Made by a program: the position numbers and the translations under genes. Under the pieces are notes generated by a model. That model was not told the origin of the DNA and searched no databases. It worked only from the letters and a program-made list of their open reading frames with translations. Of a DNA stretch of 55,212 nt, positions 1 to 55,212 are shown piece by piece. Positions within the stretch are counted from its first letter, which is position 1; each line of letters starts with the position of its first letter. The DNA comes from Actinomycetes bacterium. Lineage in GTDB: Bacteria; Actinomycetota; Acidimicrobiia; Acidimicrobiales; Bog-793. The DNA is taken from contig JAJZLV010000074.1 of NCBI GenBank assembly GCA_021803215.1, positions 1-55,212 on the forward strand. The letters run 5' to 3'.

Positions 1-858
1 GCCGCCCGAGCTGCCGCTGCCCGAGCTGCCGCCGCCCGCACCACCGCCGCCCGAAGCACCGCCGCCCGAAGCACCGCCGCCCGAAGCACCGCCGCTTCCC
101 GACCCGCTTTTGGGGTCGGTGGTCTCAACCGCTTGCACTGCTCCAGCCGCTGCCTGCGCGGCTGCCTCGTCGGCCGCCTGCTTCCTAGCCTTGGCTCGGG
201 CGGCGGCCGCCCGCTCCTGGCGGGCCACTGCCAGGGAGTACTGGACCATCTCCACGGCGAGCCGCCCCTTCACCTGATGCAGGATGGAGGTCACCTGGGC
301 GGTGAGCCGCCTTGCCACCTCAGCGGCTCGAGCGGAGCTGTGCAGCGTTGCCTCCGCTGCCTGCTCCTGGCGTCGTCTCCTCAGCTGCTCGTGCTCGAGC
401 CGCGCCGTCGCAGCCCGCAGCGCTGTCACAGACGAGTCCAGGTTCTCGGCGACAGAGTTCCCGTAGACCGCGATCGACTGGCCATCCGAGAGGCTCGAGC
501 TCAAGAGAGCTGCCAGGTTGGCACCTTGGCCGTCTCCGGTGACGTACGCCGCCACGGCGGCTGCTCGGAGGCGGAGCCGTGCCAGGTCGATCTCGTGGTG
601 GCTGCTTTTGAGGGCCGAGGCGATCCGTCGCAGCGACGCCCTCGCCTTGGCGAGGTTGATCTGGGCATCGTCGTAAGTGGCCGCTGCTATCTGGACTTTC
701 GTCTGGTCATTGGCCAGCTCGCTTGCGAGCGCAGCAGCTCGCGCCTTCGTGGAGGCCATCTGATGACGCGTCGGGGTGGCTCCGGCCGTGGCGGGCAGGA
801 CCGCCCAGGTGATGGCAACCACCGTCCCCGCCAGGGCGAGCTTGCGCTTTAGGCACAT
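1..858 (-). CDS. secreted coiled-coil protein with Gly/Ser-rich linker, N-terminal part only (3' end runs off the window); architecture resembles N-termini of actinobacterial cell-wall hydrolases
   Basis: Hand translation of the minus strand from ATG at 858 (GGGGAGA immediately upstream) is stop-free down to position 1. It reads MCLKRKLALAGTVVAITWAVLPATAGA (signal-peptide-like), then an Ala/Gln/Arg/Leu-rich coiled-coil-like stretch (..ASELANDQTKVQIAAATYDDAQINLAKARASLRR..LEHEQLRRRRQEQ..), then TDPKSGSGSGGASGGGASGGGASGGGGAGGGSSGSGSSGG. It is absent from the supplied track because it has no stop in the window. The 133..852 + ORF is its antisense shadow. Confidence 0.6.
   Translation of the reverse strand, partial: MCLKRKLALAGTVVAITWAVLPATAGATPTRHQMASTKARAAALASELANDQTKVQIAAATYDDAQINLAKARASLRRIASALKSSHHEIDLARLRLRAAAVAAYVTGDGQGANLAALLSSSLSDGQSIAVYGNSVAENLDSSVTALRAATARLEHEQLRRRRQEQAAEATLHSSARAAEVARRLTAQVTSILHQVKGRLAVEMVQYSLAVARQERAAAARAKARKQAADEAAAQAAAGAVQAVETTDPKSGSGSGGASGGGASGGGASGGGGAGGGSSGSGSSGG
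42..101 (-). repeat. 15-nt tandem repeat (caccgccgcccgaag x3 plus a diverged 4th unit) encoding the (GGGAS)n linker of the CDS above
   Basis: Identical units read directly at 42-56, 57-71 and 72-86, with a diverged unit at 87-101. Confidence 0.85.
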
Positions 859-949
859 TCTCCCCATTTGCATCATACGTAACATTGCCCACAGGAGTGC
901 GGATTGTCAACACCCCGCGTGCCGATAGGCCGAGGTCAGACCACTTAGA

Positions 950-2581
950 GTGATGTGCGATGGACGCAGGCGGCAACCTCGCCGGGAGATCCTCATGGAG
1001 CTGATCGAGACAGAGGTGGAGCAGGGCCGGCTGCTTGGAATCAGGCCAGCCCCCGACCTCGCCGCTTTTCTCGGTGTTCCATACGCCGCGCCGCCTGTCG
1101 GGCCTAGGCGCTTCCTGCCCGCTCTGCCCCCGGCTGGCTGGACGGGCGTCCGCCCTGCGACCGCTTACGCGCCGAGCTCGGTCCAGCCTCCGCCCGACCC
1201 GGCGAGTGCTGTTCCCGGCGACCCGATGGAACAGTCGGAGGACTGCCTTTACCTCAATGTCTGGACCCCGGGGACCGACGAGAGCAAGAGACCGGTCATG
1301 GTGTGGATCCACGGCGGCGGCTATGTCGGTGGCAGTCCCAGCTCCGCTCTCTACTCAGGCCAGTCGCTCAGCCGCGAGGGGGTGGTTGTCGTCACGGTTG
1401 GCTACCGGCTCGGGGTTCTTGGATGGCTCGGCCACCCCGCCTTGGCGGCCGGCGACGGCGAGCTCTGCTCCAACTGGGGACTGAGCGACCAGCTGGCTGC
1501 CCTTTCGTGGATCCGCCGCAACGCCGCTGCCTTTGGCGGAGACCCGGAAAACGTCACGGTCTTTGGGGAGTCGGCCGGCGCAATCTCTATCGCCGCCCTC
1601 TTGGCGGGCGACCGGCCGCGGGAGTCTTTCGACCGGGCGATCATGCAGAGCGGCGCGCCGATGGCGCTTTCGCTCGAGGCAGCCTCTCGAGTCGCCGAGG
1701 AGTTGGCAGCCGTGCTCGGGCTCACCCGTCTCGAGCGCCGGCTGCTCGAGAACGTTCCGACCTCAGAGATACTTCGAGCGCAGTCTGCGATCCGGCAGCG
1801 CTTGAGTGGCGATGTGCTGGCCTTCCAGCCGGTGGTGGACGGGCTCCTGCTCCCGGGTGAGCCGGCCGGCCGGATCGCAAGCGGCAGCGCGGCCGGGGTC
1901 GACCTCCTCATCGGGACCAATCGCGACGAGTGGCGCTTCTGGCTCTTGACAGACCCTGCGCTTCGCGCTCTCGACTGGGCGGGGGCGATCTCCAAGGTGG
2001 AAGGAAGCATCCGACGCGCTGGGCTCGGAGAGCGCCTCGGTGCGGCAGAGTTGGTGGAGTCCTACAAGAACTGGCGGCTCGAGCGAGGCGAGCCCGCCGA
2101 GCCGGCTGACGTCTACTGCGCCATCGCCAGCGACTGGACCTTCCGCCTCCCCTCCATGAGACTGGCCGAGGCCCAAGCGGAGTCGGGCGGCCGCGTCTCT
2201 GCCTATCTCTTCGACTGGGAGTCGCCGCTTTTCGAGGGCCGAGTCGGCGCCTGCCACGCCATCGAGCTCCCCTTTGTCTTCGGCACGCTCGACCACCCGT
2301 TCATCACGTTGTTCTCTGGAGGCGGCGAGCTGGCCGATCGGCTGAGCGGCGCGATGCGCAGCGCCTGGGCCTCTTTCGCCACCTCCGGCGACGCGAGCAG
2401 CGAGCTCGTGGGCCCGTGGCCCGCCTACGGGCGCCGAGACCGGCTGACCAAGCGGCTCGGTCGTGAGATCGAGACGATCTCGGCACCGTTCGAGCCAGAG
2501 CGCCGGCTCCTCGATGAGGCGTTTCCCGTCTATGGTGATCCGACTGCCGTCGGATCGTCGTGTGCCGTCGAGGGGACGTAG
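950..2581 (+). CDS. carboxylesterase/lipase family protein (type B, para-nitrobenzyl-esterase-like)
   Basis: Hallmark motifs are present: LGVPYAAPPVGPRRF, EDCLYLNVWTP, VMVWIHGGGY and the nucleophile elbow FGESAGA. The biological start is probably the ATG at 995 (MELIETEVEQG..). The TAG stop (2579-2581) lies inside the tRNA below. Confidence 0.9.
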   Translation: MMCDGRRRQPRREILMELIETEVEQGRLLGIRPAPDLAAFLGVPYAAPPVGPRRFLPALPPAGWTGVRPATAYAPSSVQPPPDPASAVPGDPMEQSEDCLYLNVWTPGTDESKRPVMVWIHGGGYVGGSPSSALYSGQSLSREGVVVVTVGYRLGVLGWLGHPALAAGDGELCSNWGLSDQLAALSWIRRNAAAFGGDPENVTVFGESAGAISIAALLAGDRPRESFDRAIMQSGAPMALSLEAASRVAEELAAVLGLTRLERRLLENVPTSEILRAQSAIRQRLSGDVLAFQPVVDGLLLPGEPAGRIASGSAAGVDLLIGTNRDEWRFWLLTDPALRALDWAGAISKVEGSIRRAGLGERLGAAELVESYKNWRLERGEPAEPADVYCAIASDWTFRLPSMRLAEAQAESGGRVSAYLFDWESPLFEGRVGACHAIELPFVFGTLDHPFITLFSGGGELADRLSGAMRSAWASFATSGDASSELVGPWPAYGRRDRLTKRLGREIETISAPFEPERRLLDEAFPVYGDPTAVGSSCAVEGT

Positions 2582-2644
2582 CCCAACGGCAGAGGCAGGG
2601 CGCTTAAAACGCCTCCAGTGAGGGTTCGAGTCCCTCCGTCCCCA
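2572..2644 (+). tRNA. tRNA, class I (short variable arm), anticodon TAA by manual fold; isotype unresolved (Phe-like body, Leu-type anticodon)
   Basis: Hand-folded 73-nt cloverleaf. Acceptor is GGGGACG/CGTCCCC (7 bp), followed by T8. The D arm is GCC(C)..(A)GGC with GG in the loop. The anticodon stem is GGGCG/CGCCT with loop C-T-TAA-A-A. The variable region is 5 nt (CCAGT). The T arm is GAGGG-TTCGAGT-CCCTC and the discriminator is A. CCA is not fully encoded (ACCg). Confidence 0.7.
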
Positions 2645-3543
2645 CCGTAGGTGTCACGGCGCGAGACAGCCCATCGGTGGCGGTTTCGCGCCGTTCGCCG
2701 GTCATCTCGGGGAGCAGGCGGTCCTTCACGAAGAAGGTGGGGTGGATGGTGTCGCGTCCGTCGACGACGAGTCGGTGGACGAAGGCTTGGGCGACGGCCT
2801 TGCGCCGCGCGTCGGACCCGTGCAGCAGCTCGTCTTCGAGGTCGGTTCGGAGCGAGTCGAGGCGGCTTTGGTCGGCGGGTCCATGGCGGCGATCCCTTCG
2901 ATCTGGATCACTTTCTCGTGGCGGGCGCGGCGGGCGCGGGCGTTGTCGCTGAGGTCGCGGACCCAGGGCCCGAAGAGGTCGTCGGTGATCGAACCGGCTT
3001 CGAAGGCCATCATGTAGCGCTCGATGGCGGCTTCGGTTTTTTTCAGCTCGGTCTCAGTGGCGAGGATCTCGTCGCGCTGCGAACGCACCGAGGTGGCTCG
3101 CTCCTGGGTCTTGGCGGCGACGGCCCGTTCGATCAGCTCGGGGTCTTTGTAGACGTTGAGGAGCGCGTCGAAGACCGCTTCTTCGAGGACGTCAGCGCGG
3201 AGGCGCTCGCCGACACAGGCGGCCTTGCCGTAGCGCTGGCGGGAGAAGCACGTGTAGTAGCGGTAGCGGTGGCCTTTGCCCGCCGCGGCGACGCCGACGT
3301 GGCTGTGGTGGCAGTGCCCGCAGACGACGAGCCCGGAGAGCATTTGGGAGGGGTGCGCCTGAGCGATGCGCCGGCCGCGGCGTTCGCCTCGTTCGGCGAG
3401 CGGTGCCTGGGCCTTGTCGAAGAGCACTGAGTCGACGAGAGACTCGTTGGGCTGGTGACAGAGGTCGCGGAAGGGCACCTCGCCCGGTAGCTGCGGTTGC
3501 GCAGGATGTCGAGGATCACCTTGGCCGGCAACATCAGCCCCAT
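2604..3543 (-). pseudogene. large serine recombinase remnant (recombinase/Zn-ribbon/coiled-coil part only, multiple frameshifts, no catalytic resolvase domain)
   Basis: ORF 2726..3478 carries LSGLVVCGHCHHSH..RYRYYTCFSRQRYGKAAC, a Zn-ribbon typical of large serine recombinases, followed by a coiled-coil. The preceding piece ..AKVILDILRNRSYR.. is in another frame (ORF 3133..3543). The C-terminal continuation DQSRLDSLRTDLEDELLHGSDARRKAVAQAFVHRLVVDGRDTIHPTFFVKD.. is in a third frame and reads through the antisense of the tRNA 3' half to a TAA at 2604-2606. No N-terminal resolvase domain lies before the next gene. Confidence 0.65.
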
Positions 3544-3622
3544 CCGCTACGAGCTAGCCTTGGCCACCAGCTACCAAGGCGCATAACAGTGTGTCCACCA
3601 TTTCTCGGCAACCTCAGATCTA

Positions 3623-4210
3623 TCAGGCCTGCATCATCACGGCCTCGCCAGTCTCCTGGATGTCGTCAAGGTGGTGCCGACCTTCGTGCGCGGCCTGTCG
3701 GACCAGCCACCGTGCAGTGCGCTGCTCATCGGGAAGCCGGGTGACCACTCGGTCCCAATGTTCCGGTCCAGTGAGGTCGATCTCCTCGCAGAATCCGGCT
3801 GCGGTCGCTTCAAGTTCGCCCAGGACGGCGTTCACGTTGCTTTCGTTGTATCGAAAGCGGCGGGCACGTAGGTCGTTGAACATCGGCTCGAGCGCCGGCC
3901 GGTCCTCAGTTCGCGCCCTGTGCAGCCGGATGGTGTACGTGGAGTAGACGTCGCGAACGTGACAGAGGTACTCAGCAACGGACCAAGTTCCTATGGCGGG
4001 GCGCTCTCGCCACACCTCGCTCGGTATGCTCAGGACTGCATCGCGAACCTCGGTTGGGATCGAATGGATGATCCCGATTGCGCTCTCGATGGAAAGCTCT
4101 TGGTAGGACAGCCTGCAGTCCTGACAGATGTGATCCTCCCCGGCCAACGGCGGCAAGGCATCAGGTTTGTCCCCGTCTACTGCGCCTCGATCAGACACAA
4201 CCACGATCAT
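3623..4210 (-). CDS. DinB-family (DinB_2/YfiT-like) metal-dependent protein
   Basis: The protein contains ..WSVAEYLCHVRDVY.. and a C-terminal AAHEGRHHLDDI His-rich motif typical of the DinB superfamily. Third-codon positions are visibly less GC-biased than in neighbouring genes (ata, gga act, tcc gtt gct, cat tcg). Confidence 0.65.
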   Translation of the reverse strand: MIVVVSDRGAVDGDKPDALPPLAGEDHICQDCRLSYQELSIESAIGIIHSIPTEVRDAVLSIPSEVWRERPAIGTWSVAEYLCHVRDVYSTYTIRLHRARTEDRPALEPMFNDLRARRFRYNESNVNAVLGELEATAAGFCEEIDLTGPEHWDRVVTRLPDEQRTARWLVRQAAHEGRHHLDDIQETGEAVMMQA

Positions 4211-4852
4211 TCACGATCAACCTCCGGTCTCGCCGGTCCCGCAAGCCGAACGGCATGTGGGACGTGTACGGGCAGCCCACTTCCGACCCACTGTTCGTGC
4301 CCGAGGCGAGGAGTCCTGCCCGCGGTTCGGGCGAGCGGCGGACCCAACCGTCTCGGCGGACGTGGCGGTCCCGGTCTTGGCGGGGCCGCGGTTCGCATAG
4401 CGACAACTCAACACCACCCGACCTTTGCTCAACGTCAGCGCTGGTCGGGACCACCACTGCGCCCCGGCCAGAGTCGACGGGAATCGAACCGGGTGGCCAT
4501 GCCGAGTTGAGATCGCGATCGAGCTGGCTCTCCTGCCGAGAAGAGAGTCACATGCGAGACCCGGAGAGCCTCCCAGGATGCGATCGAGAGCTCGCGTGCG
4601 TCCACTGCGGGCACCAGGCGCATGGCGGCGCGGTGGCGAGCCAGGAGATGCAACGGCGCGCGCCGGCTCGCCGCGGGTGAAGGGCCTCGTCATTGCCGGG
4701 GGAGAGCAGCGGCAGGCCCAAGCCGAGTCCTGGTCGCAAGGCCAAAGGCGCATCCGTGAACCAGCCGCAGGACCATGGTCCAGCTGTACCGGGCCTGCCT
4801 CGGCGATCATGTCACGCAGCGGGAATCCCCGGCGGTCATGCCGGGGAGGATC

Positions 4853-6517
4853 TCAGCTCGCCCGGGTGGCAAGCCAGGAGTCGACGCTGGCGTGGAGGAC
4901 CGGCATGGGAAGAGAGCCCTGGTCGAGGATGGCGGCATGAAACTCTGGAAGGCTGAACTCTGCTCCGAGGTGATGCTCGGCCTTCGCTCGCAACTTCAAT
5001 ATCTCGATCTTGCCCGTCAGGTAGGCGAGCGCCTGCCCGGGGTTGCAGATGTACCGGTCGATCTCGTTCTCGAGGAACTCAACTGGAAGAGGGACGTGGG
5101 TCAGGTAGAACTGGATCGCCCTCTCCCTGCTCCAGCCGAATGCATGCATACCGGTGTCGAGCACGAGGCGGGCAGCTCGCATCAAAGAGGTGGTGATCGA
5201 GCCGAGAAGGCTCTCTGTCCCGCTGTAGAGGCCGATCTCCTCTGCCAGCTGCTCTGAGTAAAGGCCCCAGCCCTCCGAGAAGACAGTCACGCTCCGCTGC
5301 CGTTGAAGTGCCGGGAGGTGATCGAGGAGCTGGAGGCGGGAGAGCTGCAGGTGATGTCCTGGCACCGCCTCGTGGAAGGCGACCCCCTCGAGGTCCCAGC
5401 CGGTGCCGGCCGTAGGCCGAGAGGTGTTGAACCAGAAGGTGCCCGGCCGCCCGCCGTCGAGGCGGGGCGGGGTGTAGTGGGGCGCCATGCCGGCCTCGGC
5501 GACGACAGGTGGCATCGGGGTCACCTGGCAGGGTGGCGGAAGCGGAGGCGGGAAGATCTCCTGAGCGCGGGACTCGGCTCTCGAGACGGCTCGCCGGGCG
5601 GCTGCAATCGCCTCTTCCGGGCGGGCTCTGCCGGCCGAGCTCCTGAGCGTCTGATGGGCGGCGCCCAGGTCGGCGAGCCCGATCTCGACGCCGAGCCTCA
5701 CCGCCCGCTCCTCGAGGGTCGCGATGTGCGAGAGGCCGGTCTCGTGGATCTCCTCGGCGGTGAGGGGAAGTGTCGTATGGGTCCTGAGCGCCCGGGCGTA
5801 GTCCTCCGCGCCGCCGGGAAGGTGGACGAGGCCGGCCTTCTCTGCCGGCCTCGCCTCGCCCCGGAGGGCCCTTATCGTCTCGAGCCACTCTGCGAGCGCC
5901 GGCTTAACGGCCTGGCGGGCGAGGCCTTCCCTCTCTTTCTTCCAGCCATCGGCACCGCTCCAGTCCTTCGGAGGCTCTGGGGCGAGCAGGGGGGCCGGCG
6001 CGTCCTCCGAGAGCAGGCTCTCGGCCCAGGCGATCGCCTGCTCGACGAGTGGCTCCACGGGGTAGCGGCCCTTCTTGGCGCCTGCGTTGAGCTGGCCGGC
6101 GAGCTGGCGGATCCAGGTGGAACTGGCCTCGAGGCGAGTGAGGTAGTTGGTGGCCGCCTCCTCGTCGACCAACACCGATCGGGCGGCGATGGCGAGGAAG
6201 TTGGCCGGGCCGCTGAAGGGCATGGCCGTCACGGTGTGCTCGTAGGGCGCCGATTCGACGGCCGCTATCTCGGCTTCTGCGTGGGCGATGGTGCACCCGA
6301 GCGTGACCGCATCGGCCGGCGAGAGGGTCTCGGCGTCGATCTCCCGCGCTCTTTTGAGGATCTCCTCTGCCCCAGCCCGCAAGGCCTCGTGCCCGGCGTC
6401 GCTGTCGTCAGGCATCAGATGGTCATAGCCAGGGATCCCGTAGCTCGTTGCGGCGAGCGGGTGGCTCGAGAGCCAGTGCTCGTGGAACCGGTCGGCTAGC
6501 TCGCGGGGCGTGGTCAT
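4853..6517 (-). CDS. DUF885 family protein (metallopeptidase-like)
   Basis: Motifs include AFHEAVPGHHLQ, FSEGWGLYSEQLAEE, DTGMHAFGWSRERAIQF and IDRYICNPGQALAYLTGK. The start is trimmed to ATG 6517 (MTTPRELADRF..). The longer ORF reaching 6805 adds a Ser/Arg/Pro-rich non-protein-like extension. Confidence 0.85.
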   Translation of the reverse strand: MTTPRELADRFHEHWLSSHPLAATSYGIPGYDHLMPDDSDAGHEALRAGAEEILKRAREIDAETLSPADAVTLGCTIAHAEAEIAAVESAPYEHTVTAMPFSGPANFLAIAARSVLVDEEAATNYLTRLEASSTWIRQLAGQLNAGAKKGRYPVEPLVEQAIAWAESLLSEDAPAPLLAPEPPKDWSGADGWKKEREGLARQAVKPALAEWLETIRALRGEARPAEKAGLVHLPGGAEDYARALRTHTTLPLTAEEIHETGLSHIATLEERAVRLGVEIGLADLGAAHQTLRSSAGRARPEEAIAAARRAVSRAESRAQEIFPPPLPPPCQVTPMPPVVAEAGMAPHYTPPRLDGGRPGTFWFNTSRPTAGTGWDLEGVAFHEAVPGHHLQLSRLQLLDHLPALQRQRSVTVFSEGWGLYSEQLAEEIGLYSGTESLLGSITTSLMRAARLVLDTGMHAFGWSRERAIQFYLTHVPLPVEFLENEIDRYICNPGQALAYLTGKIEILKLRAKAEHHLGAEFSLPEFHAAILDQGSLPMPVLHASVDSWLATRAS

Positions 6518-6876
6518 GACAGCAGTCTGCCCAACGCCAAGGAGCCCGACCAACCAAGCGCCCTCAAGGCCCGGCTCGCGGCAGTCTTCGGGCACCGCAG
6601 GTCTCGGGTGAGTCGCCCGCTCAGCCCGGCCGGGCCGGGAGCCGAGCTTCTCTCGCCGACGACCTCGGCCGTCTCGCCCGACCGGCGCCAGGGGCACGAT
6701 CGTCGCCCTCACCGAGGAGGGGGCGCCCGCCCACGTCGCCTGGGTGCGGCAGCTGACGGGCGAGCTGGAGCTGAAGACGGTCGGCGACATCTCGGAAAGG
6801 GCCATCGAGAGCCTGGCGGGCGAGTGTCAGCAGGCCGCCCGGGAGACCGTGCCTGGGAGTCTGTCGGCGAGCTCCC

Positions 6877-7788
6877 TCAGGGCGACGAGGTCATGCCGGC
6901 GGCCCGCTGACGGCCGCTCTCCCCCGCGGTGCCGCTCCCGGCGCCGAGCTCCGGGCCCGCACCCTCTTCGTCTCCCTCGGGAAGAGGCGCCGCCCAAGGA
7001 TCGATCGGCATCGCGTCAGCCGTCTGGAGGCGGAGCCGGTCTCGCCGGAGCAGGAAGGTCCCGAAGAGGATACCGGCTCCGACGAAGACGAGGGAGATGA
7101 CCTCGACTCCGACGCCGCCGGCGCCGTGGGGCAAGAAGACGTACTCGTCGGTGAAACGGGAGAGGCCGTAGAGCGAGGCCGCCGCGGTGGCGACGAACCC
7201 GATCGGGCCGCCGCGGCGGCGCACGTACTTCTCGACTTGGATGACGACAAGCCAGATCAGGAAGCACTCGGCTGCCTGCAGGAGGGGCACCGGCACCCTC
7301 TTTCCCACCTGGTCGGCGTAGTACATGCCATACCAGGCATTGGTGCGCCGGCCACCGCCTGCCACCATCAGCTGAGGGCCGAGCAGGCGCCCGATCGACC
7401 AGGCGAGGACGAGGACGACCGAGACGAGGTCGGTGGCGACAGAGAGCCGGAGCTTCGGGCACCAGCGGTGGGCCAGCACCAGCCCGACGGGGATGCCGAG
7501 CGCCATGCCCCCGAAGCTCGAGAGCCCCCCGTGCCAGACGGCCAGGATCTCGGCCGGGCTGTGGGCGTAGTAGCTCCAGTGGGCGATGACATGCACCGCC
7601 CGGGCGCCGATGACCGCCGCCACGATGATCCAGATGAAGGCCCGGCCGAGCCAGGCGTCGGAGTAGCCGTGATTGCGGAGCCTTCTCGCGAAGTAGCGGT
7701 AGGCGAACCAGAAGGTGATCGCCAGTCCGATCCCGTAGGTGTGGATCTGGAGAGGCCCGAGGTGGAAGACGACCGGGATTGGCTTCAC
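6877..7788 (-). CDS. lgt: prolipoprotein diacylglyceryl transferase
   Basis: Lgt signatures are present (IHTYGIGLAITF, AVWHGGLSSFGG) in a polytopic membrane protein with a low-complexity acidic/Gly C-terminal tail. Confidence 0.9.
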   Translation of the reverse strand: MKPIPVVFHLGPLQIHTYGIGLAITFWFAYRYFARRLRNHGYSDAWLGRAFIWIIVAAVIGARAVHVIAHWSYYAHSPAEILAVWHGGLSSFGGMALGIPVGLVLAHRWCPKLRLSVATDLVSVVLVLAWSIGRLLGPQLMVAGGGRRTNAWYGMYYADQVGKRVPVPLLQAAECFLIWLVVIQVEKYVRRRGGPIGFVATAAASLYGLSRFTDEYVFLPHGAGGVGVEVISLVFVGAGILFGTFLLRRDRLRLQTADAMPIDPWAAPLPEGDEEGAGPELGAGSGTAGESGRQRAAGMTSSP

Positions 7789-7834
7789 TGTTGCAAGTAT
7801 CGCGGACCGGTGGGCCTCTCCGACCCGCAGGGGC

Positions 7835-9043
7835 TCAGAGGCGCTCCACGACCATCGCCATGCCCTGGCCGCCGCCGACGCACATGGTCTCGAGCCCGAA
7901 GCGCTTGTTCTCGTGCTCGAGGCCGTTGAGCAGGGTCGTCATGATGCGGGCGCCGGTCATTCCGAAGGGATGGCCGAGGGCGATGGCTCCGCCGTGGACG
8001 TTGAGCTTCTCCCAGGGGATGTCGAGATGGCGGGCGGAGGGGATCACCTGGGCGGCGAAGGCCTCGTTGATCTCGACGAGGCCGATGTTCTCGATGCTCA
8101 AGCTGGCCCGCTTGAGGGCCTGGCGGCTCGCCTCGATCGGCCCGAGCCCCATGATCTCGGGGTTGAGGGCGGAGACTCCCGAGGAGACGATCCTTGCCAG
8201 CGGCTCGAGGCCGAGCTGGCTCGCCCGCGTCTCGCTCATGACGAGGACGGCGGCTGCCCCGTCGTTGAGGGGGCAGGCGTTGCCGGCCGTCACCTTGCCG
8301 TCGGGCCGGAAGGCCGGCTTCAGCTTGGCGAGGCCGTCCAGGTTGGTGTCGGGGCGCGGCCCGTCGTCGCGGGAGACCACCGTGCCGTCGTAGAGGGTCA
8401 CCGGCGTGATCTCACGCTCGAAAAAGCCGTTCTCGACGTGCTCGACCGCCAGGTTCTGAGAGCGGCAGGCGAATTCGTCCATCTCCTCGCGAGAGACGTT
8501 CTCGTACTCGGCGACGTTCTCTGCGGTCTGGCCCATGGCGATGTAGATGTCGGGCAGCCCCTCCGGCGGCTGCCAGGAAGGCTGTCCGCCTTCGGCTCGC
8601 TTGGCCGAGCGGGCCTCCGCCTCGGCGAACAGGGCGTTGTGGGTCTCTGGCACCCCGTCGGAGCTGCCCTTCATGAACCGGCTGGTGGTCTCGACTCCGG
8701 CCGCGATGAAGACGTCGCCCTCGCCGGCCTTGATGGCGTGGGCGGCCATGCGGATGGTCTGGAGTGAGGAGGAGCAGTAGCGGTTGACGGTCACGCCCGG
8801 AACGTCGTCCAGGCCGGCCAGGACGGCGACGACGCGGGCGACGTTGAAGCCCGCCTCTCCGGCTGGCTGGCCACAGCCCATGAGGAGGTCCTCCACCTCG
8901 CCCGGGTCGAGCTGCGGCACCTTTGCCATGAGCGCCTGCACGATCTGGGCGGCGAGGTCGTCGGGCCGCATCTCCACGAGCGAGCCCTTGAAGGCCCGGC
9001 CGATCGGGCTGCGGGCGGTGGCAACGATCACGGCTTCTGGCAT
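7835..9043 (-). CDS. acetyl-CoA C-acetyltransferase / thiolase
   Basis: Thiolase motifs are present: N-terminal VIVATARSPIGRAFKGSL, active-site NRYCSSSLQ, and the C-terminal signatures NVHGGAIALGHPFGMTGARI and CVGGGQGMAMVVE. Confidence 0.92.
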   Translation of the reverse strand: MPEAVIVATARSPIGRAFKGSLVEMRPDDLAAQIVQALMAKVPQLDPGEVEDLLMGCGQPAGEAGFNVARVVAVLAGLDDVPGVTVNRYCSSSLQTIRMAAHAIKAGEGDVFIAAGVETTSRFMKGSSDGVPETHNALFAEAEARSAKRAEGGQPSWQPPEGLPDIYIAMGQTAENVAEYENVSREEMDEFACRSQNLAVEHVENGFFEREITPVTLYDGTVVSRDDGPRPDTNLDGLAKLKPAFRPDGKVTAGNACPLNDGAAAVLVMSETRASQLGLEPLARIVSSGVSALNPEIMGLGPIEASRQALKRASLSIENIGLVEINEAFAAQVIPSARHLDIPWEKLNVHGGAIALGHPFGMTGARIMTTLLNGLEHENKRFGLETMCVGGGQGMAMVVERL

Positions 9044-9069
9044 GGCGCGATCTTAAGAAGACCTCGAGG

Positions 9070-9545
9070 CCCTTTACCACTTGGCCGGACGCGGCGAGGC
9101 CCCGGGTAGCCGGTCGGCAGATGCCTCCGTACTCCCCGGGGCCTACACCCTGGCGACTCGAGCCCCCCAACGCTTCCCGGCGCCTTGCGGCCACCGAGTC
9201 ACCCGACTCTGCTCTCCGCCCCTTGCGGGTCGGCCTCGCTTCGTCCCGGAAACCGGTCCTGGGGGGACCGGCCCCGGCGTGGAGCCTCATCACCTACCGC
9301 GGCAGGCAACGGTGCCGACGCTTCGTACCGGCGATCACCTCGCGGCTCTCGCCTTCCTCGGCGCTGCCCCGGCCTCCCGGCTCGCCTCGCGGCTCCCCGT
9401 TGCTCCGGTGCCGCTTCCGGTTTCCCGGTTCCCCTTGCGGTTCACCGTTCCCCCGGTCGCCTTCACCGCCCCCTCCCGGCTCGCCTTGCGGCTCGCCTTC
9501 TTGGAACGGCACTCAGCACCACCTGCTTTGGTGAGTGCATCCTCC
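9070..9545 (-). ncRNA. candidate large structured RNA or structured 5' leader of the thiolase gene (unclassified)
   Basis: The gap has no credible ORF. On the minus strand there are six CCGCRAGG hairpins with GCAA/GCGA tetraloops, at forward coordinates 9179-9192, 9216-9233, 9330-9353, 9379-9398, 9427-9446 and 9478-9497. Four of them have symmetric purine-purine (GA-type) internal mismatches between two short helices; in 9427-9446 there are three mismatches rather than a GA/GA pair. An example is GGC-GA-GCC-GCAA-GGC-GA-GCC. There is also a CCGG-GAAA-CCGG hairpin (9417-9428) and a long bulged hairpin at about 9088-9145. The strand is inferred because the loops are GNRA only in minus sense. Confidence 0.3.
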
Positions 9546-9666
9546 GCCTGTCAGGGCCCGGGCGCAATGGCAAACTCGGAAATACCCGGGTTATCGACAG
9601 GAAGCTCTCTCTTTCCCCCGTTGATCCCCAGGGCTGTCCACAAATTGATCCCCAGAGAGCCCTGCC

Positions 9667-10356
9667 CTAGCCTCCGAGCGACCCGAAGGCGGGCCCGTCC
9701 AGCCGGTCGATCGTGGTGAACTCGGCCACCTGCTTTCTTGAGAGACGCTTCGGCTGGCGCACGGGGACCCCGAGAGCGAGGAGGCCGGCGAGGGCGAGCT
9801 CGGGCCCGGAGCGCAAGAGCTCCTTCACCCGCCGCTCCTCCCGGCAGATCACCGTCGTCATGACGCCGCCGAGCCCCTCGTCCCTGGCGGCCAGAAGGAC
9901 GTTGTGGCTGAAGGGATAGATCGACCCGCCCCCGACGATGCTCTGGCGGCCCAGGCCGTTGTCGAGCACGGCCAGCGAGGGGAGGTGGGCGAAGAGGACG
10001 AGCATCACGGGCACGCTCGCCAGGTTGTCGGCGAACTGGTTCGGCGCCTCCTTTCTGCGGGCAGCCTCGAGGTCGATCGCCGGTCCCTCCCAGCGCCCTG
10101 TGGCGTCCGGGGCGAAGGGGACGAGTCCGTGGGCGAGGTGGGCGGTGTACTCCCTCCAGGCGACCTGGTAGCACTCGGCCAGGGCGGAGCGGAGCGAGGG
10201 CTCTTTGACCACGACCACCCGCCAGGGCTGGCGGTTTCCGCCGCTCGGCGCGAAGCGGGCGGTCTCGAGGATCCGTTCCAGACGGGCGTCTTCCACTTCT
10301 TCGGTAGAAAAAGACCTGATGGCGGCCGTCGTCCGCATTACCTCTCTCAGCTCCAT
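9667..10356 (-). CDS. nitroreductase family protein
   Basis: From ATG 10356 the protein reads MELREVMRTTAAIRSFSTEEVEDARLERILETARFAPSGGNRQPWRVVVV.., a classic nitroreductase N-terminus. The longer ORF reaching 11037 is an antisense-type extension. Confidence 0.85.
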   Translation of the reverse strand: MELREVMRTTAAIRSFSTEEVEDARLERILETARFAPSGGNRQPWRVVVVKEPSLRSALAECYQVAWREYTAHLAHGLVPFAPDATGRWEGPAIDLEAARRKEAPNQFADNLASVPVMLVLFAHLPSLAVLDNGLGRQSIVGGGSIYPFSHNVLLAARDEGLGGVMTTVICREERRVKELLRSGPELALAGLLALGVPVRQPKRLSRKQVAEFTTIDRLDGPAFGSLGG

Positions 10357-10361
10357 GGGTC

Positions 10362-10393
10362 GGTTCCTTTCCGTTCGAGAGGCAAAGGTAACC
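10362..10393. promoter_or_regulatory. imperfect inverted repeat in the 48-bp divergent gap between the nitroreductase and ybjQ-like operon
   Basis: GGTTCCTTTCC-gttcgaga-GGCAAAGGTAACC. The arms are complementary except for one indel and one mismatch. Confidence 0.3.
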
Positions 10394-10404
10394 GTGCCCC
10401 GCTG

Positions 10405-11358
10405 GTGGTAGCCTGCCGCACTCGGGAGCGGAAGGAGAGTCCGACGAGCGATCTCGGGAGTGTCGAGTGGGACGGCAAGGGCCTTCCTCCGGCCGCCGCC
10501 GCCCGCATCGCCCGAGGCCCGGGCGCAGCTCCAGCCAGCCTCATGTCCGTGGCAGGGCAGACCGGACTGGAAGGCTTGGGCTTCGAGGTCGTCGGTGAGG
10601 TGATGGGCTGCGTGGTCCAGCACATCGGCTGGACCGGCTGGGGTGGCTGCGGTTACTACCCCGGTGGCGGCGGACCCTTCGGCATGCAGCAGAGCTACGC
10701 CGCCCCGAACGTGATGAGCGGCGCCGGCGGCTTTGCCGGCTTCGCCCCCTACGTCGACGCCCTCTACTCGGGCTACGACAAGGCTCTCGTGCGGATGCTG
10801 ACCGAGTGCCAGGCGCTCGGCGGAGACGGCGTTGTCGGCCTTCGCTTCACTGTGCGCTCGCTCGGGGAGGAGAACCGGGAGTTCCTCTGCTACGGCACGG
10901 CGGTGAGGGCCAAGTCCTCCAGCAGGCCGAAGAACCTCTTCTCGACCGATCTTCCCGGACAGGACCTCGCCAAGCTGCTGCACGGCGGCTGGGCTGCCGT
11001 CGGCTACGTCGTCGGCATCGCCATCGCCATCCGCCACGACGACTGGGCGACCCGCCAGCAGGCCTCCATGATGGGCGGCAACGCCGAGGTATCCGGCTAC
11101 ACCGACCTCGTCAACTTCGTCCGTTCGGACGCCCGCAAGCAGTTCCGCTCGCGGGTGGTCGCCTACGGGGCCGAGGGGTCGATCTCCTCGAACATCGACC
11201 TATCCATCTGGGAGCGCGAGGCCGGCGAGAACCACCGCGACCACGTCGCCCTCGCCACCATGTCGGGGACGGCCATCGCCCGTTTCCACAAGTCCGAGTA
11301 TGCCCAGACCGACAGCTTGAAGATCCTGCCGCTCGGCGGCCCGAGGAGGAGAAGATGA
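10405..11358 (+). CDS. YbjQ/UPF0145 (putative heavy-metal-binding, DUF74) family protein, two tandem domains with a Gly-rich insertion
   Basis: There are two internal YbjQ-like halves (..GFEVVGEVMG..GGDGVVGLRF..CYGTAVRA.. and ..LFSTDLPGQDL..GAEGSIS..MSGTAIARF). The GTG start at 10405 was chosen because the segment GLPPAAAARIA..GPGAAP aligns with the N-terminus of the downstream paralog (GIPEDAMRRLAEMRPGAPG). ATG 10543 is the alternative start. Confidence 0.7.
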   Translation: MVACRTRERKESPTSDLGSVEWDGKGLPPAAAARIARGPGAAPASLMSVAGQTGLEGLGFEVVGEVMGCVVQHIGWTGWGGCGYYPGGGGPFGMQQSYAAPNVMSGAGGFAGFAPYVDALYSGYDKALVRMLTECQALGGDGVVGLRFTVRSLGEENREFLCYGTAVRAKSSSRPKNLFSTDLPGQDLAKLLHGGWAAVGYVVGIAIAIRHDDWATRQQASMMGGNAEVSGYTDLVNFVRSDARKQFRSRVVAYGAEGSISSNIDLSIWEREAGENHRDHVALATMSGTAIARFHKSEYAQTDSLKILPLGGPRRRR

Positions 11359-12185
11359 CCGACACCAAGGGCGGGATGCCAGAGAGCCTCGGTATCCCCG
11401 AAGACGCCATGCGCCGCCTGGCAGAGATGCGCCCGGGTGCCCCCGGGGCGCTTTTCACCTCGGACCTGAGCGTCAACGAGTTCCTCCTCGTGCGCGAGGC
11501 CGGCTTCCGCCCGCTCGGCCTGGTGCTCGGCTCCTCGATCTACCACGTCGGGATCCAGGTCGGGCGCTGGAGCCAGAACATGGAGCTCTCGACGCTCTCG
11601 CAGGCGATGTACCACGCGAGAGAGCTGGCCATGAGCCGGATGGAGGCCGAGGCCGATGCTCTCGGAGCCGACGGCATCGTCGGGGTCCGCCTCGAGGTGG
11701 AGTTCAAGGAGTTCGGCAACGACATCGCCGAGTTCATCGCAGTCGGCACCGCCGTGAAGGCGGAGGAACCGGGTGAATGGCGCAACAGCCGGCGCCAACC
11801 CTTCACCTCGGACCTGAGCGGGCAGGACTTCTGGACCCTCATCCAGGCCGGCTACGCCCCACTCAGCATGGTGATGGGCAGCTGCGTGTACCACATCGCC
11901 CATCAAGGGGCCCTGAAGGCGATGGGCAACGTCGGAAAGAACGTCGAGCTGCCGACGTACACCCAGGCGCTCTACGACGCCCGCGAGCTCGCCATGAGCC
12001 GGATGCAGACAGAGGCCGAGGAGTTCTCCGCCGAGGGGATCGTCGGGGTGCAGCTCCTCTCACTCGGGCACCGCTGGGGTGGTCACACGACGGAGTTCTT
12101 CGCCATCGGCACCGCCATCCGCCCGCTTCGGGCCGATCACACCATCTCGAAGCCTCAGCTGGTCCTGCCTCTCACCGACTCCTGA
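11355..12185 (+). CDS. YbjQ/UPF0145 family protein, two tandem domains (paralog of the preceding gene)
   Basis: An internal duplication is visible: FTSDLSVNEF../FTSDLSGQDF.., ARELAMSRMEAEA/ARELAMSRMQTEA, DGIVGVRLEV/EGIVGVQLLS and EFIAVGTAV/EFFAIGTAI. The ATG at 11355 overlaps the upstream stop (ATGA). Confidence 0.8.
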   Translation: MTDTKGGMPESLGIPEDAMRRLAEMRPGAPGALFTSDLSVNEFLLVREAGFRPLGLVLGSSIYHVGIQVGRWSQNMELSTLSQAMYHARELAMSRMEAEADALGADGIVGVRLEVEFKEFGNDIAEFIAVGTAVKAEEPGEWRNSRRQPFTSDLSGQDFWTLIQAGYAPLSMVMGSCVYHIAHQGALKAMGNVGKNVELPTYTQALYDARELAMSRMQTEAEEFSAEGIVGVQLLSLGHRWGGHTTEFFAIGTAIRPLRADHTISKPQLVLPLTDS

Positions 12186-12595
12186 TGAGCCAGAGCGGCG
12201 GCGGCGAGCTCGTCGAGAGCGTGGCGGCAGCGCTCCGAGCCGACACGGCAGACCTCGATGCCTATCACCGGGTGCTCGTCTCGAGCATCGAGGGCCTGCT
12301 GCCGGCCTCGATGGTCGAGGTCGACTACGAGCGCTCCCTCTCCGACCGCCTGGCCGGCCGGCCGGGCCGGGCGAACGCCATCCGCCTCCGCCTCGGCGAG
12401 TCGACTCTCGAGCTCGTCTCCCGGCGCGGGAGCCTCGTGGCCACCGTCGCCAAGGAGGTGAGGGGGGTGACCCTCTCGCGCCAGGAGGTGCCGGTCGCCG
12501 AGTGGGTTCGCCAGCTGGCGACCTACCTCACCAGATCGGCGGAGCAGAGCGCCGAGGCGCGGGCCGCCCTCGGCCGGCTGCTCGGCACGGAGTGA
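12185..12595 (+). CDS. hypothetical protein (136 aa) translationally coupled within the ybjQ-like operon
   Basis: The protein begins MSQSGGGELVESVAAALRADTADLDAYHRVLVSSIEGLLP.. and has high GC3. Its start overlaps the upstream stop (TGATG) and its stop overlaps the next start (GTGA). I recognise no family. Confidence 0.6.
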   Translation: MSQSGGGELVESVAAALRADTADLDAYHRVLVSSIEGLLPASMVEVDYERSLSDRLAGRPGRANAIRLRLGESTLELVSRRGSLVATVAKEVRGVTLSRQEVPVAEWVRQLATYLTRSAEQSAEARAALGRLLGTE

Positions 12596-13266
12596 CCGCC
12601 AGGTACGCCGAGACCGGGAGCAACCGACCCTCTCGCCATCCGGAGCGGGCCGACTACGACGCCGGCACGGTCCATGGCATCTTGGACGCCGGGCTCGTCG
12701 CCCACACCGGGTTCATCGCCGGCGGTCGCCCCCATGTCCTTCCTCTCCTCTATGTGAGAAGGGGCGAGCAGCTCTACCTGCACGGCTCCACCGGGGCCCA
12801 CCTCTTCCGCCTGGCTGCCCGGGCCGAGTCGGTTCCGGTCGTGGTCGAGGTGACCCTTTTCGACGGGCTCGTGCTGGCTCGCTCCTTCTTCGACCACTCT
12901 GTGAACTACCGCTCGGTCGTCGTGGCGGGCGAGGCGGTGCTGGTGCGAGATCCGGCCGTGAAGCTCGAGGTCATGCACGCGCTCGTCGAGCACCTGGTGC
13001 CCGGCCGCGGCCGCGACGCCCGTCCACCGAGCGACGACGAGCTCCGCCAGACCGGCGTGGTGGAGCTGGCGCTCGAGGAGGTGAGCGCCAAAGTCCGCCG
13101 GGGCGACCCGGTCGACGAGCCGGAGGACCTCGACCGCCCCTGCTGGGCGGGCACCGTGCCGCTCGAGGTCCGCTGGGGCGTGCCCCGGCCGGCCGGCGAC
13201 CAGCTTTCCGGCATCGAGCTGCCCGACTACCTGCGAGAGCTCGGCGGGCCGGCCGGCTCTTTGTAG
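12592..13266 (+). CDS. pyridoxamine 5'-phosphate oxidase-like (PNPOx/FMN-binding split-barrel) family protein
   Basis: The segment ..GILDAGLVAHTGFIAGGRPHVLPLLYVRRGEQLYLHGSTGA..SVNYRSVVVAGEA.. matches the Pyridox_ox_2-type pattern. The GTG start is at 12592. Confidence 0.75.
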   Translation: MTARYAETGSNRPSRHPERADYDAGTVHGILDAGLVAHTGFIAGGRPHVLPLLYVRRGEQLYLHGSTGAHLFRLAARAESVPVVVEVTLFDGLVLARSFFDHSVNYRSVVVAGEAVLVRDPAVKLEVMHALVEHLVPGRGRDARPPSDDELRQTGVVELALEEVSAKVRRGDPVDEPEDLDRPCWAGTVPLEVRWGVPRPAGDQLSGIELPDYLRELGGPAGSL

Positions 13267-13281
13267 AGGAGGAAGCCGAGC

Positions 13282-14262
13282 ATGCGATACGTCGTCTTCG
13301 GCGCCGGAGCGATCGGCGGCAGCCTCGGGGGAAAGCTGGCAGCCGCCGGCAAGGAGGTGGCTCTCATAGCGCGGGGCGCCCATCTCGAGGCACTGCGAGG
13401 GGGCGGGCTCGAGCTGGCTGACCCGGCGGGGAGCGAACGTTACGAGCTGCCGGCCTTCTCCTCCCCGGCTGAGGCAGGGCTGGGCGAGGGTGACCTCGTT
13501 GTCCTGGCGGTGAAGAGCCAGCAGACCAGAGAGGCCCTCGAGTCGCTGGCGCTCGCCCTCGGGCCTCTCGTCGACCAGGTGCCGGTCGTCTGTGCCCAGA
13601 ACGGCGTCGCCAACGAGATGATGGCGCTCCGCCTCTTCCCCGACGTCTACGGCATGCGGGTCGTGGTGGTGGCCAGCCATCTCGAGCCTGGTCTGGTCGA
13701 GCTGGCGACCTCGCCGGTCTTCGGCCTTCTCGACGTCGGCCGTGCCCCGCGGGGGAGCGACGCCACCGCCGAGAGGGTTGCGGCCGATCTCACAGAGGCC
13801 GGCTTCGATGCCCGGGCGAGCGAGGAGGTCATGTCGCTCAAGTACCTGAAGCTGCTCGGAAATCTGGCCAACGCCCTCGAGGCCGCCTGCGGGCCGGGAC
13901 TCGGAGAGGGGCCCGTCCAACGGCTCTTGGAGCGGGCACGAGCCGAGGCCCTCGAGGTCTATCGGGCGGCCGGCATCGTCCCGGCCGACGAGGAGGCCGA
14001 CAAGGAGAGGAGGCGCCGGCTCGGCCCGCTGCGGCCGCCCGGCGGGGGCCCGAGGGGCGGCGGGTCGAGCTGGCAGAGCCTCGCCCGTCGCACTGGAGAG
14101 ATCGAGACCGACTATCTGAACGGCGAGATCGTCCTCTTGGGGCGAGTCCACTCGATCGCCACGCCGGTGAACTCGCTCTTGCAACAAGTGGCGCGGGAGC
14201 TGGCGGCCGGCCGTCGCCCGCCCGGCTCCCTCTCGCCCGCGGAGCTGTCGGCCCGGCTCTAG
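13282..14262 (+). CDS. panE: 2-dehydropantoate 2-reductase (ApbA/PanE family)
   Basis: The N-terminal Rossmann fold reads MRYVVFGAGAIGGSLGGKLAAAG. The length and C-terminal domain fit ApbA/PanE. A GAGGAGGA RBS lies upstream. Confidence 0.8.
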   Translation: MRYVVFGAGAIGGSLGGKLAAAGKEVALIARGAHLEALRGGGLELADPAGSERYELPAFSSPAEAGLGEGDLVVLAVKSQQTREALESLALALGPLVDQVPVVCAQNGVANEMMALRLFPDVYGMRVVVVASHLEPGLVELATSPVFGLLDVGRAPRGSDATAERVAADLTEAGFDARASEEVMSLKYLKLLGNLANALEAACGPGLGEGPVQRLLERARAEALEVYRAAGIVPADEEADKERRRRLGPLRPPGGGPRGGGSSWQSLARRTGEIETDYLNGEIVLLGRVHSIATPVNSLLQQVARELAAGRRPPGSLSPAELSARL

Positions 14263-15447
14263 CTAGGCTCGCGAGAGGAGCGACACGAGGCGCTGACGGG
14301 CCGCGGAGGGGCTGACCTTTTCAACCACGACCCGCTCCGAAGCAGTCCAGCGGGCGGCTTCCCTGAGGGCCTGTGCCACCGCCCTCACAGCTTTCGCCTC
14401 CGGCAGGTCCGGCTCGAGCCGGACGCTTCTCGCCACGAGGGCGCCGTCTGCCCGCGCCGGGTCCACCCGGGCGACGAGGCGATCGGCGGCCAGGACGGGC
14501 ATCGAGTAGTAGCCGTCCAGACGCTTGTGGCGGGGCACGTAGGCCTCGAGGCGGTGGCGGAATCCGAAGACCCGCTCGAGGCGCTGTCTGTCGCACACGA
14601 GGGAGTCGAAAGGAGACAACAAGCGCGCTCGCACCCTGGCTCGGCCGGCCACGCCCGGCAGCTCGAGGGCTCCGGGCGCCAGGTAGGCGGCCCCTGGCCA
14701 GCCCTGCACCGAGACCCGCTCGGCCCCGAGGCCGGCCAGGGCCCGAGCCGCCTCGGCCTGTTTGACGCCTATGTAGCCGGCGACGTCTTGCGCGGTCGCC
14801 ACCCCTAGAGCCCCGAGCGCCCGCTGGGCGAGGTGGGCGAGGGCGGCCTCCTCGTCTTCGACCGGCTCGAGCAAGCCGGACGGGATGGCCCGCTCGGGGA
14901 GGTCGTAGACGCGTTGGAAGTTGCGCCGGGAGGTGCAGACGACCTCCCCGACGTCGAGCAGCCACTCGGCGGCGATCTTGGTCTCCGACCAGTCCCACCA
15001 CGGCCCACCCCTTTTCGCCCCGCCGAGCTCCTTTGCTGTCAGAGGACCCCGCTCGCGCAGCTGGGCGAGAACCACCTTGCAGCTGGTCTCGAGGTCGGCG
15101 GCCTGGTGCCAGCGGTAGCCCCGGGCGCGGATGCGCCCTCGCTTGAACTCGAAGTAGGGCCACTCCTCGATCGGCAGGATGCAGGCGGCGTGGTACCAGT
15201 ACTCGAAGGCGGAGTAGGGCGGACCGGCCCAGTAGGCGGCCTCGACCCGCTCTCGGCTGACGGCTCCGAGGCGGGCGAGCGCCACGAGCTCGTGCGCCCG
15301 GGCCAAGACAGAGATCGTGTCGATCTGCACGCCCCGGGTGATCTCGAGCACCGACGCCGGGCCGCCGGCCGGGCGCCGACCGAGGAGCCCCTGGCTCGCC
15401 AGCTGGGCTCGACGGGCCTCTTGCGAAGAGATCTGCTCGGCGCCCAC
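14263..15447 (-). CDS. winged-helix DNA-binding domain protein, YcaQ/AlkZ-like (DUF1006) family
   Basis: Motifs include ..EYWYHAACILPIEEWPYF.., RNFQRVYDLPERAIP and DGYYSMPVL. The start is set at GTG 15447, though the ORF is open up to 15639. The stop abuts the convergent panE stop with zero gap. Confidence 0.75.
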   Translation of the reverse strand: MGAEQISSQEARRAQLASQGLLGRRPAGGPASVLEITRGVQIDTISVLARAHELVALARLGAVSRERVEAAYWAGPPYSAFEYWYHAACILPIEEWPYFEFKRGRIRARGYRWHQAADLETSCKVVLAQLRERGPLTAKELGGAKRGGPWWDWSETKIAAEWLLDVGEVVCTSRRNFQRVYDLPERAIPSGLLEPVEDEEAALAHLAQRALGALGVATAQDVAGYIGVKQAEAARALAGLGAERVSVQGWPGAAYLAPGALELPGVAGRARVRARLLSPFDSLVCDRQRLERVFGFRHRLEAYVPRHKRLDGYYSMPVLAADRLVARVDPARADGALVARSVRLEPDLPEAKAVRAVAQALREAARWTASERVVVEKVSPSAARQRLVSLLSRA

Positions 15448-15778
15448 CGCCCAGATCCTGCCACCGGGCGCTGGTGGCTCCGAACTCTTCCTCGAAGCTC
15501 CTGCCCGGCTGCAGTCGGGGCTCTCCGGCCGGTGATCGCCCCCAGGTGGGTGGATGGCCCACCAGCCGGGAGGCGAGCGGTGATCCACCGGCTGGCAAAG
15601 GCGGCACCTCTGGCGCCGGCGGGCGACTCGAGCCGCCATCCGGCCCTGCGGGCGACGGTCGGCGGGTCGAGCCAGCGGCGGTCGGGCCGCAAAGCCGCCC
15701 GCCAGCTGCCGAGAGGCGGACAGCGCCCGATAGCTCGTCCTGGCGAGCAGCTCGCAAGCCGTGCGGCCCGGTTAGCCT

Positions 15779-17905
15779 TTGCCGGTGGCTGGCCGGCTCA
15801 TCGTCGCGGCAGCGGCCGGTCTCCTGGCCCTGACGCTCCCCGAGGCGGCGGCCGCCTCAGCCACATCGGCGAGCCCACCGGCTCCAGGCCAGCTCGGGAG
15901 GGTCGTGGCGCCGGTCCCGGCCCTCCCCGCCGGCGCCCGGGCGGTCGGCCGGCTGGCGGCGCGCACCGAGCTGTCGGCCGACGTCGTCCTGCGGCCGCGC
16001 CACCCGGCCTTGCTCGAGGCGCTGGCCACGGCGGTGTCGAGCCCCTCCTCGGCCGAGAGAGCCAAGTACCTGACTCCTGCCCAGATAGCGGACCGCTTCG
16101 CCCCGAGTAGGGCCTCGGTCGCCTCTGTGGCCGCGGCGCTCGAGCAAAGGGGGCTCGCGGCCCGCCTGACGGGCAACGGCTTCACCTTGAAGGTGAGCGG
16201 GCGCGCCGGAGCGATGAGCCGGGCCTTTCGCACCACCTTCGTCGACTACCGCCTCCCCGGCGGCCGGGTGGCTTTCGCGAACGCCGGGCCGGTCCGACTC
16301 CCCTCGCCTGCGGCCCTCTCCGTCGAGACGGTCATAGGTCTCTCGGACCTCGCCCGCTACCGCTCCTTGCTCGCCGGGGGCGAGCGGCGGGCCAGGTCGC
16401 GCCGCAAGAACGACTCCCGGCGCCGGCTGCTCCCGACGGCCTGCCCGAGCGCCACAGCGGCGGTGGCCGGCGGCTACACCGCCGACCAGCTGGCCGCTGC
16501 CTACGGCATGAGCCAGCTCTGGCGCGACGGGGATCTCGGAGCGGGCTCGAGCATCGGGATCTTCGAGCTCGAGAACGACTCCCCGCGAGACATCGCCGCC
16601 TACGAGGCCTGCTATGGCATCCACACCCAGGTGAGCTATGCCCGCATCGATGGCGGTGCGACCGGACCCGGCTCCGGCTCGGGCGAGGCCGCCCTCGACA
16701 TCGAGGACGCCGCCGGGCTGGCTCCGGCGGCGAGCATCGTCGTCTACCAGGCTCCCAACGACGCCACCGGTCCCTTCGACGAGATGCAGTACATCGTCGA
16801 CCATCCAAAGACGAGGGTCGTCACGACCTCCTGGGGCGAGTGCGAGCCATTCCTCGGGGCCAACCCCGCGGCCGTGGCGGCGGCCGCCCAGGCCGAGGCC
16901 ACCCTCTTCGAGATCGCAGCCGCCGAGGGACAGACCTGGCTGGCCGCCTCGGGCGACACCGGATCGGCCGACTGCTATCCGACGAGCGCCCCCCTTTCGA
17001 GCGCGCTCGCCGTCGACGACCCCGGCTCCCAACCCTTTGTCACCTCGGTCGGCGGCACCACCTTGCACCTCGGACCGAGGGGGGCGAGCGAGACGGCCTG
17101 GAACGACGGTGGCGGGGCGGGCGGAGGCGGGATCTCGTCGGTCTGGCCGATGCCTTCGTACCAAGCGAACTCGCCCGCCTCGCTGCACGTCGTGAACTCC
17201 TACTCCTCGGGGGCGCCCTGCCAGGCTGCCAGTGGCTACTGCCGCCAGGTGCCCGACGTCTCGGCCGACGCCAGCCCGCTCGTCGGCTACTCGGCCTACT
17301 ACGACCGGAGCTGGACGAGCTTCGGCGGCACGAGCGCGGCCGCCCCGCTCTGGGCGGCTCTCGTCGCACTGGCCGAGTCGAGCACCGCCTGCGGCGGCCG
17401 CCCGCTCGGCTTCCTCAACCCCTCGCTCTACAGGCTGGCCGGCAGCCGCGCCTATGGGACCGATTTCCGGGACGTGACCTCTGGCAACAACGACTTCCTC
17501 CCCTCCGGGGCAGCGCCCGGCCTCTATCCGGCCGGAGTGGGCTACGACATGGCGACCGGTCTCGGCACCCCGCGGGCGGCCCGGCCGGGCGGCGGGGGCC
17601 TCGTCCGGGGCCTCTGCTCGCTGCTCGGGAGTGACCGCCCGGGAGTCCTCTCGCTCTCGCCCGAGGGCGGCCCGGCTGCCGGTGGCACCCCGGTCGTCGT
17701 CACCGGCTACGGCTTCAACGACGTGACAGCCGTCTACTTCGGCTCGGTGGCCGCCAAGTTCAGCTTCGAGAAGGCGAGCGCCACCCGCCCCCCCCGTCTC
17801 GTCGCCATCGCCCCGCCCGGCAGCGGCACGGTCGAGGTCACGGTGCGCGCCAGCCGGCGGCTCTCGCTCCCCGTCCCGCAGGACCAGTTCACCTACACTC
17901 CATAA
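15779..17905 (+). CDS. S53 (sedolisin/kumamolisin-type) serine peptidase with pro-domain and C-terminal IPT/TIG-like domain; secreted
   Basis: There is a signal peptide ([20 protein letters not shown]) and a pro-kumamolisin-like activation region. Catalytic motifs are [11 protein letters not shown] and [16 protein letters not shown]. The C-terminal [26 protein letters not shown] is IPT/TIG-like. The start is TTG. Confidence 0.85.
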
Positions 17906-17915
17906 CCGGCCCACC

Positions 17916-19640
17916 ATGCGGAATGGGTTCCCGTCAAGTGGAAAAGCCGGTACCATCCCGCCGGGTTCAGGAGGACGAGTGGCCAGGGATCAACACGACT
18001 TTCTGATCGTCGGCGGCGGGTCGGCAGGCAGCGCCCTCGCGAACCGCCTCTCGGCCGATCCGGGCAACTCGGTGCTGGTGCTCGAGGCGGGCCGTCCCGA
18101 CTACCCGTTCGACGTCTTCATCCACATGCCGGCGGCGCTCACCATCCCGATCGGCAACCGGTTCTATGACTGGAGGTACGAGTCCGAGCCCGAGCCCCAC
18201 ATGAACGGGCGGCGCATCTACCACGCCCGGGGGAAGGTGCTCGGCGGCTCGAGCTCGATCAACGGGATGATCTTCCAGCGGGGCAACCCCCTCGACTACG
18301 AGCGCTGGGGGCGAGAGCCGGGCCTCGAGAACTGGGACTACGCCCACTGCCTGCCCTACTTCAAGAAGATGGAGACCTGCCGGGCGGGGGCCGACGAGTT
18401 CCGCGGGGGCGACGGCCCGATCATCCTCGAGCGGGGGCCGGCCACCAACCCGTTGTTCAAGGCGTTCTTCGAGGCTGTGCAGCAGGCCGGGTACAGCCTC
18501 ACCGACGACGTGAACGGCTACCGCCAGGAGGGCTTCGCCCCCTTTGATCGCACCATCTCGCGCGGGCGGCGTTGGAGCGCCGCCAGGGCGTACCTCCACC
18601 CGGCGATGAAGCGCCCGAACCTCGAGGTGAGAACGCGGGCCATGGTGGGCCGCGTCATCTTCGAGAACAAAAGGGCCGTGGGCGTCGAGTACCGCCAGGC
18701 AAGGGGTCCGGCGAAGACCGCCCGGGCCCGCCAGGTGATCCTGTGCGGAGGCTCGATCAACACGCCCCAGCTCCTCGAGCTCTCGGGGGTGGGCAACGCC
18801 GCGGAGCTCTCCGCCCTCGGGATCGACGTCGTGGCGGACCTGCCCGGCGTCGGCGAGAACCTGCAGGACCATCTCGAGGTCTACATCCAGTACGCCTGCA
18901 AGCAGCCGGTCTCCCTGGCGCCGGCCCTCAAGTGGCGCAACCGCCCGCTCATCGGGCTCGACTGGCTCTTTTTCCGCCGCGGGCCGGGCGCCACCAACCA
19001 CTTCGAGGGAGGGGGCTTCGCCCGGAGCAACGAGGCCGAGCTCTATCCGAACCTCATGTTCCACTTCCTGCCCATCGCCATCCGCTACGACGGCTCGGCC
19101 CCGGCCGCCGGGCACGGCTACCAGGTGCACATCGGCCCGATGTACTCAGATTCGCGGGGCTCGGTGAAGATCCGCTCCCGCGACCCGCGGGTCCACCCGG
19201 CCATCCGGTTCAACTACCTCTCGACCGGCCAGGACCGCCGGGAGTGGCAAGAGGCCATCGAGGTCGCCCGCAAGATCCTCAATCAGCCGGCCTTCGAGCC
19301 CTACAACGGCGGCGAGCTCTCGCCGGGCCCGAGCGTCGAGAGCGGCCAGGAGATCCTCGAGTGGGTGCGCCGGGACGGCGAGACCGCCCTCCACCCCTCC
19401 TGCACCGCCAAGCTCGGGACCGACGAGATGTCGGTCGTCGATCCCTCGTCGATGCGGGTGCACGGGCTCGACGGCTTGACGGTCGTCGACGCCTCCGTCA
19501 TGCCCTATGTCACCAACGGCAACATCTACGCCCCCGTCATGATGGTGGCCGAGAAGGCCGCCGACCTCATCCTCGGCAACACCCCCCTTGCGCCCGAGCC
19601 CGTCGCCTTCTTTCGCCGTGACACGAACGAGGTGCCGTGA
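17916..19640 (+). CDS. betA: choline dehydrogenase (GMC oxidoreductase)
   Basis: Similarity to BetA is strong along the whole length as I recall it: [68 protein letters not shown] and HPSCTAKLG. The likely true start is GTG 17979, just after AGGAGGA (17969-17975). Confidence 0.9.
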
Positions 19641-21091
19641 GGCAGTTCAGCTGCTACATAGAGGGTGCCTTCGTGGCCGGCCCGGTCGCGCTGCCGGCCG
19701 AGAGCCCCTCGAGCGGCGAGCGCTTCGGCACCATCATGGCGGGCGACGCCGGGACGGCCGGCGCCGCCGTCGAGGCGGCCCGGCGGGCGGCCCCCTCCTG
19801 GGCCGCCCTCTCGCCCTTCGACCGGGCCGAGCACCTCTTTGAGGTGGCCTCGGTGCTGCGCGAGGAGCGCCAGGCGCTGGCGGAGATCCTCACCCTCGAC
19901 CAGGGAAAGCCGCTCCTGGCTGAGGCCTACGACGAGGTCGACGAGCTGGTGGTCTACTTCGAGATGGCGGCGGCGGACGCCAGGCGGCTCGAGGGCAGCC
20001 TGCCCGCCTCGGTCTCGGCCGGCCGCCGGGTGCTCGTCCGCCGGCTGCCCCTCGGCGTGGTCGGAGTCGTCTCGCCCTGGAACTGGCCGTACACCATGGG
20101 GGCCGAGCTCATCGCCCCGGCTCTGGCGGCCGGGAACACCGTGGTCTGGGTGCCGGCCCCCTCGACGAGCGCCTGCACCGCCGAGCTGGTGCGGCTCATC
20201 GCGGAGAAGGCCCGGCTCCCCAAGGGAGTGCTCAACTTCGTGGCCGGTGAGGGCCCGGTGGTCGGAGCGGCCGTCGTCGCCCACCGGTTCACCGACGGGG
20301 TCGGCTTCATCGGCTCGGTGGCGACGGGGAGGGCCGTGGCGAGCGGGGCGGCCGGGAAGACCCAGCTCCTGGAGCTGGGCGGGAACGGACCGATGGTCGT
20401 CCTCGCCGACGCTGACGTCGAGCTCGCCACCGAGGCGGCCCTCGAGGCGGCTTTCCTCTGCGCCGGGCAGAGCTGCACGGCCGGCGAGCGCTTCCTCGTG
20501 CAAAGAGAGATCCGGGCCGACTTCGTCGAGTCGGTCCTGGAGGCGGTCCGGGCCCGGGTGGTCCTCGGCGACCCCTTCGAGGCCACCACAACCATGGGAC
20601 CCCTCAACAACGAGAAGACGGCGGCCAAGTTCGACCAGCACGTCGCCGACGCCGTTCGAAGGGGGGCGAGCTGCCTGGTGGGCGGCCGGCGCCGTGAGGG
20701 TTTTCCCACCCGCCTGTACGCCGAGGCGACGGTGCTCGACGGCGTCAGCCCCGAGATGGAGATCGCCAGAGAGGAGACCTTCGGCCCGGTGGTCCCGGTG
20801 GTCGAGGTCTCTTCGGTCGAGGAGGCCCTCGAGCTCACGAACGCCTCGCCTTTTGGTCTCACGGCCGCCGTGTTCACCGAGGACCTCGAGACCGGCCTGG
20901 CCTTTGCGGAACGGACGAGAGCCGGCTGGGTGAACGTGAACGGATCCACCAACCTGTGGGAGTCCCACCTTCCCTTCGGCGGGCGGGCCGGCAGTGTGAG
21001 CGGGCGGGGCCGGGTCGGCGGGCGGGCCGCGCTCGAGACCTTCAGCGAGCCCCAGACGGTCCTGCTGCCGGCCCCACGACTTGCCCGCTAG
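19637..21091 (+). CDS. NAD(P)-dependent aldehyde dehydrogenase (context suggests betaine-aldehyde dehydrogenase)
   Basis: ALDH motifs are present: [15 protein letters not shown], catalytic Cys in [10 protein letters not shown], and EETFGPV. The GTG start overlaps the betA stop (GTGA). Confidence 0.88.
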
Positions 21092-21121
21092 CCGTGGGGC
21101 GCCCCCGAAGATTCCCCCTCC

Positions 21122-23668
21122 TTGAGCCCTAGTGAAAGAGCCAATGTGACAGTGAACAACAAGCGCGCCAGCTGCGTCGTCATCGGCGCAGGCATCGTCG
21201 GAAACAGCCTCGTGCACCACCTGGCCCGCCTCGGCATGCGTGACGTCGTCCTTTTGGACAAGGGGCCGATGCCGAACCCCGGCGGCTCCACGGGACACGC
21301 CTCGAACTTCATCTTCCCCGTCGACTACTCGAAGATGATGACCGAGCTGACGGCCGACTCGACCCGCCAGTACAAGGAGCTCGGCGTCTTCACCGAGTCG
21401 GGTGGCGTCGAGGTGGCCCGCACGCCGGCCCGCCTGGAGGAGTTCCGCCGGCGGGTGACGACGGCCAAGGCATGGGGGATCGAGGCCGAGATCATCGAGC
21501 CGGGCGAGGTGGCCCGCCTCGTGCCCTACCTCGACCCGTCGGTGATCCGCGCCGGCCTCTACTTCCCCGCGGTGGGGGTGGTCGACTCCCTTCGAGCCGG
21601 CACCCTCATGCGCGAGGCGGCTCAGGGATCGGGCGCCCTCGAGGTGCTGGCCAACACCGAGGTGCTCGGCATCGAGGTCGACCGGGCCACCCGGCGGGTG
21701 AGAGCTCTCCGGACCACGGCCGGCGAGATCGAGACCGAGCTGGTGGCGATCTGCTGTGGTGTCTGGAGCCCCCGCCTGGCCGAGATGGCAGGCGCCCACA
21801 TCCCTCTCACGCCGATCGTCCACCAGATGATCAGCGTCGGCCCGATCCCGCTGTTCTCCGAGACGGCGGGCGAGATCGCCTACCCGATCGTGCGCGACGT
21901 CGACACCAACATGTACGAGCGCCAGCACGGCGGCGACCTGGAGGTGGGCTCTTACGCCCACCGGCCGATCCTCGTGGCCCCGGGCGAGATCCCCTCCAAC
22001 GAGGAGGCGGCCCTCTCTCCGACCGAGCTGCCCTTTACCCAGGAGGACTTCGACCCCCAGCTCGCCGAGGCGCTCGAGCTCATGCCGGAGCTGCTCGGCG
22101 ACGAGAACGTCGGCATCCGCTACGCCATAAACGGTCTCATCTCTATGACGCCCGACGGGCATCCCGTGCTCGGCGAGACGCCCGAGGTGAGAGGGCTCTG
22201 GTCGGTCGCCGCCAGCTGGATCAAAGAGGGCCCGGGCATCGGCCGGGCCGTGGCCGAGTGGATGGTCTCGGGCCGCTCCGAGATCGACATCCACGAGTCA
22301 GACCCGGCCCGCTTCTACCCCTTCCAGCAGACCCGCCGCCATGTGCGGGCGAGGGCGAGCGAGGGCTTCAACAAGATGTACGGCATCGTCCACCCCTTCG
22401 AGCAGTGGTCGCTCGAGCGGGAGATAAGGCTCGCTCCCATGTACGCCGAGGAGAAGGAGCTCGGCGCCTTCTGCTACCAGACGGCCGGCTGGGAGCGGCC
22501 CCACTGGTACGAGTCGAATGCCCCGCTTATCGAGCGGTACGGCGACGCCGTCATGGACCGGCCGGCCGAGTGGGACGCCCGCTGGTGGTCGCCGATCATA
22601 AACGCCGAGCACCTGGCGATGCGGGAGTCCTGCGGGCTGGTCGACCTGAGCGCTTTCGTGGAGCTCGACGTCACCGGTCCGGGTGCTCTCGACGCCCTGC
22701 AGTCCATCGCCGTCGCCCAGCTCGACGTAGCCGACGGGCGGGTCGTCTACACGCCCTTCCTCGACCAGGAAGGGGGCTTCAAGGCCGACCTCACGATCAT
22801 GCGTCTCGGGCGGGACCACTTCCGGGTCGTGACGGGCGGAGCCCACGGGATGGCGGACAAGAAGTGGATCCTCGATCACCTGCCGGCCGGCGGCTCGGCC
22901 CAGCTGTGCGAGGCCACCTCGGCACTCACAACCCTCGGGCTGTGGGGCCCGCAGGCCCGGCGGGTGCTCGAGATGGTGACGGACGACGACCTCTCCAACG
23001 AAGGCTTCGCCTTCTCGACCTGCCGGGAGATCGAGGTGGCCGGCCTCGTGGCGCTCGCCTCGCGCATCTCCTATGTCGGGGATCTCGGCTGGGAGCTGTA
23101 CGTGCCGATCGAGCAGGGTGCCCGGCTCTGGCGGGCCCTCTACGAGGCCGGCGCCCCGCTCGGTCTCGTCCCGGTCGGGATCGGCGTCTACGGCACCACC
23201 GGCCGGCTCGAGAAGAGCTACCGGGCCTTCGGCAGCGAGCTCACGCCGGACTACGACATCACCGAGGCCGGCATGGCGAGGCCGCGGGTGAAGAGCCAGC
23301 CGTTCATCGGCAAGCAGGCCTACCTGCGCCAGCGCGAGAGCCAGCCGGCCGCCCTGCTTTGCACCCTCGCAGTCGACGAGCACGCCACCCCGGCGGGGGA
23401 GCGCCGCTACATGCTAGGGGGAGAGCCGATCCTCACCCGGGAGGGCGAGCGGATAACGGACTCGAAGAACCGGCCCTCTTACGTCACCTCGGCCGGGGCC
23501 GGACCCTCGGTCGGCCGCCACCTGCTGATGGCCTACCTGCCGCGCCAGCTGGCGGTCGAGGGTGAGCGACTTCTCGTCGGCTGCATGAACGAGACCTTTC
23601 CGGTCACGGTGGTGGTCGCCGGCTCTCGGCCCCTTTTCGACCCGGAGAACGAACGGGTGCGAGCCTGA
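21122..23668 (+). CDS. dimethylglycine/sarcosine dehydrogenase-oxidase family protein (N-terminal FAD oxidoreductase fused to GcvT-type folate-binding aminomethyltransferase domain)
   Basis: The dinucleotide fold reads CVVIGAGIVGNSL. GGSTGHASNF corresponds to the covalent-flavin His region of DMGO/DMGDH. The GcvT part includes LVDLSAF, SYVGDLGWELY and LEKSYRAFG. The protein is about 848 aa, like dimethylglycine oxidase. Confidence 0.85.
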   Translation: MSPSERANVTVNNKRASCVVIGAGIVGNSLVHHLARLGMRDVVLLDKGPMPNPGGSTGHASNFIFPVDYSKMMTELTADSTRQYKELGVFTESGGVEVARTPARLEEFRRRVTTAKAWGIEAEIIEPGEVARLVPYLDPSVIRAGLYFPAVGVVDSLRAGTLMREAAQGSGALEVLANTEVLGIEVDRATRRVRALRTTAGEIETELVAICCGVWSPRLAEMAGAHIPLTPIVHQMISVGPIPLFSETAGEIAYPIVRDVDTNMYERQHGGDLEVGSYAHRPILVAPGEIPSNEEAALSPTELPFTQEDFDPQLAEALELMPELLGDENVGIRYAINGLISMTPDGHPVLGETPEVRGLWSVAASWIKEGPGIGRAVAEWMVSGRSEIDIHESDPARFYPFQQTRRHVRARASEGFNKMYGIVHPFEQWSLEREIRLAPMYAEEKELGAFCYQTAGWERPHWYESNAPLIERYGDAVMDRPAEWDARWWSPIINAEHLAMRESCGLVDLSAFVELDVTGPGALDALQSIAVAQLDVADGRVVYTPFLDQEGGFKADLTIMRLGRDHFRVVTGGAHGMADKKWILDHLPAGGSAQLCEATSALTTLGLWGPQARRVLEMVTDDDLSNEGFAFSTCREIEVAGLVALASRISYVGDLGWELYVPIEQGARLWRALYEAGAPLGLVPVGIGVYGTTGRLEKSYRAFGSELTPDYDITEAGMARPRVKSQPFIGKQAYLRQRESQPAALLCTLAVDEHATPAGERRYMLGGEPILTREGERITDSKNRPSYVTSAGAGPSVGRHLLMAYLPRQLAVEGERLLVGCMNETFPVTVVVAGSRPLFDPENERVRA

Positions 23669-24423
23669 TGGACCTCCTCGTCTGCCTGAAGCGGGTGCCC
23701 ATGGTGGGCGGCCGCATCGGGCTGCTCCCCTCCGAGCGCCAGATCGACACCGCCATGCTCGGCTTCACCGTCAGCCCGCACGAGGAGTGCGCCGTCGAGG
23801 AGGCCGTCCGGATCGTCGAGTCGCAGGGAGGTCAGGTGACGGTGCTCACGCTCGGGCCGCCCGAGGCGGCCGAGCAGCTCCGCGACGCCGTCGCGGTCGG
23901 GGCCTCGCGCTGTCTGCTGCTCGAGGCGGGCGGGAAGGAGTGGGGTCCGATGGCGACCGCCCGGGCGATAGCGGCGGCTGCCGAGCAGGCGGGTCCTTTC
24001 GACCTCATCCTGTTCGGCAACGAGGCGGCCGACACCGCGGACTTCCAGGTCGGCGTCCGGGTGGCTCACCTGCTCGGCCGGCCGGTGGCGACCGGCATCA
24101 AGTCGCTCTCGGTCGAATCGGGAGCGGTCACCGCCCGCCGCGAGTACCGCGGGGTCGAGGAGAGCTTCGTGCTTCAACTGCCGGCCGTCGTGAGCGTGAA
24201 AGAGGGGATCAACCTGCCTCGTTACCCATCGCTGCCGGGCCGGATGCGGGCGAAGAAGGCCGTCATCGAGACGCTCTCGCCTGCTTACAGCGAGGAGGGC
24301 CTCTCGATGGAGCGGCTCGTGGTGCCGAAGGTGGAGCGCCGCCGGGCCGCGGTGCTCGGCGAGGGTCGGGAGGCGGTCGGCGAGCTGGTCGACCTGCTCG
24401 AGCAGCTGGGGATATTGGCATGA
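23668..24423 (+). CDS. etfB: electron transfer flavoprotein subunit beta
   Basis: The sequence MDLLVCLKRVP..VSPHEECAVEEAVRI..VTVLTLGP is a typical EtfB. The ATG overlaps the upstream stop (TGATG). Confidence 0.9.
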   Translation: MDLLVCLKRVPMVGGRIGLLPSERQIDTAMLGFTVSPHEECAVEEAVRIVESQGGQVTVLTLGPPEAAEQLRDAVAVGASRCLLLEAGGKEWGPMATARAIAAAAEQAGPFDLILFGNEAADTADFQVGVRVAHLLGRPVATGIKSLSVESGAVTARREYRGVEESFVLQLPAVVSVKEGINLPRYPSLPGRMRAKKAVIETLSPAYSEEGLSMERLVVPKVERRRAAVLGEGREAVGELVDLLEQLGILA

Positions 24424-25379
24424 GCTGTGCCATAGTCTTTTGCGAAGCGGGGCCCGAGGGGATGATCGAGGCCTCGCTCCGAACGGCCGGCCTCGCCCGC
24501 CGGTTGGCTGACGAGCTGGTGCTCTGCGGCCGCGAGCTGCCAGGCGTGGCCGCCGAGCAGGCGAGGCAGGCCGGAGCGCGAAGGCTCGTCTCGCTGGCTG
24601 TGCCCGGCTACGCCCCCCGCGGGATCGCCCGAGCGCTCTGGCAGCTGGCCGAACGGCTCGGGGCAAGCGCCGTCCTGGCGGCCGGCACCGACCACGGCAA
24701 CGAGATCCTCGCCCACCTCGGCGCCCTCTCGGACGAGGAGATGGTGGCGAACTGCCTAGCCGTCGAGAGGCGGGGCGAGGGCTATGTCGTAACCAGGCAG
24801 CGCTGGGGCGGGAGCCTTTTGGAAGAGGCCCACCTCGAGGCGCGCCGGGCGCTGCTGACCGTGGCCGCAGAGGCAGTCGCCCCCGCCTCCTCGCCTGAGC
24901 CAGAGCCCGTCGGCGAGGAGAGCTTCGAGCCCTCGCTCGACCCGGCGGACCTCTCGGTGACCGCCAGCGAGCAAAGAGAGCAGGCGGCCGGCGTCTCGCT
25001 CGCGAGCGCCCGGGTCGTCGTGAGCGGCGGGCGAGGCGTCGGCGGCCCGGAGGGCTTCGGAGTCATAGAGGAGATCGCCGAGATGCTGGGCGGCGCCGTC
25101 GGGGTCTCCCGGGTGGTCACGAGCCTTGGGTGGCGCCCGCACAGAGAGCAGGTGGGCCAGACGGGCACGAAGGTGACGCCAGAGCTCTACCTGGCCTGCG
25201 GCATAAGCGGCGCCATCCAGCACCTGGCGGGCTGCCAGAGCGCCAAGACGATGGTGGCGATCAACACCGATCCGGAGGCGCCGATAATGTCGCGGGCCGA
25301 CTACGCCGTCATCGGAGACCTCGCCGAGGTGCTGCCGGCTCTGCGCGACGCCCTCGCCGAGCGTCTCAGAAGGCAATGA
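24420..25379 (+). CDS. etfA: electron transfer flavoprotein subunit alpha
   Basis: The C-terminal FAD-binding signature is present: VVSGGRGVG..GQTGTKVTPELYLACGISGAIQHLAG..VAINTDPEAPI. The ATG at 24420 overlaps the etfB stop (ATGA). Confidence 0.9.
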   Translation: MSCAIVFCEAGPEGMIEASLRTAGLARRLADELVLCGRELPGVAAEQARQAGARRLVSLAVPGYAPRGIARALWQLAERLGASAVLAAGTDHGNEILAHLGALSDEEMVANCLAVERRGEGYVVTRQRWGGSLLEEAHLEARRALLTVAAEAVAPASSPEPEPVGEESFEPSLDPADLSVTASEQREQAAGVSLASARVVVSGGRGVGGPEGFGVIEEIAEMLGGAVGVSRVVTSLGWRPHREQVGQTGTKVTPELYLACGISGAIQHLAGCQSAKTMVAINTDPEAPIMSRADYAVIGDLAEVLPALRDALAERLRRQ

Positions 25380-25408
25380 GGCATTCGACCTAGTTACTCT
25401 TTTTCCTC

Positions 25409-26752
25409 ATGAGCACGGAGCTGGTAAGGAAGGAGTCGAACGAGAGCTCTTCGAGCCGCCCGCCCGAGGGTGCCGCGCCCGGGGTCGCCTCGCAGCTCGG
25501 GCCGCTCTTCGCCTCATTGTTCCCCCAAGGCAGCCCGGTCGCCTTCTCCTTCTGGGACGGCAGCCGGCTCGGGCCGGGCGGCGGCCCGGGCGAGGTGGTG
25601 GTGCACCACAAGACCGCCCTCAGGCGCCTGCTGTGGGCGCCGGGCGAGCTCGGGCTGGCGCGGGCCTACGTGTCGGGCGAGATCGACCTCGAGGGCGACA
25701 TCTACGCCATCTTGGCGTCGCTGAACGAGGCGATGGGGCGGCGGCCGCCCCGCCCGACCAAAACGCTCGGCGCCCTCCTCAGGGTCCTTTTCCGCCTCGA
25801 TCTCCTCGGGCCGCCGCCTCCGCCGCCTGCTGTCGAGGTGAGGCTCTCGCTCCTCTCCTCCGGCTGGCTCCACTCCAAGGGGAGGGACTCCGAGGCGATC
25901 CGGCACCACTACGACGTCGGGAACGACTTCTACTCGCTCGTCCTCGGCCCGACCATGACCTACTCCTGTGCCCGATTCCTCGACGGCGCGACGAGCCTCG
26001 AGGCGGCCCAGGCGGCCAAGCACGAGCTCATCTGCCGCAAGCTCGGCCTCGATGCGAGGCCCGGCGCCCGCCTGCTCGACGTCGGCTGCGGCTGGGGCTC
26101 GATGGCGATCCACGCGGCCGCCAACCACGGAGCCAAGGTGGTCGGGGTGACGCTCAGCCCGGCCCAGGCCGAGCTGGCCCGGGAGCGGGTCGAGGCCGCC
26201 GGACTCTCGGACCGGGTCGAGATCCGCCTGCAGGACTACCGCGACCTCGGCGGGGAGAAGTTCGACGCCATCTCGTCGGTCGGCATGTTCGAGCACGTCG
26301 GGAGCGAGAGGATGCACGAGTACTTCGCCACCCTCTACGGGCTGCTGGACTACGAGGGACGCCTCTTGAACCACGCCATCTCGAAGGTGGGCGGCTCGAA
26401 GATGCGCGGGCGGCGCTTCATCAACCGTTACGTCTTCCCCGACGGCGAGCTGATGGACGTGGCCGAGGTCGTGCGGGCCATGGAGGACCATGGCTTCGAG
26501 GTGCGCGATCTCGAGTCGTTGCGGGAGCACTACGTGAGGACGCTCCGGTTCTGGGTGGCCAACCTGGAGGAGCACTTCGAGGAGGCCGCCGCCGTCTCGA
26601 GCAGGGAGAGGGCGCGAGTCTGGCGCCTCTACATGGCGGCCTCGGCCAACGGCTTCGCGGAGAACTCGATCGCGGTTCACCAGGTGCTCGGGGTGAAGAG
26701 CGCCCCGAACGGCTCGAGCGGCATGCCGCTCACGAGGCGGTCCTGGGGCTGA
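25409..26752 (+). CDS. cfa: cyclopropane-fatty-acyl-phospholipid synthase family SAM-dependent methyltransferase
   Basis: The protein contains HYDVGNDFYSLVLGPTMTYSCARF, the SAM motif LLDVGCGWGSMAIHAA, and FEHVG. Confidence 0.85.
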   Translation: MSTELVRKESNESSSSRPPEGAAPGVASQLGPLFASLFPQGSPVAFSFWDGSRLGPGGGPGEVVVHHKTALRRLLWAPGELGLARAYVSGEIDLEGDIYAILASLNEAMGRRPPRPTKTLGALLRVLFRLDLLGPPPPPPAVEVRLSLLSSGWLHSKGRDSEAIRHHYDVGNDFYSLVLGPTMTYSCARFLDGATSLEAAQAAKHELICRKLGLDARPGARLLDVGCGWGSMAIHAAANHGAKVVGVTLSPAQAELARERVEAAGLSDRVEIRLQDYRDLGGEKFDAISSVGMFEHVGSERMHEYFATLYGLLDYEGRLLNHAISKVGGSKMRGRRFINRYVFPDGELMDVAEVVRAMEDHGFEVRDLESLREHYVRTLRFWVANLEEHFEEAAAVSSRERARVWRLYMAASANGFAENSIAVHQVLGVKSAPNGSSGMPLTRRSWG

Positions 26753-26753
26753 G

Positions 26754-27614
26754 CTAGCTCGTGGCCGCCAGCGAGAAGCGCTCGAGGAGCGACCGGCGCC
26801 ACGCCTCGGTCTCTGCCAGCTGGTTGAAGGTGAAGACGTGGAAGCCGGCCACAGCCGCCTCCGGGGCGGTGAGGGCGCCCGCCAGCCGCTCGATGAAGCG
26901 CTCGGGGCTGTAGCCGCCAGGCGCCCCGAGACGGGCGAACCAGGCGATGTGGCGGGCGAAGAAGCGGGTCGACTCGGAGACACCGATCTTGGAGGCGATG
27001 GAGAGGAGCTTGGTCCGCTCGACGGGACCGGCCAGGCCGAGGTAGAGCGGGAGGTCGACTCCCCGGCGGCGCACCCGGTGGATCCAGCTCGAGAGCACCT
27101 TCGGGTCGAGGCAGAGGTTGCTCACGATGTAGTCGGCGAAGAGCCGCTTGTCCCACATCGCCTGGATTGTGAGGTCGTCGTCGATCCTCGGGTGGCTCTC
27201 CGGGTAGCCGGTGATGCCGACCCGGAAGGGGCGTCCCATCTCGGCCAGCCGGACGAGCACCGGCAGGGCGCCCTCGAAGGCGCCGGCGGGCGGGTCGGCG
27301 TCCCCGGCCGGCACGAAGACCTCCTCTATGCCTTTGGCGGCGAGGCGGGCGGCGATCTCCTCCAGGTGCCTGTTATCGGCGACGAGGCGGGCCGAGAGGT
27401 GCGGCACGGCCCGGTAGCCCTCGGCCGCCAGCTGCTCGGTCACCTGCAAGGTGGTGTCGAGGCCTTTGCTCGGAGAGGCGGTGACCGAGAGCGTCACGGA
27501 CTTCGGGACTGCAGCACAGGTCCTCTCCACGGCGGCGGCGGGCGGGAGCACCTCGTAACGGGGCCGGTCGAAAAGCCCGGCGGCCGCCACGGCCCGCAGC
27601 CCCCGGCCGCTCAT
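26754..27614 (-). CDS. metF: methylenetetrahydrofolate reductase
   Basis: The MTHFR-like pattern is present (SVTASPSKGLDTT..AVPHLSAR..GITGYPESHP..). It is the last gene of the corrinoid operon, and its ATG overlaps the upstream stop (ATGA). Confidence 0.8.
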   Translation of the reverse strand: MSGRGLRAVAAAGLFDRPRYEVLPPAAAVERTCAAVPKSVTLSVTASPSKGLDTTLQVTEQLAAEGYRAVPHLSARLVADNRHLEEIAARLAAKGIEEVFVPAGDADPPAGAFEGALPVLVRLAEMGRPFRVGITGYPESHPRIDDDLTIQAMWDKRLFADYIVSNLCLDPKVLSSWIHRVRRRGVDLPLYLGLAGPVERTKLLSIASKIGVSESTRFFARHIAWFARLGAPGGYSPERFIERLAGALTAPEAAVAGFHVFTFNQLAETEAWRRSLLERFSLAATS

Positions 27615-28228
27615 CTGGGCGCCTCGAGGAGGTTGAGAAGCTCGCTGGCCAACGGCTGCGAGCCGACCTCGAGCGTCTCCAGCTCGAGGCCGAGGCGCTC
27701 TGCGATGGCCCTCGCCTTCGCCGCCAGCTCGTCATCCGGGCTCTCGCGCAGCCAGACGACCCTCTTGTAGTGGGCGAAGTAGTCGGCCACGAGCTCGGGA
27801 TGGGCGTCGAGGCCGAGCCCGGCTACGACGGTCCGCTCGAAGCTGCGGACGAGGAAGTCGGTGAGCAGGTAGCTGCCCGCCTCCTGCTCCAAGAGCTCGG
27901 CGACGCGGGCAGGCCCGGCCAGAAGGTCGTAGCAGTGCAGTCCCGGCAGGCGCCGCAGTCCGAGCCTGGCGCAGAGGTCGTCGAGCACGCCGTAGGTGCC
28001 GCAGTCGGCGTAGGCGAGCACCACCTCCTTCCCCTCTGCCGACAGCCGTCTCGCCAGCTCTTCGACGGCCGGGGGGATCTCGGCCGGCCGGTCGTGCAAG
28101 AGGGCGGAGAGAACGTGCAGCTCGACCGGTCGCTCAAGCTGGCGGGCCGCGGCTCGAACGGCGCTCGAGAGGGCGCCGCAGGCGATCACGGCGAGGGTGC
28201 CCGCCTCGTCAGCCGGCTCCCCGCTCAC
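27611..28228 (-). CDS. DUF1638 domain protein (accessory gene typical of corrinoid methyltransferase clusters)
   Basis: The sequence LAVIACGALS..VVLAYADCGTYGVLDDLC..LPGLHCYDLL matches the DUF1638 pattern. The GTG start overlaps the upstream stop (GTGA). Confidence 0.7.
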   Translation of the reverse strand: MSGEPADEAGTLAVIACGALSSAVRAAARQLERPVELHVLSALLHDRPAEIPPAVEELARRLSAEGKEVVLAYADCGTYGVLDDLCARLGLRRLPGLHCYDLLAGPARVAELLEQEAGSYLLTDFLVRSFERTVVAGLGLDAHPELVADYFAHYKRVVWLRESPDDELAAKARAIAERLGLELETLEVGSQPLASELLNLLEAPR

Positions 28229-30084
28229 GGTGCCGGGAAGGGAAGCTGGTCGATGAAGCGGTCGTTGAAGTCGGGCCGGTCGGAGAGCTCGACGTACTCG
28301 ATCTCCTCGGTGAGCGCCATGGCGCCGGCTCGTTCCCGGACGCTCAACAGGGCCATCTTCGCCCCTTCGCCGGCGACGTTCCCGGCGCTTATCACCCGCA
28401 GGGCCGCCATCTTCGGCACGAGGCCGAGGCGGATGGCGCTGGCCGGCGAGAGGTAGCTCCCGAACGAGCCCGCCAGGAGGACCTGCTGGAGGTCGGCGGC
28501 CGAGAGGCCGGCGTCTTCCATCAGGAGCGTCCAGCCGGTCGCGATGGCGGCCTTGGCGAACTGCAGCTCGCGGACGTCGCGCTGGGAGAGGTAGACCGAG
28601 CGCTCGCCTTCGTGGAGGAGGAAGACCCGCTCCTCTCCCACCTGCTGGAAGCGCTCTCGGAGGCCAGGGGCGAGCTCGGCAGCCCGCTCGCTCGTCACGA
28701 AGCGGCCGCTCGAGTCGATGAGCCCGAGCCGTACGAGCTCGGCGACGACGTCGACCAGGCCCGAGCCGCAGAGGCCGACCGGCTCCACGTCTCCGATCAC
28801 CTGCAGCTCGAGGCCCTCCGGCGCCAGCTTCACGACCTCGATGGCGCCTTCGGCCGCCCGCATCCCGCAGCGGATCTGGGCGCCTTCGAAGGCCGGCCCG
28901 GCGGGGGCGGCGGTGGCCAGCAGCCCCTCGGAGCTTCCGAGCACTATCTCGCAGTTGGTGCCGATGTCTATGAAGAGCCGGGTTCGGCTGTCACGGTCCA
29001 TTCCCGAGGCGAGCAGGCCGGAGATGATGTCGCCCCCGACGTAGGCTCCGAGGGCCGGGAAGGCGACGAGCCGGGCCCGCCGGTTGACCGGCAGGCTCAT
29101 CTCGCTCGCGAGGAGCTCGGGGTACTGGCGCGTGGCGAGTATGAAAGGCGCCATGCCGAGCGGCTCGGGGTCGATCCTAAGGGCGATGTGGGTCATGGTG
29201 GCGTTCCCCGCCAGCGCCACCTCGTAGACCTCGTCCGGGGCGACGCCTGCTCTCTCGCAGATGGTGGTGATCAGCTCGGCGAGGGTCTCGTGCGCCAGGC
29301 TGGCCAGCTTCTCGAGGGCGGCGGGCTCCAGCATGATCGTCGAGATCCGGGTGATGACGTCGCCCCCGAAGGGCTGCTGGCGGTTGAGCGTCGAGGCCAC
29401 CTCGACCGGGGTGCCGGTCCTGAGGTCCAACAGGCTGGCGACACAAGTCGTCGTCCCGAGGTCGATCGCCACCCCGAAGAGGCGCTCTGTCGTGTCGCCC
29501 GGCTCGAGAGCGATGAGGATGTCGTCTGAGACGACTGCAGTCAACTTGTAGTCGTTTGCCCGCAGCAGCGGCCCGATCGTCCTGAGGACCTCGAGGTCGA
29601 CTCGAAGCTCGAGATCGTCCATGGCGGCGAGGACCCGCTCGAGGTCGCTTCTTTGGTCCTTCAGGCTCGGCTCTTCGAGCTCCAGGTAGCGCTTTTGCAC
29701 CGCCGGGCGCAGGATGACCTTGCGCCCGACGCCGACGGTGGCCGCCTTCGGGCGGGTGAGGAGGGGCGGAACCTCGACCTCGAGATCGCTCACGACCTGC
29801 ACCCGGCAGGCGAGCCGCCAGCCCTGGCGGATCTCCTCGGCATCGAAGGCGCGCAGGTCGAGCTGGCTCGGGGGGGCGTCACCGCTCTTGAGCTGCACCC
29901 GGCACTTCTTGCAGGTGCCGTGGCCGCCGCAGGTCGAGTCGATGGCGATGCCGTTCCAGCTGGCGGCGTCGAAGAGGGTCACCCCGGGCGGCACCCGCAC
30001 CTGGCGGTCGCTCGGGGTGAACCTGAGCTGGACCCTGCTTTGAGCCTGGGGCGGCCCGCCCTCGTCGAGCGCCGCGGTGCTCAC
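28225..30084 (-). CDS. corrinoid activation/regeneration protein, RACo-type (N-terminal plant-type [2Fe-2S] ferredoxin plus ASKHA ATPase domain)
   Basis: The N-terminus has CGGHGTCKKCRV, a 2Fe-2S Cys pattern. The central and C-terminal regions have IDLGTTT.. and IDIGTNCEIVLG.. phosphate motifs of ASKHA/DUF4445-type proteins. Confidence 0.8.
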   Translation of the reverse strand: MSTAALDEGGPPQAQSRVQLRFTPSDRQVRVPPGVTLFDAASWNGIAIDSTCGGHGTCKKCRVQLKSGDAPPSQLDLRAFDAEEIRQGWRLACRVQVVSDLEVEVPPLLTRPKAATVGVGRKVILRPAVQKRYLELEEPSLKDQRSDLERVLAAMDDLELRVDLEVLRTIGPLLRANDYKLTAVVSDDILIALEPGDTTERLFGVAIDLGTTTCVASLLDLRTGTPVEVASTLNRQQPFGGDVITRISTIMLEPAALEKLASLAHETLAELITTICERAGVAPDEVYEVALAGNATMTHIALRIDPEPLGMAPFILATRQYPELLASEMSLPVNRRARLVAFPALGAYVGGDIISGLLASGMDRDSRTRLFIDIGTNCEIVLGSSEGLLATAAPAGPAFEGAQIRCGMRAAEGAIEVVKLAPEGLELQVIGDVEPVGLCGSGLVDVVAELVRLGLIDSSGRFVTSERAAELAPGLRERFQQVGEERVFLLHEGERSVYLSQRDVRELQFAKAAIATGWTLLMEDAGLSAADLQQVLLAGSFGSYLSPASAIRLGLVPKMAALRVISAGNVAGEGAKMALLSVRERAGAMALTEEIEYVELSDRPDFNDRFIDQLPFPAP

Positions 30085-30944
30085 GAAGCCTTGCCGGCCT
30101 CTCTCGCCCGGTGGGCGGCGATCCAGTTGGCCCCCCAGGGGTCGTGGTCCAAGAGGAGGTCGGCCGCCTTGACGGCCCGCACCAGCTCGGGCGAGCGAGC
30201 GTCCATGATGGCGCTCGTGAGCCCGGCCTGCATCGCCATCGGCAAAAAGGCGCTCCCGATCGCGGCCCTCTCGGGCATGCCGAAAGAGACGTTCGAGGCG
30301 CCGAGCGTCATGTTGACGCCCAGGTCGCGGGCGATGAGCCCGATCGTCTCGAGAGTCCTCCTCACGAGGCTCGTGTCGGCGCCGACCGGCATGGCGAGCG
30401 GGTCGATGAGGATGTCCTCACGGGCTATGCCGTACTCGTCGGTCGCCACCTTTACGATCTTGCGGGCGAGCTCGAGGCGGCGCTCGGGTTCCTCGGGGAT
30501 CTCCTCCTCGTCGTTCGGGAGGCAGATGACGGCCGCCTGGTGGCGTTTCACGAGCGGCAGGATGGCCCCCAGCCGGTCGTCCTCGGCCGTCACCGAGTTG
30601 ACGAGGGCCTTGCCCTCGTAGGCTCCGAGCCCCGCCTCGAGGGCCTCGACGACCGAGGAGTCGATGCAGAGAGGGAGATCGGTGAGGCTCTGGACGAGCT
30701 TCACCGCCCTCACCATGAGCTCCACCTCGTCGGCCAGGGGGGCGCCCATGTTCACGTCGAGCACCATCGCCCCGCCGGCCACCTGCTGGGCGACGTCGAT
30801 CTCCACCCGGGAGAGGTCTCCGGCCCGCAGCTGCTCTTGGAAGAGCTTGCGCCCGGTCGGGTTGATGCGCTCGCCGATGACGCAAAAGGGCTGCGCCGGA
30901 CCGATGACGACCTGCCGGGAGGCCGAGCGGAGGACCGTCTCCAT
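30081..30944 (-). CDS. methyltetrahydrofolate:corrinoid methyltransferase (pterin-binding, MtgA/MeTr-like)
   Basis: The sequence VIGERINPTGRK..LDVNMG..CIDSS..LVNSV.. is the DHPS-like pterin-binding barrel pattern. Confidence 0.8.
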   Translation of the reverse strand: METVLRSASRQVVIGPAQPFCVIGERINPTGRKLFQEQLRAGDLSRVEIDVAQQVAGGAMVLDVNMGAPLADEVELMVRAVKLVQSLTDLPLCIDSSVVEALEAGLGAYEGKALVNSVTAEDDRLGAILPLVKRHQAAVICLPNDEEEIPEEPERRLELARKIVKVATDEYGIAREDILIDPLAMPVGADTSLVRRTLETIGLIARDLGVNMTLGASNVSFGMPERAAIGSAFLPMAMQAGLTSAIMDARSPELVRAVKAADLLLDHDPWGANWIAAHRAREAGKAS

Positions 30945-31615
30945 CAGACCTTGGACCCGGCGGCCGCCCGGCGCCGCGCGAGCAGCTCCTTGGCGCGCTT
31001 CACCGCCGCCGAGGCGTCGGCCGCATAGCCGTCGGCGCCGACGACGTCGGCGTACTCCTGGGTGACGGGGGCCCCACCGACCATCACGATGACGCTGTCG
31101 CGCAGCCCGGCCTTCTCGATGGCGTTCATGTTCGCCTTGAACATCGGCATGGTCGTCGTGAGAAAGGCCGAGAAACCGACGATGTCGGGCCGGTGCTCCT
31201 CGATCGCCTCCACGAAGCGCTCCGGGGCGACTTGGACCCCGAGGTCGATGACGTGGAAGCCGGCGCCCTCCAACATGATGTTGACGAGGTTCTTCCCGAT
31301 GTCATGGACGTCACCTTTCACCGTGCCCATGACGAAGGTCCCGACGGACTCGACTCCTGTCTCGGCGAGGAGCGGACGGAGGATCTCGAGGGCGCCCGAC
31401 ATCGCCTTGCCGGCGATGAGCATCTCGGGCACGAAGAAGTCGCCCCGCTCGAAGCGGGCGCCCACCTCCTCGAGAGAGGGGATGAGGGCCTCAAAGAGCA
31501 TCTCTTCGGGGCTGAGACCCATCGAGAGCCCGGCGTTCGTGAGCGCCAGCACCTCGGGCCCGTTCCCGACCAGGGTCGAGTCGTACATCTGCTGCAGCAG
31601 TTCCTCGCGGTTCAT
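30944..31615 (-). CDS. corrinoid (cobalamin-binding) protein, MtgC/MtbC-like
   Basis: There is an N-terminal B12-binding cap helix bundle and then the DxHxxG motif in GTVKGDVHDIGKNLV, followed by ..GFSAFLTTT..VMVGGAP. The start is trimmed to ATG 31615 (MNREELLQQ..). Confidence 0.88.
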   Translation of the reverse strand: MNREELLQQMYDSTLVGNGPEVLALTNAGLSMGLSPEEMLFEALIPSLEEVGARFERGDFFVPEMLIAGKAMSGALEILRPLLAETGVESVGTFVMGTVKGDVHDIGKNLVNIMLEGAGFHVIDLGVQVAPERFVEAIEEHRPDIVGFSAFLTTTMPMFKANMNAIEKAGLRDSVIVMVGGAPVTQEYADVVGADGYAADASAAVKRAKELLARRRAAAGSKV

Positions 31616-32409
31616 GCGGCACCTTCCTGTCGTGGGTGGTGGCCGAGGAGGGCAGAGAAGCCGGCCGCCTCGACCCGGCACAACTTGGCGGCCTCGGCCA
31701 CCCTCGGGGGTGTCAGCCGGCTGGCCGGCCCGGAGACCGAGATGGCGGCCACCGCCTCTCCGTGGCCGTTCAGCACCGGGGCCGCCACTGCTACGAGCCC
31801 AGCCTCGAGCTCGTCGACCGCCACGGCATAGCCCCGCCGGCGCACCTCGGCCAGCTCGTCGGCGAGCGCGGCCCGGCTGGTGGTCGTCCGGTCCGTCAGG
31901 TGGGCGAGCCGGCCGGGGGGGAGCGAGGCGGCGCCGAAGGCCAGGAGCACCTTGCCGAGGGCACTGGCGTGGAAGGGGACCGGCCGGCCGACCCAGTTGG
32001 TAGTCCCCAGCACGTAGCGGCTGTCGATTTGGTCGAGCTGCTCGACATGGCCCCTCCGGGCGACGCCGATGTTGATTGTCTCGCCGGTCGCCTCGCCGAG
32101 GCGGCGAAGGTGCGGCCGGGCCAGCTCTATGAGCTCGAACTCCCGGCCGCCCCGCCCGGCGTAACGGAGGAAGAGCTCACCCGGCTCGTAGCAGCTGTTC
32201 ATGTCGCGGCGGACCAGCCCGGCCCGCTCGAGGGCGAACAGGAGCCGCGAGGTGGTGCTCTTGGCGAGCCCAGTGGCGGTTGCGAGCTCGCTGAAGCTCT
32301 TCGGAGAATTGGCGTCGACGATCTCGGTCAGAAGGCGGGTGGCCCGGTCGACTGCCTGGGTCCCCGTCGGCGAGCCGGTCGTCGGCCGCTCGGTGGCGCT
32401 TGTGGACAT
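31612..32409 (-). CDS. IclR family transcriptional regulator
   Basis: From ATG 32409 the protein has the wHTH FSELATATGLAKSTTSRLLFALERAGLV and the IclR effector domain (..INIGVARRGHV..GLVAVAAPV..ISVSGP..). The TGA stop overlaps the corrinoid-protein ATG (ATGA). Confidence 0.88.
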   Translation of the reverse strand: MSTSATERPTTGSPTGTQAVDRATRLLTEIVDANSPKSFSELATATGLAKSTTSRLLFALERAGLVRRDMNSCYEPGELFLRYAGRGGREFELIELARPHLRRLGEATGETINIGVARRGHVEQLDQIDSRYVLGTTNWVGRPVPFHASALGKVLLAFGAASLPPGRLAHLTDRTTTSRAALADELAEVRRRGYAVAVDELEAGLVAVAAPVLNGHGEAVAAISVSGPASRLTPPRVAEAAKLCRVEAAGFSALLGHHPRQEGAA

Positions 32410-32470
32410 CGGTTCCAGCTTACGGAACTTTGTTCTACGATGCGAACCATGTTCGAGAACAGGATGCCGC
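32410..32470. promoter_or_regulatory. divergent control region with an array of GTTC/GAAC half-sites (candidate IclR operator)
   Basis: The sequence is cGGTTCCagcttacGGAACtttGTTCtacgatgCGAACcatGTTCGaGAAC. Palindromes are GTTCC-N7-GGAAC (32412-32428), GAAC-ttt-GTTC (32425-32435) and CGAAC-cat-GTTCG (32443-32455), the last centred on a candidate ATG of the MttB-family gene. Only 30 bp separate the two divergent start codons. Confidence 0.5.
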
Positions 32471-33888
32471 GCTACGAGATCCTCTCCGAAGATGCCATCG
32501 CCACCTTGGAGAGGGGCTGGAGGCGGATAGTGAGCGAGATCGGCGTTCAGTTCGCAAAGCCCGAGGCAGTCGAGCTGTTCGCCAAGGCCGGTCAGAGGAC
32601 CGACGGCGAGACGGTCTTCCTCGATCCCGAGTTCGTGATGGAAAAGGTGGCGCTCGCTCCCCGTCAGTTCGACATGCAGGCGCGCAACCCGGCGAACAAC
32701 GTCCACATCGGCGGGGACCAGATGGTCTTCTCGACCGTCTACGGGCCGCCCTTCGTGCGGCAGGGAGAGGTGAGGAGAGACGCCACCATGGCGGACTTCC
32801 GTCGCTTCGCCATGCTCGCACAGTCCCACCCAGAGCTCGACTCCGGCGGCGGGGTGATCTGCGAGCCGAACGACGCCCCGCTCGACTCGCGCCACCTTGA
32901 CATGATCTACGCCCTCCAGACCCTGACGGACAAGATCTACATGGGAAACGTCGTCTCGGGCGCCAACGCCCGCGACACGATCGAGATGAGCTCGATCCTC
33001 TTCGGGGGCCGGGAGGAGATCGAGAAGACGCCGGTCTGCATCTCTCTCATCAACTGCAACTCACCGCTTCGCTGGGACGACCGCATGCTCGACGCCCAGT
33101 TCGAGTACAACCGAGCCAACCAGCCGGTCATACTCACCCCGTTCCTTCTGATGGGAGCCATGTCGCCCGTCTCGATCCCGGCCGCCCTCGCCCAGCAGCT
33201 CGCCGAGGCCTTCGCCGGCATCGCCCTCGCCCAGCTGATCCGGCCCGGCTGCCCGGTGGTGTTCGGCTCGTTCCTCTCGAACATCGACATGCAGTCGGGC
33301 TCGCCCTGCTTCGGCACGCCGGAGTCGGCCCTCGGCCTTTTGTGCACCGGCCAGCTGGCCCGTCATTACGGCCTGCCCTTCCGGACGGGGGGCGGTCTCA
33401 CCTCGAGCCAGACGCCCGACGCCCAGGCCGGTTACGAGTCGCTCATGACCCTGCTCCCGACCTTCCTGGCGGGGACCAACTTCGTCATGCACGCCGCCGG
33501 CTGGCTCGAGGGAGGCCTCGTCAGCTGCTACGAGAAGTTCATGATCGACATCGAGCTCCTGCGCCAGCTGCAGGTCGAGTTCACGCCGCTCCAGATCGAC
33601 GAGGAGTCGCTGGCGTTCGGAGCTCACGAGGAGGTCGGCCACGGGGGTCACTTCCTCGGAGCCGCCCACACGATGGAGCGCTTCCGCACCTGCTTTTACC
33701 GTCCCATCCTCTCCTCCTCGGCCAACTTCGAGCGCTGGACGAGAGACGGGGCCAATGACGCGGCCGCTCGGGCGGGCATCCTCGTCGAGAACGCCCTCGA
33801 CTCCTACGAGCTCCCGCCCCTCGACGAGGCAGTCCGGGCCGAGCTGGAGCACTACGTCACCCGCCGCCGTAAGGAGCTGGGGGACTGA
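32440..33888 (+). CDS. trimethylamine methyltransferase (MttB) superfamily protein, non-pyrrolysine type; probable quaternary-amine (glycine betaine-type):corrinoid methyltransferase
   Basis: The protein is MttB-like across its length (MPRYEILSEDAIATLERGW.., LINCNSPLRWD, PVILTPFLLMGAMSP, FMIDIELL). The reading frame is uninterrupted, with no in-frame TAG. Alternative starts are 32449 and 32464. The ORF back to 31636 is a shadow extension. Confidence 0.85.
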   Translation: MRTMFENRMPRYEILSEDAIATLERGWRRIVSEIGVQFAKPEAVELFAKAGQRTDGETVFLDPEFVMEKVALAPRQFDMQARNPANNVHIGGDQMVFSTVYGPPFVRQGEVRRDATMADFRRFAMLAQSHPELDSGGGVICEPNDAPLDSRHLDMIYALQTLTDKIYMGNVVSGANARDTIEMSSILFGGREEIEKTPVCISLINCNSPLRWDDRMLDAQFEYNRANQPVILTPFLLMGAMSPVSIPAALAQQLAEAFAGIALAQLIRPGCPVVFGSFLSNIDMQSGSPCFGTPESALGLLCTGQLARHYGLPFRTGGGLTSSQTPDAQAGYESLMTLLPTFLAGTNFVMHAAGWLEGGLVSCYEKFMIDIELLRQLQVEFTPLQIDEESLAFGAHEEVGHGGHFLGAAHTMERFRTCFYRPILSSSANFERWTRDGANDAAARAGILVENALDSYELPPLDEAVRAELEHYVTRRRKELGD

Positions 33889-34027
33889 GGGCGTCAAGAG
33901 GCCCCAAAGGGGGTAGGGGTGCCGTGTGCTGCCTCCTGCCAGTCGCAAGAGGGCCCGGGCGAGAGCCAGTCGCCTCCGGCAGAGCCGAGCCGCCGACGGC
34001 GATCCGGGTGCCTCCCCCCGAGCTTCG

Positions 34028-35104
34028 ATGCTCATCCTCTCGGGCTCGATCGGCCAGGGCCATGCGACGGTGGCCGAGGTCTGCGCCGGTGCCCTGGCCC
34101 TCGAGGGCGCCGTCGCGGTTGTCGACTGCATCGACCTGCTCGGGCCCCTCTCGAGCCGGGTGGCGGACCGCATCTACCGGGCCTCCATCTCCTGGCCGGC
34201 TCTTTACGACGGCTTCCACTTCGCCCACCTGAGGGCACAGGGTCGGTTCGCGACCGGTGGCGACGCGCAGGCGGTGCGGCGGATCCTGCGGGCCCTCGAC
34301 CGTAGAGAGCTGGGCGGCGCCGTCGACCTCTCCTTTGCTGTCTTCGCCACCGGGGCGCCGGTGGCAGCCGCTCTGGCCCGCCGCCGGCCGGGTGCCAAGG
34401 CTGTCGTCTTCTGCACCGATGCCACCGCCCACTCGAAGTGGGCGGTCGAGGGCATCGACCTTTTCATCGTCACGAGCGACTTGGCCGCGGCCTCTCTCCG
34501 GCGCTACCTGCCCCGGGCCGAGGTGGCCCTGGTGCCGCCCCCGGTCCGAGCCGCCTTTTACGAGGCTCCGAGCCAGCAGGAGGCCCGGCGACGCTATGGC
34601 ATCCCTTTCAACGAGAGCTGCGTACTGCTCGTGAGCGGCGGCTGGGGTCTCGGACCTCTCGCCGCCGCCGCCCGGGCACTGGCGGCCGCCGGCCACTACG
34701 TCATGGCGGCCTCCGGCTCGAACGCCAGGCTGAAAGCCGAGCTCGACCGGGCAAGCTGGAGCTGCGAGCGGATCATCTCGCTCGGCTACTGCCAGGAGAT
34801 GCCGGCTGCCATGGCGGCAGCCGACGTCGTCGTCTCCGGATCGGGCCAGACCTGCAACGAGGTCCATGCCGTCGGCCGCCGCCTCGTGGTGCTCGACGTG
34901 GTGCCGGGGCACGGCAGGGAGAACCTGCTGCACGAGGTGATCACGACGCCGGCCGTGCCGGCCTCCCCGATCGCCTCTTCGATCGTCGGGGCGGTCGAGA
35001 CGGCCCTGAAGGGGCCGGAGGCCCGCCAGCCGTGGCCGGTTTCCACCGCCGAGGAGTGGAACGAGAGGCTGCGTCTCGCCCTGTCTCCTCTTGGGGTTCT
35101 GTAG
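34028..35104 (+). CDS. glycosyltransferase family 28 / MGDG-synthase-like (UgtP-type) glycosyltransferase
   Basis: From ATG 34028 the sequence MLILSGSIGQGHATVA.. is the typical N-terminus of this family. The C-terminal half has ..VLLVSGGWGLG.. and ..SGSGQTCNE... Confidence 0.7.
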   Translation: MLILSGSIGQGHATVAEVCAGALALEGAVAVVDCIDLLGPLSSRVADRIYRASISWPALYDGFHFAHLRAQGRFATGGDAQAVRRILRALDRRELGGAVDLSFAVFATGAPVAAALARRRPGAKAVVFCTDATAHSKWAVEGIDLFIVTSDLAAASLRRYLPRAEVALVPPPVRAAFYEAPSQQEARRRYGIPFNESCVLLVSGGWGLGPLAAAARALAAAGHYVMAASGSNARLKAELDRASWSCERIISLGYCQEMPAAMAAADVVVSGSGQTCNEVHAVGRRLVVLDVVPGHGRENLLHEVITTPAVPASPIASSIVGAVETALKGPEARQPWPVSTAEEWNERLRLALSPLGVL

Positions 35105-35620
35105 AGCCCCGCTTCGAGGTGTTCCCGACGGCCGGCCACCTTGTGGCTCTCCAGAGGGCGGCGAGGCACCATCTGGGAGCTCTCGCCGGGTTGGGATCGC
35201 CCCGGGTCATCCAAAAAGGCTCTGGCAGCACGAGTCCCCGCTGCCATGAGGTCGCTTGCTGCCGCCTGCCAGTTGCGCCCGAGCCTCCGGGCGAGCTCTT
35301 CGCGCCCCGGTTTCGAGCCTCCCGGGAGCGAGCCGCCCCCGGCGGCTGCCGTTGGCGACGGCCGCGGACGGCCTCCGAGGGCGCTCCGGGTGCTCCTCGG
35401 CAGGCTGGCGGTCGTGCGCTTGGTCTCGGCGGTGGCCTCCTCCTGCAGGTGCTGTCTGGCCGCCCGATGCTGTGCTGCGGTGCGCATGTCGGCGCGAGCC
35501 GCTCACCAGAGCCTCAGCAAACATCTCGCGCCACCCCAGTCTTGCCGGGCACCGCGGGCTCGGCTCTCCGGGCGGCCGAGCATCCACCGGACAACCCGCC
35601 CTCAAGGGGCCGGGGAGCTC

Positions 35621-35824
35621 TCAGACGGGGTGGATCGTGTAACGGGAGAAGAGGTGCCAGCCGGCGAAGGCCCAGAAGACCAAGAGGCAGAGGGCTAGGA
35701 GGCGGTGGGAGGCGAGTCGCCGCCCGAGCTCACCGAGCGTGCTCCACCTACCGGTCCGGCGGGCGAGCAGCTCTAGCAGCACGGCGCAGCTGGCGATGGC
35801 AGCCCAGAGGCCGACGCCGATCAC
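35621..35824 (-). CDS. small membrane protein (67 aa), 2 predicted TM helices
   Basis: The sequence is VIGVGLWAAIASCAVLLELLARRTG..LLALCLLVFWAFAGWHLFSRYT. The GTG at 35824 overlaps the upstream stop (GTGA). The longer ORF to 35923 would overlap the upstream gene by 100 nt. Confidence 0.55.
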   Translation of the reverse strand: MIGVGLWAAIASCAVLLELLARRTGRWSTLGELGRRLASHRLLALCLLVFWAFAGWHLFSRYTIHPV

Positions 35825-36324
35825 TCGACTCGCTTTCGACCCGCCGGGCGGGCGAGCGGTCGCCAGATGGCCAAGCCGAGGAGGAGCCAGAGCGCGAAGA
35901 GCACCGCCCGTAGGCCCTGCCATCTCATCAGCTGGTCAGTGAGAGTGCTGAGCGAGGGGAGGACCGTGTCGTTGTGGCCCGCCAGGATGCTGGCGGCCTC
36001 GAGCAGGCTGACGAAGACGAGCAGGGCGAGCCAGGGCCAGAAGGCTCGCGGCTCGGATCGGGCGGCCGGCCGGCCGGCCGTGGCGAAAGCGACGAGACCG
36101 AGAGAGATCGGGAGCCCGACAGCCAGGTAGGCAGGCCAGCTGAAGGGGTGGGTGCCGGCCGACCACCAGCAGTAGGCCGCCAGGGCGAGAAGCCCGGCGA
36201 GGTCAAGGGCCCGGCGGCCCGGTCTCTCAGGACGGGACGCCCCCGCCCCCGCCTGGCCGGTCATCTCTGGGCCGGTCATCTCTGGGCCGGTCATCTCTGG
36301 GCCGGTCATCTCTGGGCCGGTCAT
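35821..36324 (-). CDS. integral membrane protein with N-terminal (MTGPE)x5 repeat
   Basis: There are four hydrophobic segments (LAGLLALAAYCWW.., YLAVGLPISLGLVAFA.., WPWLALLVFVSLLEAASIL.., AVLFALWLLLGLAIW). The ATG at 36324 overlaps the yjbQ-like stop (ATGA). Four more in-frame ATGs lie at 36309, 36294, 36279 and 36264. Confidence 0.65.
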   Translation of the reverse strand: MTGPEMTGPEMTGPEMTGPEMTGQAGAGASRPERPGRRALDLAGLLALAAYCWWSAGTHPFSWPAYLAVGLPISLGLVAFATAGRPAARSEPRAFWPWLALLVFVSLLEAASILAGHNDTVLPSLSTLTDQLMRWQGLRAVLFALWLLLGLAIWRPLARPAGRKRVE

Positions 36325-36334
36325 CTCTGGGCCG
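36255..36334 (-). repeat. perfect 15-nt tandem repeat x5 (+5 nt), unit ggccggtcatctctg (minus sense ATGACCGGCCCAGAG = M-T-G-P-E)
   Basis: Identical units read at 36255-69, 36270-84, 36285-99, 36300-14 and 36315-29, followed by a partial ggccg. Confidence 0.95.
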
Positions 36335-36728
36335 CGAGGAAGCTGAGCTGGAGGCGGCGGCGCCGGTTGTCCCTGTTCGGGTCGATGAGGACGATCCTTT
36401 GCCAGGTGCCGAGGCGGAGCTCGCCGCCGAGCACCGAGACCACGAGCGAGGGTGAGACGAAGAGCGGCAGCAGGTGGTCGGCGCCATGGCCGGGGCGGCC
36501 GTGGCGATGGCGGTAGTCGGCCGTTCGCGGGAGGAGCCTTTCCACGGCAGCCGCCAGGTCGTGCTCGCTGCCCGAGCCGGTCTCCATGAGCCCGAGCCCG
36601 GCGGTGGCATGCGGCGTGAACAGATGCAAGAGGCCGTCGCCTCGCCCGAGGGCGAGCTCTGCGGCGTGGGCCGTCACGTCGGTCACGAGGAGCTCCCCGG
36701 TCTCGAGCTCTATCTCGCGAGTCTCCAC
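36321..36728 (-). CDS. YjbQ/UPF0047 family protein (secondary thiamine-phosphate synthase-like)
   Basis: The sequence METREIELETGELLVTDVT..LLHLFTPHATAGL..GHGADHL..LGTWQRIVLID is the UPF0047 pattern. Confidence 0.8.
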   Translation of the reverse strand: METREIELETGELLVTDVTAHAAELALGRGDGLLHLFTPHATAGLGLMETGSGSEHDLAAAVERLLPRTADYRHRHGRPGHGADHLLPLFVSPSLVVSVLGGELRLGTWQRIVLIDPNRDNRRRRLQLSFLAAQR

Positions 36729-36737
36729 CGCCTGACT

Positions 36738-37676
36738 CTAAGCCCCGCGGTCAGCCGGCGCGGGCCGTCTCCCGGGCGGCAGGACCTCGAAGAGCCTGGG
36801 CTCGTTCGGCCGCTCGCCCGGTTCCTCTCGGGCCTCGAGGGCGGCCGCCTGACGGCGCTGCTCCAGCACGGCGTTCAGCTGGGCGCCGAGAAGGGTGATT
36901 ACTGCCTGCAGGTAGAACCACCAAAGGATCGTGATGACGGTGGCGAAGTGACCGTAGGTGGCCTGGGCGTGGTGGAGGCGGTTCGAGATGATGAACGAGG
37001 AGACCTGCTCGAGGAGCCAAAAGGCGACCCCTGACAGCAAGGCGCCCGGCAGCACGTCGCGATAGGAGAGCTTCCGGTCGGTCAGCATGCGGAAGGCGAC
37101 GAGGAAGAGCCCGATGTCGAGGGCGGCCGCCAGCAGGTAGCCCCCGATCCGGCCACCGAGGCCGAGGGCGGCGCCGGTCGACTGGCCGGTGACGAAGCCG
37201 CTCACGACCGTCGAGAGCACGAGCCCGAGGCCGATGGTCAAAAGAGCCAGCAGGGATCGCCGCAGCTGCTCCACCAGCTTCGGGCGCTCGGCGCCGTTGA
37301 GCCCCCAGACCGTGTTGAAGGCGAACTGGGTGCTGCGCATCACCGCCGTCCCGCTCCAAAGGGCCGTGGCGGCACCGAGGACTACAGACCAGAGGCTGCC
37401 ATCCAGGCGGCCGACGGTGCTCGGGTCGAGCAGCGGGAAGAGAGCGGCCACGTGATGGAGCACGCTCGCCTTCACCGACCGGGGCAGCACGTAGCCGAGG
37501 ATCGAGACGAGGAGCAAGAAGAGCGGGAAGACCGAGAAGAAGGCCCAGAAGGCCATCATGGCCGCGTAGCGGGTCGAACGGTCTCGCTGGAACTTCCGCA
37601 ACACTGCGACGAGCAGGCCGCGCCCGGGCGCTAGCGCGCCGTCGTGCCCGTGCTCGCTGGGCTTGGACTCCGCCAC
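36738..37676 (-). CDS. YihY/BrkB (virulence factor BrkB / 'RNase BN'-annotated) family membrane protein
   Basis: The sequence ..RYAAMMAFWAFFSVFPLFLLLVSILGY.. belongs to a multi-TM protein, with ..ATYGHFATVITILWWFYLQAVITLLGAQLNAV typical of the YihY C-terminal region. Confidence 0.85.
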   Translation of the reverse strand: MAESKPSEHGHDGALAPGRGLLVAVLRKFQRDRSTRYAAMMAFWAFFSVFPLFLLLVSILGYVLPRSVKASVLHHVAALFPLLDPSTVGRLDGSLWSVVLGAATALWSGTAVMRSTQFAFNTVWGLNGAERPKLVEQLRRSLLALLTIGLGLVLSTVVSGFVTGQSTGAALGLGGRIGGYLLAAALDIGLFLVAFRMLTDRKLSYRDVLPGALLSGVAFWLLEQVSSFIISNRLHHAQATYGHFATVITILWWFYLQAVITLLGAQLNAVLEQRRQAAALEAREEPGERPNEPRLFEVLPPGRRPAPADRGA

Positions 37677-37987
37677 TCTCCGCCTCCTTCGATGGCCGGG
37701 ATCGCAGCCGGACGGCCGCTAGGGTGCTTTCCCCACTCTTGCCTGCCGGGAACGTCGTGTCACCGTTACGACTGAGGTGGCTCACAGTTGCGCCCATCAG
37801 GTTCGCGCCCGGGAAGCTGACGAGCCGCCCTCCTGCTGACCGCTGCACGACCGGCCAGGGCACGCCGGCCAATGAGGCGTGCCGCAGCCTGATCCACCGA
37901 CACCTCGAGGAACCGACCGGGCTCAGCCTCCCCCCAAGTGCCCGGAGAAGTCTTCCAGCGCGCCGCACCGAGATGCCGTTCGCTCAC

Positions 37988-38029
37988 CAGCTGCGGCCCA
38001 CCGATGCGCCAGCTGTGGCCCACCGATGC
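37988..38029. promoter_or_regulatory. 20-nt direct repeat x2 with 22-bp periodicity (candidate transcription-factor site)
   Basis: The two copies are cagctgCggcccaccgatgc (37988-38007) and cagctgTggcccaccgatgc (38010-38029), 19/20 identical. They lie about 115 bp upstream of the 38144 start. Confidence 0.35.
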
Positions 38030-38143
38030 AATAGCAGTCAGCGACTCGTTTGCCTCCCGATCGGCCTGGGTAGGGGCCCTTCGCGGTGCAGGCCCGTCGG
38101 CGGTCCTGTCCTGAGCCGGTGCCGGGGGTGAAAGGAGCATGAC

Positions 38144-38659
38144 GTGAGCCTTCTAGAGAGGAACTCTGCCCGGCGCGACCTCCCAGCGCTTTTGGCGGGG
38201 GAGGCGGCGAGCAAGGCCGCTCGGGTCGGGGCTGAGATCGGTCAGAGGGCCGAGCAGCTGGCCGAGACGGCTGCCGGCTCGGTGAGCGATCTCGCCCACA
38301 AGACGATCGGCTCGGCCGAGCAGGTGCTGCGCCGGGCGCCCGAGAGCCTTCGTCACCAGGTCGGAGCCGGCACCCAGATCATGACAAAGCTCCCGCGACG
38401 CCCCGCGGTGAGAGGCAGGCCGGCCGCGGGCCGGCGCCCTGCTGGGCGCCGGCTGCTGGCGGCTCTGGCAGCCGTGGTTGCCCTCTCCTTCCTGGTCTCG
38501 ATGGCGATGCGGCTCGCTCGCAAGAAGAAGCGCCAGAGCCAGCTCGCCCCGGTGGATGATCTCCTCGAGCGGCCCGCGGTCGACGACAGCCCACCGCCAG
38601 ACGAGGCGGTGGAGGAGAAGAGCACCGCAGTCGCGAGAGACAGCGCCGACAGGCGCTGA
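38144..38659 (+). CDS. hypothetical membrane-anchored protein
   Basis: The GTG start is preceded by AAAGGAG (38131-38137). The N-terminal half is helical and Ala/Glu-rich. A basic stretch (RRPAVRGRPAAGRRPAGRR) is followed by one TM helix (LLAALAAVVALSFLVSMAM) and an acidic tail. I recognise no family. Confidence 0.5.
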   Translation: MSLLERNSARRDLPALLAGEAASKAARVGAEIGQRAEQLAETAAGSVSDLAHKTIGSAEQVLRRAPESLRHQVGAGTQIMTKLPRRPAVRGRPAAGRRPAGRRLLAALAAVVALSFLVSMAMRLARKKKRQSQLAPVDDLLERPAVDDSPPPDEAVEEKSTAVARDSADRR

Positions 38660-39255
38660 GAGCGACCCGCGAGCCTGCAGCCGGGCACAGAGCCGGTGAG
38701 CAGCTCCACCGTCTCTCGACGAGACAGGTCGTAGCGAACTCCGCCTTTTCGAGCACCACCCCAAGGCGACTCTGGGCGGCCAGGGCGGGCTCTGGGTGCT
38801 CGACGCCGAAAGGGCCCAGGCGGTCCGGTCCCGGTGCTCGAGCACGATCGTCGCCGCCATCGGCTCCGCAGAGGCCGAGCAGCTTGCTGCGGGGTCAGTC
38901 GAGGCCAGAGCCGACCTCGGCCGGCGTCGATCCGTCGGCTGTCGCTTGCAGCCTGAGCCTGGCCACCTGGCGGCCAAGTCCCGCCCGTTTTCTCCCCGGG
39001 GAGACCCGGCCTGGACGCTCGTCGAGAAGGAGCTCCCGACGCTGAGCTACGGGCCAAGACTCACAGGAGCCCGGCGTGGAGCGGGCGGGTGGCGCTCTGG
39101 CGGCTCACACCGCTTCCTCGCCCGCTCGGCCAGCCTCCCAGGCTCTCTCGTTCCGAGAGGGCTGCCAACGGTGCGACCCGGTCGAACGAGACAGGATCAC
39201 CCAGCTCGCTCGAGGGTAGGAAGCCCTCGCCGAGGGCTCCTGGAGTCGCCTCAGC

Positions 39256-39269
39256 TGTAAGCGCTTTCA
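39256..39269. promoter_or_regulatory. LacI-family operator-like palindrome, distal (TGTAAGCGCTTTCA)
   Basis: 13 of 14 positions match the perfect palindrome found 177 bp downstream. Confidence 0.5.
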
Positions 39270-39386
39270 CCGCTGCAAGCCTGCAAGCAGGGGCTTGGTG
39301 CCGGCCGTCGGCTCGGCCGTGCTCGACGCCCCTTGTTCTCGCTTGCTCGGCGACATCGGCGGGATGTTCTTGTTGCAAGAGAAGCG

Positions 39387-39415
39387 TTGACGTGGCCGAG
39401 GCTCGTGCGTATAGT
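39387..39415 (+). promoter_or_regulatory. sigma-70/SigA-type promoter: -35 TTGACG, 17-nt spacer, -10 TATAGT
   Basis: TTGACG is at 39387-39392 and TATAGT at 39410-39415, with an exact 17-nt spacer. The promoter is 68 nt upstream of the lacI-family GTG. Confidence 0.6.
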
Positions 39416-39432
39416 CCCCGGCATCAGATCTC

Positions 39433-39446
39433 TGTAAGCGCTTACA
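39433..39446. promoter_or_regulatory. LacI-family operator, perfect 14-bp palindrome TGTAAGCGCTTACA just downstream of the predicted TSS
   Basis: The palindrome is perfect with a central CG, matching the TGnAAnCGnTTnCA LacI/CcpA-type operator consensus. It sits 18 nt after the -10 element. Confidence 0.65.
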
Positions 39447-39482
39447 GCGCGAAGCAGGGCCGGGGGAGGGAGGGGGTCGTCG

Positions 39483-40595
39483 GTGGCGCTCGAGAAGACA
39501 GCCGATGGCGTCCCGACCATCTATCACGTAGCGCAGCGCGCCGGCGTCTCGATCGCGACGGTGAGCCGGGTGCTGAACGGCCACGAGCAGATCCGTCCGG
39601 AGACCGAGGAGAAGGTCCTGAGCGCAGTCCGAGAGCTCGGCTTCGTCCCGAATGCCTCCGCCCAGGGTCTCTCGAAGGGGCTGAAGCGGATCATAGGCCT
39701 CGTCTTCGCCAACTCCTGGTGGGAGGAGGATCCGCAGTCGGTCGAGGAGAACAGCCTTCTCTTCGCTGACGAGCTGATCCGCGGGGCCCAGGTGGCGGCC
39801 GACCGGCACGCCTATTCACTCTTGCTCTTGAGCTCCGGCGTCACCCATCGGGGGCACGCCTTCTCCGACGTCTTCGGCAAGGTGGACGCCCTCGTTCTGC
39901 TCGACCGGGTGGTGCGCCAGGAGCGAGTCGGCCCGATAGCCAAGCGGGTTCCGGTCGTGCTGCTGGCGGGCAGCGGGCGCTCCCGCTCGGCCACGACGAT
40001 CCGGGTGGACAACGCCGGCGGGATGCAGGCGCTGGCCGAGCATCTCGTGGTGGTGCACGAGATGAGGCGCACCGCCTTTCTCGGAGGCCTGGTCGACAGC
40101 CCCGACAACGACGCCCGGCTGGCGGCCTTCCAGCAGGCGGTCTTCGACCTCGGCGGGAGCTGCGAGATCGACGAGGCCCTCTCGGCCGACTGGACCTCCT
40201 CTGGAGCGGTGGCGGCCGTCGGCCGGCGGCTGCGGAAGCGGAGGCGCCTGCCCGAGGTCATCGCCTGTGCCAACGACCAGATGGCCATCGGGGCCATGCA
40301 CGCCCTCGCCATGGCCGGTCTCCGGGTGCCAGAGGATGTCGCGGTGGTCGGCTTCGACGACATCCCGGTGGCCAGGTACCTGCGCCCCCCGCTCACGACG
40401 GTTCGCCAGCCGATCCGCCAGCTGGGAGCGGCGGCGGTCGACTCGCTCGTCCTGCGCCTGCAGGGGCACGAGCCGGCCCGCGACGTCGTGCTGCCGACCG
40501 AGCTCGTCGTGCGGGGAAGCTGCGGCTGCCCGGCGGTGCCCGACCTCGGCCTCGGGAACGGGAACGGGAGCACGCCCAGGGGGGAGAGGGCGTGA
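39483..40595 (+). CDS. LacI family transcriptional regulator
   Basis: The HTH reads TIYHVAQRAGVSIATVSRVLNG, followed by a periplasmic-binding-protein-like sugar-binding core (..ACANDQMAIGAMHAL..VVGFDDIP..LTTVRQP). The stop overlaps the permease GTG (GTGA). Confidence 0.9.
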   Translation: MALEKTADGVPTIYHVAQRAGVSIATVSRVLNGHEQIRPETEEKVLSAVRELGFVPNASAQGLSKGLKRIIGLVFANSWWEEDPQSVEENSLLFADELIRGAQVAADRHAYSLLLLSSGVTHRGHAFSDVFGKVDALVLLDRVVRQERVGPIAKRVPVVLLAGSGRSRSATTIRVDNAGGMQALAEHLVVVHEMRRTAFLGGLVDSPDNDARLAAFQQAVFDLGGSCEIDEALSADWTSSGAVAAVGRRLRKRRRLPEVIACANDQMAIGAMHALAMAGLRVPEDVAVVGFDDIPVARYLRPPLTTVRQPIRQLGAAAVDSLVLRLQGHEPARDVVLPTELVVRGSCGCPAVPDLGLGNGNGSTPRGERA

Positions 40596-41566
40596 CGACG
40601 CTCGCCCGGCGGCTCGGTGTCTACCTTCTGACCGCCTGGGTGGCGATCACCGTCAACTTCCTCCTCCCCCGGATGATGCCCGGCAACCCGGTCAGGATCC
40701 TTATCGGCAAGATCCACGGGCGGGTCACCCCCCAGATGGTCCGCGCCATCGAGGAGCAGTTCGGCGTCGGGCTCCACCAGGGGCTCTGGTCCCAGTACCT
40801 CCACTACTGGGACCAGCTGTTCCACCTGAACCTCGGGGTCTCGATCGCCCTCTCGGCGCCCGTCTCCTCTGTGCTCAAGCAGACCGTTCCCTGGACGGTC
40901 GGCCTCATCGGCGCCTCGACGGTCCTGAGCTTCCTCCTCGGCACCTTCGTCGGCACCTATCTCGGCTGGCGCCGCGGCACGGTCTTCGACGCCGTGTTGC
41001 CGGTGGCCACCTTCTTCCAGGCTGTGCCCTACTTCTTCTTCGGCACCGTGCTCCTGCTCGTCTTCGCAAGCCATCTCCGCTGGTTCCCCGAGCTCGGCGC
41101 CTACAACGAGGCGCTCACCCCCCACTGGCACTGGGCCTTCGTAGCGAGCGTCCTGCGCTACGGCCAGCTCCCTGCCATCACGGTCATCGTGAGCTCCGTC
41201 GCAGGCTGGATCATGGGCATGCGCAACATGATGGTGACGACCGTGGCGGAGGACTTCGTCCTCATGGCGGTCGCCAAGGGCCTCCCCAAGCGCAAGGTGG
41301 TGGCCTACGCCGCCAGGAACGCCGTGCTCCCGAGCATCTCGAACTTCTCCCTCGCCATGGGGCTGCTCGTATCCGGTGCGCTCCTCGTCGAGCTCGTCTT
41401 CAACTACCCGGGGGTCGGCGACCTCCTCCTCACGGCGGTGCAGAACGAGGACTATCCGCTCTTGCAGGGGATCTTCCTCGTCATCACCTTCACGGTGCTC
41501 TCGGCAAATCTGATCGCGGACGTCGTCTACATGGCGCTCGATCCACGCATCAGAAGGGAGGCCTGA
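40592..41566 (+). CDS. ABC transporter permease (Opp/Dpp family, DppB-like)
   Basis: The N-terminus LARRLGVYLLTAWVAITVNFLLPRMMPGNP is typical. The protein has 6 TM helices and ends ..DVVYMALDPRIR. Confidence 0.88.
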   Translation: MTTLARRLGVYLLTAWVAITVNFLLPRMMPGNPVRILIGKIHGRVTPQMVRAIEEQFGVGLHQGLWSQYLHYWDQLFHLNLGVSIALSAPVSSVLKQTVPWTVGLIGASTVLSFLLGTFVGTYLGWRRGTVFDAVLPVATFFQAVPYFFFGTVLLLVFASHLRWFPELGAYNEALTPHWHWAFVASVLRYGQLPAITVIVSSVAGWIMGMRNMMVTTVAEDFVLMAVAKGLPKRKVVAYAARNAVLPSISNFSLAMGLLVSGALLVELVFNYPGVGDLLLTAVQNEDYPLLQGIFLVITFTVLSANLIADVVYMALDPRIRREA

Positions 41567-41567
41567 G

Positions 41568-42587
41568 GTGGCCTCGACCACGGCAGCCGCGGCGCCCCAG
41601 CTTCCCGGCACCCTCGAGGGCCAGCTGGGAAAGAGCCCGGCACGGAGGCGCCCGAGGCGCCGCCGGGTGCTCGCCCTGCCCCGGTCCGGCAAGGTCGTCC
41701 TCGGGCTCGTCATCCTCGGCGCCTTCGTGGTTCTGGCGATCGTCGGACCCTACGTGGCGCCCTACAACCCGAGCTCGACGAACTTCACGCCCGGGCTCCA
41801 CCCCGACGCCGCCCACTGGTTCGGCACCACCTTGCTCGGACAAGACGTCCTCTCGCAGGTGCTGGTCGGCGCCCGGCCGACCCTCGTCGTCGGCTTCGTG
41901 GCGGGAGCCATCGCCACGGGGCTCTCGATGGTGATCGGGGTGACTGCCGGCTACATCGGCGGCGCCACCGACGAGGGCCTCTCGCTCGCCTCGAACGTCT
42001 TCCTCGCCATCCCCGGGCTGCCCCTTCTCATCGTGATCGACACCTACCTGCCCCAGGGCGCCCGTTCGAACACGATCCTGATCGGCGCCGTCATAGCCCT
42101 CACAGGCTGGGCCTGGGGGGCGAGGGTGCTGCGGGCGCTCACGCTCTCGCTCCGCAACCGAGACTTCGTCGAGGCCTCCCGCATCATCGGCGAGAGCCGC
42201 TGGCGGATCATCTTCGTCGAGGTGGTGCCGAACCTCTTGGCGGTGCTCGCCTCGTCGTTCCTGTTCACGCTCCTCTACTCGATCGGGACCTACGTCGCCC
42301 TCGCCTACATCGGCGTGACGGACACCGCCCAATGGAACTGGGGGTCGATGCTCTACTGGGCGCAGGCCAACAATGCCGCCACGGGCAACCAGTGGTGGTG
42401 GTTCCTGCCGCCCGGCCTTTGCATCGCCCTCGTCGGGATGGGGCTGGCCCTTCTCAACTTCGGGATCGACGAGTTCATCAACCCGCGCCTGCGAGCCGCC
42501 GGCGTCACGGGCCGCTCCCGCCGGAAGGTCAAGCTCTCGAACCGGCCCCGTCTCGGTCTCACCCCCGTCGTCGAGGCGCCGCGATGA
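41568..42587 (+). CDS. ABC transporter permease (Opp/Dpp family, DppC-like)
   Basis: Motifs include ..HWFGTTLLGQDVLSQV.., EASRIIGES and ..IDEFINPRLR. Confidence 0.88.
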   Translation: MASTTAAAAPQLPGTLEGQLGKSPARRRPRRRRVLALPRSGKVVLGLVILGAFVVLAIVGPYVAPYNPSSTNFTPGLHPDAAHWFGTTLLGQDVLSQVLVGARPTLVVGFVAGAIATGLSMVIGVTAGYIGGATDEGLSLASNVFLAIPGLPLLIVIDTYLPQGARSNTILIGAVIALTGWAWGARVLRALTLSLRNRDFVEASRIIGESRWRIIFVEVVPNLLAVLASSFLFTLLYSIGTYVALAYIGVTDTAQWNWGSMLYWAQANNAATGNQWWWFLPPGLCIALVGMGLALLNFGIDEFINPRLRAAGVTGRSRRKVKLSNRPRLGLTPVVEAPR

Positions 42588-43675
42588 GCGACTCGCTCCG
42601 CCCGGCACCGGCGGCCGCCGACCCGAGCCCGAACGCGAGCCCGCAGCCGCTCTCGGAGGGTGCCGAGGAGCCGGTGCTCGAGATCCGCCGGCTCTCGATC
42701 GACTACGGACTGGGCCCGGGGGCCCTGCACGCCGTCGTCGCCGCCGACCTCACCTTGCGTCGCCGGCAGGTGCTCGGGCTGGCGGGGGAGAGCGGCTCGG
42801 GCAAGTCGACCCTCGCCTACGGCGCCACGAGACTTCTGCGCGAGCCGGGTGTCGTCGCCGGGGGGGAGGTTCTGCTCAATCCCCGGGAGGGAGCCCCGAC
42901 CGATCTCTTGGCGGCGAGCGAGCGCCAGCTGCGGGCGATCCGGTGGTCCGAGATATCCATGGTCCTCCAGAGCGCCCTCAACGCCTTGAACCCGGTGGTG
43001 CGCATCGGCAAGGAGTTCGACGACATCTTGCGGGCCCACAGCCGGCTCTCTCGAAAGGCGCGTCGCCGGAGGGCCGGCGAGCTGCTCGAGATGGTCGGCA
43101 TCCACCCGAGCAGGCTCTCGGACCATCCTCACCAGCTATCGGGCGGCCAGCGCCAGCGGGTCATGATCGCCCTCGCCCTCGCCCTCGAGCCGCAGGTCGT
43201 CATCATGGACGAGCCGACGACGGCCCTCGACGTCGTCACCCAGCGGGAGATCATCGAGGAGCTCATCGAGCTGCGCGACCGGCTCGGCTTCGCCCTGCTT
43301 TTCATCACCCATGACCTCTCGCTCCTCATAGAGCTGGCGGACGAGATCGCGGTCATGTATGCGGGGCGCATCGTCGAGCGGGCGCCGGCCGAGGAGCTCT
43401 ACCGCTCGCCGAGGCATCCCTACACCTACGGGCTGCTCCACTCCTTCCCGCCGCTTCACGGCGAGGTTCCGCCGATGACCGGCATCCCGGGCTCTCCCCC
43501 CGACCTCGCCTCGATCCCCGCCGGCTGCGCCTTCCATCCCCGCTGCCCCTACGCCATGGATCGCTGCACCCGAGCCGTGCCCGCCCTCGATCTCCTCGAG
43601 GGGCAGGGACGCCAGGTCGCCTGCTTCCTCCACGACGGCCAAGCAGCGGTCCCGAGCGAGCTGGCCCTCTCGTGA
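42584..43675 (+). CDS. ABC transporter ATP-binding protein (DppD/OppD-like)
   Basis: Walker A is GESGSGKST, the signature is LSGGQRQR, and Walker B is [12 protein letters not shown]. The C-terminal oligopeptide-type extension has [14 protein letters not shown]. The ATG at 42584 overlaps the upstream stop (ATGA). Confidence 0.9.
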
Positions 43676-44742
43676 GCGCCTCCCCGATGCTCGAAGGCAG
43701 GTCGCTCACCAAGCACTTCTCCGTCCGCCAGGGACAGAGCATCCTCTCGCGACGCCAGCGGCTGCACGCCGTCGACGACGTGTCGATCTCCCTTTACGCC
43801 GGCCGGGTGACGGCCGTGGTCGGGGAGAGCGGCTCGGGCAAGTCCGTCCTCGCCCGCATGCTGGCGCGGATCGTGACTCCGACCTCGGGCCAACTGTTCC
43901 TGCAGGGCGAGCAGATGCCGATCGGCCAGGCGGGTCGCCGCAGCTACGCCTCCGACGTGCAGCTCGTCCTGCAGGATCCCTTCGCGTCCATGAACCCGGT
44001 GCACACGGTGCGTCACCATCTCGCCCGCCCGCTCATGATCCACAAGAGGGCGGGCGAGGAGATCGACGAGACGCTCGCCGACCTGCTCCGTCGGGTCGCC
44101 CTGCAACCCCCGAGCCGGTTCCTCGACCGCTACCCCCACGAGCTCTCCGGCGGGCAGCTGCAAAGGGTCTCCTTCGCCCGGGCCCTGGCGGTCGGCCCGA
44201 AGGTGATCCTGGCGGACGAGCCGGTGTCGATGCTCGACGTCTCGATCCGGCTCGGGCTGCTCAACTTGCTCGCCGATCTGCGCGACAGGGAGAGCCTGGC
44301 CATCCTCTACATCACCCACGACATCGCCTCGGCCCGCTACCTGGCCGACGACGCCGTGGTCATGTATGCCGGCAACGTGGTGGAGCGAGCCCCGGCCCTC
44401 CGGCTGACCGACGCCCCGGCCCATCCCTACACAGAGCTGCTCCTCTCGGCCGCCCCCGATCCGGCCCGGGCCGAGCCGGTTCCACTCGTGACGAGAGGCA
44501 CCCCGCCGAGGCTCGTCTCGCCCCCGCCGGGTTGCCGCTTCCACCCCCGCTGCCCGCACGCCATGGAGCTCTGCAGGACCACGCCCCCGCCCACCGTCGA
44601 GGTGGAGCAGCAGCACCAAGCCGCCTGCTGGTTGCACGTGCCTGCCGGGGCGCGCCAGGCCGTCCAGCCGGCCGGAGGCGAGCTCCGGCCTTCGAGAAGC
44701 CCCGACGCGAGAAAGGAGACCGCCCGTAGCAAACAAAGCTGA
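43672..44742 (+). CDS. ABC transporter ATP-binding protein (DppF/OppF-like)
   Basis: Walker A is GESGSGKSV, the signature is LSGGQLQR, and Walker B is [25 protein letters not shown] is also present. The GTG overlaps the upstream stop. Confidence 0.9.
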
Positions 44743-44885
44743 GGGCGACAGCCAGTGCCCTTGGCGCTGACGCAGGCAGAAGGGCGAAAGTGCCCGACCG
44801 GCCTGGCGCCCATGCCGTTTGGAGAACCTCACGAGTTCCAGCAGGTCGGCGACAGCGCCGGCCGGACACACATGGAGGATACAAA

Positions 44886-46565
44886 GTGATCCGAAGAACA
44901 GTCATCTGGGTGGCTGTCCTGGGCATGCTCACGATGGCGACGGCGGCTTTCGCCGTCGGCGCCGGAGCCGCCCGGCTGTCCGCTCACCGCAGGACGACGG
45001 TGATAACCCTCGAAGGGAACACCGGCGTCACATTCACCAGGAATTTCAACCCGTTCGACACCCAGTCCTTCGCCACCTCGATGAGCGTTCGCAGCCTCAG
45101 CTACGAGCCGCTCCTCGAGTTCAACCTGCTCGGCACCCAGATCCATCCCTGGCTCGCCACGGGCTACAAGTTCAGCGACCGGGGCAGGGCCCTCACCTTC
45201 ACGATCAGGAAGGGCGTGCGCTGGAGCGACGGCAAGCCGTTCACGGCGGCGGATGTGGCCTTCACCTTCAACCTCATCAGAGCCAACGCGGCCGCCAACT
45301 ACAGCGGCCTCCCGCCGATGAGCCAGAACGCCACCACCCATGGCAAGCTCCAGGTGACCCTGCACTTCAGACAGCCGGTCTACACGGACCTGCCGGCGAT
45401 CGGGGGCGACACCTTCATCGTGCCGGCCCACATTTGGAAAGGGATCAAGCACCCGGCGACCGCGACCATCGTCAAGCCGATCGGCACCGGCCCCTACGTT
45501 CTGCAGAGCTACAGCCCCCAGATCGTCAAGTACACGGCCAACCGCCGCTACTGGGGCGGCCTGCCGCCGATCTCCCAGGTCGACGTGCCCTCCTACAGCA
45601 CGAACAGCGCGGCCTCGAACGCCCTGTCGACCGGGCAGCTCACGTGGGCCGGGAACGACATCCCGAACATCAAGTCGGTCTTCGTCGACCGGAACCGGCG
45701 GACGAACCACTACTTCTTCGCTCCGGGCAGCACCGTGACGCTGTTCTTCAACGTGGGGGCCGGCGGCCCGCTCGCCAACGCGGCCGTGCGGCGGGCGATC
45801 AGCTTTGCCATCAACCGGGACAAGCTCTCGAGCATCGGTGAGACCGGCTACGAGCGTCCTGCCACCTCCACGAGCGGCCTCATCCTTCCGAACCAGAAGC
45901 AGTACCTGGTGAAGGGCGACACCGGCAACCTGCCGGGCACGCCGGCGACGAAGAAGGTGTACTCGATCCTGAAGGGGGCCGGCTACAAGATCGTCAACGG
46001 CACCTGGTCGAAGAACGGCAAGCAGATCAGCTTCTCGATCGAGGACCCGACTGCCTACAGCGACTACTACGAGGACTCGCAGCTCATCTGCCAGCAGATG
46101 CATGCCGTCCACATCGGCTGCACGGCAGACGGCGTCTCCACCTCGCAGTGGTACACCGACCTGCCGGCCGGCCACTTCCAGGCCGCCATCCACTGGGGTG
46201 CCGGTGGCATCAGCCCCTTCGTCCAGTACCAGAACTGGATGGACTACAGCCTCTCGGCCAAGATCGGCACGGCTGCCACGGCTGACTACGGGCGCTACCA
46301 CACGAAGGCTGCCGAGGCGGCCTTGAAGGCGATGGAGGCCACCAACCCGGCCAACACCAAGGCCATCATGAAGGAGGTCCGGCAGCTCGCCAGCCTGTTC
46401 TCGAACCAGGTGCCCGACGCCCCACTTCTCTACGGCGCCGACTGGGACGAGTACTCGACGGCCCACTTCACCGGCTTCCCGACCCCGGCCAACCCCTACA
46501 TGGACCCCTCGCCGGGCGACCCGCAGCTCCCCTACATCCTCATGCACCTCAAGGTGAAGAAGTAG
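44886..46565 (+). CDS. ABC transporter substrate-binding protein, family 5 (Opp/Dpp-type)
   Basis: The GTG at 44886 lies 6 nt after GGAGGA (44874-44879). A signal peptide (VIWVAVLGMLTMATAAFA) is followed by an SBP_bac_5-like body (FNPF.., LLEFN.., IRKGVRWSDGKPFTAADV). Confidence 0.88.
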   Translation: MIRRTVIWVAVLGMLTMATAAFAVGAGAARLSAHRRTTVITLEGNTGVTFTRNFNPFDTQSFATSMSVRSLSYEPLLEFNLLGTQIHPWLATGYKFSDRGRALTFTIRKGVRWSDGKPFTAADVAFTFNLIRANAAANYSGLPPMSQNATTHGKLQVTLHFRQPVYTDLPAIGGDTFIVPAHIWKGIKHPATATIVKPIGTGPYVLQSYSPQIVKYTANRRYWGGLPPISQVDVPSYSTNSAASNALSTGQLTWAGNDIPNIKSVFVDRNRRTNHYFFAPGSTVTLFFNVGAGGPLANAAVRRAISFAINRDKLSSIGETGYERPATSTSGLILPNQKQYLVKGDTGNLPGTPATKKVYSILKGAGYKIVNGTWSKNGKQISFSIEDPTAYSDYYEDSQLICQQMHAVHIGCTADGVSTSQWYTDLPAGHFQAAIHWGAGGISPFVQYQNWMDYSLSAKIGTAATADYGRYHTKAAEAALKAMEATNPANTKAIMKEVRQLASLFSNQVPDAPLLYGADWDEYSTAHFTGFPTPANPYMDPSPGDPQLPYILMHLKVKK

Positions 46566-46585
46566 CCAGCTGACCAGATGATGAG

Positions 46586-46620
46586 AGCCGGTGCCGGTGG
46601 CGAGGCCGCCGGCACCGGCT
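46586..46620 (+). terminator. 15-bp GC-rich stem-loop between the SBP and beta-glucosidase genes (attenuator/mRNA-stabiliser or weak terminator; no U-tract)
   Basis: AGCCGGTGCCGGTGG-cgagg-CCGCCGGCACCGGCT pairs 15/15 with one G-U, followed by tgcccgg. Confidence 0.4.
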
Positions 46621-46689
46621 TGCCCGGCCGCTTCGAGCAGGCCAAGAAGAGACTTCTCACTCTCACACCGAAGGAGGGCAAGGCTCCAA

Positions 46690-48141
46690 GTGGCCGACGC
46701 CACAAGCAGATCCATCACGTTTCCCGAGGGCTTCCTGTGGGGGACGGCAACAGCCGCGTACCAGATCGAGGGCTCCGTCGCAGCGGACGGACGGGGCCTG
46801 TCGATCTGGGACACCTTCAGCCATACAGCGGGCCGGACCCGCAACGGCGACACGGGCGACGTCGCCTCCGACCACTACCGTCGCCTCGAGGGCGATCTCG
46901 ACCTCCTGGCCGCGCTGGGCGCCCCCGGCTACCGCTTCTCGATCGCCTGGCCCCGCATCCAGCCGACCGGCAAGGGGCCGGCCAACGTCGAGGGCATGGA
47001 CTTCTACCGACGCCTCGTCTCGGGGCTGCGCGATCGCGGCATCGCTCCTGTCGCGACCCTCTACCACTGGGACCTGCCGCAGTCCCTCGAGGACGCCGGC
47101 GGGTGGGTCGAGCGCGACACGGCCGAGCGCTTCGCCGAATACACCGCCATGGTGGCCACGGCTCTCGGCGACGAGGTCGAGCTCTGGATCACCTTGAACG
47201 AGCCCTGGTGCTCGGCCTGGGCCGGCTACGGGGAGGGGAGCCATGCTCCAGGCCAGCGCCAGCTCGGCCGGGCGGTCGCGGCCACCCATCACCTCCTGCT
47301 GGCTCACGGTGCAGCGGTCGGGGCGATCCGAGCCGCGCTCGGCTCGCCGCAGGTCGGCATCACCCTCAACCTCACGACCTTCACGCCGGCGACCGATCAC
47401 CCCGCTGACGTCGCCGCCGCCCGACGGGCCGACGGCAACCAGAACCGGCTCTTCCTCGACCCGATCTTCAACAAGAGCTACCCGGTGGACATGCTCGAGC
47501 ACTACCAGGCCAACCAGCCCGGCTTCGCGGTGCTGCGGGAGGGGGATCTCGACACGATCGGGGCCCGGATCGACTTCCTCGGAGTGAACTACTACTCGCC
47601 GCAGACGGTCGCGTCGCGAGAGCGGTCGCAGGAGGCTCGCGAGGCCGGCTACAACGTGCGGCTCTCCGAGCCGAGCCCGGTGGCCGAGGACCTCGGCGGC
47701 CTGGCGGTGATGACGCCCGCGAGGCCGGTGACCCAGATGGGCTGGGAGGTCGCCTCCGAGGGGCTGACCGCTCTTCTCGTCCGTCTTGCCCGCCACTACA
47801 GCGAGCTGCCGATCTACATCACCGAGAACGGCGCCGCCATCGACGACTACGTCGACACAGAGCGCCGGGTGCACGACCCCGAGCGGATCTCCTACATCGA
47901 CGAGCACCTCCGGGCCGTCCACTCCGCCATCGAGGCCGGCGTCGAGGTGCGGGGATACTTCCTCTGGAGCCTGCTCGACAACTTCGAGTGGGAGCACGGC
48001 TTCTCCAAGCGCTTCGGTCTTGTCTGGGTCGACTACCCGAGCGGGGAACGGCTCTTGAAGGACAGCTTCGAGTGGTTCCGTCGGGTGATCGAGAGGAACG
48101 GCCTGACGGCGTCCGGACGGGAGGTGCCCACCATCGGGTAG
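46690..48141 (+). CDS. GH1 beta-glucosidase
   Basis: The protein contains FPEGFLWGTATAAYQIEG, the acid/base motif TLNEPW and the nucleophile motif YITENGAA. The GTG at 46690 gives the canonical short N-terminus, though the ORF is open from 46591. Confidence 0.92.
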   Translation: MADATSRSITFPEGFLWGTATAAYQIEGSVAADGRGLSIWDTFSHTAGRTRNGDTGDVASDHYRRLEGDLDLLAALGAPGYRFSIAWPRIQPTGKGPANVEGMDFYRRLVSGLRDRGIAPVATLYHWDLPQSLEDAGGWVERDTAERFAEYTAMVATALGDEVELWITLNEPWCSAWAGYGEGSHAPGQRQLGRAVAATHHLLLAHGAAVGAIRAALGSPQVGITLNLTTFTPATDHPADVAAARRADGNQNRLFLDPIFNKSYPVDMLEHYQANQPGFAVLREGDLDTIGARIDFLGVNYYSPQTVASRERSQEAREAGYNVRLSEPSPVAEDLGGLAVMTPARPVTQMGWEVASEGLTALLVRLARHYSELPIYITENGAAIDDYVDTERRVHDPERISYIDEHLRAVHSAIEAGVEVRGYFLWSLLDNFEWEHGFSKRFGLVWVDYPSGERLLKDSFEWFRRVIERNGLTASGREVPTIG

Positions 48142-48195
48142 CTTCCGCTCGCGTGGGACGCCAAGAGACGCCACGGCCCGGCCGAAGCGAGCGCC

Positions 48196-49584
48196 ATGCT
48201 CCCTGAGACCGATGACCTCAGGCTGAGGCGGGCGTTGGCCGATGCCGAGGTGAAGCCGTTCTGGCTCGACAACCCGGCCCGCCCGGCCGCCCGGCCGCCG
48301 CTGGCCGAAGAGGTCGACTGCGACCTCGCCGTGGTCGGCGGCGGCTTCTCCGGCCTTTGGACCGCCCTTTTGGCCAAAGAGCGCCATCCGGGCGCCGAGG
48401 TGGTCCTGGTCGACTCCGACCGGATCGCCTGGGCGGCCACCGGTAGGAACGGCGGCTTCTGCGCCGCCAGCCTCACCCACGGGGAGGGCAACGGCCGGGA
48501 GCGCTTCGGCGCCGAGTACGCCACCTTGGAGCGCCTCGGGCGGGCGAACCTCGACGCCATCGAGAGCTTCACCGCCGCCGAGTCGGTCGACTGCGGTTTC
48601 GAGCGGACCGGCGAGCTCGACGTCGCGACCGAGCCCTACCAGGTCGAAGAGCTGCGAGAGCGCCGCTGCGAGTTCCTCGACCAGCAAGCCGTCCGGGCCG
48701 AGATCGCCTCTCCCACCTATCTGGCCGGCAGCTGGGACCGTGACGGGGTCGCCATCCTCGACCCGGCCCGGCTCGCCTGGGGCATCGCCCGGGTCGCCTC
48801 CGGGAAGGGTGTGAGGATCTTCGAGCACAGTCCCGTCGAGTCGCTCGAGGCCGAGCACGCCAAGCTCACCCTCACGACGCCGGCCGGCCGGCTACGGGCG
48901 GCCAAGGTGGCTCTCGCCACGAGCGCCTTCCCGCCTCTTGTCTCCCGGCTCCGCTACCACATCGTGCCGGTCTACGACTACGTCCTCGTGACCGAGCCGC
49001 TCTCGCCCGACCAGCTGGGGGAGATCGGCTGGTCGAACCGCCAGGGGGTGGGCGACAGCGGGAACCAGTTCCACTACTACCGCCTCACAGAGGACAACAG
49101 GATCCTGTTCGGCGGCTACGACGCCATCTACCACTTCGGCCGGCACGTGAAGGCGGCCTACGACGATCGCCCGAAGACCTTCTTGCGCCTGGCGGCGCAC
49201 TTCTACGAGACCTTTCCCCAGCTGGAGGAGGTGCGCTTCACGCACCGCTGGGGCGGGGCGATAGACACCTCCACCCGCTTTTGCGCCTTCTTCGGCACCG
49301 CCTACGGCTCCCGAGTCGCCTACAGCCTCGGCTTCACCGGGCTCGGGGTGGGAGCGAGCCGGTTCGGCGGAGAGGTGATGCTCGACCTGCTCGGGGGCGC
49401 GGAGACGGAGCTGACGCGGCTGGAGATGGTCTCGAGCCGCCCGCTTCCCTTCCCGCCCGAGCCGCTCGCCTACCTCGCCATCCAGGCGACCCGGCTCTCG
49501 TTGGCGGGAGCCGATCGCAAGCAGGGGCGGCGGAACGCCTGGCTCCGCCTCCTGGACAGGATCGGGGTCGGCTTCGACTCTTGA
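48196..49584 (+). CDS. FAD-dependent oxidoreductase (DAO family, PuuB/amine-oxidoreductase-like)
   Basis: The dinucleotide motif is DLAVVGGGFSGLWTAL, followed by GRNGGF. The protein is about 460 aa. Confidence 0.8.
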   Translation: MLPETDDLRLRRALADAEVKPFWLDNPARPAARPPLAEEVDCDLAVVGGGFSGLWTALLAKERHPGAEVVLVDSDRIAWAATGRNGGFCAASLTHGEGNGRERFGAEYATLERLGRANLDAIESFTAAESVDCGFERTGELDVATEPYQVEELRERRCEFLDQQAVRAEIASPTYLAGSWDRDGVAILDPARLAWGIARVASGKGVRIFEHSPVESLEAEHAKLTLTTPAGRLRAAKVALATSAFPPLVSRLRYHIVPVYDYVLVTEPLSPDQLGEIGWSNRQGVGDSGNQFHYYRLTEDNRILFGGYDAIYHFGRHVKAAYDDRPKTFLRLAAHFYETFPQLEEVRFTHRWGGAIDTSTRFCAFFGTAYGSRVAYSLGFTGLGVGASRFGGEVMLDLLGGAETELTRLEMVSSRPLPFPPEPLAYLAIQATRLSLAGADRKQGRRNAWLRLLDRIGVGFDS

Positions 49585-49971
49585 GCCACCGCCCGGCCGG
49601 CCAGGTCGTGCGGGGGCCCGGCCTACCGGGTCGACGACCGGTCGGGAACAGAGCCCTGGGCGCGCTACGAGCTGGCGCCGCCGCCGAGGCGAGCGGGCGG
49701 CACGCCTCCCGAGCGCCAGCGCCTCCACCTCCGCTCTCACCGGTGCCGGCCGAATTGCGAATTAGCAGTCCGCCTGGACAGCTCCGTTCCGGCCAGCCCT
49801 CCTCGGCCGGGTCCTCGCAGACCGGGCAGGCGGTGTGCTGCCAGGGCCACCCGGCCGGCGGTAGAGGGAGTGCGCCGCCTGCTTGTCGGGGCGGCGGCCC
49901 GCCAAGGGTGCCAGCCGGCGCCTCGGCAGCTCTCAATTCGGCTGGTTTTCCCCCGCTGAACACGTAATTCA

Positions 49972-49986
49972 GTCGTTGTCAACGAC
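49972..49986. promoter_or_regulatory. perfect 7-1-7 palindrome GTCGTTG-T-CAACGAC just upstream of a promoter
   Basis: Read directly from the sequence. It ends 18 nt before the -35 element listed below. Confidence 0.4.
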
Positions 49987-50003
49987 AATCTCAACGGAAT
50001 CCC

Positions 50004-50032
50004 TTGCACCTAGGGGTGCACGCTGTCATAAT
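50004..50032 (+). promoter_or_regulatory. sigma-70-type promoter: -35 TTGCAC, 17-nt spacer, -10 CATAAT
   Basis: TTGCAC is at 50004-50009 and CATAAT at 50027-50032, in the least GC-rich stretch of the region. This implies a ~290-nt leader before the SBP gene. Confidence 0.5.
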
Positions 50033-50327
50033 CCGCACAATGCGAATCCAGCTCCCGCTCGGGTGCGGCTGCTCTTCCTGCGAAGTCCCGGGCAACTGGC
50101 CAGGGCCTTCGGGTGGCAAGGAGAGGTAGCGTGGCACGGCGGGGCCACCTGCCGGTGACCGGAGCGGCCAGTGAGCCGGTCACCGCCGGCTGGGGGGAGT
50201 CGCCCGAAAGCTGCAGAGCCGTCGACGCCCGCTCACGGGTGCCGATCCAAACAGGTCGAAGCTTCGTATATAGCTACGTACGCTCAAGGGGCGGGGGAGA
50301 CCGCCACGGGTGGACTGGGGAGGTCCG

Positions 50328-52202
50328 ATGAACAAATGGTGGCAGCGTCTCTCGGGGGAGGCACCGGTGGCCAGGCACCCCCGTCCTCGCCGGCGCGGGC
50401 TTGTCGCCGGCAGCCTCCTGTGCGTCGCCGGTCTCGGGCTGGCCGCCTGCGCCAGCACCAGCACGCCGACCGCCAAGAGGGTCACAGGCAAGCCGCAGAA
50501 GGGCGGGACGGCGAGCCTGGCGATGGCGACCGGTGACGACTTCAGCTGGATCTTCCCACTCGAGAACCAGGCGAACTACGAGCCCTACGACTTGTGGGTC
50601 GAGAACGAGATGTGGCGGCCGCTCTACTACCCAGGCGGCCCGGGCAAGACAGGCATCGACTACGGCCTCTCCCTCGCCAGCAAGCCCGTCTACAACAAGA
50701 GCGACACGGCGATCACGATCACGCTCAAGAAGGGCTACAAGTGGTCCGACGGCAGCCCCGTCACCGCCAGCGACGTGCAGTTCTACTTCCAGCTCGAGGC
50801 GGCGGGCGCCAAGTCGGGCAAGTACGCCCCCTACGTCTCAGGTGAGCTCCCGAACGACGTCACGAGCATCACCTACCACGGGAGCTACCAGTTCACGATG
50901 CACCTGAACCGGGCCTACAACCCGGTCTGGTTCACGGGCAACCAGCTGACCTGGCTCTACGCCCTTCCCAAGCAGGCCTGGGACAAGACCTGCGCCACCT
51001 GCACCGCCGGCAACGCCGCCGCTACGCCGGCCGGCGCGGCCAAGGTCTACAACTTCCTCTACGGGCAGTCCGAGAAGCTCTCGACCTACTCGACCAACCC
51101 GCTGTGGAAGACGGTCGACGGTCCCTTCGTCATCTCCTCGTTCTCGCCCACGACCTACAAGACGGTGCTGGCGGCGAACAAGAAGTACACCGGGCCCAAC
51201 AAGCCTCACCTGAGCCGGCTGGTCATCTACTCGTTCAGCTCGGACACCGCCGAGCTCGACGCCATCAGGTCCGGCACCATCGACTTCGGCTGGCTGCCCT
51301 TCAGCGACGTGGCGGCGGCCAAGACCTACGAGGCGATGGGCTACACCTTCAAGCCGTGGTACGCCTTTTACAACGAGGTGATCGAGTTCGGCTACACGAG
51401 CAAGCAGTGGGGGCCCCTCGTCCGCCAGCTCTACATCCGCCAGGCGCTCCAGCACCTCGTCAACGAGCAGCTCTTCATAAAGAGCGTCCTGCACGGCTAC
51501 GGGGTGCCGGACTACGGGGTCGCCCCGGCGGTAAAGAACATCTACACGGCTCCCGCCCTCATGCACGATCCCTACCCTTACTCGCTCTCGGCCGCCCAGT
51601 CGCTCCTCTCCTCGCACGGCTGGGTGAAGAACTCCTCTGGCGTGGCCGTCTGCGAGCGACCGGGCACCGCCGCCAACGACTGTGGCGCGGGGATCAAAAA
51701 GGGTCAGAGCCTGAGCATCATGCTCATGTACTCGACCGGTACGCCTTCGTTCCTGGCGGAGGTCGAGGCGCTGGCCGGCGCCGCCAAGAAGGCCGGCATC
51801 AAGATCACGCTCGACGGCCAGACGACGAGCACGATGTTCTCGATCGCCGGCACCTGCCCGCCGGGGCCCTGCAACTGGGGGATGGCCGGCTACGCGGGCT
51901 TCATGTGGGACTACGGTCAGAACACCCTCGTCCCATCGGGCGGTGAGGAATTCGGCAAGGGCAACTACTGGGGTGGCGGTTACTCCTCGGCGCAGGCCGA
52001 CTCCCTCATCCAGGCGACGCACGTCCGAAGCGGGACCCAGGCACTCTACGCAGATGAGAAGTACCTCACCGACCAGGTGGCCTCGCTCTGGCTCCCGCTC
52101 CCGGCGCAGTACCTCCTGCTGGTCAAGAACAACCTGAAAGGCTGGAGCCCGCTCAACCCGTACCTCTTCCCGATGCCGTCACGTTGGTACTACGTGAAGT
52201 GA
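50328..52202 (+). CDS. ABC transporter substrate-binding lipoprotein, family 5 (peptide/nickel/opine-type), Tat-like signal
   Basis: The ATG at 50328 follows GGGGAGG. The signal contains RPRRRGLVAGSLLCVAGLGLAAC, combining twin-Arg with the lipobox LAAC. The SBP_bac_5 body includes ITLKKGYKWSDGSPVTASDV. Confidence 0.88.
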   Translation: MNKWWQRLSGEAPVARHPRPRRRGLVAGSLLCVAGLGLAACASTSTPTAKRVTGKPQKGGTASLAMATGDDFSWIFPLENQANYEPYDLWVENEMWRPLYYPGGPGKTGIDYGLSLASKPVYNKSDTAITITLKKGYKWSDGSPVTASDVQFYFQLEAAGAKSGKYAPYVSGELPNDVTSITYHGSYQFTMHLNRAYNPVWFTGNQLTWLYALPKQAWDKTCATCTAGNAAATPAGAAKVYNFLYGQSEKLSTYSTNPLWKTVDGPFVISSFSPTTYKTVLAANKKYTGPNKPHLSRLVIYSFSSDTAELDAIRSGTIDFGWLPFSDVAAAKTYEAMGYTFKPWYAFYNEVIEFGYTSKQWGPLVRQLYIRQALQHLVNEQLFIKSVLHGYGVPDYGVAPAVKNIYTAPALMHDPYPYSLSAAQSLLSSHGWVKNSSGVAVCERPGTAANDCGAGIKKGQSLSIMLMYSTGTPSFLAEVEALAGAAKKAGIKITLDGQTTSTMFSIAGTCPPGPCNWGMAGYAGFMWDYGQNTLVPSGGEEFGKGNYWGGGYSSAQADSLIQATHVRSGTQALYADEKYLTDQVASLWLPLPAQYLLLVKNNLKGWSPLNPYLFPMPSRWYYVK

Positions 52203-52206
52203 GCGC

Positions 52207-52226
52207 CCCGGCCGGCGGCGGCCGGG
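52207..52226 (+). terminator. 8-bp GC stem-loop immediately after the SBP stop (CCCGGCCG-gcgg-CGGCCGGG), no U-tract
   Basis: Read directly from the sequence. Its placement is analogous to the hairpin after the first SBP gene. Confidence 0.3.
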
Positions 52227-52253
52227 AGCTCGGGACTCCGTGAGCCCGCCGCT

Positions 52254-53195
52254 GTGACCGGTTACATCTTGAGGCGGTTGGTCCAGTCCGTCGTGGTGAC
52301 GGTGCTGGTCTCGATCATCGTCTTCATACTCCTGCACACCTTGCCGGGCGGGCTGGTGCGGGCCCAGCTCGGCCCGCGGGCCAGCCGGCTGGCGGTCCAC
52401 GACCTGGCGGTCCAAGAGGGGCTCACGAAGCCCCTGCCGGCGCAGTACCTCATCTGGGCCTGGCACGCCCTGCAAGGGAACCTCGGCTTTTCCTACAAGG
52501 AGAACCAGAGCGTCGCCTCCCTCCTCGGCGAGTACCTGCCGCGGACCATGCTGCTGGTCGGGGCAGCCATCCTGCTGGCGGTGGCGGTGGCGGTGCCGAT
52601 GGGTCTCTGGCAGGGAATGCGCCGGAACCGCTGGGATGACCACGTCATGACCGGGACGATGATGGCGCTCTACTCGATGCCGAGCTTCTTCCTCGGCATC
52701 ATCCTCATCGTCCTTCTCAACCTCGACCTCCATGCCTTCCCGTCGACGGCGGTCAACTACGGCGGCAGCCCGGGGACAGACGTGGCCGACCTCGTGCTGC
52801 CGGTGCTCACGCTCTGCCTCGGGAACGTCACCTACTTCAGCCGCTATATGCGCTCGGCGACGATCGACAACCTGCTCGAGAACTACGTGCGGACCGCCTA
52901 TGCCAAGGGTGCCTCCTCGCAGCGGGTGCTGATCAAGCACGTCTTCAGGAACTCGATCACGAGCACCGTCACCATGCTCGGGCTCACCTTGCCCTACGTC
53001 ATCTCCGGCTCGCTTGTGATCGAGGCCCTCTTCGACTTTCCCGGTGTCGGGCTCCTCTTCTGGAACGCCGCCCAGGCTCGCGACTACCCCATCCTGCTCG
53101 GCGTCATCCTCGTCGTGACGCTGGCGACCATCCTCGGCAACTTCCTCGCCGACCTCGCCTATGCCGTCATCGACCCGAGGGTCCGCTACACGTGA
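52254..53195 (+). CDS. ABC transporter permease (DppB-like)
   Basis: The N-terminus is MTGYILRRLVQSVVV.. and the C-terminus is ..ADLAYAVIDPRVRY. YVRTAYAKG is the EAA-loop region. Confidence 0.88.
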   Translation: MTGYILRRLVQSVVVTVLVSIIVFILLHTLPGGLVRAQLGPRASRLAVHDLAVQEGLTKPLPAQYLIWAWHALQGNLGFSYKENQSVASLLGEYLPRTMLLVGAAILLAVAVAVPMGLWQGMRRNRWDDHVMTGTMMALYSMPSFFLGIILIVLLNLDLHAFPSTAVNYGGSPGTDVADLVLPVLTLCLGNVTYFSRYMRSATIDNLLENYVRTAYAKGASSQRVLIKHVFRNSITSTVTMLGLTLPYVISGSLVIEALFDFPGVGLLFWNAAQARDYPILLGVILVVTLATILGNFLADLAYAVIDPRVRYT

Positions 53196-54166
53196 GCGAG
53201 ACTCTCCCTCCGGCGGCGGGAACGACCGCCTACCGGGTCGACGAGCTCGAGGTCGTCCCTGTCGGCGATCCGGCCGGCATCGACTCTTTCCAGGTCACCG
53301 ACGGCGGCGACGTCTACCGGAACACCTCTCCTTTGCGCGAGGCCTTCGCCATCTTCGCCGAGAACAAGCTGGCGGTCGCGAGTGTCGTCGTCCTCGTCTT
53401 GCTGGTCGCCTTCTCGTTTCTCGGACCGCTCGTCTACCACTCGGCCCAGGCCTCGAGCATCATCAGGCAGAACCAGCCGCCGAGCGGCAGCTTTCCGCTC
53501 GGGACGACGCCGAACGGGCGAGACGTGCTCGGCCGGCTGATGATCGGCGGCCAGAGCACCCTCGAGGTGGGCTTCGCCGTGGCTGTCTTCGCCACCGTCT
53601 TCGGCCTCGTCTACGGGCTGGTAGCCGGCTACTTCGGCGGGATCGTCGACAGCGTCTTGATGCGGATCGTCGACGCCCTCCTTTCGATCCCCTACCTGTT
53701 CTTCGTCGTGCTGCTCGCCTCGCTCGTCATCCCGAACCTCCTTCTCATCATCGGGGTGATCACCGCGGTCAGCTGGCTCTCGACAGCCCGTTTGGTGCGA
53801 GGCGAGGCCTTGTCGTTGCGGACGCTCGACTACGTCCATGCCTCCGAGGGCTTCGGAGCCAGGCGGTGGTGGGTGCAGTTCCGCCACATCGCTCCGAACC
53901 TTCTCGGCGTCGTGATCGTCAACGGGACCCTCAAGGTGGCAGATGCCGTGCTGATCTTCGCCGCCATCGGGTATCTCGGCATGAGCGTCCCCCCGCCCGC
54001 CACCTCGTGGGGGGTGATGCTCTCGTCTGGCATAACCAATCTCTTCGACGGCTACTGGTGGCAGCTCTGGCCTCCCGGGGCGCTGATCGTCATCACCGTG
54101 CTCTGCGTCGCGGTGCTCGGAGACGGCCTTCGCGACGTCGTGGAACGCCGTCTGCAAAAGCGGTGA
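53192..54166 (+). CDS. ABC transporter permease (DppC-like)
   Basis: Motifs include ..PLGTTPNGRDVLGRL.., YVHASEGFGA and ..GDGLRDVV. The GTG overlaps the upstream stop. Confidence 0.88.
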   Translation: MSETLPPAAGTTAYRVDELEVVPVGDPAGIDSFQVTDGGDVYRNTSPLREAFAIFAENKLAVASVVVLVLLVAFSFLGPLVYHSAQASSIIRQNQPPSGSFPLGTTPNGRDVLGRLMIGGQSTLEVGFAVAVFATVFGLVYGLVAGYFGGIVDSVLMRIVDALLSIPYLFFVVLLASLVIPNLLLIIGVITAVSWLSTARLVRGEALSLRTLDYVHASEGFGARRWWVQFRHIAPNLLGVVIVNGTLKVADAVLIFAAIGYLGMSVPPPATSWGVMLSSGITNLFDGYWWQLWPPGALIVITVLCVAVLGDGLRDVVERRLQKR

Positions 54167-55212
54167 GGAGCCGGCGCGGCCGAGACTCCTCCCGGACCAG
54201 AGGCGGCAGGCAGATCTCGTTCTGGTACGACCAGATGGAGCCGGCTCCGGCGCTGCGAGAGCCGCTCTCCGGCCGGGCCGAGGCCGACGTCTGCATCGTC
54301 GGCGGCGGCTTCACCGGGCTTTGGACCGCCTACCAGCTGCTCGTGGCCGATCCTTCGAAGCACGTCGTCGTGCTCGAGGCAGAACGGGTCGGTTTCGGCG
54401 CTTCTGGGAGGAACGGCGGCTGGGTCGAGGGAAGGCTGGCCGGGTCTCGTGAGCGCTGGGCAGCCCGGGGCGGCCCGGCGGCGGTGCTGGCGCTCGAGCG
54501 GGCGATAGCGGGAGCAGTCGACGCCATAGGACGAGTGCTGGCCGAAGAGGGGATCGACTGCGGCTTTCACAAGGGAGGCACCCTGACGGTGGCCCAGAGC
54601 TCTCTCCAGCTGGAGCGGGTGCGGGCCGAGGTCGAAGAGGACAGGAGCTGGGGCCTCACCGAGGAGGACAGCGGGCTGCTCGACGCCGAGGCCGCCCGGG
54701 CGCGCCTCGCCGTCGACGGGGTGCTCGGGGCCCGCTTCAGTCCCCACTGCGCCCGGGTACAGCCGGCCAAGCTGGCTGTCGGCCTCGCGGCGGCGGCCGA
54801 GCGTCGCGGCGCCCGCATCTACGAGGGCTCCCGGGTCAGCCGTCTCGAGCCTCGCCTGGTTCGCACTAGCCAGGCCGTGGTGAAAGCCGACTACGTGGTG
54901 CGGGCGACCGAGGCCTACACCGCGCGCCTGGCGGGCCAGCGGCGCGTGATGCTCCCGATATCGAGCTGCATGATCGCCACCGAGGTCCTCGCCGAAGCGG
55001 CCTGGCAAGAGATCGGCTGGCGGGGGGCCGAGACAGTGCTCGACGGCTCGCGTCGTTTCGTCTACTTGCAGCGGACCTCGGACGGCCGGATCGCCATCGG
55101 CGGCCGGGGCGTCCCCTACCGCTTCGCCTCCAGGACAGATTCCGAACAGCCGCCGCCGAGCGGGGTGGTGGCCGCCCTCGCTGCCCGCCTCTGCGCGCTC
55201 TTCCCCTCCTTG
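54163..55212 (+). CDS. FAD-dependent oxidoreductase (DAO family), paralog of 48196..49584; 3' end off window
   Basis: A hand-read frame from GTG 54163 (GTGA overlap with the permease stop) is stop-free to the window end. It reads ..ISFWYDQMEPAP..ADVCIVGGGFTGLWTAYQL..FGASGRNGGW..IATEVL... It is not in the track because it has no stop in the window. Confidence 0.75.
   Translation, partial: MRSRRGRDSSRTRGGRQISFWYDQMEPAPALREPLSGRAEADVCIVGGGFTGLWTAYQLLVADPSKHVVVLEAERVGFGASGRNGGWVEGRLAGSRERWAARGGPAAVLALERAIAGAVDAIGRVLAEEGIDCGFHKGGTLTVAQSSLQLERVRAEVEEDRSWGLTEEDSGLLDAEAARARLAVDGVLGARFSPHCARVQPAKLAVGLAAAAERRGARIYEGSRVSRLEPRLVRTSQAVVKADYVVRATEAYTARLAGQRRVMLPISSCMIATEVLAEAAWQEIGWRGAETVLDGSRRFVYLQRTSDGRIAIGGRGVPYRFASRTDSEQPPPSGVVAALAARLCALFPSL

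What the first reader, a model, noticed from the sequence alone, without database searches (positions are those of the whole stretch)
9044..9666. Gene-free 620-bp gap packed with GNRA-tetraloop hairpins: candidate large structured RNA
No frame between the nitroreductase stop (9667) and the thiolase start (9043) gives a protein-like ORF, yet the sequence is highly non-random. The octamer CCGCRAGG occurs six times within about 310 nt in minus sense, the same orientation as both flanking genes. Each copy forms a short helix capped by a GCAA or GCGA tetraloop.

Four copies share a fuller module of helix, purine-purine (GA-type) mismatches, 3-bp helix, GNRA loop:
- GGC-GA-GCC-GCAA-GGC-GA-GCC at 9478-9497
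- GGGGAGCC-GCGA-GGCGAGCC at 9379-9398
- GGCGA-GA-GCC-GCGA-GGT-GA-TCGCC at 9330-9353
- GGTGAACC-GCAA-GGGGAACC at 9427-9446 (three purine-purine mismatches here rather than a GA/GA pair)

Sheared G-A pairs combined with GNRA loops are hallmarks of tertiary-contact modules in large ribozymes and riboswitches. Further elements are:
- a GAAA-capped CCGG helix (9417-9428)
- a roughly 45-nt bulged hairpin (about 9088-9145)
- a duplicated CTGGGGATCAA 24 nt apart at the 5' side (9621-9631 and 9645-9655)
- a small hairpin followed by UUCUU just before the thiolase start

I could not match it from memory to RNase P, tmRNA, SRP, 6S, cobalamin or group II intron signatures.
Basis: seen in the sequence. Interest (0 to 1): 0.7.

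Follow-up and report, generated by a model that had tools for sequence, protein, structure and literature searches.

The report
Unclassified structured RNA gene in Acidimicrobiales
The "empty" 620-bp gap holds a free-standing gene, with its own conserved promoter, for a hairpin-rich non-coding RNA of about 450 nt that keeps its base-pairing through compensatory changes in about 29 distinct related Acidimicrobiales-type sequences and matches no catalogued RNA family; what it does is unknown.

Summary
All motifs sit at the stated coordinates, and six CCGCRAGG copies lie in 309 nt on one strand (Poisson P about 1e-13).

The gap is non-coding. It is homologous to intergenic DNA in about 39 fetched loci (about 29 distinct sequences), from Acidimicrobiales-type MAGs and peat or soil metagenomes.

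On a 13-sequence alignment, 93.8% of cells pair. 37 pairs carry compensatory changes, against 15.7±2.7 in shuffles and 15-18 in slid controls. Terminal loops swap between GCAA, UUCG and UCCG.

No Rfam 15 family matches any subfamily, no protein matches, and no paper describing it was found.

- The 5' ~130 bp is DNA-level control, not RNA. It holds a conserved sigma-70-type promoter (TTGAC, 17-18 nt variable spacer, NANNNT) and phased upstream protein-site-like repeats. The RNA is about 9532-9085.
- It is not the thiolase leader. Downstream genes differ between loci or converge on the RNA, and the thiolase looks leaderless.

The family has a core of about 270-320 nt. The window's subfamily is expanded to 455-512 nt by extra GNRA-hairpin modules.

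Function is inferred only. The most likely role is a trans-acting protein-binding scaffold or decoy. A 6S/Ms1-like role is possible but its membership features were not met.

The parts
9611..9654 (-). Four direct repeats TG[G/T]GGAY / GGGGGA, starting at 9654, 9642, 9630 and 9619 (12, 12 and 11 nt apart, about one helical turn). Upstream regulatory DNA, not RNA.
   Evidence: The boxes TGTGGAY, CTGGGGAY and GGGGGA are conserved in all subfamilies. In 16 of the 31 loci listed, spanning subfamilies B, C and D, TGTGGA sits exactly 86 nt from the -35 (85 or 87 in two more); in 11 subfamily-A loci it is 96 nt. That these are protein-binding sites is inferred.
9590..9599 (-). TGTCGATAAC box, a second conserved upstream DNA motif.
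   Evidence: Invariant in subfamily A. Present two or three times at about 21-nt phasing in relatives (three times in L004). TGTGAACTT, TGTTCATAA and TGTCGAGAA occupy the same place in subfamilies B, C and D.
9539..9567 (-). Predicted sigma-70-type promoter: -35 TTGCGC (9567-9562), 17-nt spacer, -10 GAGGAT (9544-9539). Predicted start near A9532.
   Evidence: In all 31 loci listed the aligned positions read TTGAC[G/C/T] or TTGAT[C/T], then a spacer of 17 nt (18 in three loci) with no sequence conservation, then NANNNT (CAGAGT, CAAGCT, CATACT, CAAAGT, AAGAGT, CAAGAT). L140, fetched later, has the same layout. The window's own copy is weaker and fails the strict consensus scan. The start site is inferred, not mapped.
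9085..9532 (-). The non-coding RNA, about 448 nt, 62% purine, with 10 C-GNRA-G motifs.
   Evidence: Conservation begins just after the -10 element and ends at CCGCGTCCGG. Covariation is shown, composition, and a single copy per window.
9478..9497 (-). GCAA-capped hairpin module GGCGAGCC-GCAA-GGCGAGCC.
   Evidence: It aligns with helices 3 and 4, where all three pairs of helix 3 show compensatory change.
9417..9446 (-). GCAA-capped hairpin (9427-9446) overlapping the CCGG-GAAA-CCGG hairpin (9417-9428).
   Evidence: It aligns with helix 6 (7 pairs, 4 with compensatory change).
9379..9398 (-). GCGA-capped hairpin module GGGGAGCC-GCGA-GGCGAGCC.
   Evidence: (92% direct repeat of 9472-9497). It aligns with helix 7.
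9330..9353 (-). GCGA-capped hairpin GGCGAGAGCC-GCGA-GGTGATCGCC.
   Evidence: It aligns with helix 8 (8 pairs, 6 with compensatory change).
9253..9271 (-). Hairpin CCGGUCC-CCCCA-GGACCGG.
   Evidence: Present in the minimum-energy and centroid folds. The GCC.AGG core is conserved in subfamily A.
9176..9235 (-). Three hairpins inside a conserved multi-branch domain. The first is GGCCGACCC-GCAA-GGGGCGG (9216-9235); relatives carry a UUCG-capped hairpin at this position. The second is GAGUCGGGUGACUC (9196-9209). The third is GGUGGCC-GCAA-GGCGCCGGG (9176-9195).
   Evidence: Helices 13-16. Helix 15 has 7 pairs, 4 of them compensatory. The loop at this position is GCAA in window and L001, and UUCG or CUCG in the others.
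9098..9143 (-). Family signature: an irregular 3' hairpin GGCCCCGGG-A-AGU-A-CGG..loop..CCG-GCU-A-CCCGGGGCC.
   Evidence: 97.2% of cells pair across 18 distinct variants. Five pairs show compensatory change against 1.1 in shuffles. The loop is GCAA, GUAA, UUCG, UCCG or CUCC in relatives, and an unusual AUCU in the window. 10 of 18 pairs are invariant; the invariance of the 3' arm is partly forced by the search pattern.
9085..9094 (-). Conserved 3' tail CCGCGUCCGG. Sequence conservation ends here, so this is the probable 3' end.
   Evidence: It was part of the search pattern, so its invariance is partly forced. L137, fetched by synteny, reads CCGCGUCU. No U-rich canonical terminator follows.

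Best explanation
The gap contains a free-standing gene for a structured non-coding RNA.

Supported by conservation and covariation:
- A sigma-70-type promoter at 9567-9539 is inferred from conservation. Phased direct repeats that look like transcription-factor sites precede it.
- The predicted transcript runs from about 9532 to about 9085 on the minus strand, roughly 450 nt. The ends are not mapped.
- The RNA folds into a chain of short stems with purine-purine mismatches, capped by stable tetraloops (mostly C-GCAA-G) and joined by purine-rich linkers.
- A multi-branch domain follows, and then a highly conserved irregular 3' hairpin with a CCGCGUCC tail.
- The family has a core of about 270-320 nt. 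The window's subfamily is enlarged to 455-512 nt by extra hairpin modules in the 5' half.
- Its neighbours change from locus to locus, so it acts independently of the thiolase and of the nitroreductase.

Inferred: the RNA most likely works in trans as a protein-binding scaffold or decoy. The repeated, near-equivalent hairpin modules would offer several binding sites for one partner. The invariant 3' hairpin would serve as a recognition, stability and 3'-end element.

My confidence that this is a real structured ncRNA gene is about 0.9. My confidence in the scaffold/decoy mode of action is about 0.35. The overall figure of 0.55 weighs the two together.
For: Homology:
- nhmmer finds the region upstream of the thiolase in two genome MAGs (L001, L004).
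- It also finds it in 36 of the 49 metagenome loci fished with a 19-base pattern from the 3' hairpin.
- Two further loci were reached by synteny alone: L137 through a nitroreductase homologue and L140 through an MFS homologue.

Structure:
- On A3 (13 sequences, 103 pairs), 93.8% of cells pair.
- 37 pairs have changes on both sides, against 15.7±2.7 in shuffles (0 of 500) and 15-18 when partners are slid by 1-3 columns.
- The 3' hairpin across 18 variants is 97.2% paired, with 5 compensatory pairs against 1.1.
- Loops interchange between GNRA and UNCG types.

Non-coding.

Promoter: TTGAC, a 17/18-nt unconserved spacer, then NANNNT in 31 loci, at a near-fixed distance from the upstream TGTGGA box.

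Independence from neighbours:
- The downstream gene is a thiolase (window, L001, L004), a P450 plus a luciferase-like monooxygenase (L083, L085, L089, L094, L098, L121), or lgt (L114, L129, L140).
- In other loci it is a convergent gene: DMFA2_C in L099, a thiolase-like gene in L110, and an unscanned long ORF in L105 and L123.
- The upstream gene is the nitroreductase in 17 loci and the window. It is a divergent gene in L086, L108, L090, L129, L112, L123 and L114.

Modularity: RNA length is 270-317 nt with 3-4 C-GNRA-G motifs in most subfamily B, C and D members (1 in L129). It is 455-512 nt with 8-13 in subfamily A.

Not catalogued.
Against: - There are no expression data, so the start site, the 3' end and even transcription itself are inferred from conservation.
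- The window's own promoter is a weak consensus match and fails the strict scan.
- No canonical terminator follows the 3' hairpin.
- The scaffold/decoy mechanism rests only on analogy with repeat-bearing sponge RNAs. No partner protein is indicated by gene neighbourhood.
- Most family members were found with a pattern taken from the 3' hairpin. That inflates its apparent invariance and biases the sample.
- The RNAalifold structure was derived from the same alignment on which the pairs were counted. The slid control only partly corrects for this.
- A 5'-3' closing helix (GGACG/CGUCC) is predicted in subfamily A. It does not hold in the window or L001 and shows no covariation.
Confidence: 0.55

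Rival explanations
1. It is the Acidimicrobiia counterpart of 6S or Ms1 RNA: an abundant RNA that binds RNA polymerase and tunes transcription in stationary phase. It could be a hyper-divergent Ms1 homologue or a functional analogue.
For: - Ms1 is an actinobacterial sRNA of 230-310 nt with a conserved primary-sigma promoter, and is often flanked by an 'oxidoreductase'.
- Ms1 sequences are so divergent that the S. coelicolor and M. smegmatis RNAs share no BLAST-detectable similarity. Rfam finds Ms1 only near mycobacteria (PMC9130861; PMC4191392).
- Ms1 has not been reported in Acidimicrobiia.
- The RNA here is in the same size range, has a strongly conserved promoter, is single-copy, and sits next to a nitroreductase-family oxidoreductase in many loci.
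- Anecdotally, subfamily A begins GCGAGCCAAGGAC, compared with GCGAGACCAAGGAC in S. coelicolor Ms1 and GCGAGGCCAAGAC in M. smegmatis Ms1.
Against: - Profile searches of the three subfamily HMMs against both Ms1 sequences score no better than 1000 dinucleotide shuffles. blastn and nhmmer also find nothing.
- The most specific Ms1 synteny marker, a HAD-IB hydrolase, is absent from the window and from the loci inspected.
- The predicted folds are chains of hairpins plus a multi-branch domain, not a long rod with a central bubble.
- There are no origin-proximal genes in the window.
Confidence: 0.17
2. It is a large RNA that works through its own three-dimensional structure. GNRA loops would dock into helical receptors to build a compact fold or a multimer, as in OLE, ROOL, GOLLD or raiA. 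The RNA itself, not a bound protein, would be the active entity.
For: - There are many GNRA loops closed by C-G (8-13 per RNA in subfamily A).
- Purine-purine mismatches recur at fixed stem positions.
- A multi-branch domain is supported by covariation (helices 13-16).
- Sequence in the 3' hairpin is invariant beyond what pairing alone needs.
Against: - The number of hairpin modules varies about three-fold between subfamilies, which is unusual for a single compact tertiary fold.
- Loops swap freely between GNRA and UNCG at several positions, so those loops are unlikely to make specific tertiary contacts.
- No conserved receptor-like motif or pseudoknot was identified.
Confidence: 0.15
3. It is a cis-acting leader (riboswitch, attenuator or processing platform) that controls the gene downstream: the thiolase here, and lgt ancestrally.
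For: - In subfamily A a same-strand gene starts 22-190 nt after the RNA.
- lgt lies downstream in four subfamilies. It is directly downstream in L114, L129 and L140, and after the thiolase in the window.
Against: - The downstream gene differs between loci (thiolase, P450, lgt). In L099, L105, L109, L110, L112, L119, L123 and L124 it is on the opposite strand.
- The thiolase has a -10-like TAAGAT 6 nt before its ATG, conserved in L001 and L004. That implies its own promoter and a leaderless mRNA.
- The distance and sequence between the RNA and the next gene are not conserved.
- No expression platform is conserved.
Confidence: 0.05
4. It is not an RNA at all. It would be a DNA-level feature (a repeat or mobile-element remnant, a CRISPR-like array, a protein-binding array) or a decayed gene.
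For: - Internal direct repeats are present: 9373-9398 and 9472-9497 are 92% identical. A short tandem periodicity is also seen.
- The upstream part really does look like a DNA-level protein-site array.
Against: - Compensatory changes preserve pairing on one strand.
- Folding is strand-asymmetric.
- It occurs once in the window and not in viral contigs.
- The hairpin stems differ from each other within one genome yet are conserved position by position between genomes, the opposite of a CRISPR or REP pattern.
- There is no protein similarity and no coding signal.
Confidence: 0.03

Closest known systems
Ms1 RNA (MTS2823 / scr3559), the RNA-polymerase-core-binding sRNA of Actinomycetes
   Same: - Same phylum.
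- Free-standing gene with a conserved primary-sigma-type promoter.
- A few hundred nucleotides long.
- Very fast sequence divergence.
- An oxidoreductase gene is often next door.
- A short 5' resemblance (GCGAG.CCAAGGAC).
   Different: - No statistically detectable sequence similarity.
- No HAD-IB hydrolase neighbour.
- The predicted fold is a string of tetraloop hairpins plus a multi-branch domain, not a rod with a central bubble.
- Found in a class (Acidimicrobiia) where Ms1 has not been reported.
- RNAP binding is untested.
6S RNA (Rfam RF00013)
   Same: A single-copy, stand-alone, promoter-driven regulatory RNA expected in most bacteria. Its apparent absence from Actinobacteria leaves room for an analogue.
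   Different: - No Rfam hit, even at E<=10.
- 270-512 nt against about 180 nt.
- No long helix with an open-promoter-like bubble in any subfamily consensus.
CsrB/RsmZ-type protein-sequestering RNAs
   Same: - An array of similar short hairpins separated by purine-rich linkers.
- The number of modules differs widely between relatives (3-4 against 8-13 here).
- Stand-alone gene under transcription-factor control.
   Different: - The repeated element is a C-GNRA-G tetraloop stem with an internal purine-purine mismatch, not a GGA-bearing loop.
- From general knowledge, not tested here, CsrA is not a typical actinobacterial protein.
- A large part of this RNA (the multi-branch domain and the 3' hairpin) is unique rather than repetitive.
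Large orphan structured ncRNAs (OLE, ROOL, GOLLD, raiA)
   Same: - Large for a bacterial ncRNA.
- Many covarying helices.
- Rich in GNRA tetraloops.
- Lineage-restricted.
- Found by comparative analysis, with no function at discovery.
   Different: - No match to any of their Rfam models.
- Different host lineage.
- Variable module number.
- No evidence yet for a compact tertiary fold or for multimerisation.
Chloroflexi-1 RNA motif (RF01698)
   Same: It is the best sub-threshold Rfam alignment. It covers the 3' hairpin: 19.5 bits in the window and 20.8 bits in L127.
   Different: The score is far below the gathering threshold of 80 bits, with E = 0.34-2.4. Only a GC-rich hairpin is shared, so this is a chance-level resemblance.

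Membership tests
Any Rfam 15 family (4227 models) | Covariance-model score at or above the family's gathering threshold | tested here: not met
   The only gathering-level hit in the window is a tRNA at 2572-2644. With permissive filters on 8900-9800 the best hit is Chloroflexi-1 at 19.5 bits against 80. Six loci from other subfamilies give nothing relevant at E<=5.
Ms1 RNA | Sequence similarity to known Ms1 RNAs | tested here: not met
   nhmmer and blastn with S. coelicolor Ms1 find no hit in the window or in family loci. Family HMMs against M. smegmatis and S. coelicolor Ms1 score within the range of 1000 shuffled decoys. Known Ms1 RNAs also lack similarity to each other across orders (PMC9130861), so this test is weak.
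Ms1 RNA | Synteny: the gene lies between a HAD-IB hydrolase ('inhibition of morphological differentiation') and an oxidoreductase | tested here: not met
   A nitroreductase-family gene is upstream in 17 loci and the window. No HAD-IB hydrolase adjoins the RNA in the window or in the inspected loci; the neighbours are thiolase, P450, luciferase-like monooxygenase, lgt, MFS and DMFA2_C.
Ms1 RNA / 6S RNA | A long double-stranded rod with a conserved central bubble (plus two terminal hairpins in Ms1) | tested here: not met
   RNAalifold consensus structures for subfamilies A, B, C and D give serial hairpins and a multi-branch domain. These are predictions only.
Ms1 RNA / 6S RNA | Binds RNA polymerase (core for Ms1, sigma-A/70 holoenzyme for 6S) and accumulates in stationary phase | not testable with these tools
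   Needs RIP-seq, pull-down or Northern blots.
CsrB/RsmZ-type sponge RNA | Multiple GGA motifs exposed in hairpin loops, which bind CsrA/RsmA | tested here: not met
   The loops are GCAA, GCGA, GAAA and UUCG. GGA/GGAG strings are frequent (15-26 GGAG or GAGG per subfamily-A RNA), but they lie in linkers and stem flanks, not in loops. Presence of CsrA in these genomes was not tested.
Cis-regulatory leader / riboswitch | A constant position upstream of one functional class of genes on the same strand | tested here: not met
   Downstream genes differ, and in several loci they are convergent.
REP / MITE / dispersed repeat | Many copies scattered in one genome | tested here: not met
   There is one copy in the 55-kb window by three subfamily HMMs. 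CCGCRAGG is not enriched outside the locus. Whole-genome copy number could not be tested.
CRISPR array | Near-identical repeats within an array, separated by unique spacers that are not conserved between genomes | tested here: not met
   The hairpins differ from each other within one sequence. Both stems and linkers are conserved position by position between genomes, with compensatory change. No regular repeat array is found by TRF.
Protein-coding gene or pseudogene | Protein similarity, codon-position bias, frame-preserving indels | tested here: not met

The most novel reading that the evidence does not exclude
This is a previously undescribed class of bacterial regulatory RNA, specific to Acidimicrobiia-type actinobacteria. 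It would be a single-copy, strongly promoted, housekeeping-type ncRNA built from a variable array of GNRA-hairpin modules on a conserved core. It would fill a role for which this lineage has no known RNA, for example titrating RNA polymerase or another global regulator, under the control of a dedicated transcription factor bound to the phased upstream repeats.
Probability: 0.35. Interest if true: 0.85.

Novelty: categorically new. Interest (0 to 1): 0.72.

Why it matters
Large, covariation-supported bacterial RNAs without a family assignment are rare. Each earlier one (6S, OLE, raiA, ROOL, GOLLD, Ms1) opened a line of work.

Acidimicrobiia are abundant in peat, soil, activated sludge and marine systems, but they are almost unstudied genetically.

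No 6S or Ms1 RNA has been reported for this class (Ms1; one literature search). If this RNA is the missing global regulator, the open question of how these actinobacteria manage RNA polymerase in stasis becomes directly testable.

Whatever it does, the family gives several things to work with:
- a defined promoter and operator architecture
- a natural series of short and expanded variants for structure-function work
- a ready seed alignment for annotating the gap that gene callers now leave empty

Tried and rejected
1. Thiolase 5' UTR or riboswitch: rejected because the downstream genes are not conserved and the thiolase appears leaderless.

2. 3' UTR of the nitroreductase: rejected. The RNA has its own conserved promoter. 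Upstream genes are divergent in subfamilies C and D and in part of B. Several nitroreductase homologues (L130-L136) have no RNA downstream.

3. Ms1 homology: the 5' GCGAGCCAAGGAC resemblance looked promising but is not significant against shuffled decoys.

4. Replication origin or DnaA-box cluster: the upstream TGTGGAY and TGTCGAYAA boxes resemble reverse-complemented DnaA boxes. However, the window has no dnaA, dnaN or par genes, and the cumulative GC skew turns near 40 kb, not here. Left as an open note.

5. Collagen-like or low-complexity peptide in the 72-aa minus-strand ORF (GEPQGEPGG...): rejected by codon-position GC, lack of frame conservation and non-triplet indels.

6. RiPP precursor next to a SagB-like nitroreductase: considered from memory only. 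Nothing supports it, since the region is non-coding and the association is not universal.

7. A 5'-3' closing helix: RNAalifold proposes GGACG/CGUCC in subfamily A. RNAduplex partners of the 5' end are inconsistent across members, so it is not claimed.

8. A MAFFT alignment across subfamilies (A2) mis-aligns the variable middle and gave only 23 pairs, so structure was assessed per subfamily instead.

9. Phage origin: the signature is absent from viral contigs.

10. Literature: four full-text searches found no description of this RNA.

Not done:
- No covariance model was built. The full RNA exceeds the 400-column limit, and domain composition differs between subfamilies.
Full report
WHAT IS THERE

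The window is about 70% G+C. The best relatives of its thiolase are Acidimicrobiales and Acidimicrobiia MAGs.

The gap lies between the stop of a nitroreductase-family ORF (TAG at 9669-9667) and the thiolase ATG (9043).

The octamer CCGCRAGG is not enriched in the window as a whole: 13 copies against 19.4 expected. Six copies, however, lie within 309 nt on the minus strand, where the background rate predicts 0.02 (P about 8e-14).

The minus strand folds 3.3 SD better than dinucleotide shuffles. The plus strand folds only 1.5 SD better.

IT IS NOT CODING

Long stop-free frames exist on both strands, but only because stop codons are rare at this G+C content. The evidence against coding is:
- no Pfam hit
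- no homologue among 5.8 billion proteins for the 212-aa ORF
- third-position G+C of 0.64-0.77, against 0.89-0.93 in the flanking genes
- no frame that stays open across relatives
- 156 of 190 alignment gap runs are not multiples of three
- no triplet periodicity of substitution

IT IS CONSERVED

The gap aligns with the region upstream of the thiolase in two MAGs, L001 and L004.

A 19-base pattern from the most conserved block (GCTACCCGGGGNNNNNCCGCGTCC) returned 49 metagenome stretches. Profile searches show that 36 of these carry the element; the others are chance matches inside genes.

Two further loci were reached without the pattern, through homologues of neighbouring proteins: L137 and L140. 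Both have the whole architecture, with differences inside the pattern region. L137 reads CCGCGUCU in the tail. L140 has ACUAC in place of GCUAC, a UCCG loop, and A-U and G-U pairs at the foot of the stem.

Host G+C of the loci ranges from 0.60 to 0.73. The nearest named relatives of the flanking proteins are Acidimicrobiales MAGs.

The signature is absent from viral contigs and occurs once in the window.

IT IS STRUCTURED

I used a MAFFT alignment of 13 subfamily-A sequences, running from just after the -10 element to the conserved 3' end (A3). RNAalifold predicts 103 pairs in 17 helices on it. Counting those pairs gives:
- 93.8% of cells form standard pairs
- 37 pairs have changes on both sides, against 15.7±2.7 after shuffling partners (0 of 500)
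- 15-18 such pairs remain when partners are slid by 1-3 columns

The tetraloop-capped hairpins carry most of this signal; helix 8, for example, has 6 of 8 pairs compensatory. A multi-branch domain is also supported: helices 13 and 14 enclose hairpins 15 and 16.

The 3' hairpin was aligned over 18 distinct variants, including the two pattern-independent loci. It is 97.2% paired, with 5 compensatory pairs against 1.1 expected.

The apparent internal loop of that hairpin resolves into a continuous irregular helix. It reads GGG / A·A / AGU:GCU / bulged A / CGG:CCG. The U·G pair becomes C-G in L004 and L092, and U-A in L140.

Terminal loops interchange between GCAA, GUAA, UUCG, UCCG and CUCC. This is typical of structural RNAs.

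Three caveats apply:
- The structure was derived from the same alignment on which the pairs were counted.
- The sequences are related to one another.
- The pattern used for fishing forces invariance on part of the 3' hairpin.

THE 5' THIRD OF THE GAP IS A PROMOTER REGION, NOT RNA

In all 31 loci listed, the same aligned positions read as follows:
- TTGAC[G/C/T] or TTGAT[C/T]
- a spacer of 17 nt (18 in three loci) with no sequence conservation
- NANNNT (CAGAGT, CAAGCT, CATACT, CAAAGT, AAGAGT or CAAGAT)

A fixed-length, sequence-free spacer between two conserved hexamers is the signature of a sigma-70-type promoter.

The window's copy (TTGCGC, 17 nt, GAGGAT; 9567-9539) is weaker and fails the strict consensus scan. 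The inferred start is near A9532.

Conserved DNA motifs lie upstream:
- Direct repeats TG[G/T]GGAY / GGGGGA, one helical turn apart. In the window they start at 9654, 9642, 9630 and 9619.
- One to three TGTCGAYAA-type boxes, about 21 nt apart (9599-9590 in the window; three copies in L004).
- A GGATCTCGCGAA block next to the -35 in subfamilies B, C and D.

TGTGGA sits exactly 86 nt from the -35 in 16 loci spanning subfamilies B, C and D (85 or 87 in two more), and 96 nt in 11 subfamily-A loci.

That these are protein-binding sites is inference.

IT IS A FREE-STANDING GENE

The gene downstream varies:
- the thiolase in the window, L001 and L004
- a P450 followed by a luciferase-like monooxygenase in most other subfamily-A loci
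- lgt in L114, L129 and L140
- a gene on the opposite strand in L099, L105, L109, L110, L112, L119, L123 and L124

The upstream gene is the nitroreductase in 17 loci and the window. It is a divergent gene (an MFS transporter in L086 and L108; unscanned ORFs in L090, L129, L112, L123 and L114) elsewhere.

Several nitroreductase homologues have no such RNA downstream.

The thiolase carries a -10-like TAAGAT 6 nt before its ATG, conserved as TATGAT and TATGCT in L001 and L004. This suggests its own promoter and a leaderless mRNA.

The RNA is therefore neither the thiolase leader nor the nitroreductase 3' UTR.

FAMILY ANATOMY

Subfamilies B, C and D encode RNAs of 270-317 nt, most with 3-4 C-GNRA-G motifs (1 in L129). 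Subfamily A, which includes the window, encodes 455-512 nt with 8-13 such motifs. Purine content is 55-63% across the family.

The extra length in subfamily A comes from additional hairpin modules in the 5' half. Each module has this layout: a purine-rich 5' flank, a stem of 3-4 bp, a purine-purine mismatch, CCC-GCAA-GGG, and a purine-rich 3' flank.

All subfamilies share these parts:
- the first few transcribed nucleotides (CACCAAGG-like)
- a UUCG-type hairpin
- a GNRA hairpin of the type GCC-GNRA-GGC
- the 3' hairpin and its tail

COMPARISON WITH KNOWN RNAs

No Rfam 15 family matches, at gathering thresholds or at E<=10, in the window or in other subfamilies.

The nearest known analogue is Ms1, the RNAP-core-binding sRNA of Actinomycetes. 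It resembles this RNA in size, in being promoter-driven, in diverging very fast, and in often lying beside an 'oxidoreductase'. It has not been reported in Acidimicrobiia (PMC9130861, PMC4191392).

I took the S. coelicolor and M. smegmatis Ms1 sequences from the supplements of those papers. There is a 13-nt resemblance at the 5' end. Even so, profile scores are no better than for 1000 shuffled decoys. The HAD-IB hydrolase marker is absent, and the predicted folds are not rods with a central bubble.

Membership of Ms1 or 6S is therefore not supported. A similar function is not excluded.

The variable array of like hairpins recalls CsrB/RsmZ-type sponges, but the motif is different. Four full-text literature searches found no description of this RNA.

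MECHANISM

Supported by conservation and covariation:
- a conserved, single-copy, non-coding locus
- a promoter-like architecture
- covariation-supported hairpins

Inferred:
- that the locus is transcribed from about 9532 to about 9085
- that the phased upstream repeats bind a regulator
- that the RNA acts in trans

I commit to a protein-binding scaffold or decoy as the most likely mode of action (about 0.35). My reasons are that near-equivalent modules vary in number between lineages while the unique core and 3' hairpin stay fixed. An RNAP-binding (Ms1/6S-like) role is a special case of this (about 0.17). An RNA-only tertiary or multimeric architecture is the main alternative (about 0.15).

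VERDICT

At the level of RNA families, this is a new, well-supported, fairly large structured ncRNA with a defined promoter region and an unknown function, restricted so far to Acidimicrobiales-type actinobacteria.

Noticed in passing
window 9050-9055 and 9043; L001 and L004 at the aligned positions: The thiolase appears to be leaderless. A -10-like TAAGAT ends 6 nt before its ATG. L001 has TATGAT and L004 has TATGCT, each 7 nt before the ATG. No Shine-Dalgarno sequence is visible.
   Followed up: partly
window 9590-9654; the same region in L001-L140 family loci: Phased direct repeats TG[G/T]GGAY / GGGGGA (11-12 nt apart) and TGTCGAYAA boxes (about 21 nt apart, 1-3 copies) lie upstream of the RNA promoter, at a near-fixed distance from the -35. 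They resemble response-regulator or iteron-type sites and, read on the other strand, DnaA boxes (TTRTCSACA). The binding protein is unknown.
   Followed up: partly
window 6877-7788 (-); L114, L129, L140: The lipoprotein diacylglyceryl transferase gene lgt lies downstream of the RNA in four subfamilies. It is directly downstream in L114, L129 and L140, and after the thiolase in the window. The ancestral order was probably nitroreductase - RNA - lgt, with later insertions (a thiolase; a P450 plus a luciferase-like monooxygenase).
   Followed up: partly
window 10351-11037 (-): The 5' half of the 456-aa 'nitroreductase' ORF has third-position G+C of 0.68, against 0.89 in the domain-bearing half. 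Most homologues are about 250 aa, with one at 525 aa. The true start is probably near 10350-10420, or the upstream part is a separate, poorly conserved domain.
   Followed up: partly
window 2572-2644 (+) and 2726-3478 (-): A tRNA gene is immediately followed by a 250-aa ORF that carries only the zinc-ribbon domain of a serine recombinase. This looks like the remnant of an element integrated at the tRNA.
   Followed up: no
window about 38000-42000: Cumulative GC skew rises to a maximum near 40 kb and then falls steadily. No replication-origin or terminus genes are nearby; the neighbours are a LacI regulator, an ABC peptide/sugar transporter and a GH1 glycosidase. The switch may only reflect gene orientation.
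   Followed up: partly
L131-L134, 4782-5285: In another actinobacterial lineage the homologous nitroreductase is followed by a 167-aa ORF with no Pfam family. After it come a HAD-type hydrolase, a 263-aa ORF with no Pfam family, tlyA/FtsJ and NAD kinase. There is no RNA of this family.
   Followed up: no
window 9060-9071: A window-specific small hairpin GGCCUCGAGGUC followed by UUCUU lies between the conserved 3' end of the RNA and the thiolase -10 element. It is not conserved in L001 or L004. It could be a weak terminator for the RNA in this genome.
   Followed up: no

Follow-up and report, generated by a model that had tools for sequence, protein, structure and literature searches.

Gene content of the locus

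The window, a 55,212-nucleotide stretch of contig JAJZLV010000074.1 from an uncultured mine-drainage actinobacterium, carries an oxidative gene block on the plus strand, an operon on the minus strand and an MttB-superfamily gene diverging from that operon. Searches with Pfam and NCBIfam found all thirteen genes of a preliminary description where it had placed them, with the start of the MttB gene as the sole shift. The oxidative block opens with betA (17916..19640), a choline dehydrogenase of the GMC oxidoreductase type with GMC_oxred_N and GMC_oxred_C domains and an NCBIfam TIGR01810 score of 856 bits (cut-off, 732). Through a GTGA overlap it is joined to a gene for an NAD(P)-dependent aldehyde dehydrogenase (19637..21091; PF00171, 446 bits), a candidate betaine aldehyde dehydrogenase that is generic by NCBIfam and scores 335 bits with the BADH model TIGR01804, under the 669-bit cut-off. 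The third gene (21122..23668) encodes a dimethylglycine oxidase/dehydrogenase-type FAD-GcvT fusion with the Pfam architecture DAO-FAO_M-GCV_T-GCV_T_C. These four domains are also those of Arthrobacter globiformis dimethylglycine oxidase (PDB 1PJ5), its best PDB match (514 bits over the full length), and of mitochondrial dimethylglycine dehydrogenase (DMGDH). Translational coupling to etfBA, a difference from the gene for 1PJ5, suggests that the flavoenzyme of the window is a dehydrogenase rather than an oxidase. Its gene overlaps by TGATG with etfB (23668..24423; electron transfer flavoprotein beta subunit; PF01012, 114 bits), and etfA (24420..25379; alpha subunit; PF00766 and PF01012) probably starts at 24420, judging from an ATGA overlap. 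A DMGDH-like gene adjoins etfB in relatives too. Between the two blocks lies a CMAS/cfa gene (25409-26752, plus strand; Pfam and NCBIfam), which had been described as unrelated to the island; of 58 related loci, indeed, just one has it here.

The minus-strand operon comprises six genes, and the 1- or 4-nt overlaps reported for its junctions are all present (ATGA between iclR and mtgC, then TGATG, GTGA, GTGA and ATGA). Its first cistron encodes an IclR-family regulator (31612..32409; HTH_IclR and IclR_C). It is followed by an MtgC-type corrinoid protein (30944..31615; B12-binding_2 and B12-binding), in which the expected DxHxxG motif reads DVHDIG (residues 102-107) and for which the best NCBIfam model is MtgC_2 (198 bits, under the 370-bit cut-off). 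The next product is an MtgD-type pterin-binding methylcobalamin:THF methyltransferase (30081..30944; PF00809) that scores 301 bits with NF005719 (cut-off, 259) and has MeTr/AcsE and the MetH folate domain as its best PDB matches. A RACo-type reductive activator of corrinoid proteins (28225..30084) combines a [2Fe-2S] ferredoxin with an ASKHA ATPase (Fer2, RACo_linker, Raco_middle and RACo_C_ter). The DUF1638 protein (27611..28228; PF07796, 82 bits) is a putative corrinoid-reactivation accessory, and its homolog in Ruegeria is induced on N-osmolytes (PMC12478193).

The last gene (26754..27614) had been called metF. This assignment held as to family, by a PF02219 match and by a methylenetetrahydrofolate reductase (MTHFR) that oxidizes CH3-THF as the best PDB match, although the Pfam score is weak (36 bits). 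The protein scores 108.6 bits with the latter enzyme, S6MTHFR ("type 4") of Sphingobium lignivorans SYK-6 (PDB 7XG9; PMC11868366), versus less than 27 bits with canonical MTHFRs in the PDB. The S6MTHFR gene, too, neighbors that of a THF-dependent demethylase yielding CH3-THF, the role we propose for the demethylase of the window. The signature Leu48, Arg78 and Pro268 of proven CH3-THF-oxidizing enzymes is replaced by Ser, Leu and Thr, respectively, in the divergent, MetF2-like protein of the window; because these residues are not kept, we propose its reaction direction (CH3-THF to CH2-THF) tentatively.

The divergent plus-strand gene encodes a non-pyrrolysine MttB-superfamily methyltransferase (32449..33888; PF06253, 622 bits). 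Its position and its end at 33888 agreed with the preliminary description; the start is probably 32449 (MFENR..., 479 amino acids, the usual ortholog length) and not 32440. As had been noted, the reading frame contains no TAG, its sole stop being the terminal TGA. The 39-nt gap between iclR and mttB (32410..32448) holds the inverted repeats GTTCC-N7-GGAAC and GTTC-N8-GAAC, and several of the related loci have the same element adjoining the start of iclR; these repeats are a probable IclR operator. A ~100-nt leader that includes a GAGGTGG ribosome-binding site is seen in most relatives but not in the window.

Conservation of the island and gene inventory of the genome

Among 40 relatives, orthologs of BetA (69-88% identical), MttB and the DMGDH-like protein occur in the identical 13 genomes. 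A RACo ortholog was found alongside them in 11 of these, but not in G025 or the fragmented G001. In the remaining relatives the search found none of these orthologs at ortholog-level identity, with the exception of one RACo homolog (38% identity) in G039. Wherever contigs allow, the two blocks lie within 15-27 kb of each other, in varying gene order (G004, G011, G016, G021, G022 and G030), and they are also co-localized in a second family. Islands of G004, G011, G021 and G022 include the aldehyde dehydrogenase ortholog. OpuAC-type ABC transporters are found inside the islands of G022 and G030, the latter of which also holds FolD, formate-THF ligase and a second DMGDH-like gene.

We also compared 58 full-length loci from uncultured Actinomycetota. 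The core unit, iclR-mtgC-mtgD-RACo-DUF1638-metF with divergent mttB, is kept in 54-58 of them (mtgD, 58; mtgC, 57; RACo, 57; DUF1638, 54; iclR divergent from mttB, 55), except for the metF-like gene, which closes the operon in about 45-50. A gene of the oxidative block lies ≤10 kb from mttB in 35 loci. When five of the others were sampled, each had a DMGDH-like gene elsewhere on its contig, at distances that ranged from immediately beyond the retrieved locus to ~30 kb; four of these genes are orthologs (71-72% identical), and that of G045 is only 41% identical and contains five TGA stops. Because of this co-occurrence and co-localization, the arrangement goes far beyond chance. Co-conservation of the two blocks had been proposed earlier as a point on which a common pathway would stand or fall; across the 40 relatives they are co-conserved, and their adjacency is not accidental.

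The window's own genome is 95.5% complete and encodes cytochrome oxidase subunit I. It has a single PF06253 gene. No BHMT is present, because the sole homocysteine-methyltransferase domain lies inside MetH, and no GbcA-type oxygenase was found, none of the four Rieske proteins having the oxygenase catalytic domain. The route that had been read from the window leads from choline through betaine aldehyde to glycine betaine, on to corrinoid/THF-dependent loss of the first methyl group and then to an ETF-linked dimethylglycine step, with a MetF-like enzyme acting on CH3-THF. It is thus backed by co-conservation, by the islands of relatives and by a genome in which no alternative betaine demethylase was found. 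A betaine transporter and a sarcosine oxidase are missing from the window, as first described, and the genome search found no BCCT or OpuAC transporter, no ETF-QO domain, and neither CbiC nor a cobalamin riboswitch, results that count against the route. The locus was found in no RNA run. A second DMGDH-like paralog is located on contig C27, away from the island.

Substrate of the MttB homolog and alternative readings

The best solved-structure match of the MttB homolog is PDB 4YYC (446 bits), a structural-genomics entry named "putative trimethylamine methyltransferase" that shares the pocket signature YRHWGG; we take it to be from Sinorhizobium meliloti, and our literature search found no paper on it. 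Desulfitobacterium hafniense MtgB, an MttB-superfamily TIM barrel, follows with 405 bits over the full length (2QNE/9YCE), and true MttB scores 144 bits. D. hafniense MtgB binds glycine betaine through Y97, R312, H348 and F356 (Picking et al. 2026, PMC13080624). Three of these four residues (Y97, R312 and H348) are kept in the MttB homolog, and F356 is a Gly; the only nearby aromatic is a Trp four residues past the His. Among 99 representatives, aromatics at the F356 and Trp positions never occur together, and the homolog belongs to a separate, Trp-carrying clade that is sister to that of D. hafniense MtgB (99% local support). We regard the protein as a probable glycine betaine:corrinoid methyltransferase with MtgB function.

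The corrinoid system might instead be real but act on another quaternary amine, such as proline betaine, carnitine, gamma-butyrobetaine, phosphocholine or choline, with a looser link to BetA and the DMGDH-like enzyme. The lost F356 and the placement opposite D. hafniense MtgB fit such a substrate, and Arg312 and His348 are shared with enzymes for other acidic betaines (PMC13080624). Overall similarity does not reveal substrate specificity in the MttB superfamily, and the nearest 50%-cluster representatives (61-62% identical) deviate at the Tyr97 position. However, Tyr97 is restricted to island-linked copies, YRHWGG being found in every island-linked ortholog and ARHWGG in paralogs of other contexts. 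Moreover, conservation of mttB goes tightly together with that of betA and the dimethylglycine oxidase-like gene across families, islands of relatives hold OpuAC-type transporters, and the upstream BetA and downstream dimethylglycine-type enzyme require a demethylation for which this genome offers its sole MttB gene. We therefore consider another amine unlikely.

A second alternative is that the corrinoid and pterin-binding proteins act chiefly as a split methionine synthase, in the manner of Phaeobacter and Ruegeria, rather than in catabolism. Both domains do match MetH modules, but the genome contains a classical MetH, split solely by contig ends, and no stand-alone MtgE, because the MetH N-terminus is its only homocysteine-binding domain; methionine synthesis is therefore unlikely even as a second function. 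An IclR-controlled operon with an activase, divergent from mttB in 55-58 of the 58 loci, also argues against this function, which we regard as highly improbable. That the two blocks are chance neighbors from unrelated pathways is scarcely credible, since the intervening cfa gene and the 23 loci without an oxidative-block gene ≤10 kb from mttB are outweighed by the close co-occurrence over 40 relatives, the co-localization in several gene orders and a second family, and the same-contig DMGDH-like genes of all five sampled "separated" loci, even with the stop-broken copy counted.

Proposed pathway and comparison with known systems

Most likely, the window holds one conserved island that couples choline oxidation to glycine betaine with a B12-dependent first demethylation. 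Based on sequence, we consider it quite probable that this uncultured actinobacterium, an aerobe of the Acidimicrobiia type, uses the island to degrade choline as far as sarcosine. Choline would be oxidized to glycine betaine by BetA and the aldehyde dehydrogenase. From glycine betaine the MttB homolog, acting as MtgB, would transfer one methyl group to MtgC, the corrinoid protein in its Co(I) state; MtgD would pass it on to THF, and the divergent MTHFR may oxidize the resulting CH3-THF to CH2-THF. The RACo activase, probably with DUF1638, would use ATP to regenerate Co(I) after accidental oxidation, which should count especially in an oxygen-exposed cell. The dimethylglycine oxidase-like flavoenzyme would convert dimethylglycine to sarcosine with electrons passing to EtfBA, and the paralog on contig C27 is a candidate for the sarcosine step. 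IclR probably controls its own operon and mttB through the inverted repeats between them.

The transfer of the methyl group through a DxHxxG corrinoid protein to THF, as proposed here, resembles that of D. hafniense MtgABC. By contrast, the host of the window is aerobic, and its THF methyltransferase is of the MeTr/MetH type, with no MtgA-named PDB chain among its matches.

The earlier view that MtgB-type systems come only from anaerobes is outdated. In the aerobic Ruegeria pomeroyi, MtgBCD, RamA, DUF1638 and MetF2 form a working system, and with glycine betaine the same gene set is either required or induced (Mausz et al. 2025, PMC12478193). The novelty of the window thus lies in its host and not in the pathway, because the same system was published in 2025 for aerobic marine bacteria. 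R. pomeroyi DSS-3, likewise an aerobe, resembles the host of the window in its set of components: both have an MttB-family MtgB of the non-Pyl kind, a separate corrinoid protein, a pterin-binding MtgD with PF00809, an ATP-dependent reductive activase, DUF1638 and one more MTHFR paralog. Unlike Ruegeria, where the components are scattered, the window has them in one IclR-led operon with divergent mttB, includes choline-oxidation genes within the island and encodes a RACo-type activase with an N-terminal [2Fe-2S] ferredoxin domain; its genome has classical MetH in place of MtgE. In other aerobes the system is reported to share its location with genes for dimethylglycine and sarcosine (PMC12478193), and that of the window likewise lies beside genes for later demethylation steps. 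The phylum and habitat differ from those of Ruegeria (Actinomycetota, Acidimicrobiia-type; mine drainage, tailings and soil), and ocean mtgC reads from Actinomycetota have been reported (PMC12478193).

Gene content and control of the island

Pfam and NCBIfam scans of the window, in which open reading frames were chosen by third-position G+C (overall G+C approximately 70%), recovered all the genes named in the preliminary description, which had proposed a choline and betaine route for the island at 17916-33888. On the plus strand, the choline dehydrogenase gene betA (17916-19640; 856 bits to TIGR01810 against an equivalog cut-off of 732) is followed by an aldehyde dehydrogenase gene (19637-21091), a gene with the Pfam architecture DAO-FAO_M-GCV_T-GCV_T_C (21122-23668), etfB (23668-24423), and etfA (24420-25379), after which lies a CMAS/cfa-type methyltransferase gene (25409-26752, plus strand). 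The minus-strand operon consists of the genes for an IclR regulator (31612-32409), the corrinoid protein MtgC with B12-binding_2 and B12-binding domains (30944-31615), the pterin-binding tetrahydrofolate (THF) methyltransferase MtgD (30081-30944; PF00809, and 301 bits to NF005719, above its cut-off of 259), a reductive activase with Fer2 and RACo domains (28225-30084), a DUF1638 protein (27611-28228), and an MTHFR-like protein, metF (26754-27614). Adjacent operon genes overlap at each junction as ATGA, GTGA, or TGATG, and the DxHxxG motif of the corrinoid protein reads DVHDIG, both in agreement with the preliminary description. The activase, DUF1638, and this extra MetF paralog are thus all in one operon, and they are kept in relatives. 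Divergent from iclR on the plus strand is the MttB-family gene (PF06253, 622 bits), which ends at 33888. The island is flanked by a sedolisin-type peptidase and an unassigned 392-aa protein.

Several assignments were refined by comparison with known enzymes. The betaine aldehyde dehydrogenase model TIGR01804 gave 335 bits for the aldehyde dehydrogenase, below its equivalog cut-off of 669, and several other NCBIfam aldehyde dehydrogenase models scored similarly; we infer the betaine-aldehyde role of this enzyme from its gene context. The fusion protein was most similar to dimethylglycine oxidase from Arthrobacter (1pj5, 514 bits; hereafter DMGO-like enzyme), and the TGATG overlap of its gene with etfB suggests ETF as the electron acceptor. 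By its NCBIfam and PDB matches, among which no PDB chain was named MtgA, the pterin-binding protein belongs to the MeTr/MetH type, consistent with the "MtgD" of the aerobic system. The MetF-like protein scored weakly against canonical MTHFRs, and its best PDB match by far was 7XG9 (108.6 bits), the S6MTHFR of Sphingobium lignivorans, a proven oxidizer of CH3-THF that is paired with THF-dependent demethylases (PMC11868366). However, the type-4 signature is not kept in the window protein, in which Leu48-Pro49 is replaced by Ser-Pro, Arg78 by Leu, and Pro268-Phe269 by Thr-Phe; the direction of its catalysis is therefore predicted from gene context.

The first in-frame ATG of mttB is at 32440, but the MttB genes of relatives begin with ATGTTC, and the start is therefore probably at 32449. 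From there the protein would have 479 aa, as is usual for its orthologs, with 39 nt separating mttB from the iclR start. In most relatives, mttB is preceded by a leader of approximately 100 nt that includes a GAGGTGG ribosome-binding site; the window and L019, its closest relative, lack this leader, and the mttB mRNA may be leaderless or near-leaderless in these two. The conserved GTTCC-N7-GGAAC and GTTCTAC...GAAC repeats beside iclR are kept in both, and this arrangement points to control of both transcription units by IclR.

As described previously, the window contains neither a betaine transporter nor a sarcosine oxidase. Two DAO-family genes (48196-49584 and from 53161) were considered as sarcosine oxidases and rejected, their nearest relatives being putative aminophosphonate oxidoreductases. 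They belong to a cluster unrelated to the island (44790-55212), together with two ABC systems with family-5 solute-binding proteins and a GH1 glycosidase.

Linkage of the oxidative and corrinoid blocks among relatives

MttB, the DMGO-like enzyme, BetA, and RACo were used as queries against 40 relatives of the same order. High-identity orthologs of the first three occurred in the same 13 relatives, 10 in the window's own family and one in each of three other families. RACo was found in 11 of these 13 genomes, the exceptions being the fragmented G001 and G025; the other relatives had no ortholog-level match to the four queries, except for a RACo homolog with 38% identity in G039. Where contigs were long enough (G004, G011, G016, G021, G022, and the complete 2.0-Mb genome G030), the genes span 15 to 27 kb. 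Their order and orientation vary among these genomes, and such closeness despite rearrangement would be expected under selection for linkage and not from inherited synteny alone.

MttB was also searched against 185,579 species genomes. The best 80 matches were orthologs with 79 to 87% identity, and all belonged to uncultured Actinomycetota from soil, peat, and similar sources. Full 10-kb flanks were available for 58 loci, and mtgD was kept in every one of these, mtgC and RACo in 57 each, iclR in 55, DUF1638 in 54, and metF in 45 at the identity threshold (approximately 50 without it). At least one oxidative-block gene lay within the fetched range in 35/58 loci. In all five loci sampled from the remainder, a DMGDH-like gene was present on the same contig, at distances from just outside the fetched locus to approximately 30 kb from mttB; it was a 71 to 72% identical ortholog in four of them, and the fifth (G045:C61:100228-102234) had only 41% identity and five TGA stops. 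Chance adjacency of two blocks that are not conserved together, the alternative raised in the preliminary description, is rejected by this co-occurrence and co-localization.

Some loci showed individual features. The island mttB of G021 is split into two overlapping reading frames (L018 16128-17565); this and the TGA stops in G045 may be frameshift errors of long-read assembly or decay. The cfa gene, already regarded as unrelated to the island, is at the same position in just one other locus of the 58 (L019), which suggests an insertion specific to this lineage; only 1 nt separates its end from the stop of the convergent metF. In three loci whose oxidative block is further off (L022 2665-3591, L035 2272-3417, and L058 2830-3807), metF is followed by a gene for a D-2-hydroxyacid dehydrogenase, and DUF2332 is often near in such loci. 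MttB orthologs with 80 to 84% identity also occur in MAGs of 6.7 to 9.6 Mb labeled Streptosporangiaceae or Actinomycetes (L022-L098, G041-G045). The identity of these orthologs equals that within the window's own family, which has genomes of 2 to 4 Mb, and could be due to horizontal transfer of the island or to unreliable MAG labels.

The islands of relatives contain additional genes. The islands of G022 and G030 each include an ABC transporter of the OpuA type that has an OpuAC binding protein. The latter genome belongs to another family and has a G+C of 54%; its island (L010/L011, G030:C1:272000-306000) further includes FolD, formate-THF ligase, two sulfatase-family genes, a 2OG-Fe(II) oxygenase, a second MttB paralog, and a second DMGDH-like gene. 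Such a gene set is consistent with the catabolism of choline and betaine and with THF-linked oxidation of C1 units. The proposed choline and betaine route is well supported by comparative genomics, with betaine as the predicted substrate of the MttB homolog. An Amt-family (ammonium/methylammonium) gene with no evident role in choline catabolism lies between betA and metF in G016 and G021 (L012 10163-11410 and L018 9013-10287, respectively).

The MttB homolog and its predicted betaine pocket

The possibility that the MttB homolog is a pyrrolysine-containing trimethylamine methyltransferase was rejected: as noted earlier, its frame has no TAG and ends in a single TGA, and its score to TIGR02369 was 271 bits against a cut-off of 525. 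This was the only NCBIfam model matched, none of the MtgB type being hit, and the match to pyrrolysine MttB (7xcl) was only 144 bits. The PDB matches were 4YYC (446 bits), for which our literature search found no paper, and the Desulfitobacterium-type MtgB of D. hafniense (2QNE/9YCE, 405 bits).

According to mutagenesis data and a structure with bound betaine (Picking et al. 2026, PMC13080624), MtgB binds betaine through Y97, F356, R312, and H348. In the HMMER alignment, in which 9YCE numbering is the native numbering minus 2, Y97, R312, and H348 are kept in the window protein as Y101, R315, and H351 (482-aa translation from 32440). The second cation-π residue, F356, is not kept and aligns with Gly359. 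The sole nearby aromatic residue is Trp355, four residues past the pocket His, in a HAAGWLEGG segment common to 4YYC and the window protein. Strings of the type YRHWGG, used below, are signatures of this pocket.

An exhaustive profile search yielded 1483 representatives at E < 1e-30. In the preliminary description, a phylogeny of the MttB homolog against characterized enzymes was put forward as a check. The FastTree phylogeny built here comprises 99 sequences (96 full-length representatives, both G030 copies, and the window protein), and its clades are identified by the published motif, the tree having no named anchors. Homologs on Shinella and Leisingera plasmids were rejected as anchors because they lie in other contexts and carry ARHWGG. 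Two groups were resolved, and the local support of each was 99%. One has an aromatic residue at the Phe356 position and includes the YRHIYF of D. hafniense MtgB, and the other, with Trp, contains the window protein. By sequence, the window protein is therefore outside the clade of D. hafniense MtgB, with most of the betaine pocket kept. Across the 99 sequences, an aromatic residue was found only at the Trp position in 39, only at the Phe356 position in 41, at neither in 19, and at both in none. This mutual exclusion would fit a cation-π residue that has been relocated, although it is confounded by phylogeny.

The signature YRHWGG was found in every island-linked ortholog, down to the G030 copy with 46% identity, and ARHWGG in paralogs of other contexts (the other G030 copy and the plasmid genes of Shinella and Leisingera). 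We tentatively propose that the Trp clade may comprise uncharacterized betaine:corrinoid methyltransferases in which the role of Phe356 has moved to the Trp, the copies with YRHW acting on betaine and those with A/G/S-RHW being paralogs for other amines; we regard this proposal as plausible but somewhat short of probable. If it is true, the Trp/Tyr97 pattern would provide a sequence rule to sort thousands of MttB homologs in aerobes. The Trp-for-Phe pocket variant with its YRHW/ARHW signature is the most interesting outcome of this analysis, and the signature is a testable lead for substrate prediction in the MttB superfamily.

Host genome and comparison with the aerobic system of Ruegeria pomeroyi

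The window corresponds to contig C147; the MAG to which it belongs comprises 2.64 Mb in 148 contigs (95.5% complete), and its closest relatives are MAGs labeled Acidimicrobiaceae or Acidimicrobiales. Near-identical DNA was found in metagenomes of mine drainage, mine tailings, and sediment that came from eight studies. A gene for cytochrome oxidase subunit I is present in the genome (COX1, 517 bits), and on this genomic basis the host is predicted to respire oxygen. It has a single MttB-family gene. Its sole S-methyl_trans (homocysteine-methyltransferase) domain is the N-terminus of MetH, which argues that BHMT is absent, and its four Rieske proteins all lack the catalytic domain of an oxygenase, which argues the same for GbcA. 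The window MttB is the only candidate in its genome for the betaine step. The classical MetH is encoded at G000:C95:1574-3652 and G000:C113:18425-18913 (G000 being the window's own genome), split by contig ends only; this is an assembly break, and the gene itself is unbroken. Neither BCCT nor OpuAC was found in the genome by family search and tblastn with the proteins of relatives, and a domain search found no ETF-QO. CbiC and a cobalamin riboswitch were likewise not found, a weak negative for corrin-ring synthesis given that four TP_methylase genes are present.

The preliminary description had considered such corrinoid systems to be characteristic of anaerobes, a view that is outdated because aerobic Ruegeria pomeroyi has one (Mausz et al. 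2025, PMC12478193). Growth of this bacterium on betaine requires MtgC and MtgD, and betaine, choline, and carnitine induce MttB-family proteins, RamA, DUF1638, and MetF2 (PMC12478193). Co-location of these genes with later demethylation steps is frequent in other aerobes, and Actinomycetota account for approximately 5% of ocean mtgC reads (PMC12478193). The window has the identical component list (MtgB, MtgC, MtgD, activase, DUF1638, and an extra MetF) but differs in phylum and habitat, in its compact IclR-led operon, and in its physical linkage to betA. In the system of Mausz et al., MtgC and MtgD also take part in methionine synthesis through a stand-alone MtgE, usually without MetH; this arrangement was not encountered here, and since MtgE is absent and classical MetH is present, no such dual role is expected.

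The island is thus an already known kind of pathway in a new host group. With it, the aerobic B12-dependent demethylation of betaine extends beyond Proteobacteria of marine and rhizobial origin to a large uncultured group of Actinomycetota in soil, peat, and mine drainage, in which MttB orthologs with 79 to 87% identity are carried by more than 80 genomes at the species level. This suggests a dependence of choline and betaine turnover on the supply of cobalamin in these habitats. The compact regulator-led operon wired to choline oxidation is also a convenient package for heterologous reconstitution.

The window's genome has a further DAO-GcvT paralog on contig C27, with 38% identity to the island enzyme and mitochondrial DMGDH as its best PDB match (555 bits); it is the nearest counterpart of the second DMGDH-like copy of G030. 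At this locus (G000:C27:9189-16333; L009 5190-12334), the DMGDH/SARDH-like gene is accompanied by those for a GntR/UTRA regulator, an APC-family permease, and a kinase with a choline/ethanolamine-kinase-type domain. It may be a second locus of the same pathway, with the DAO-GcvT enzyme as a candidate for the sarcosine step and the permease as a possible uptake route.
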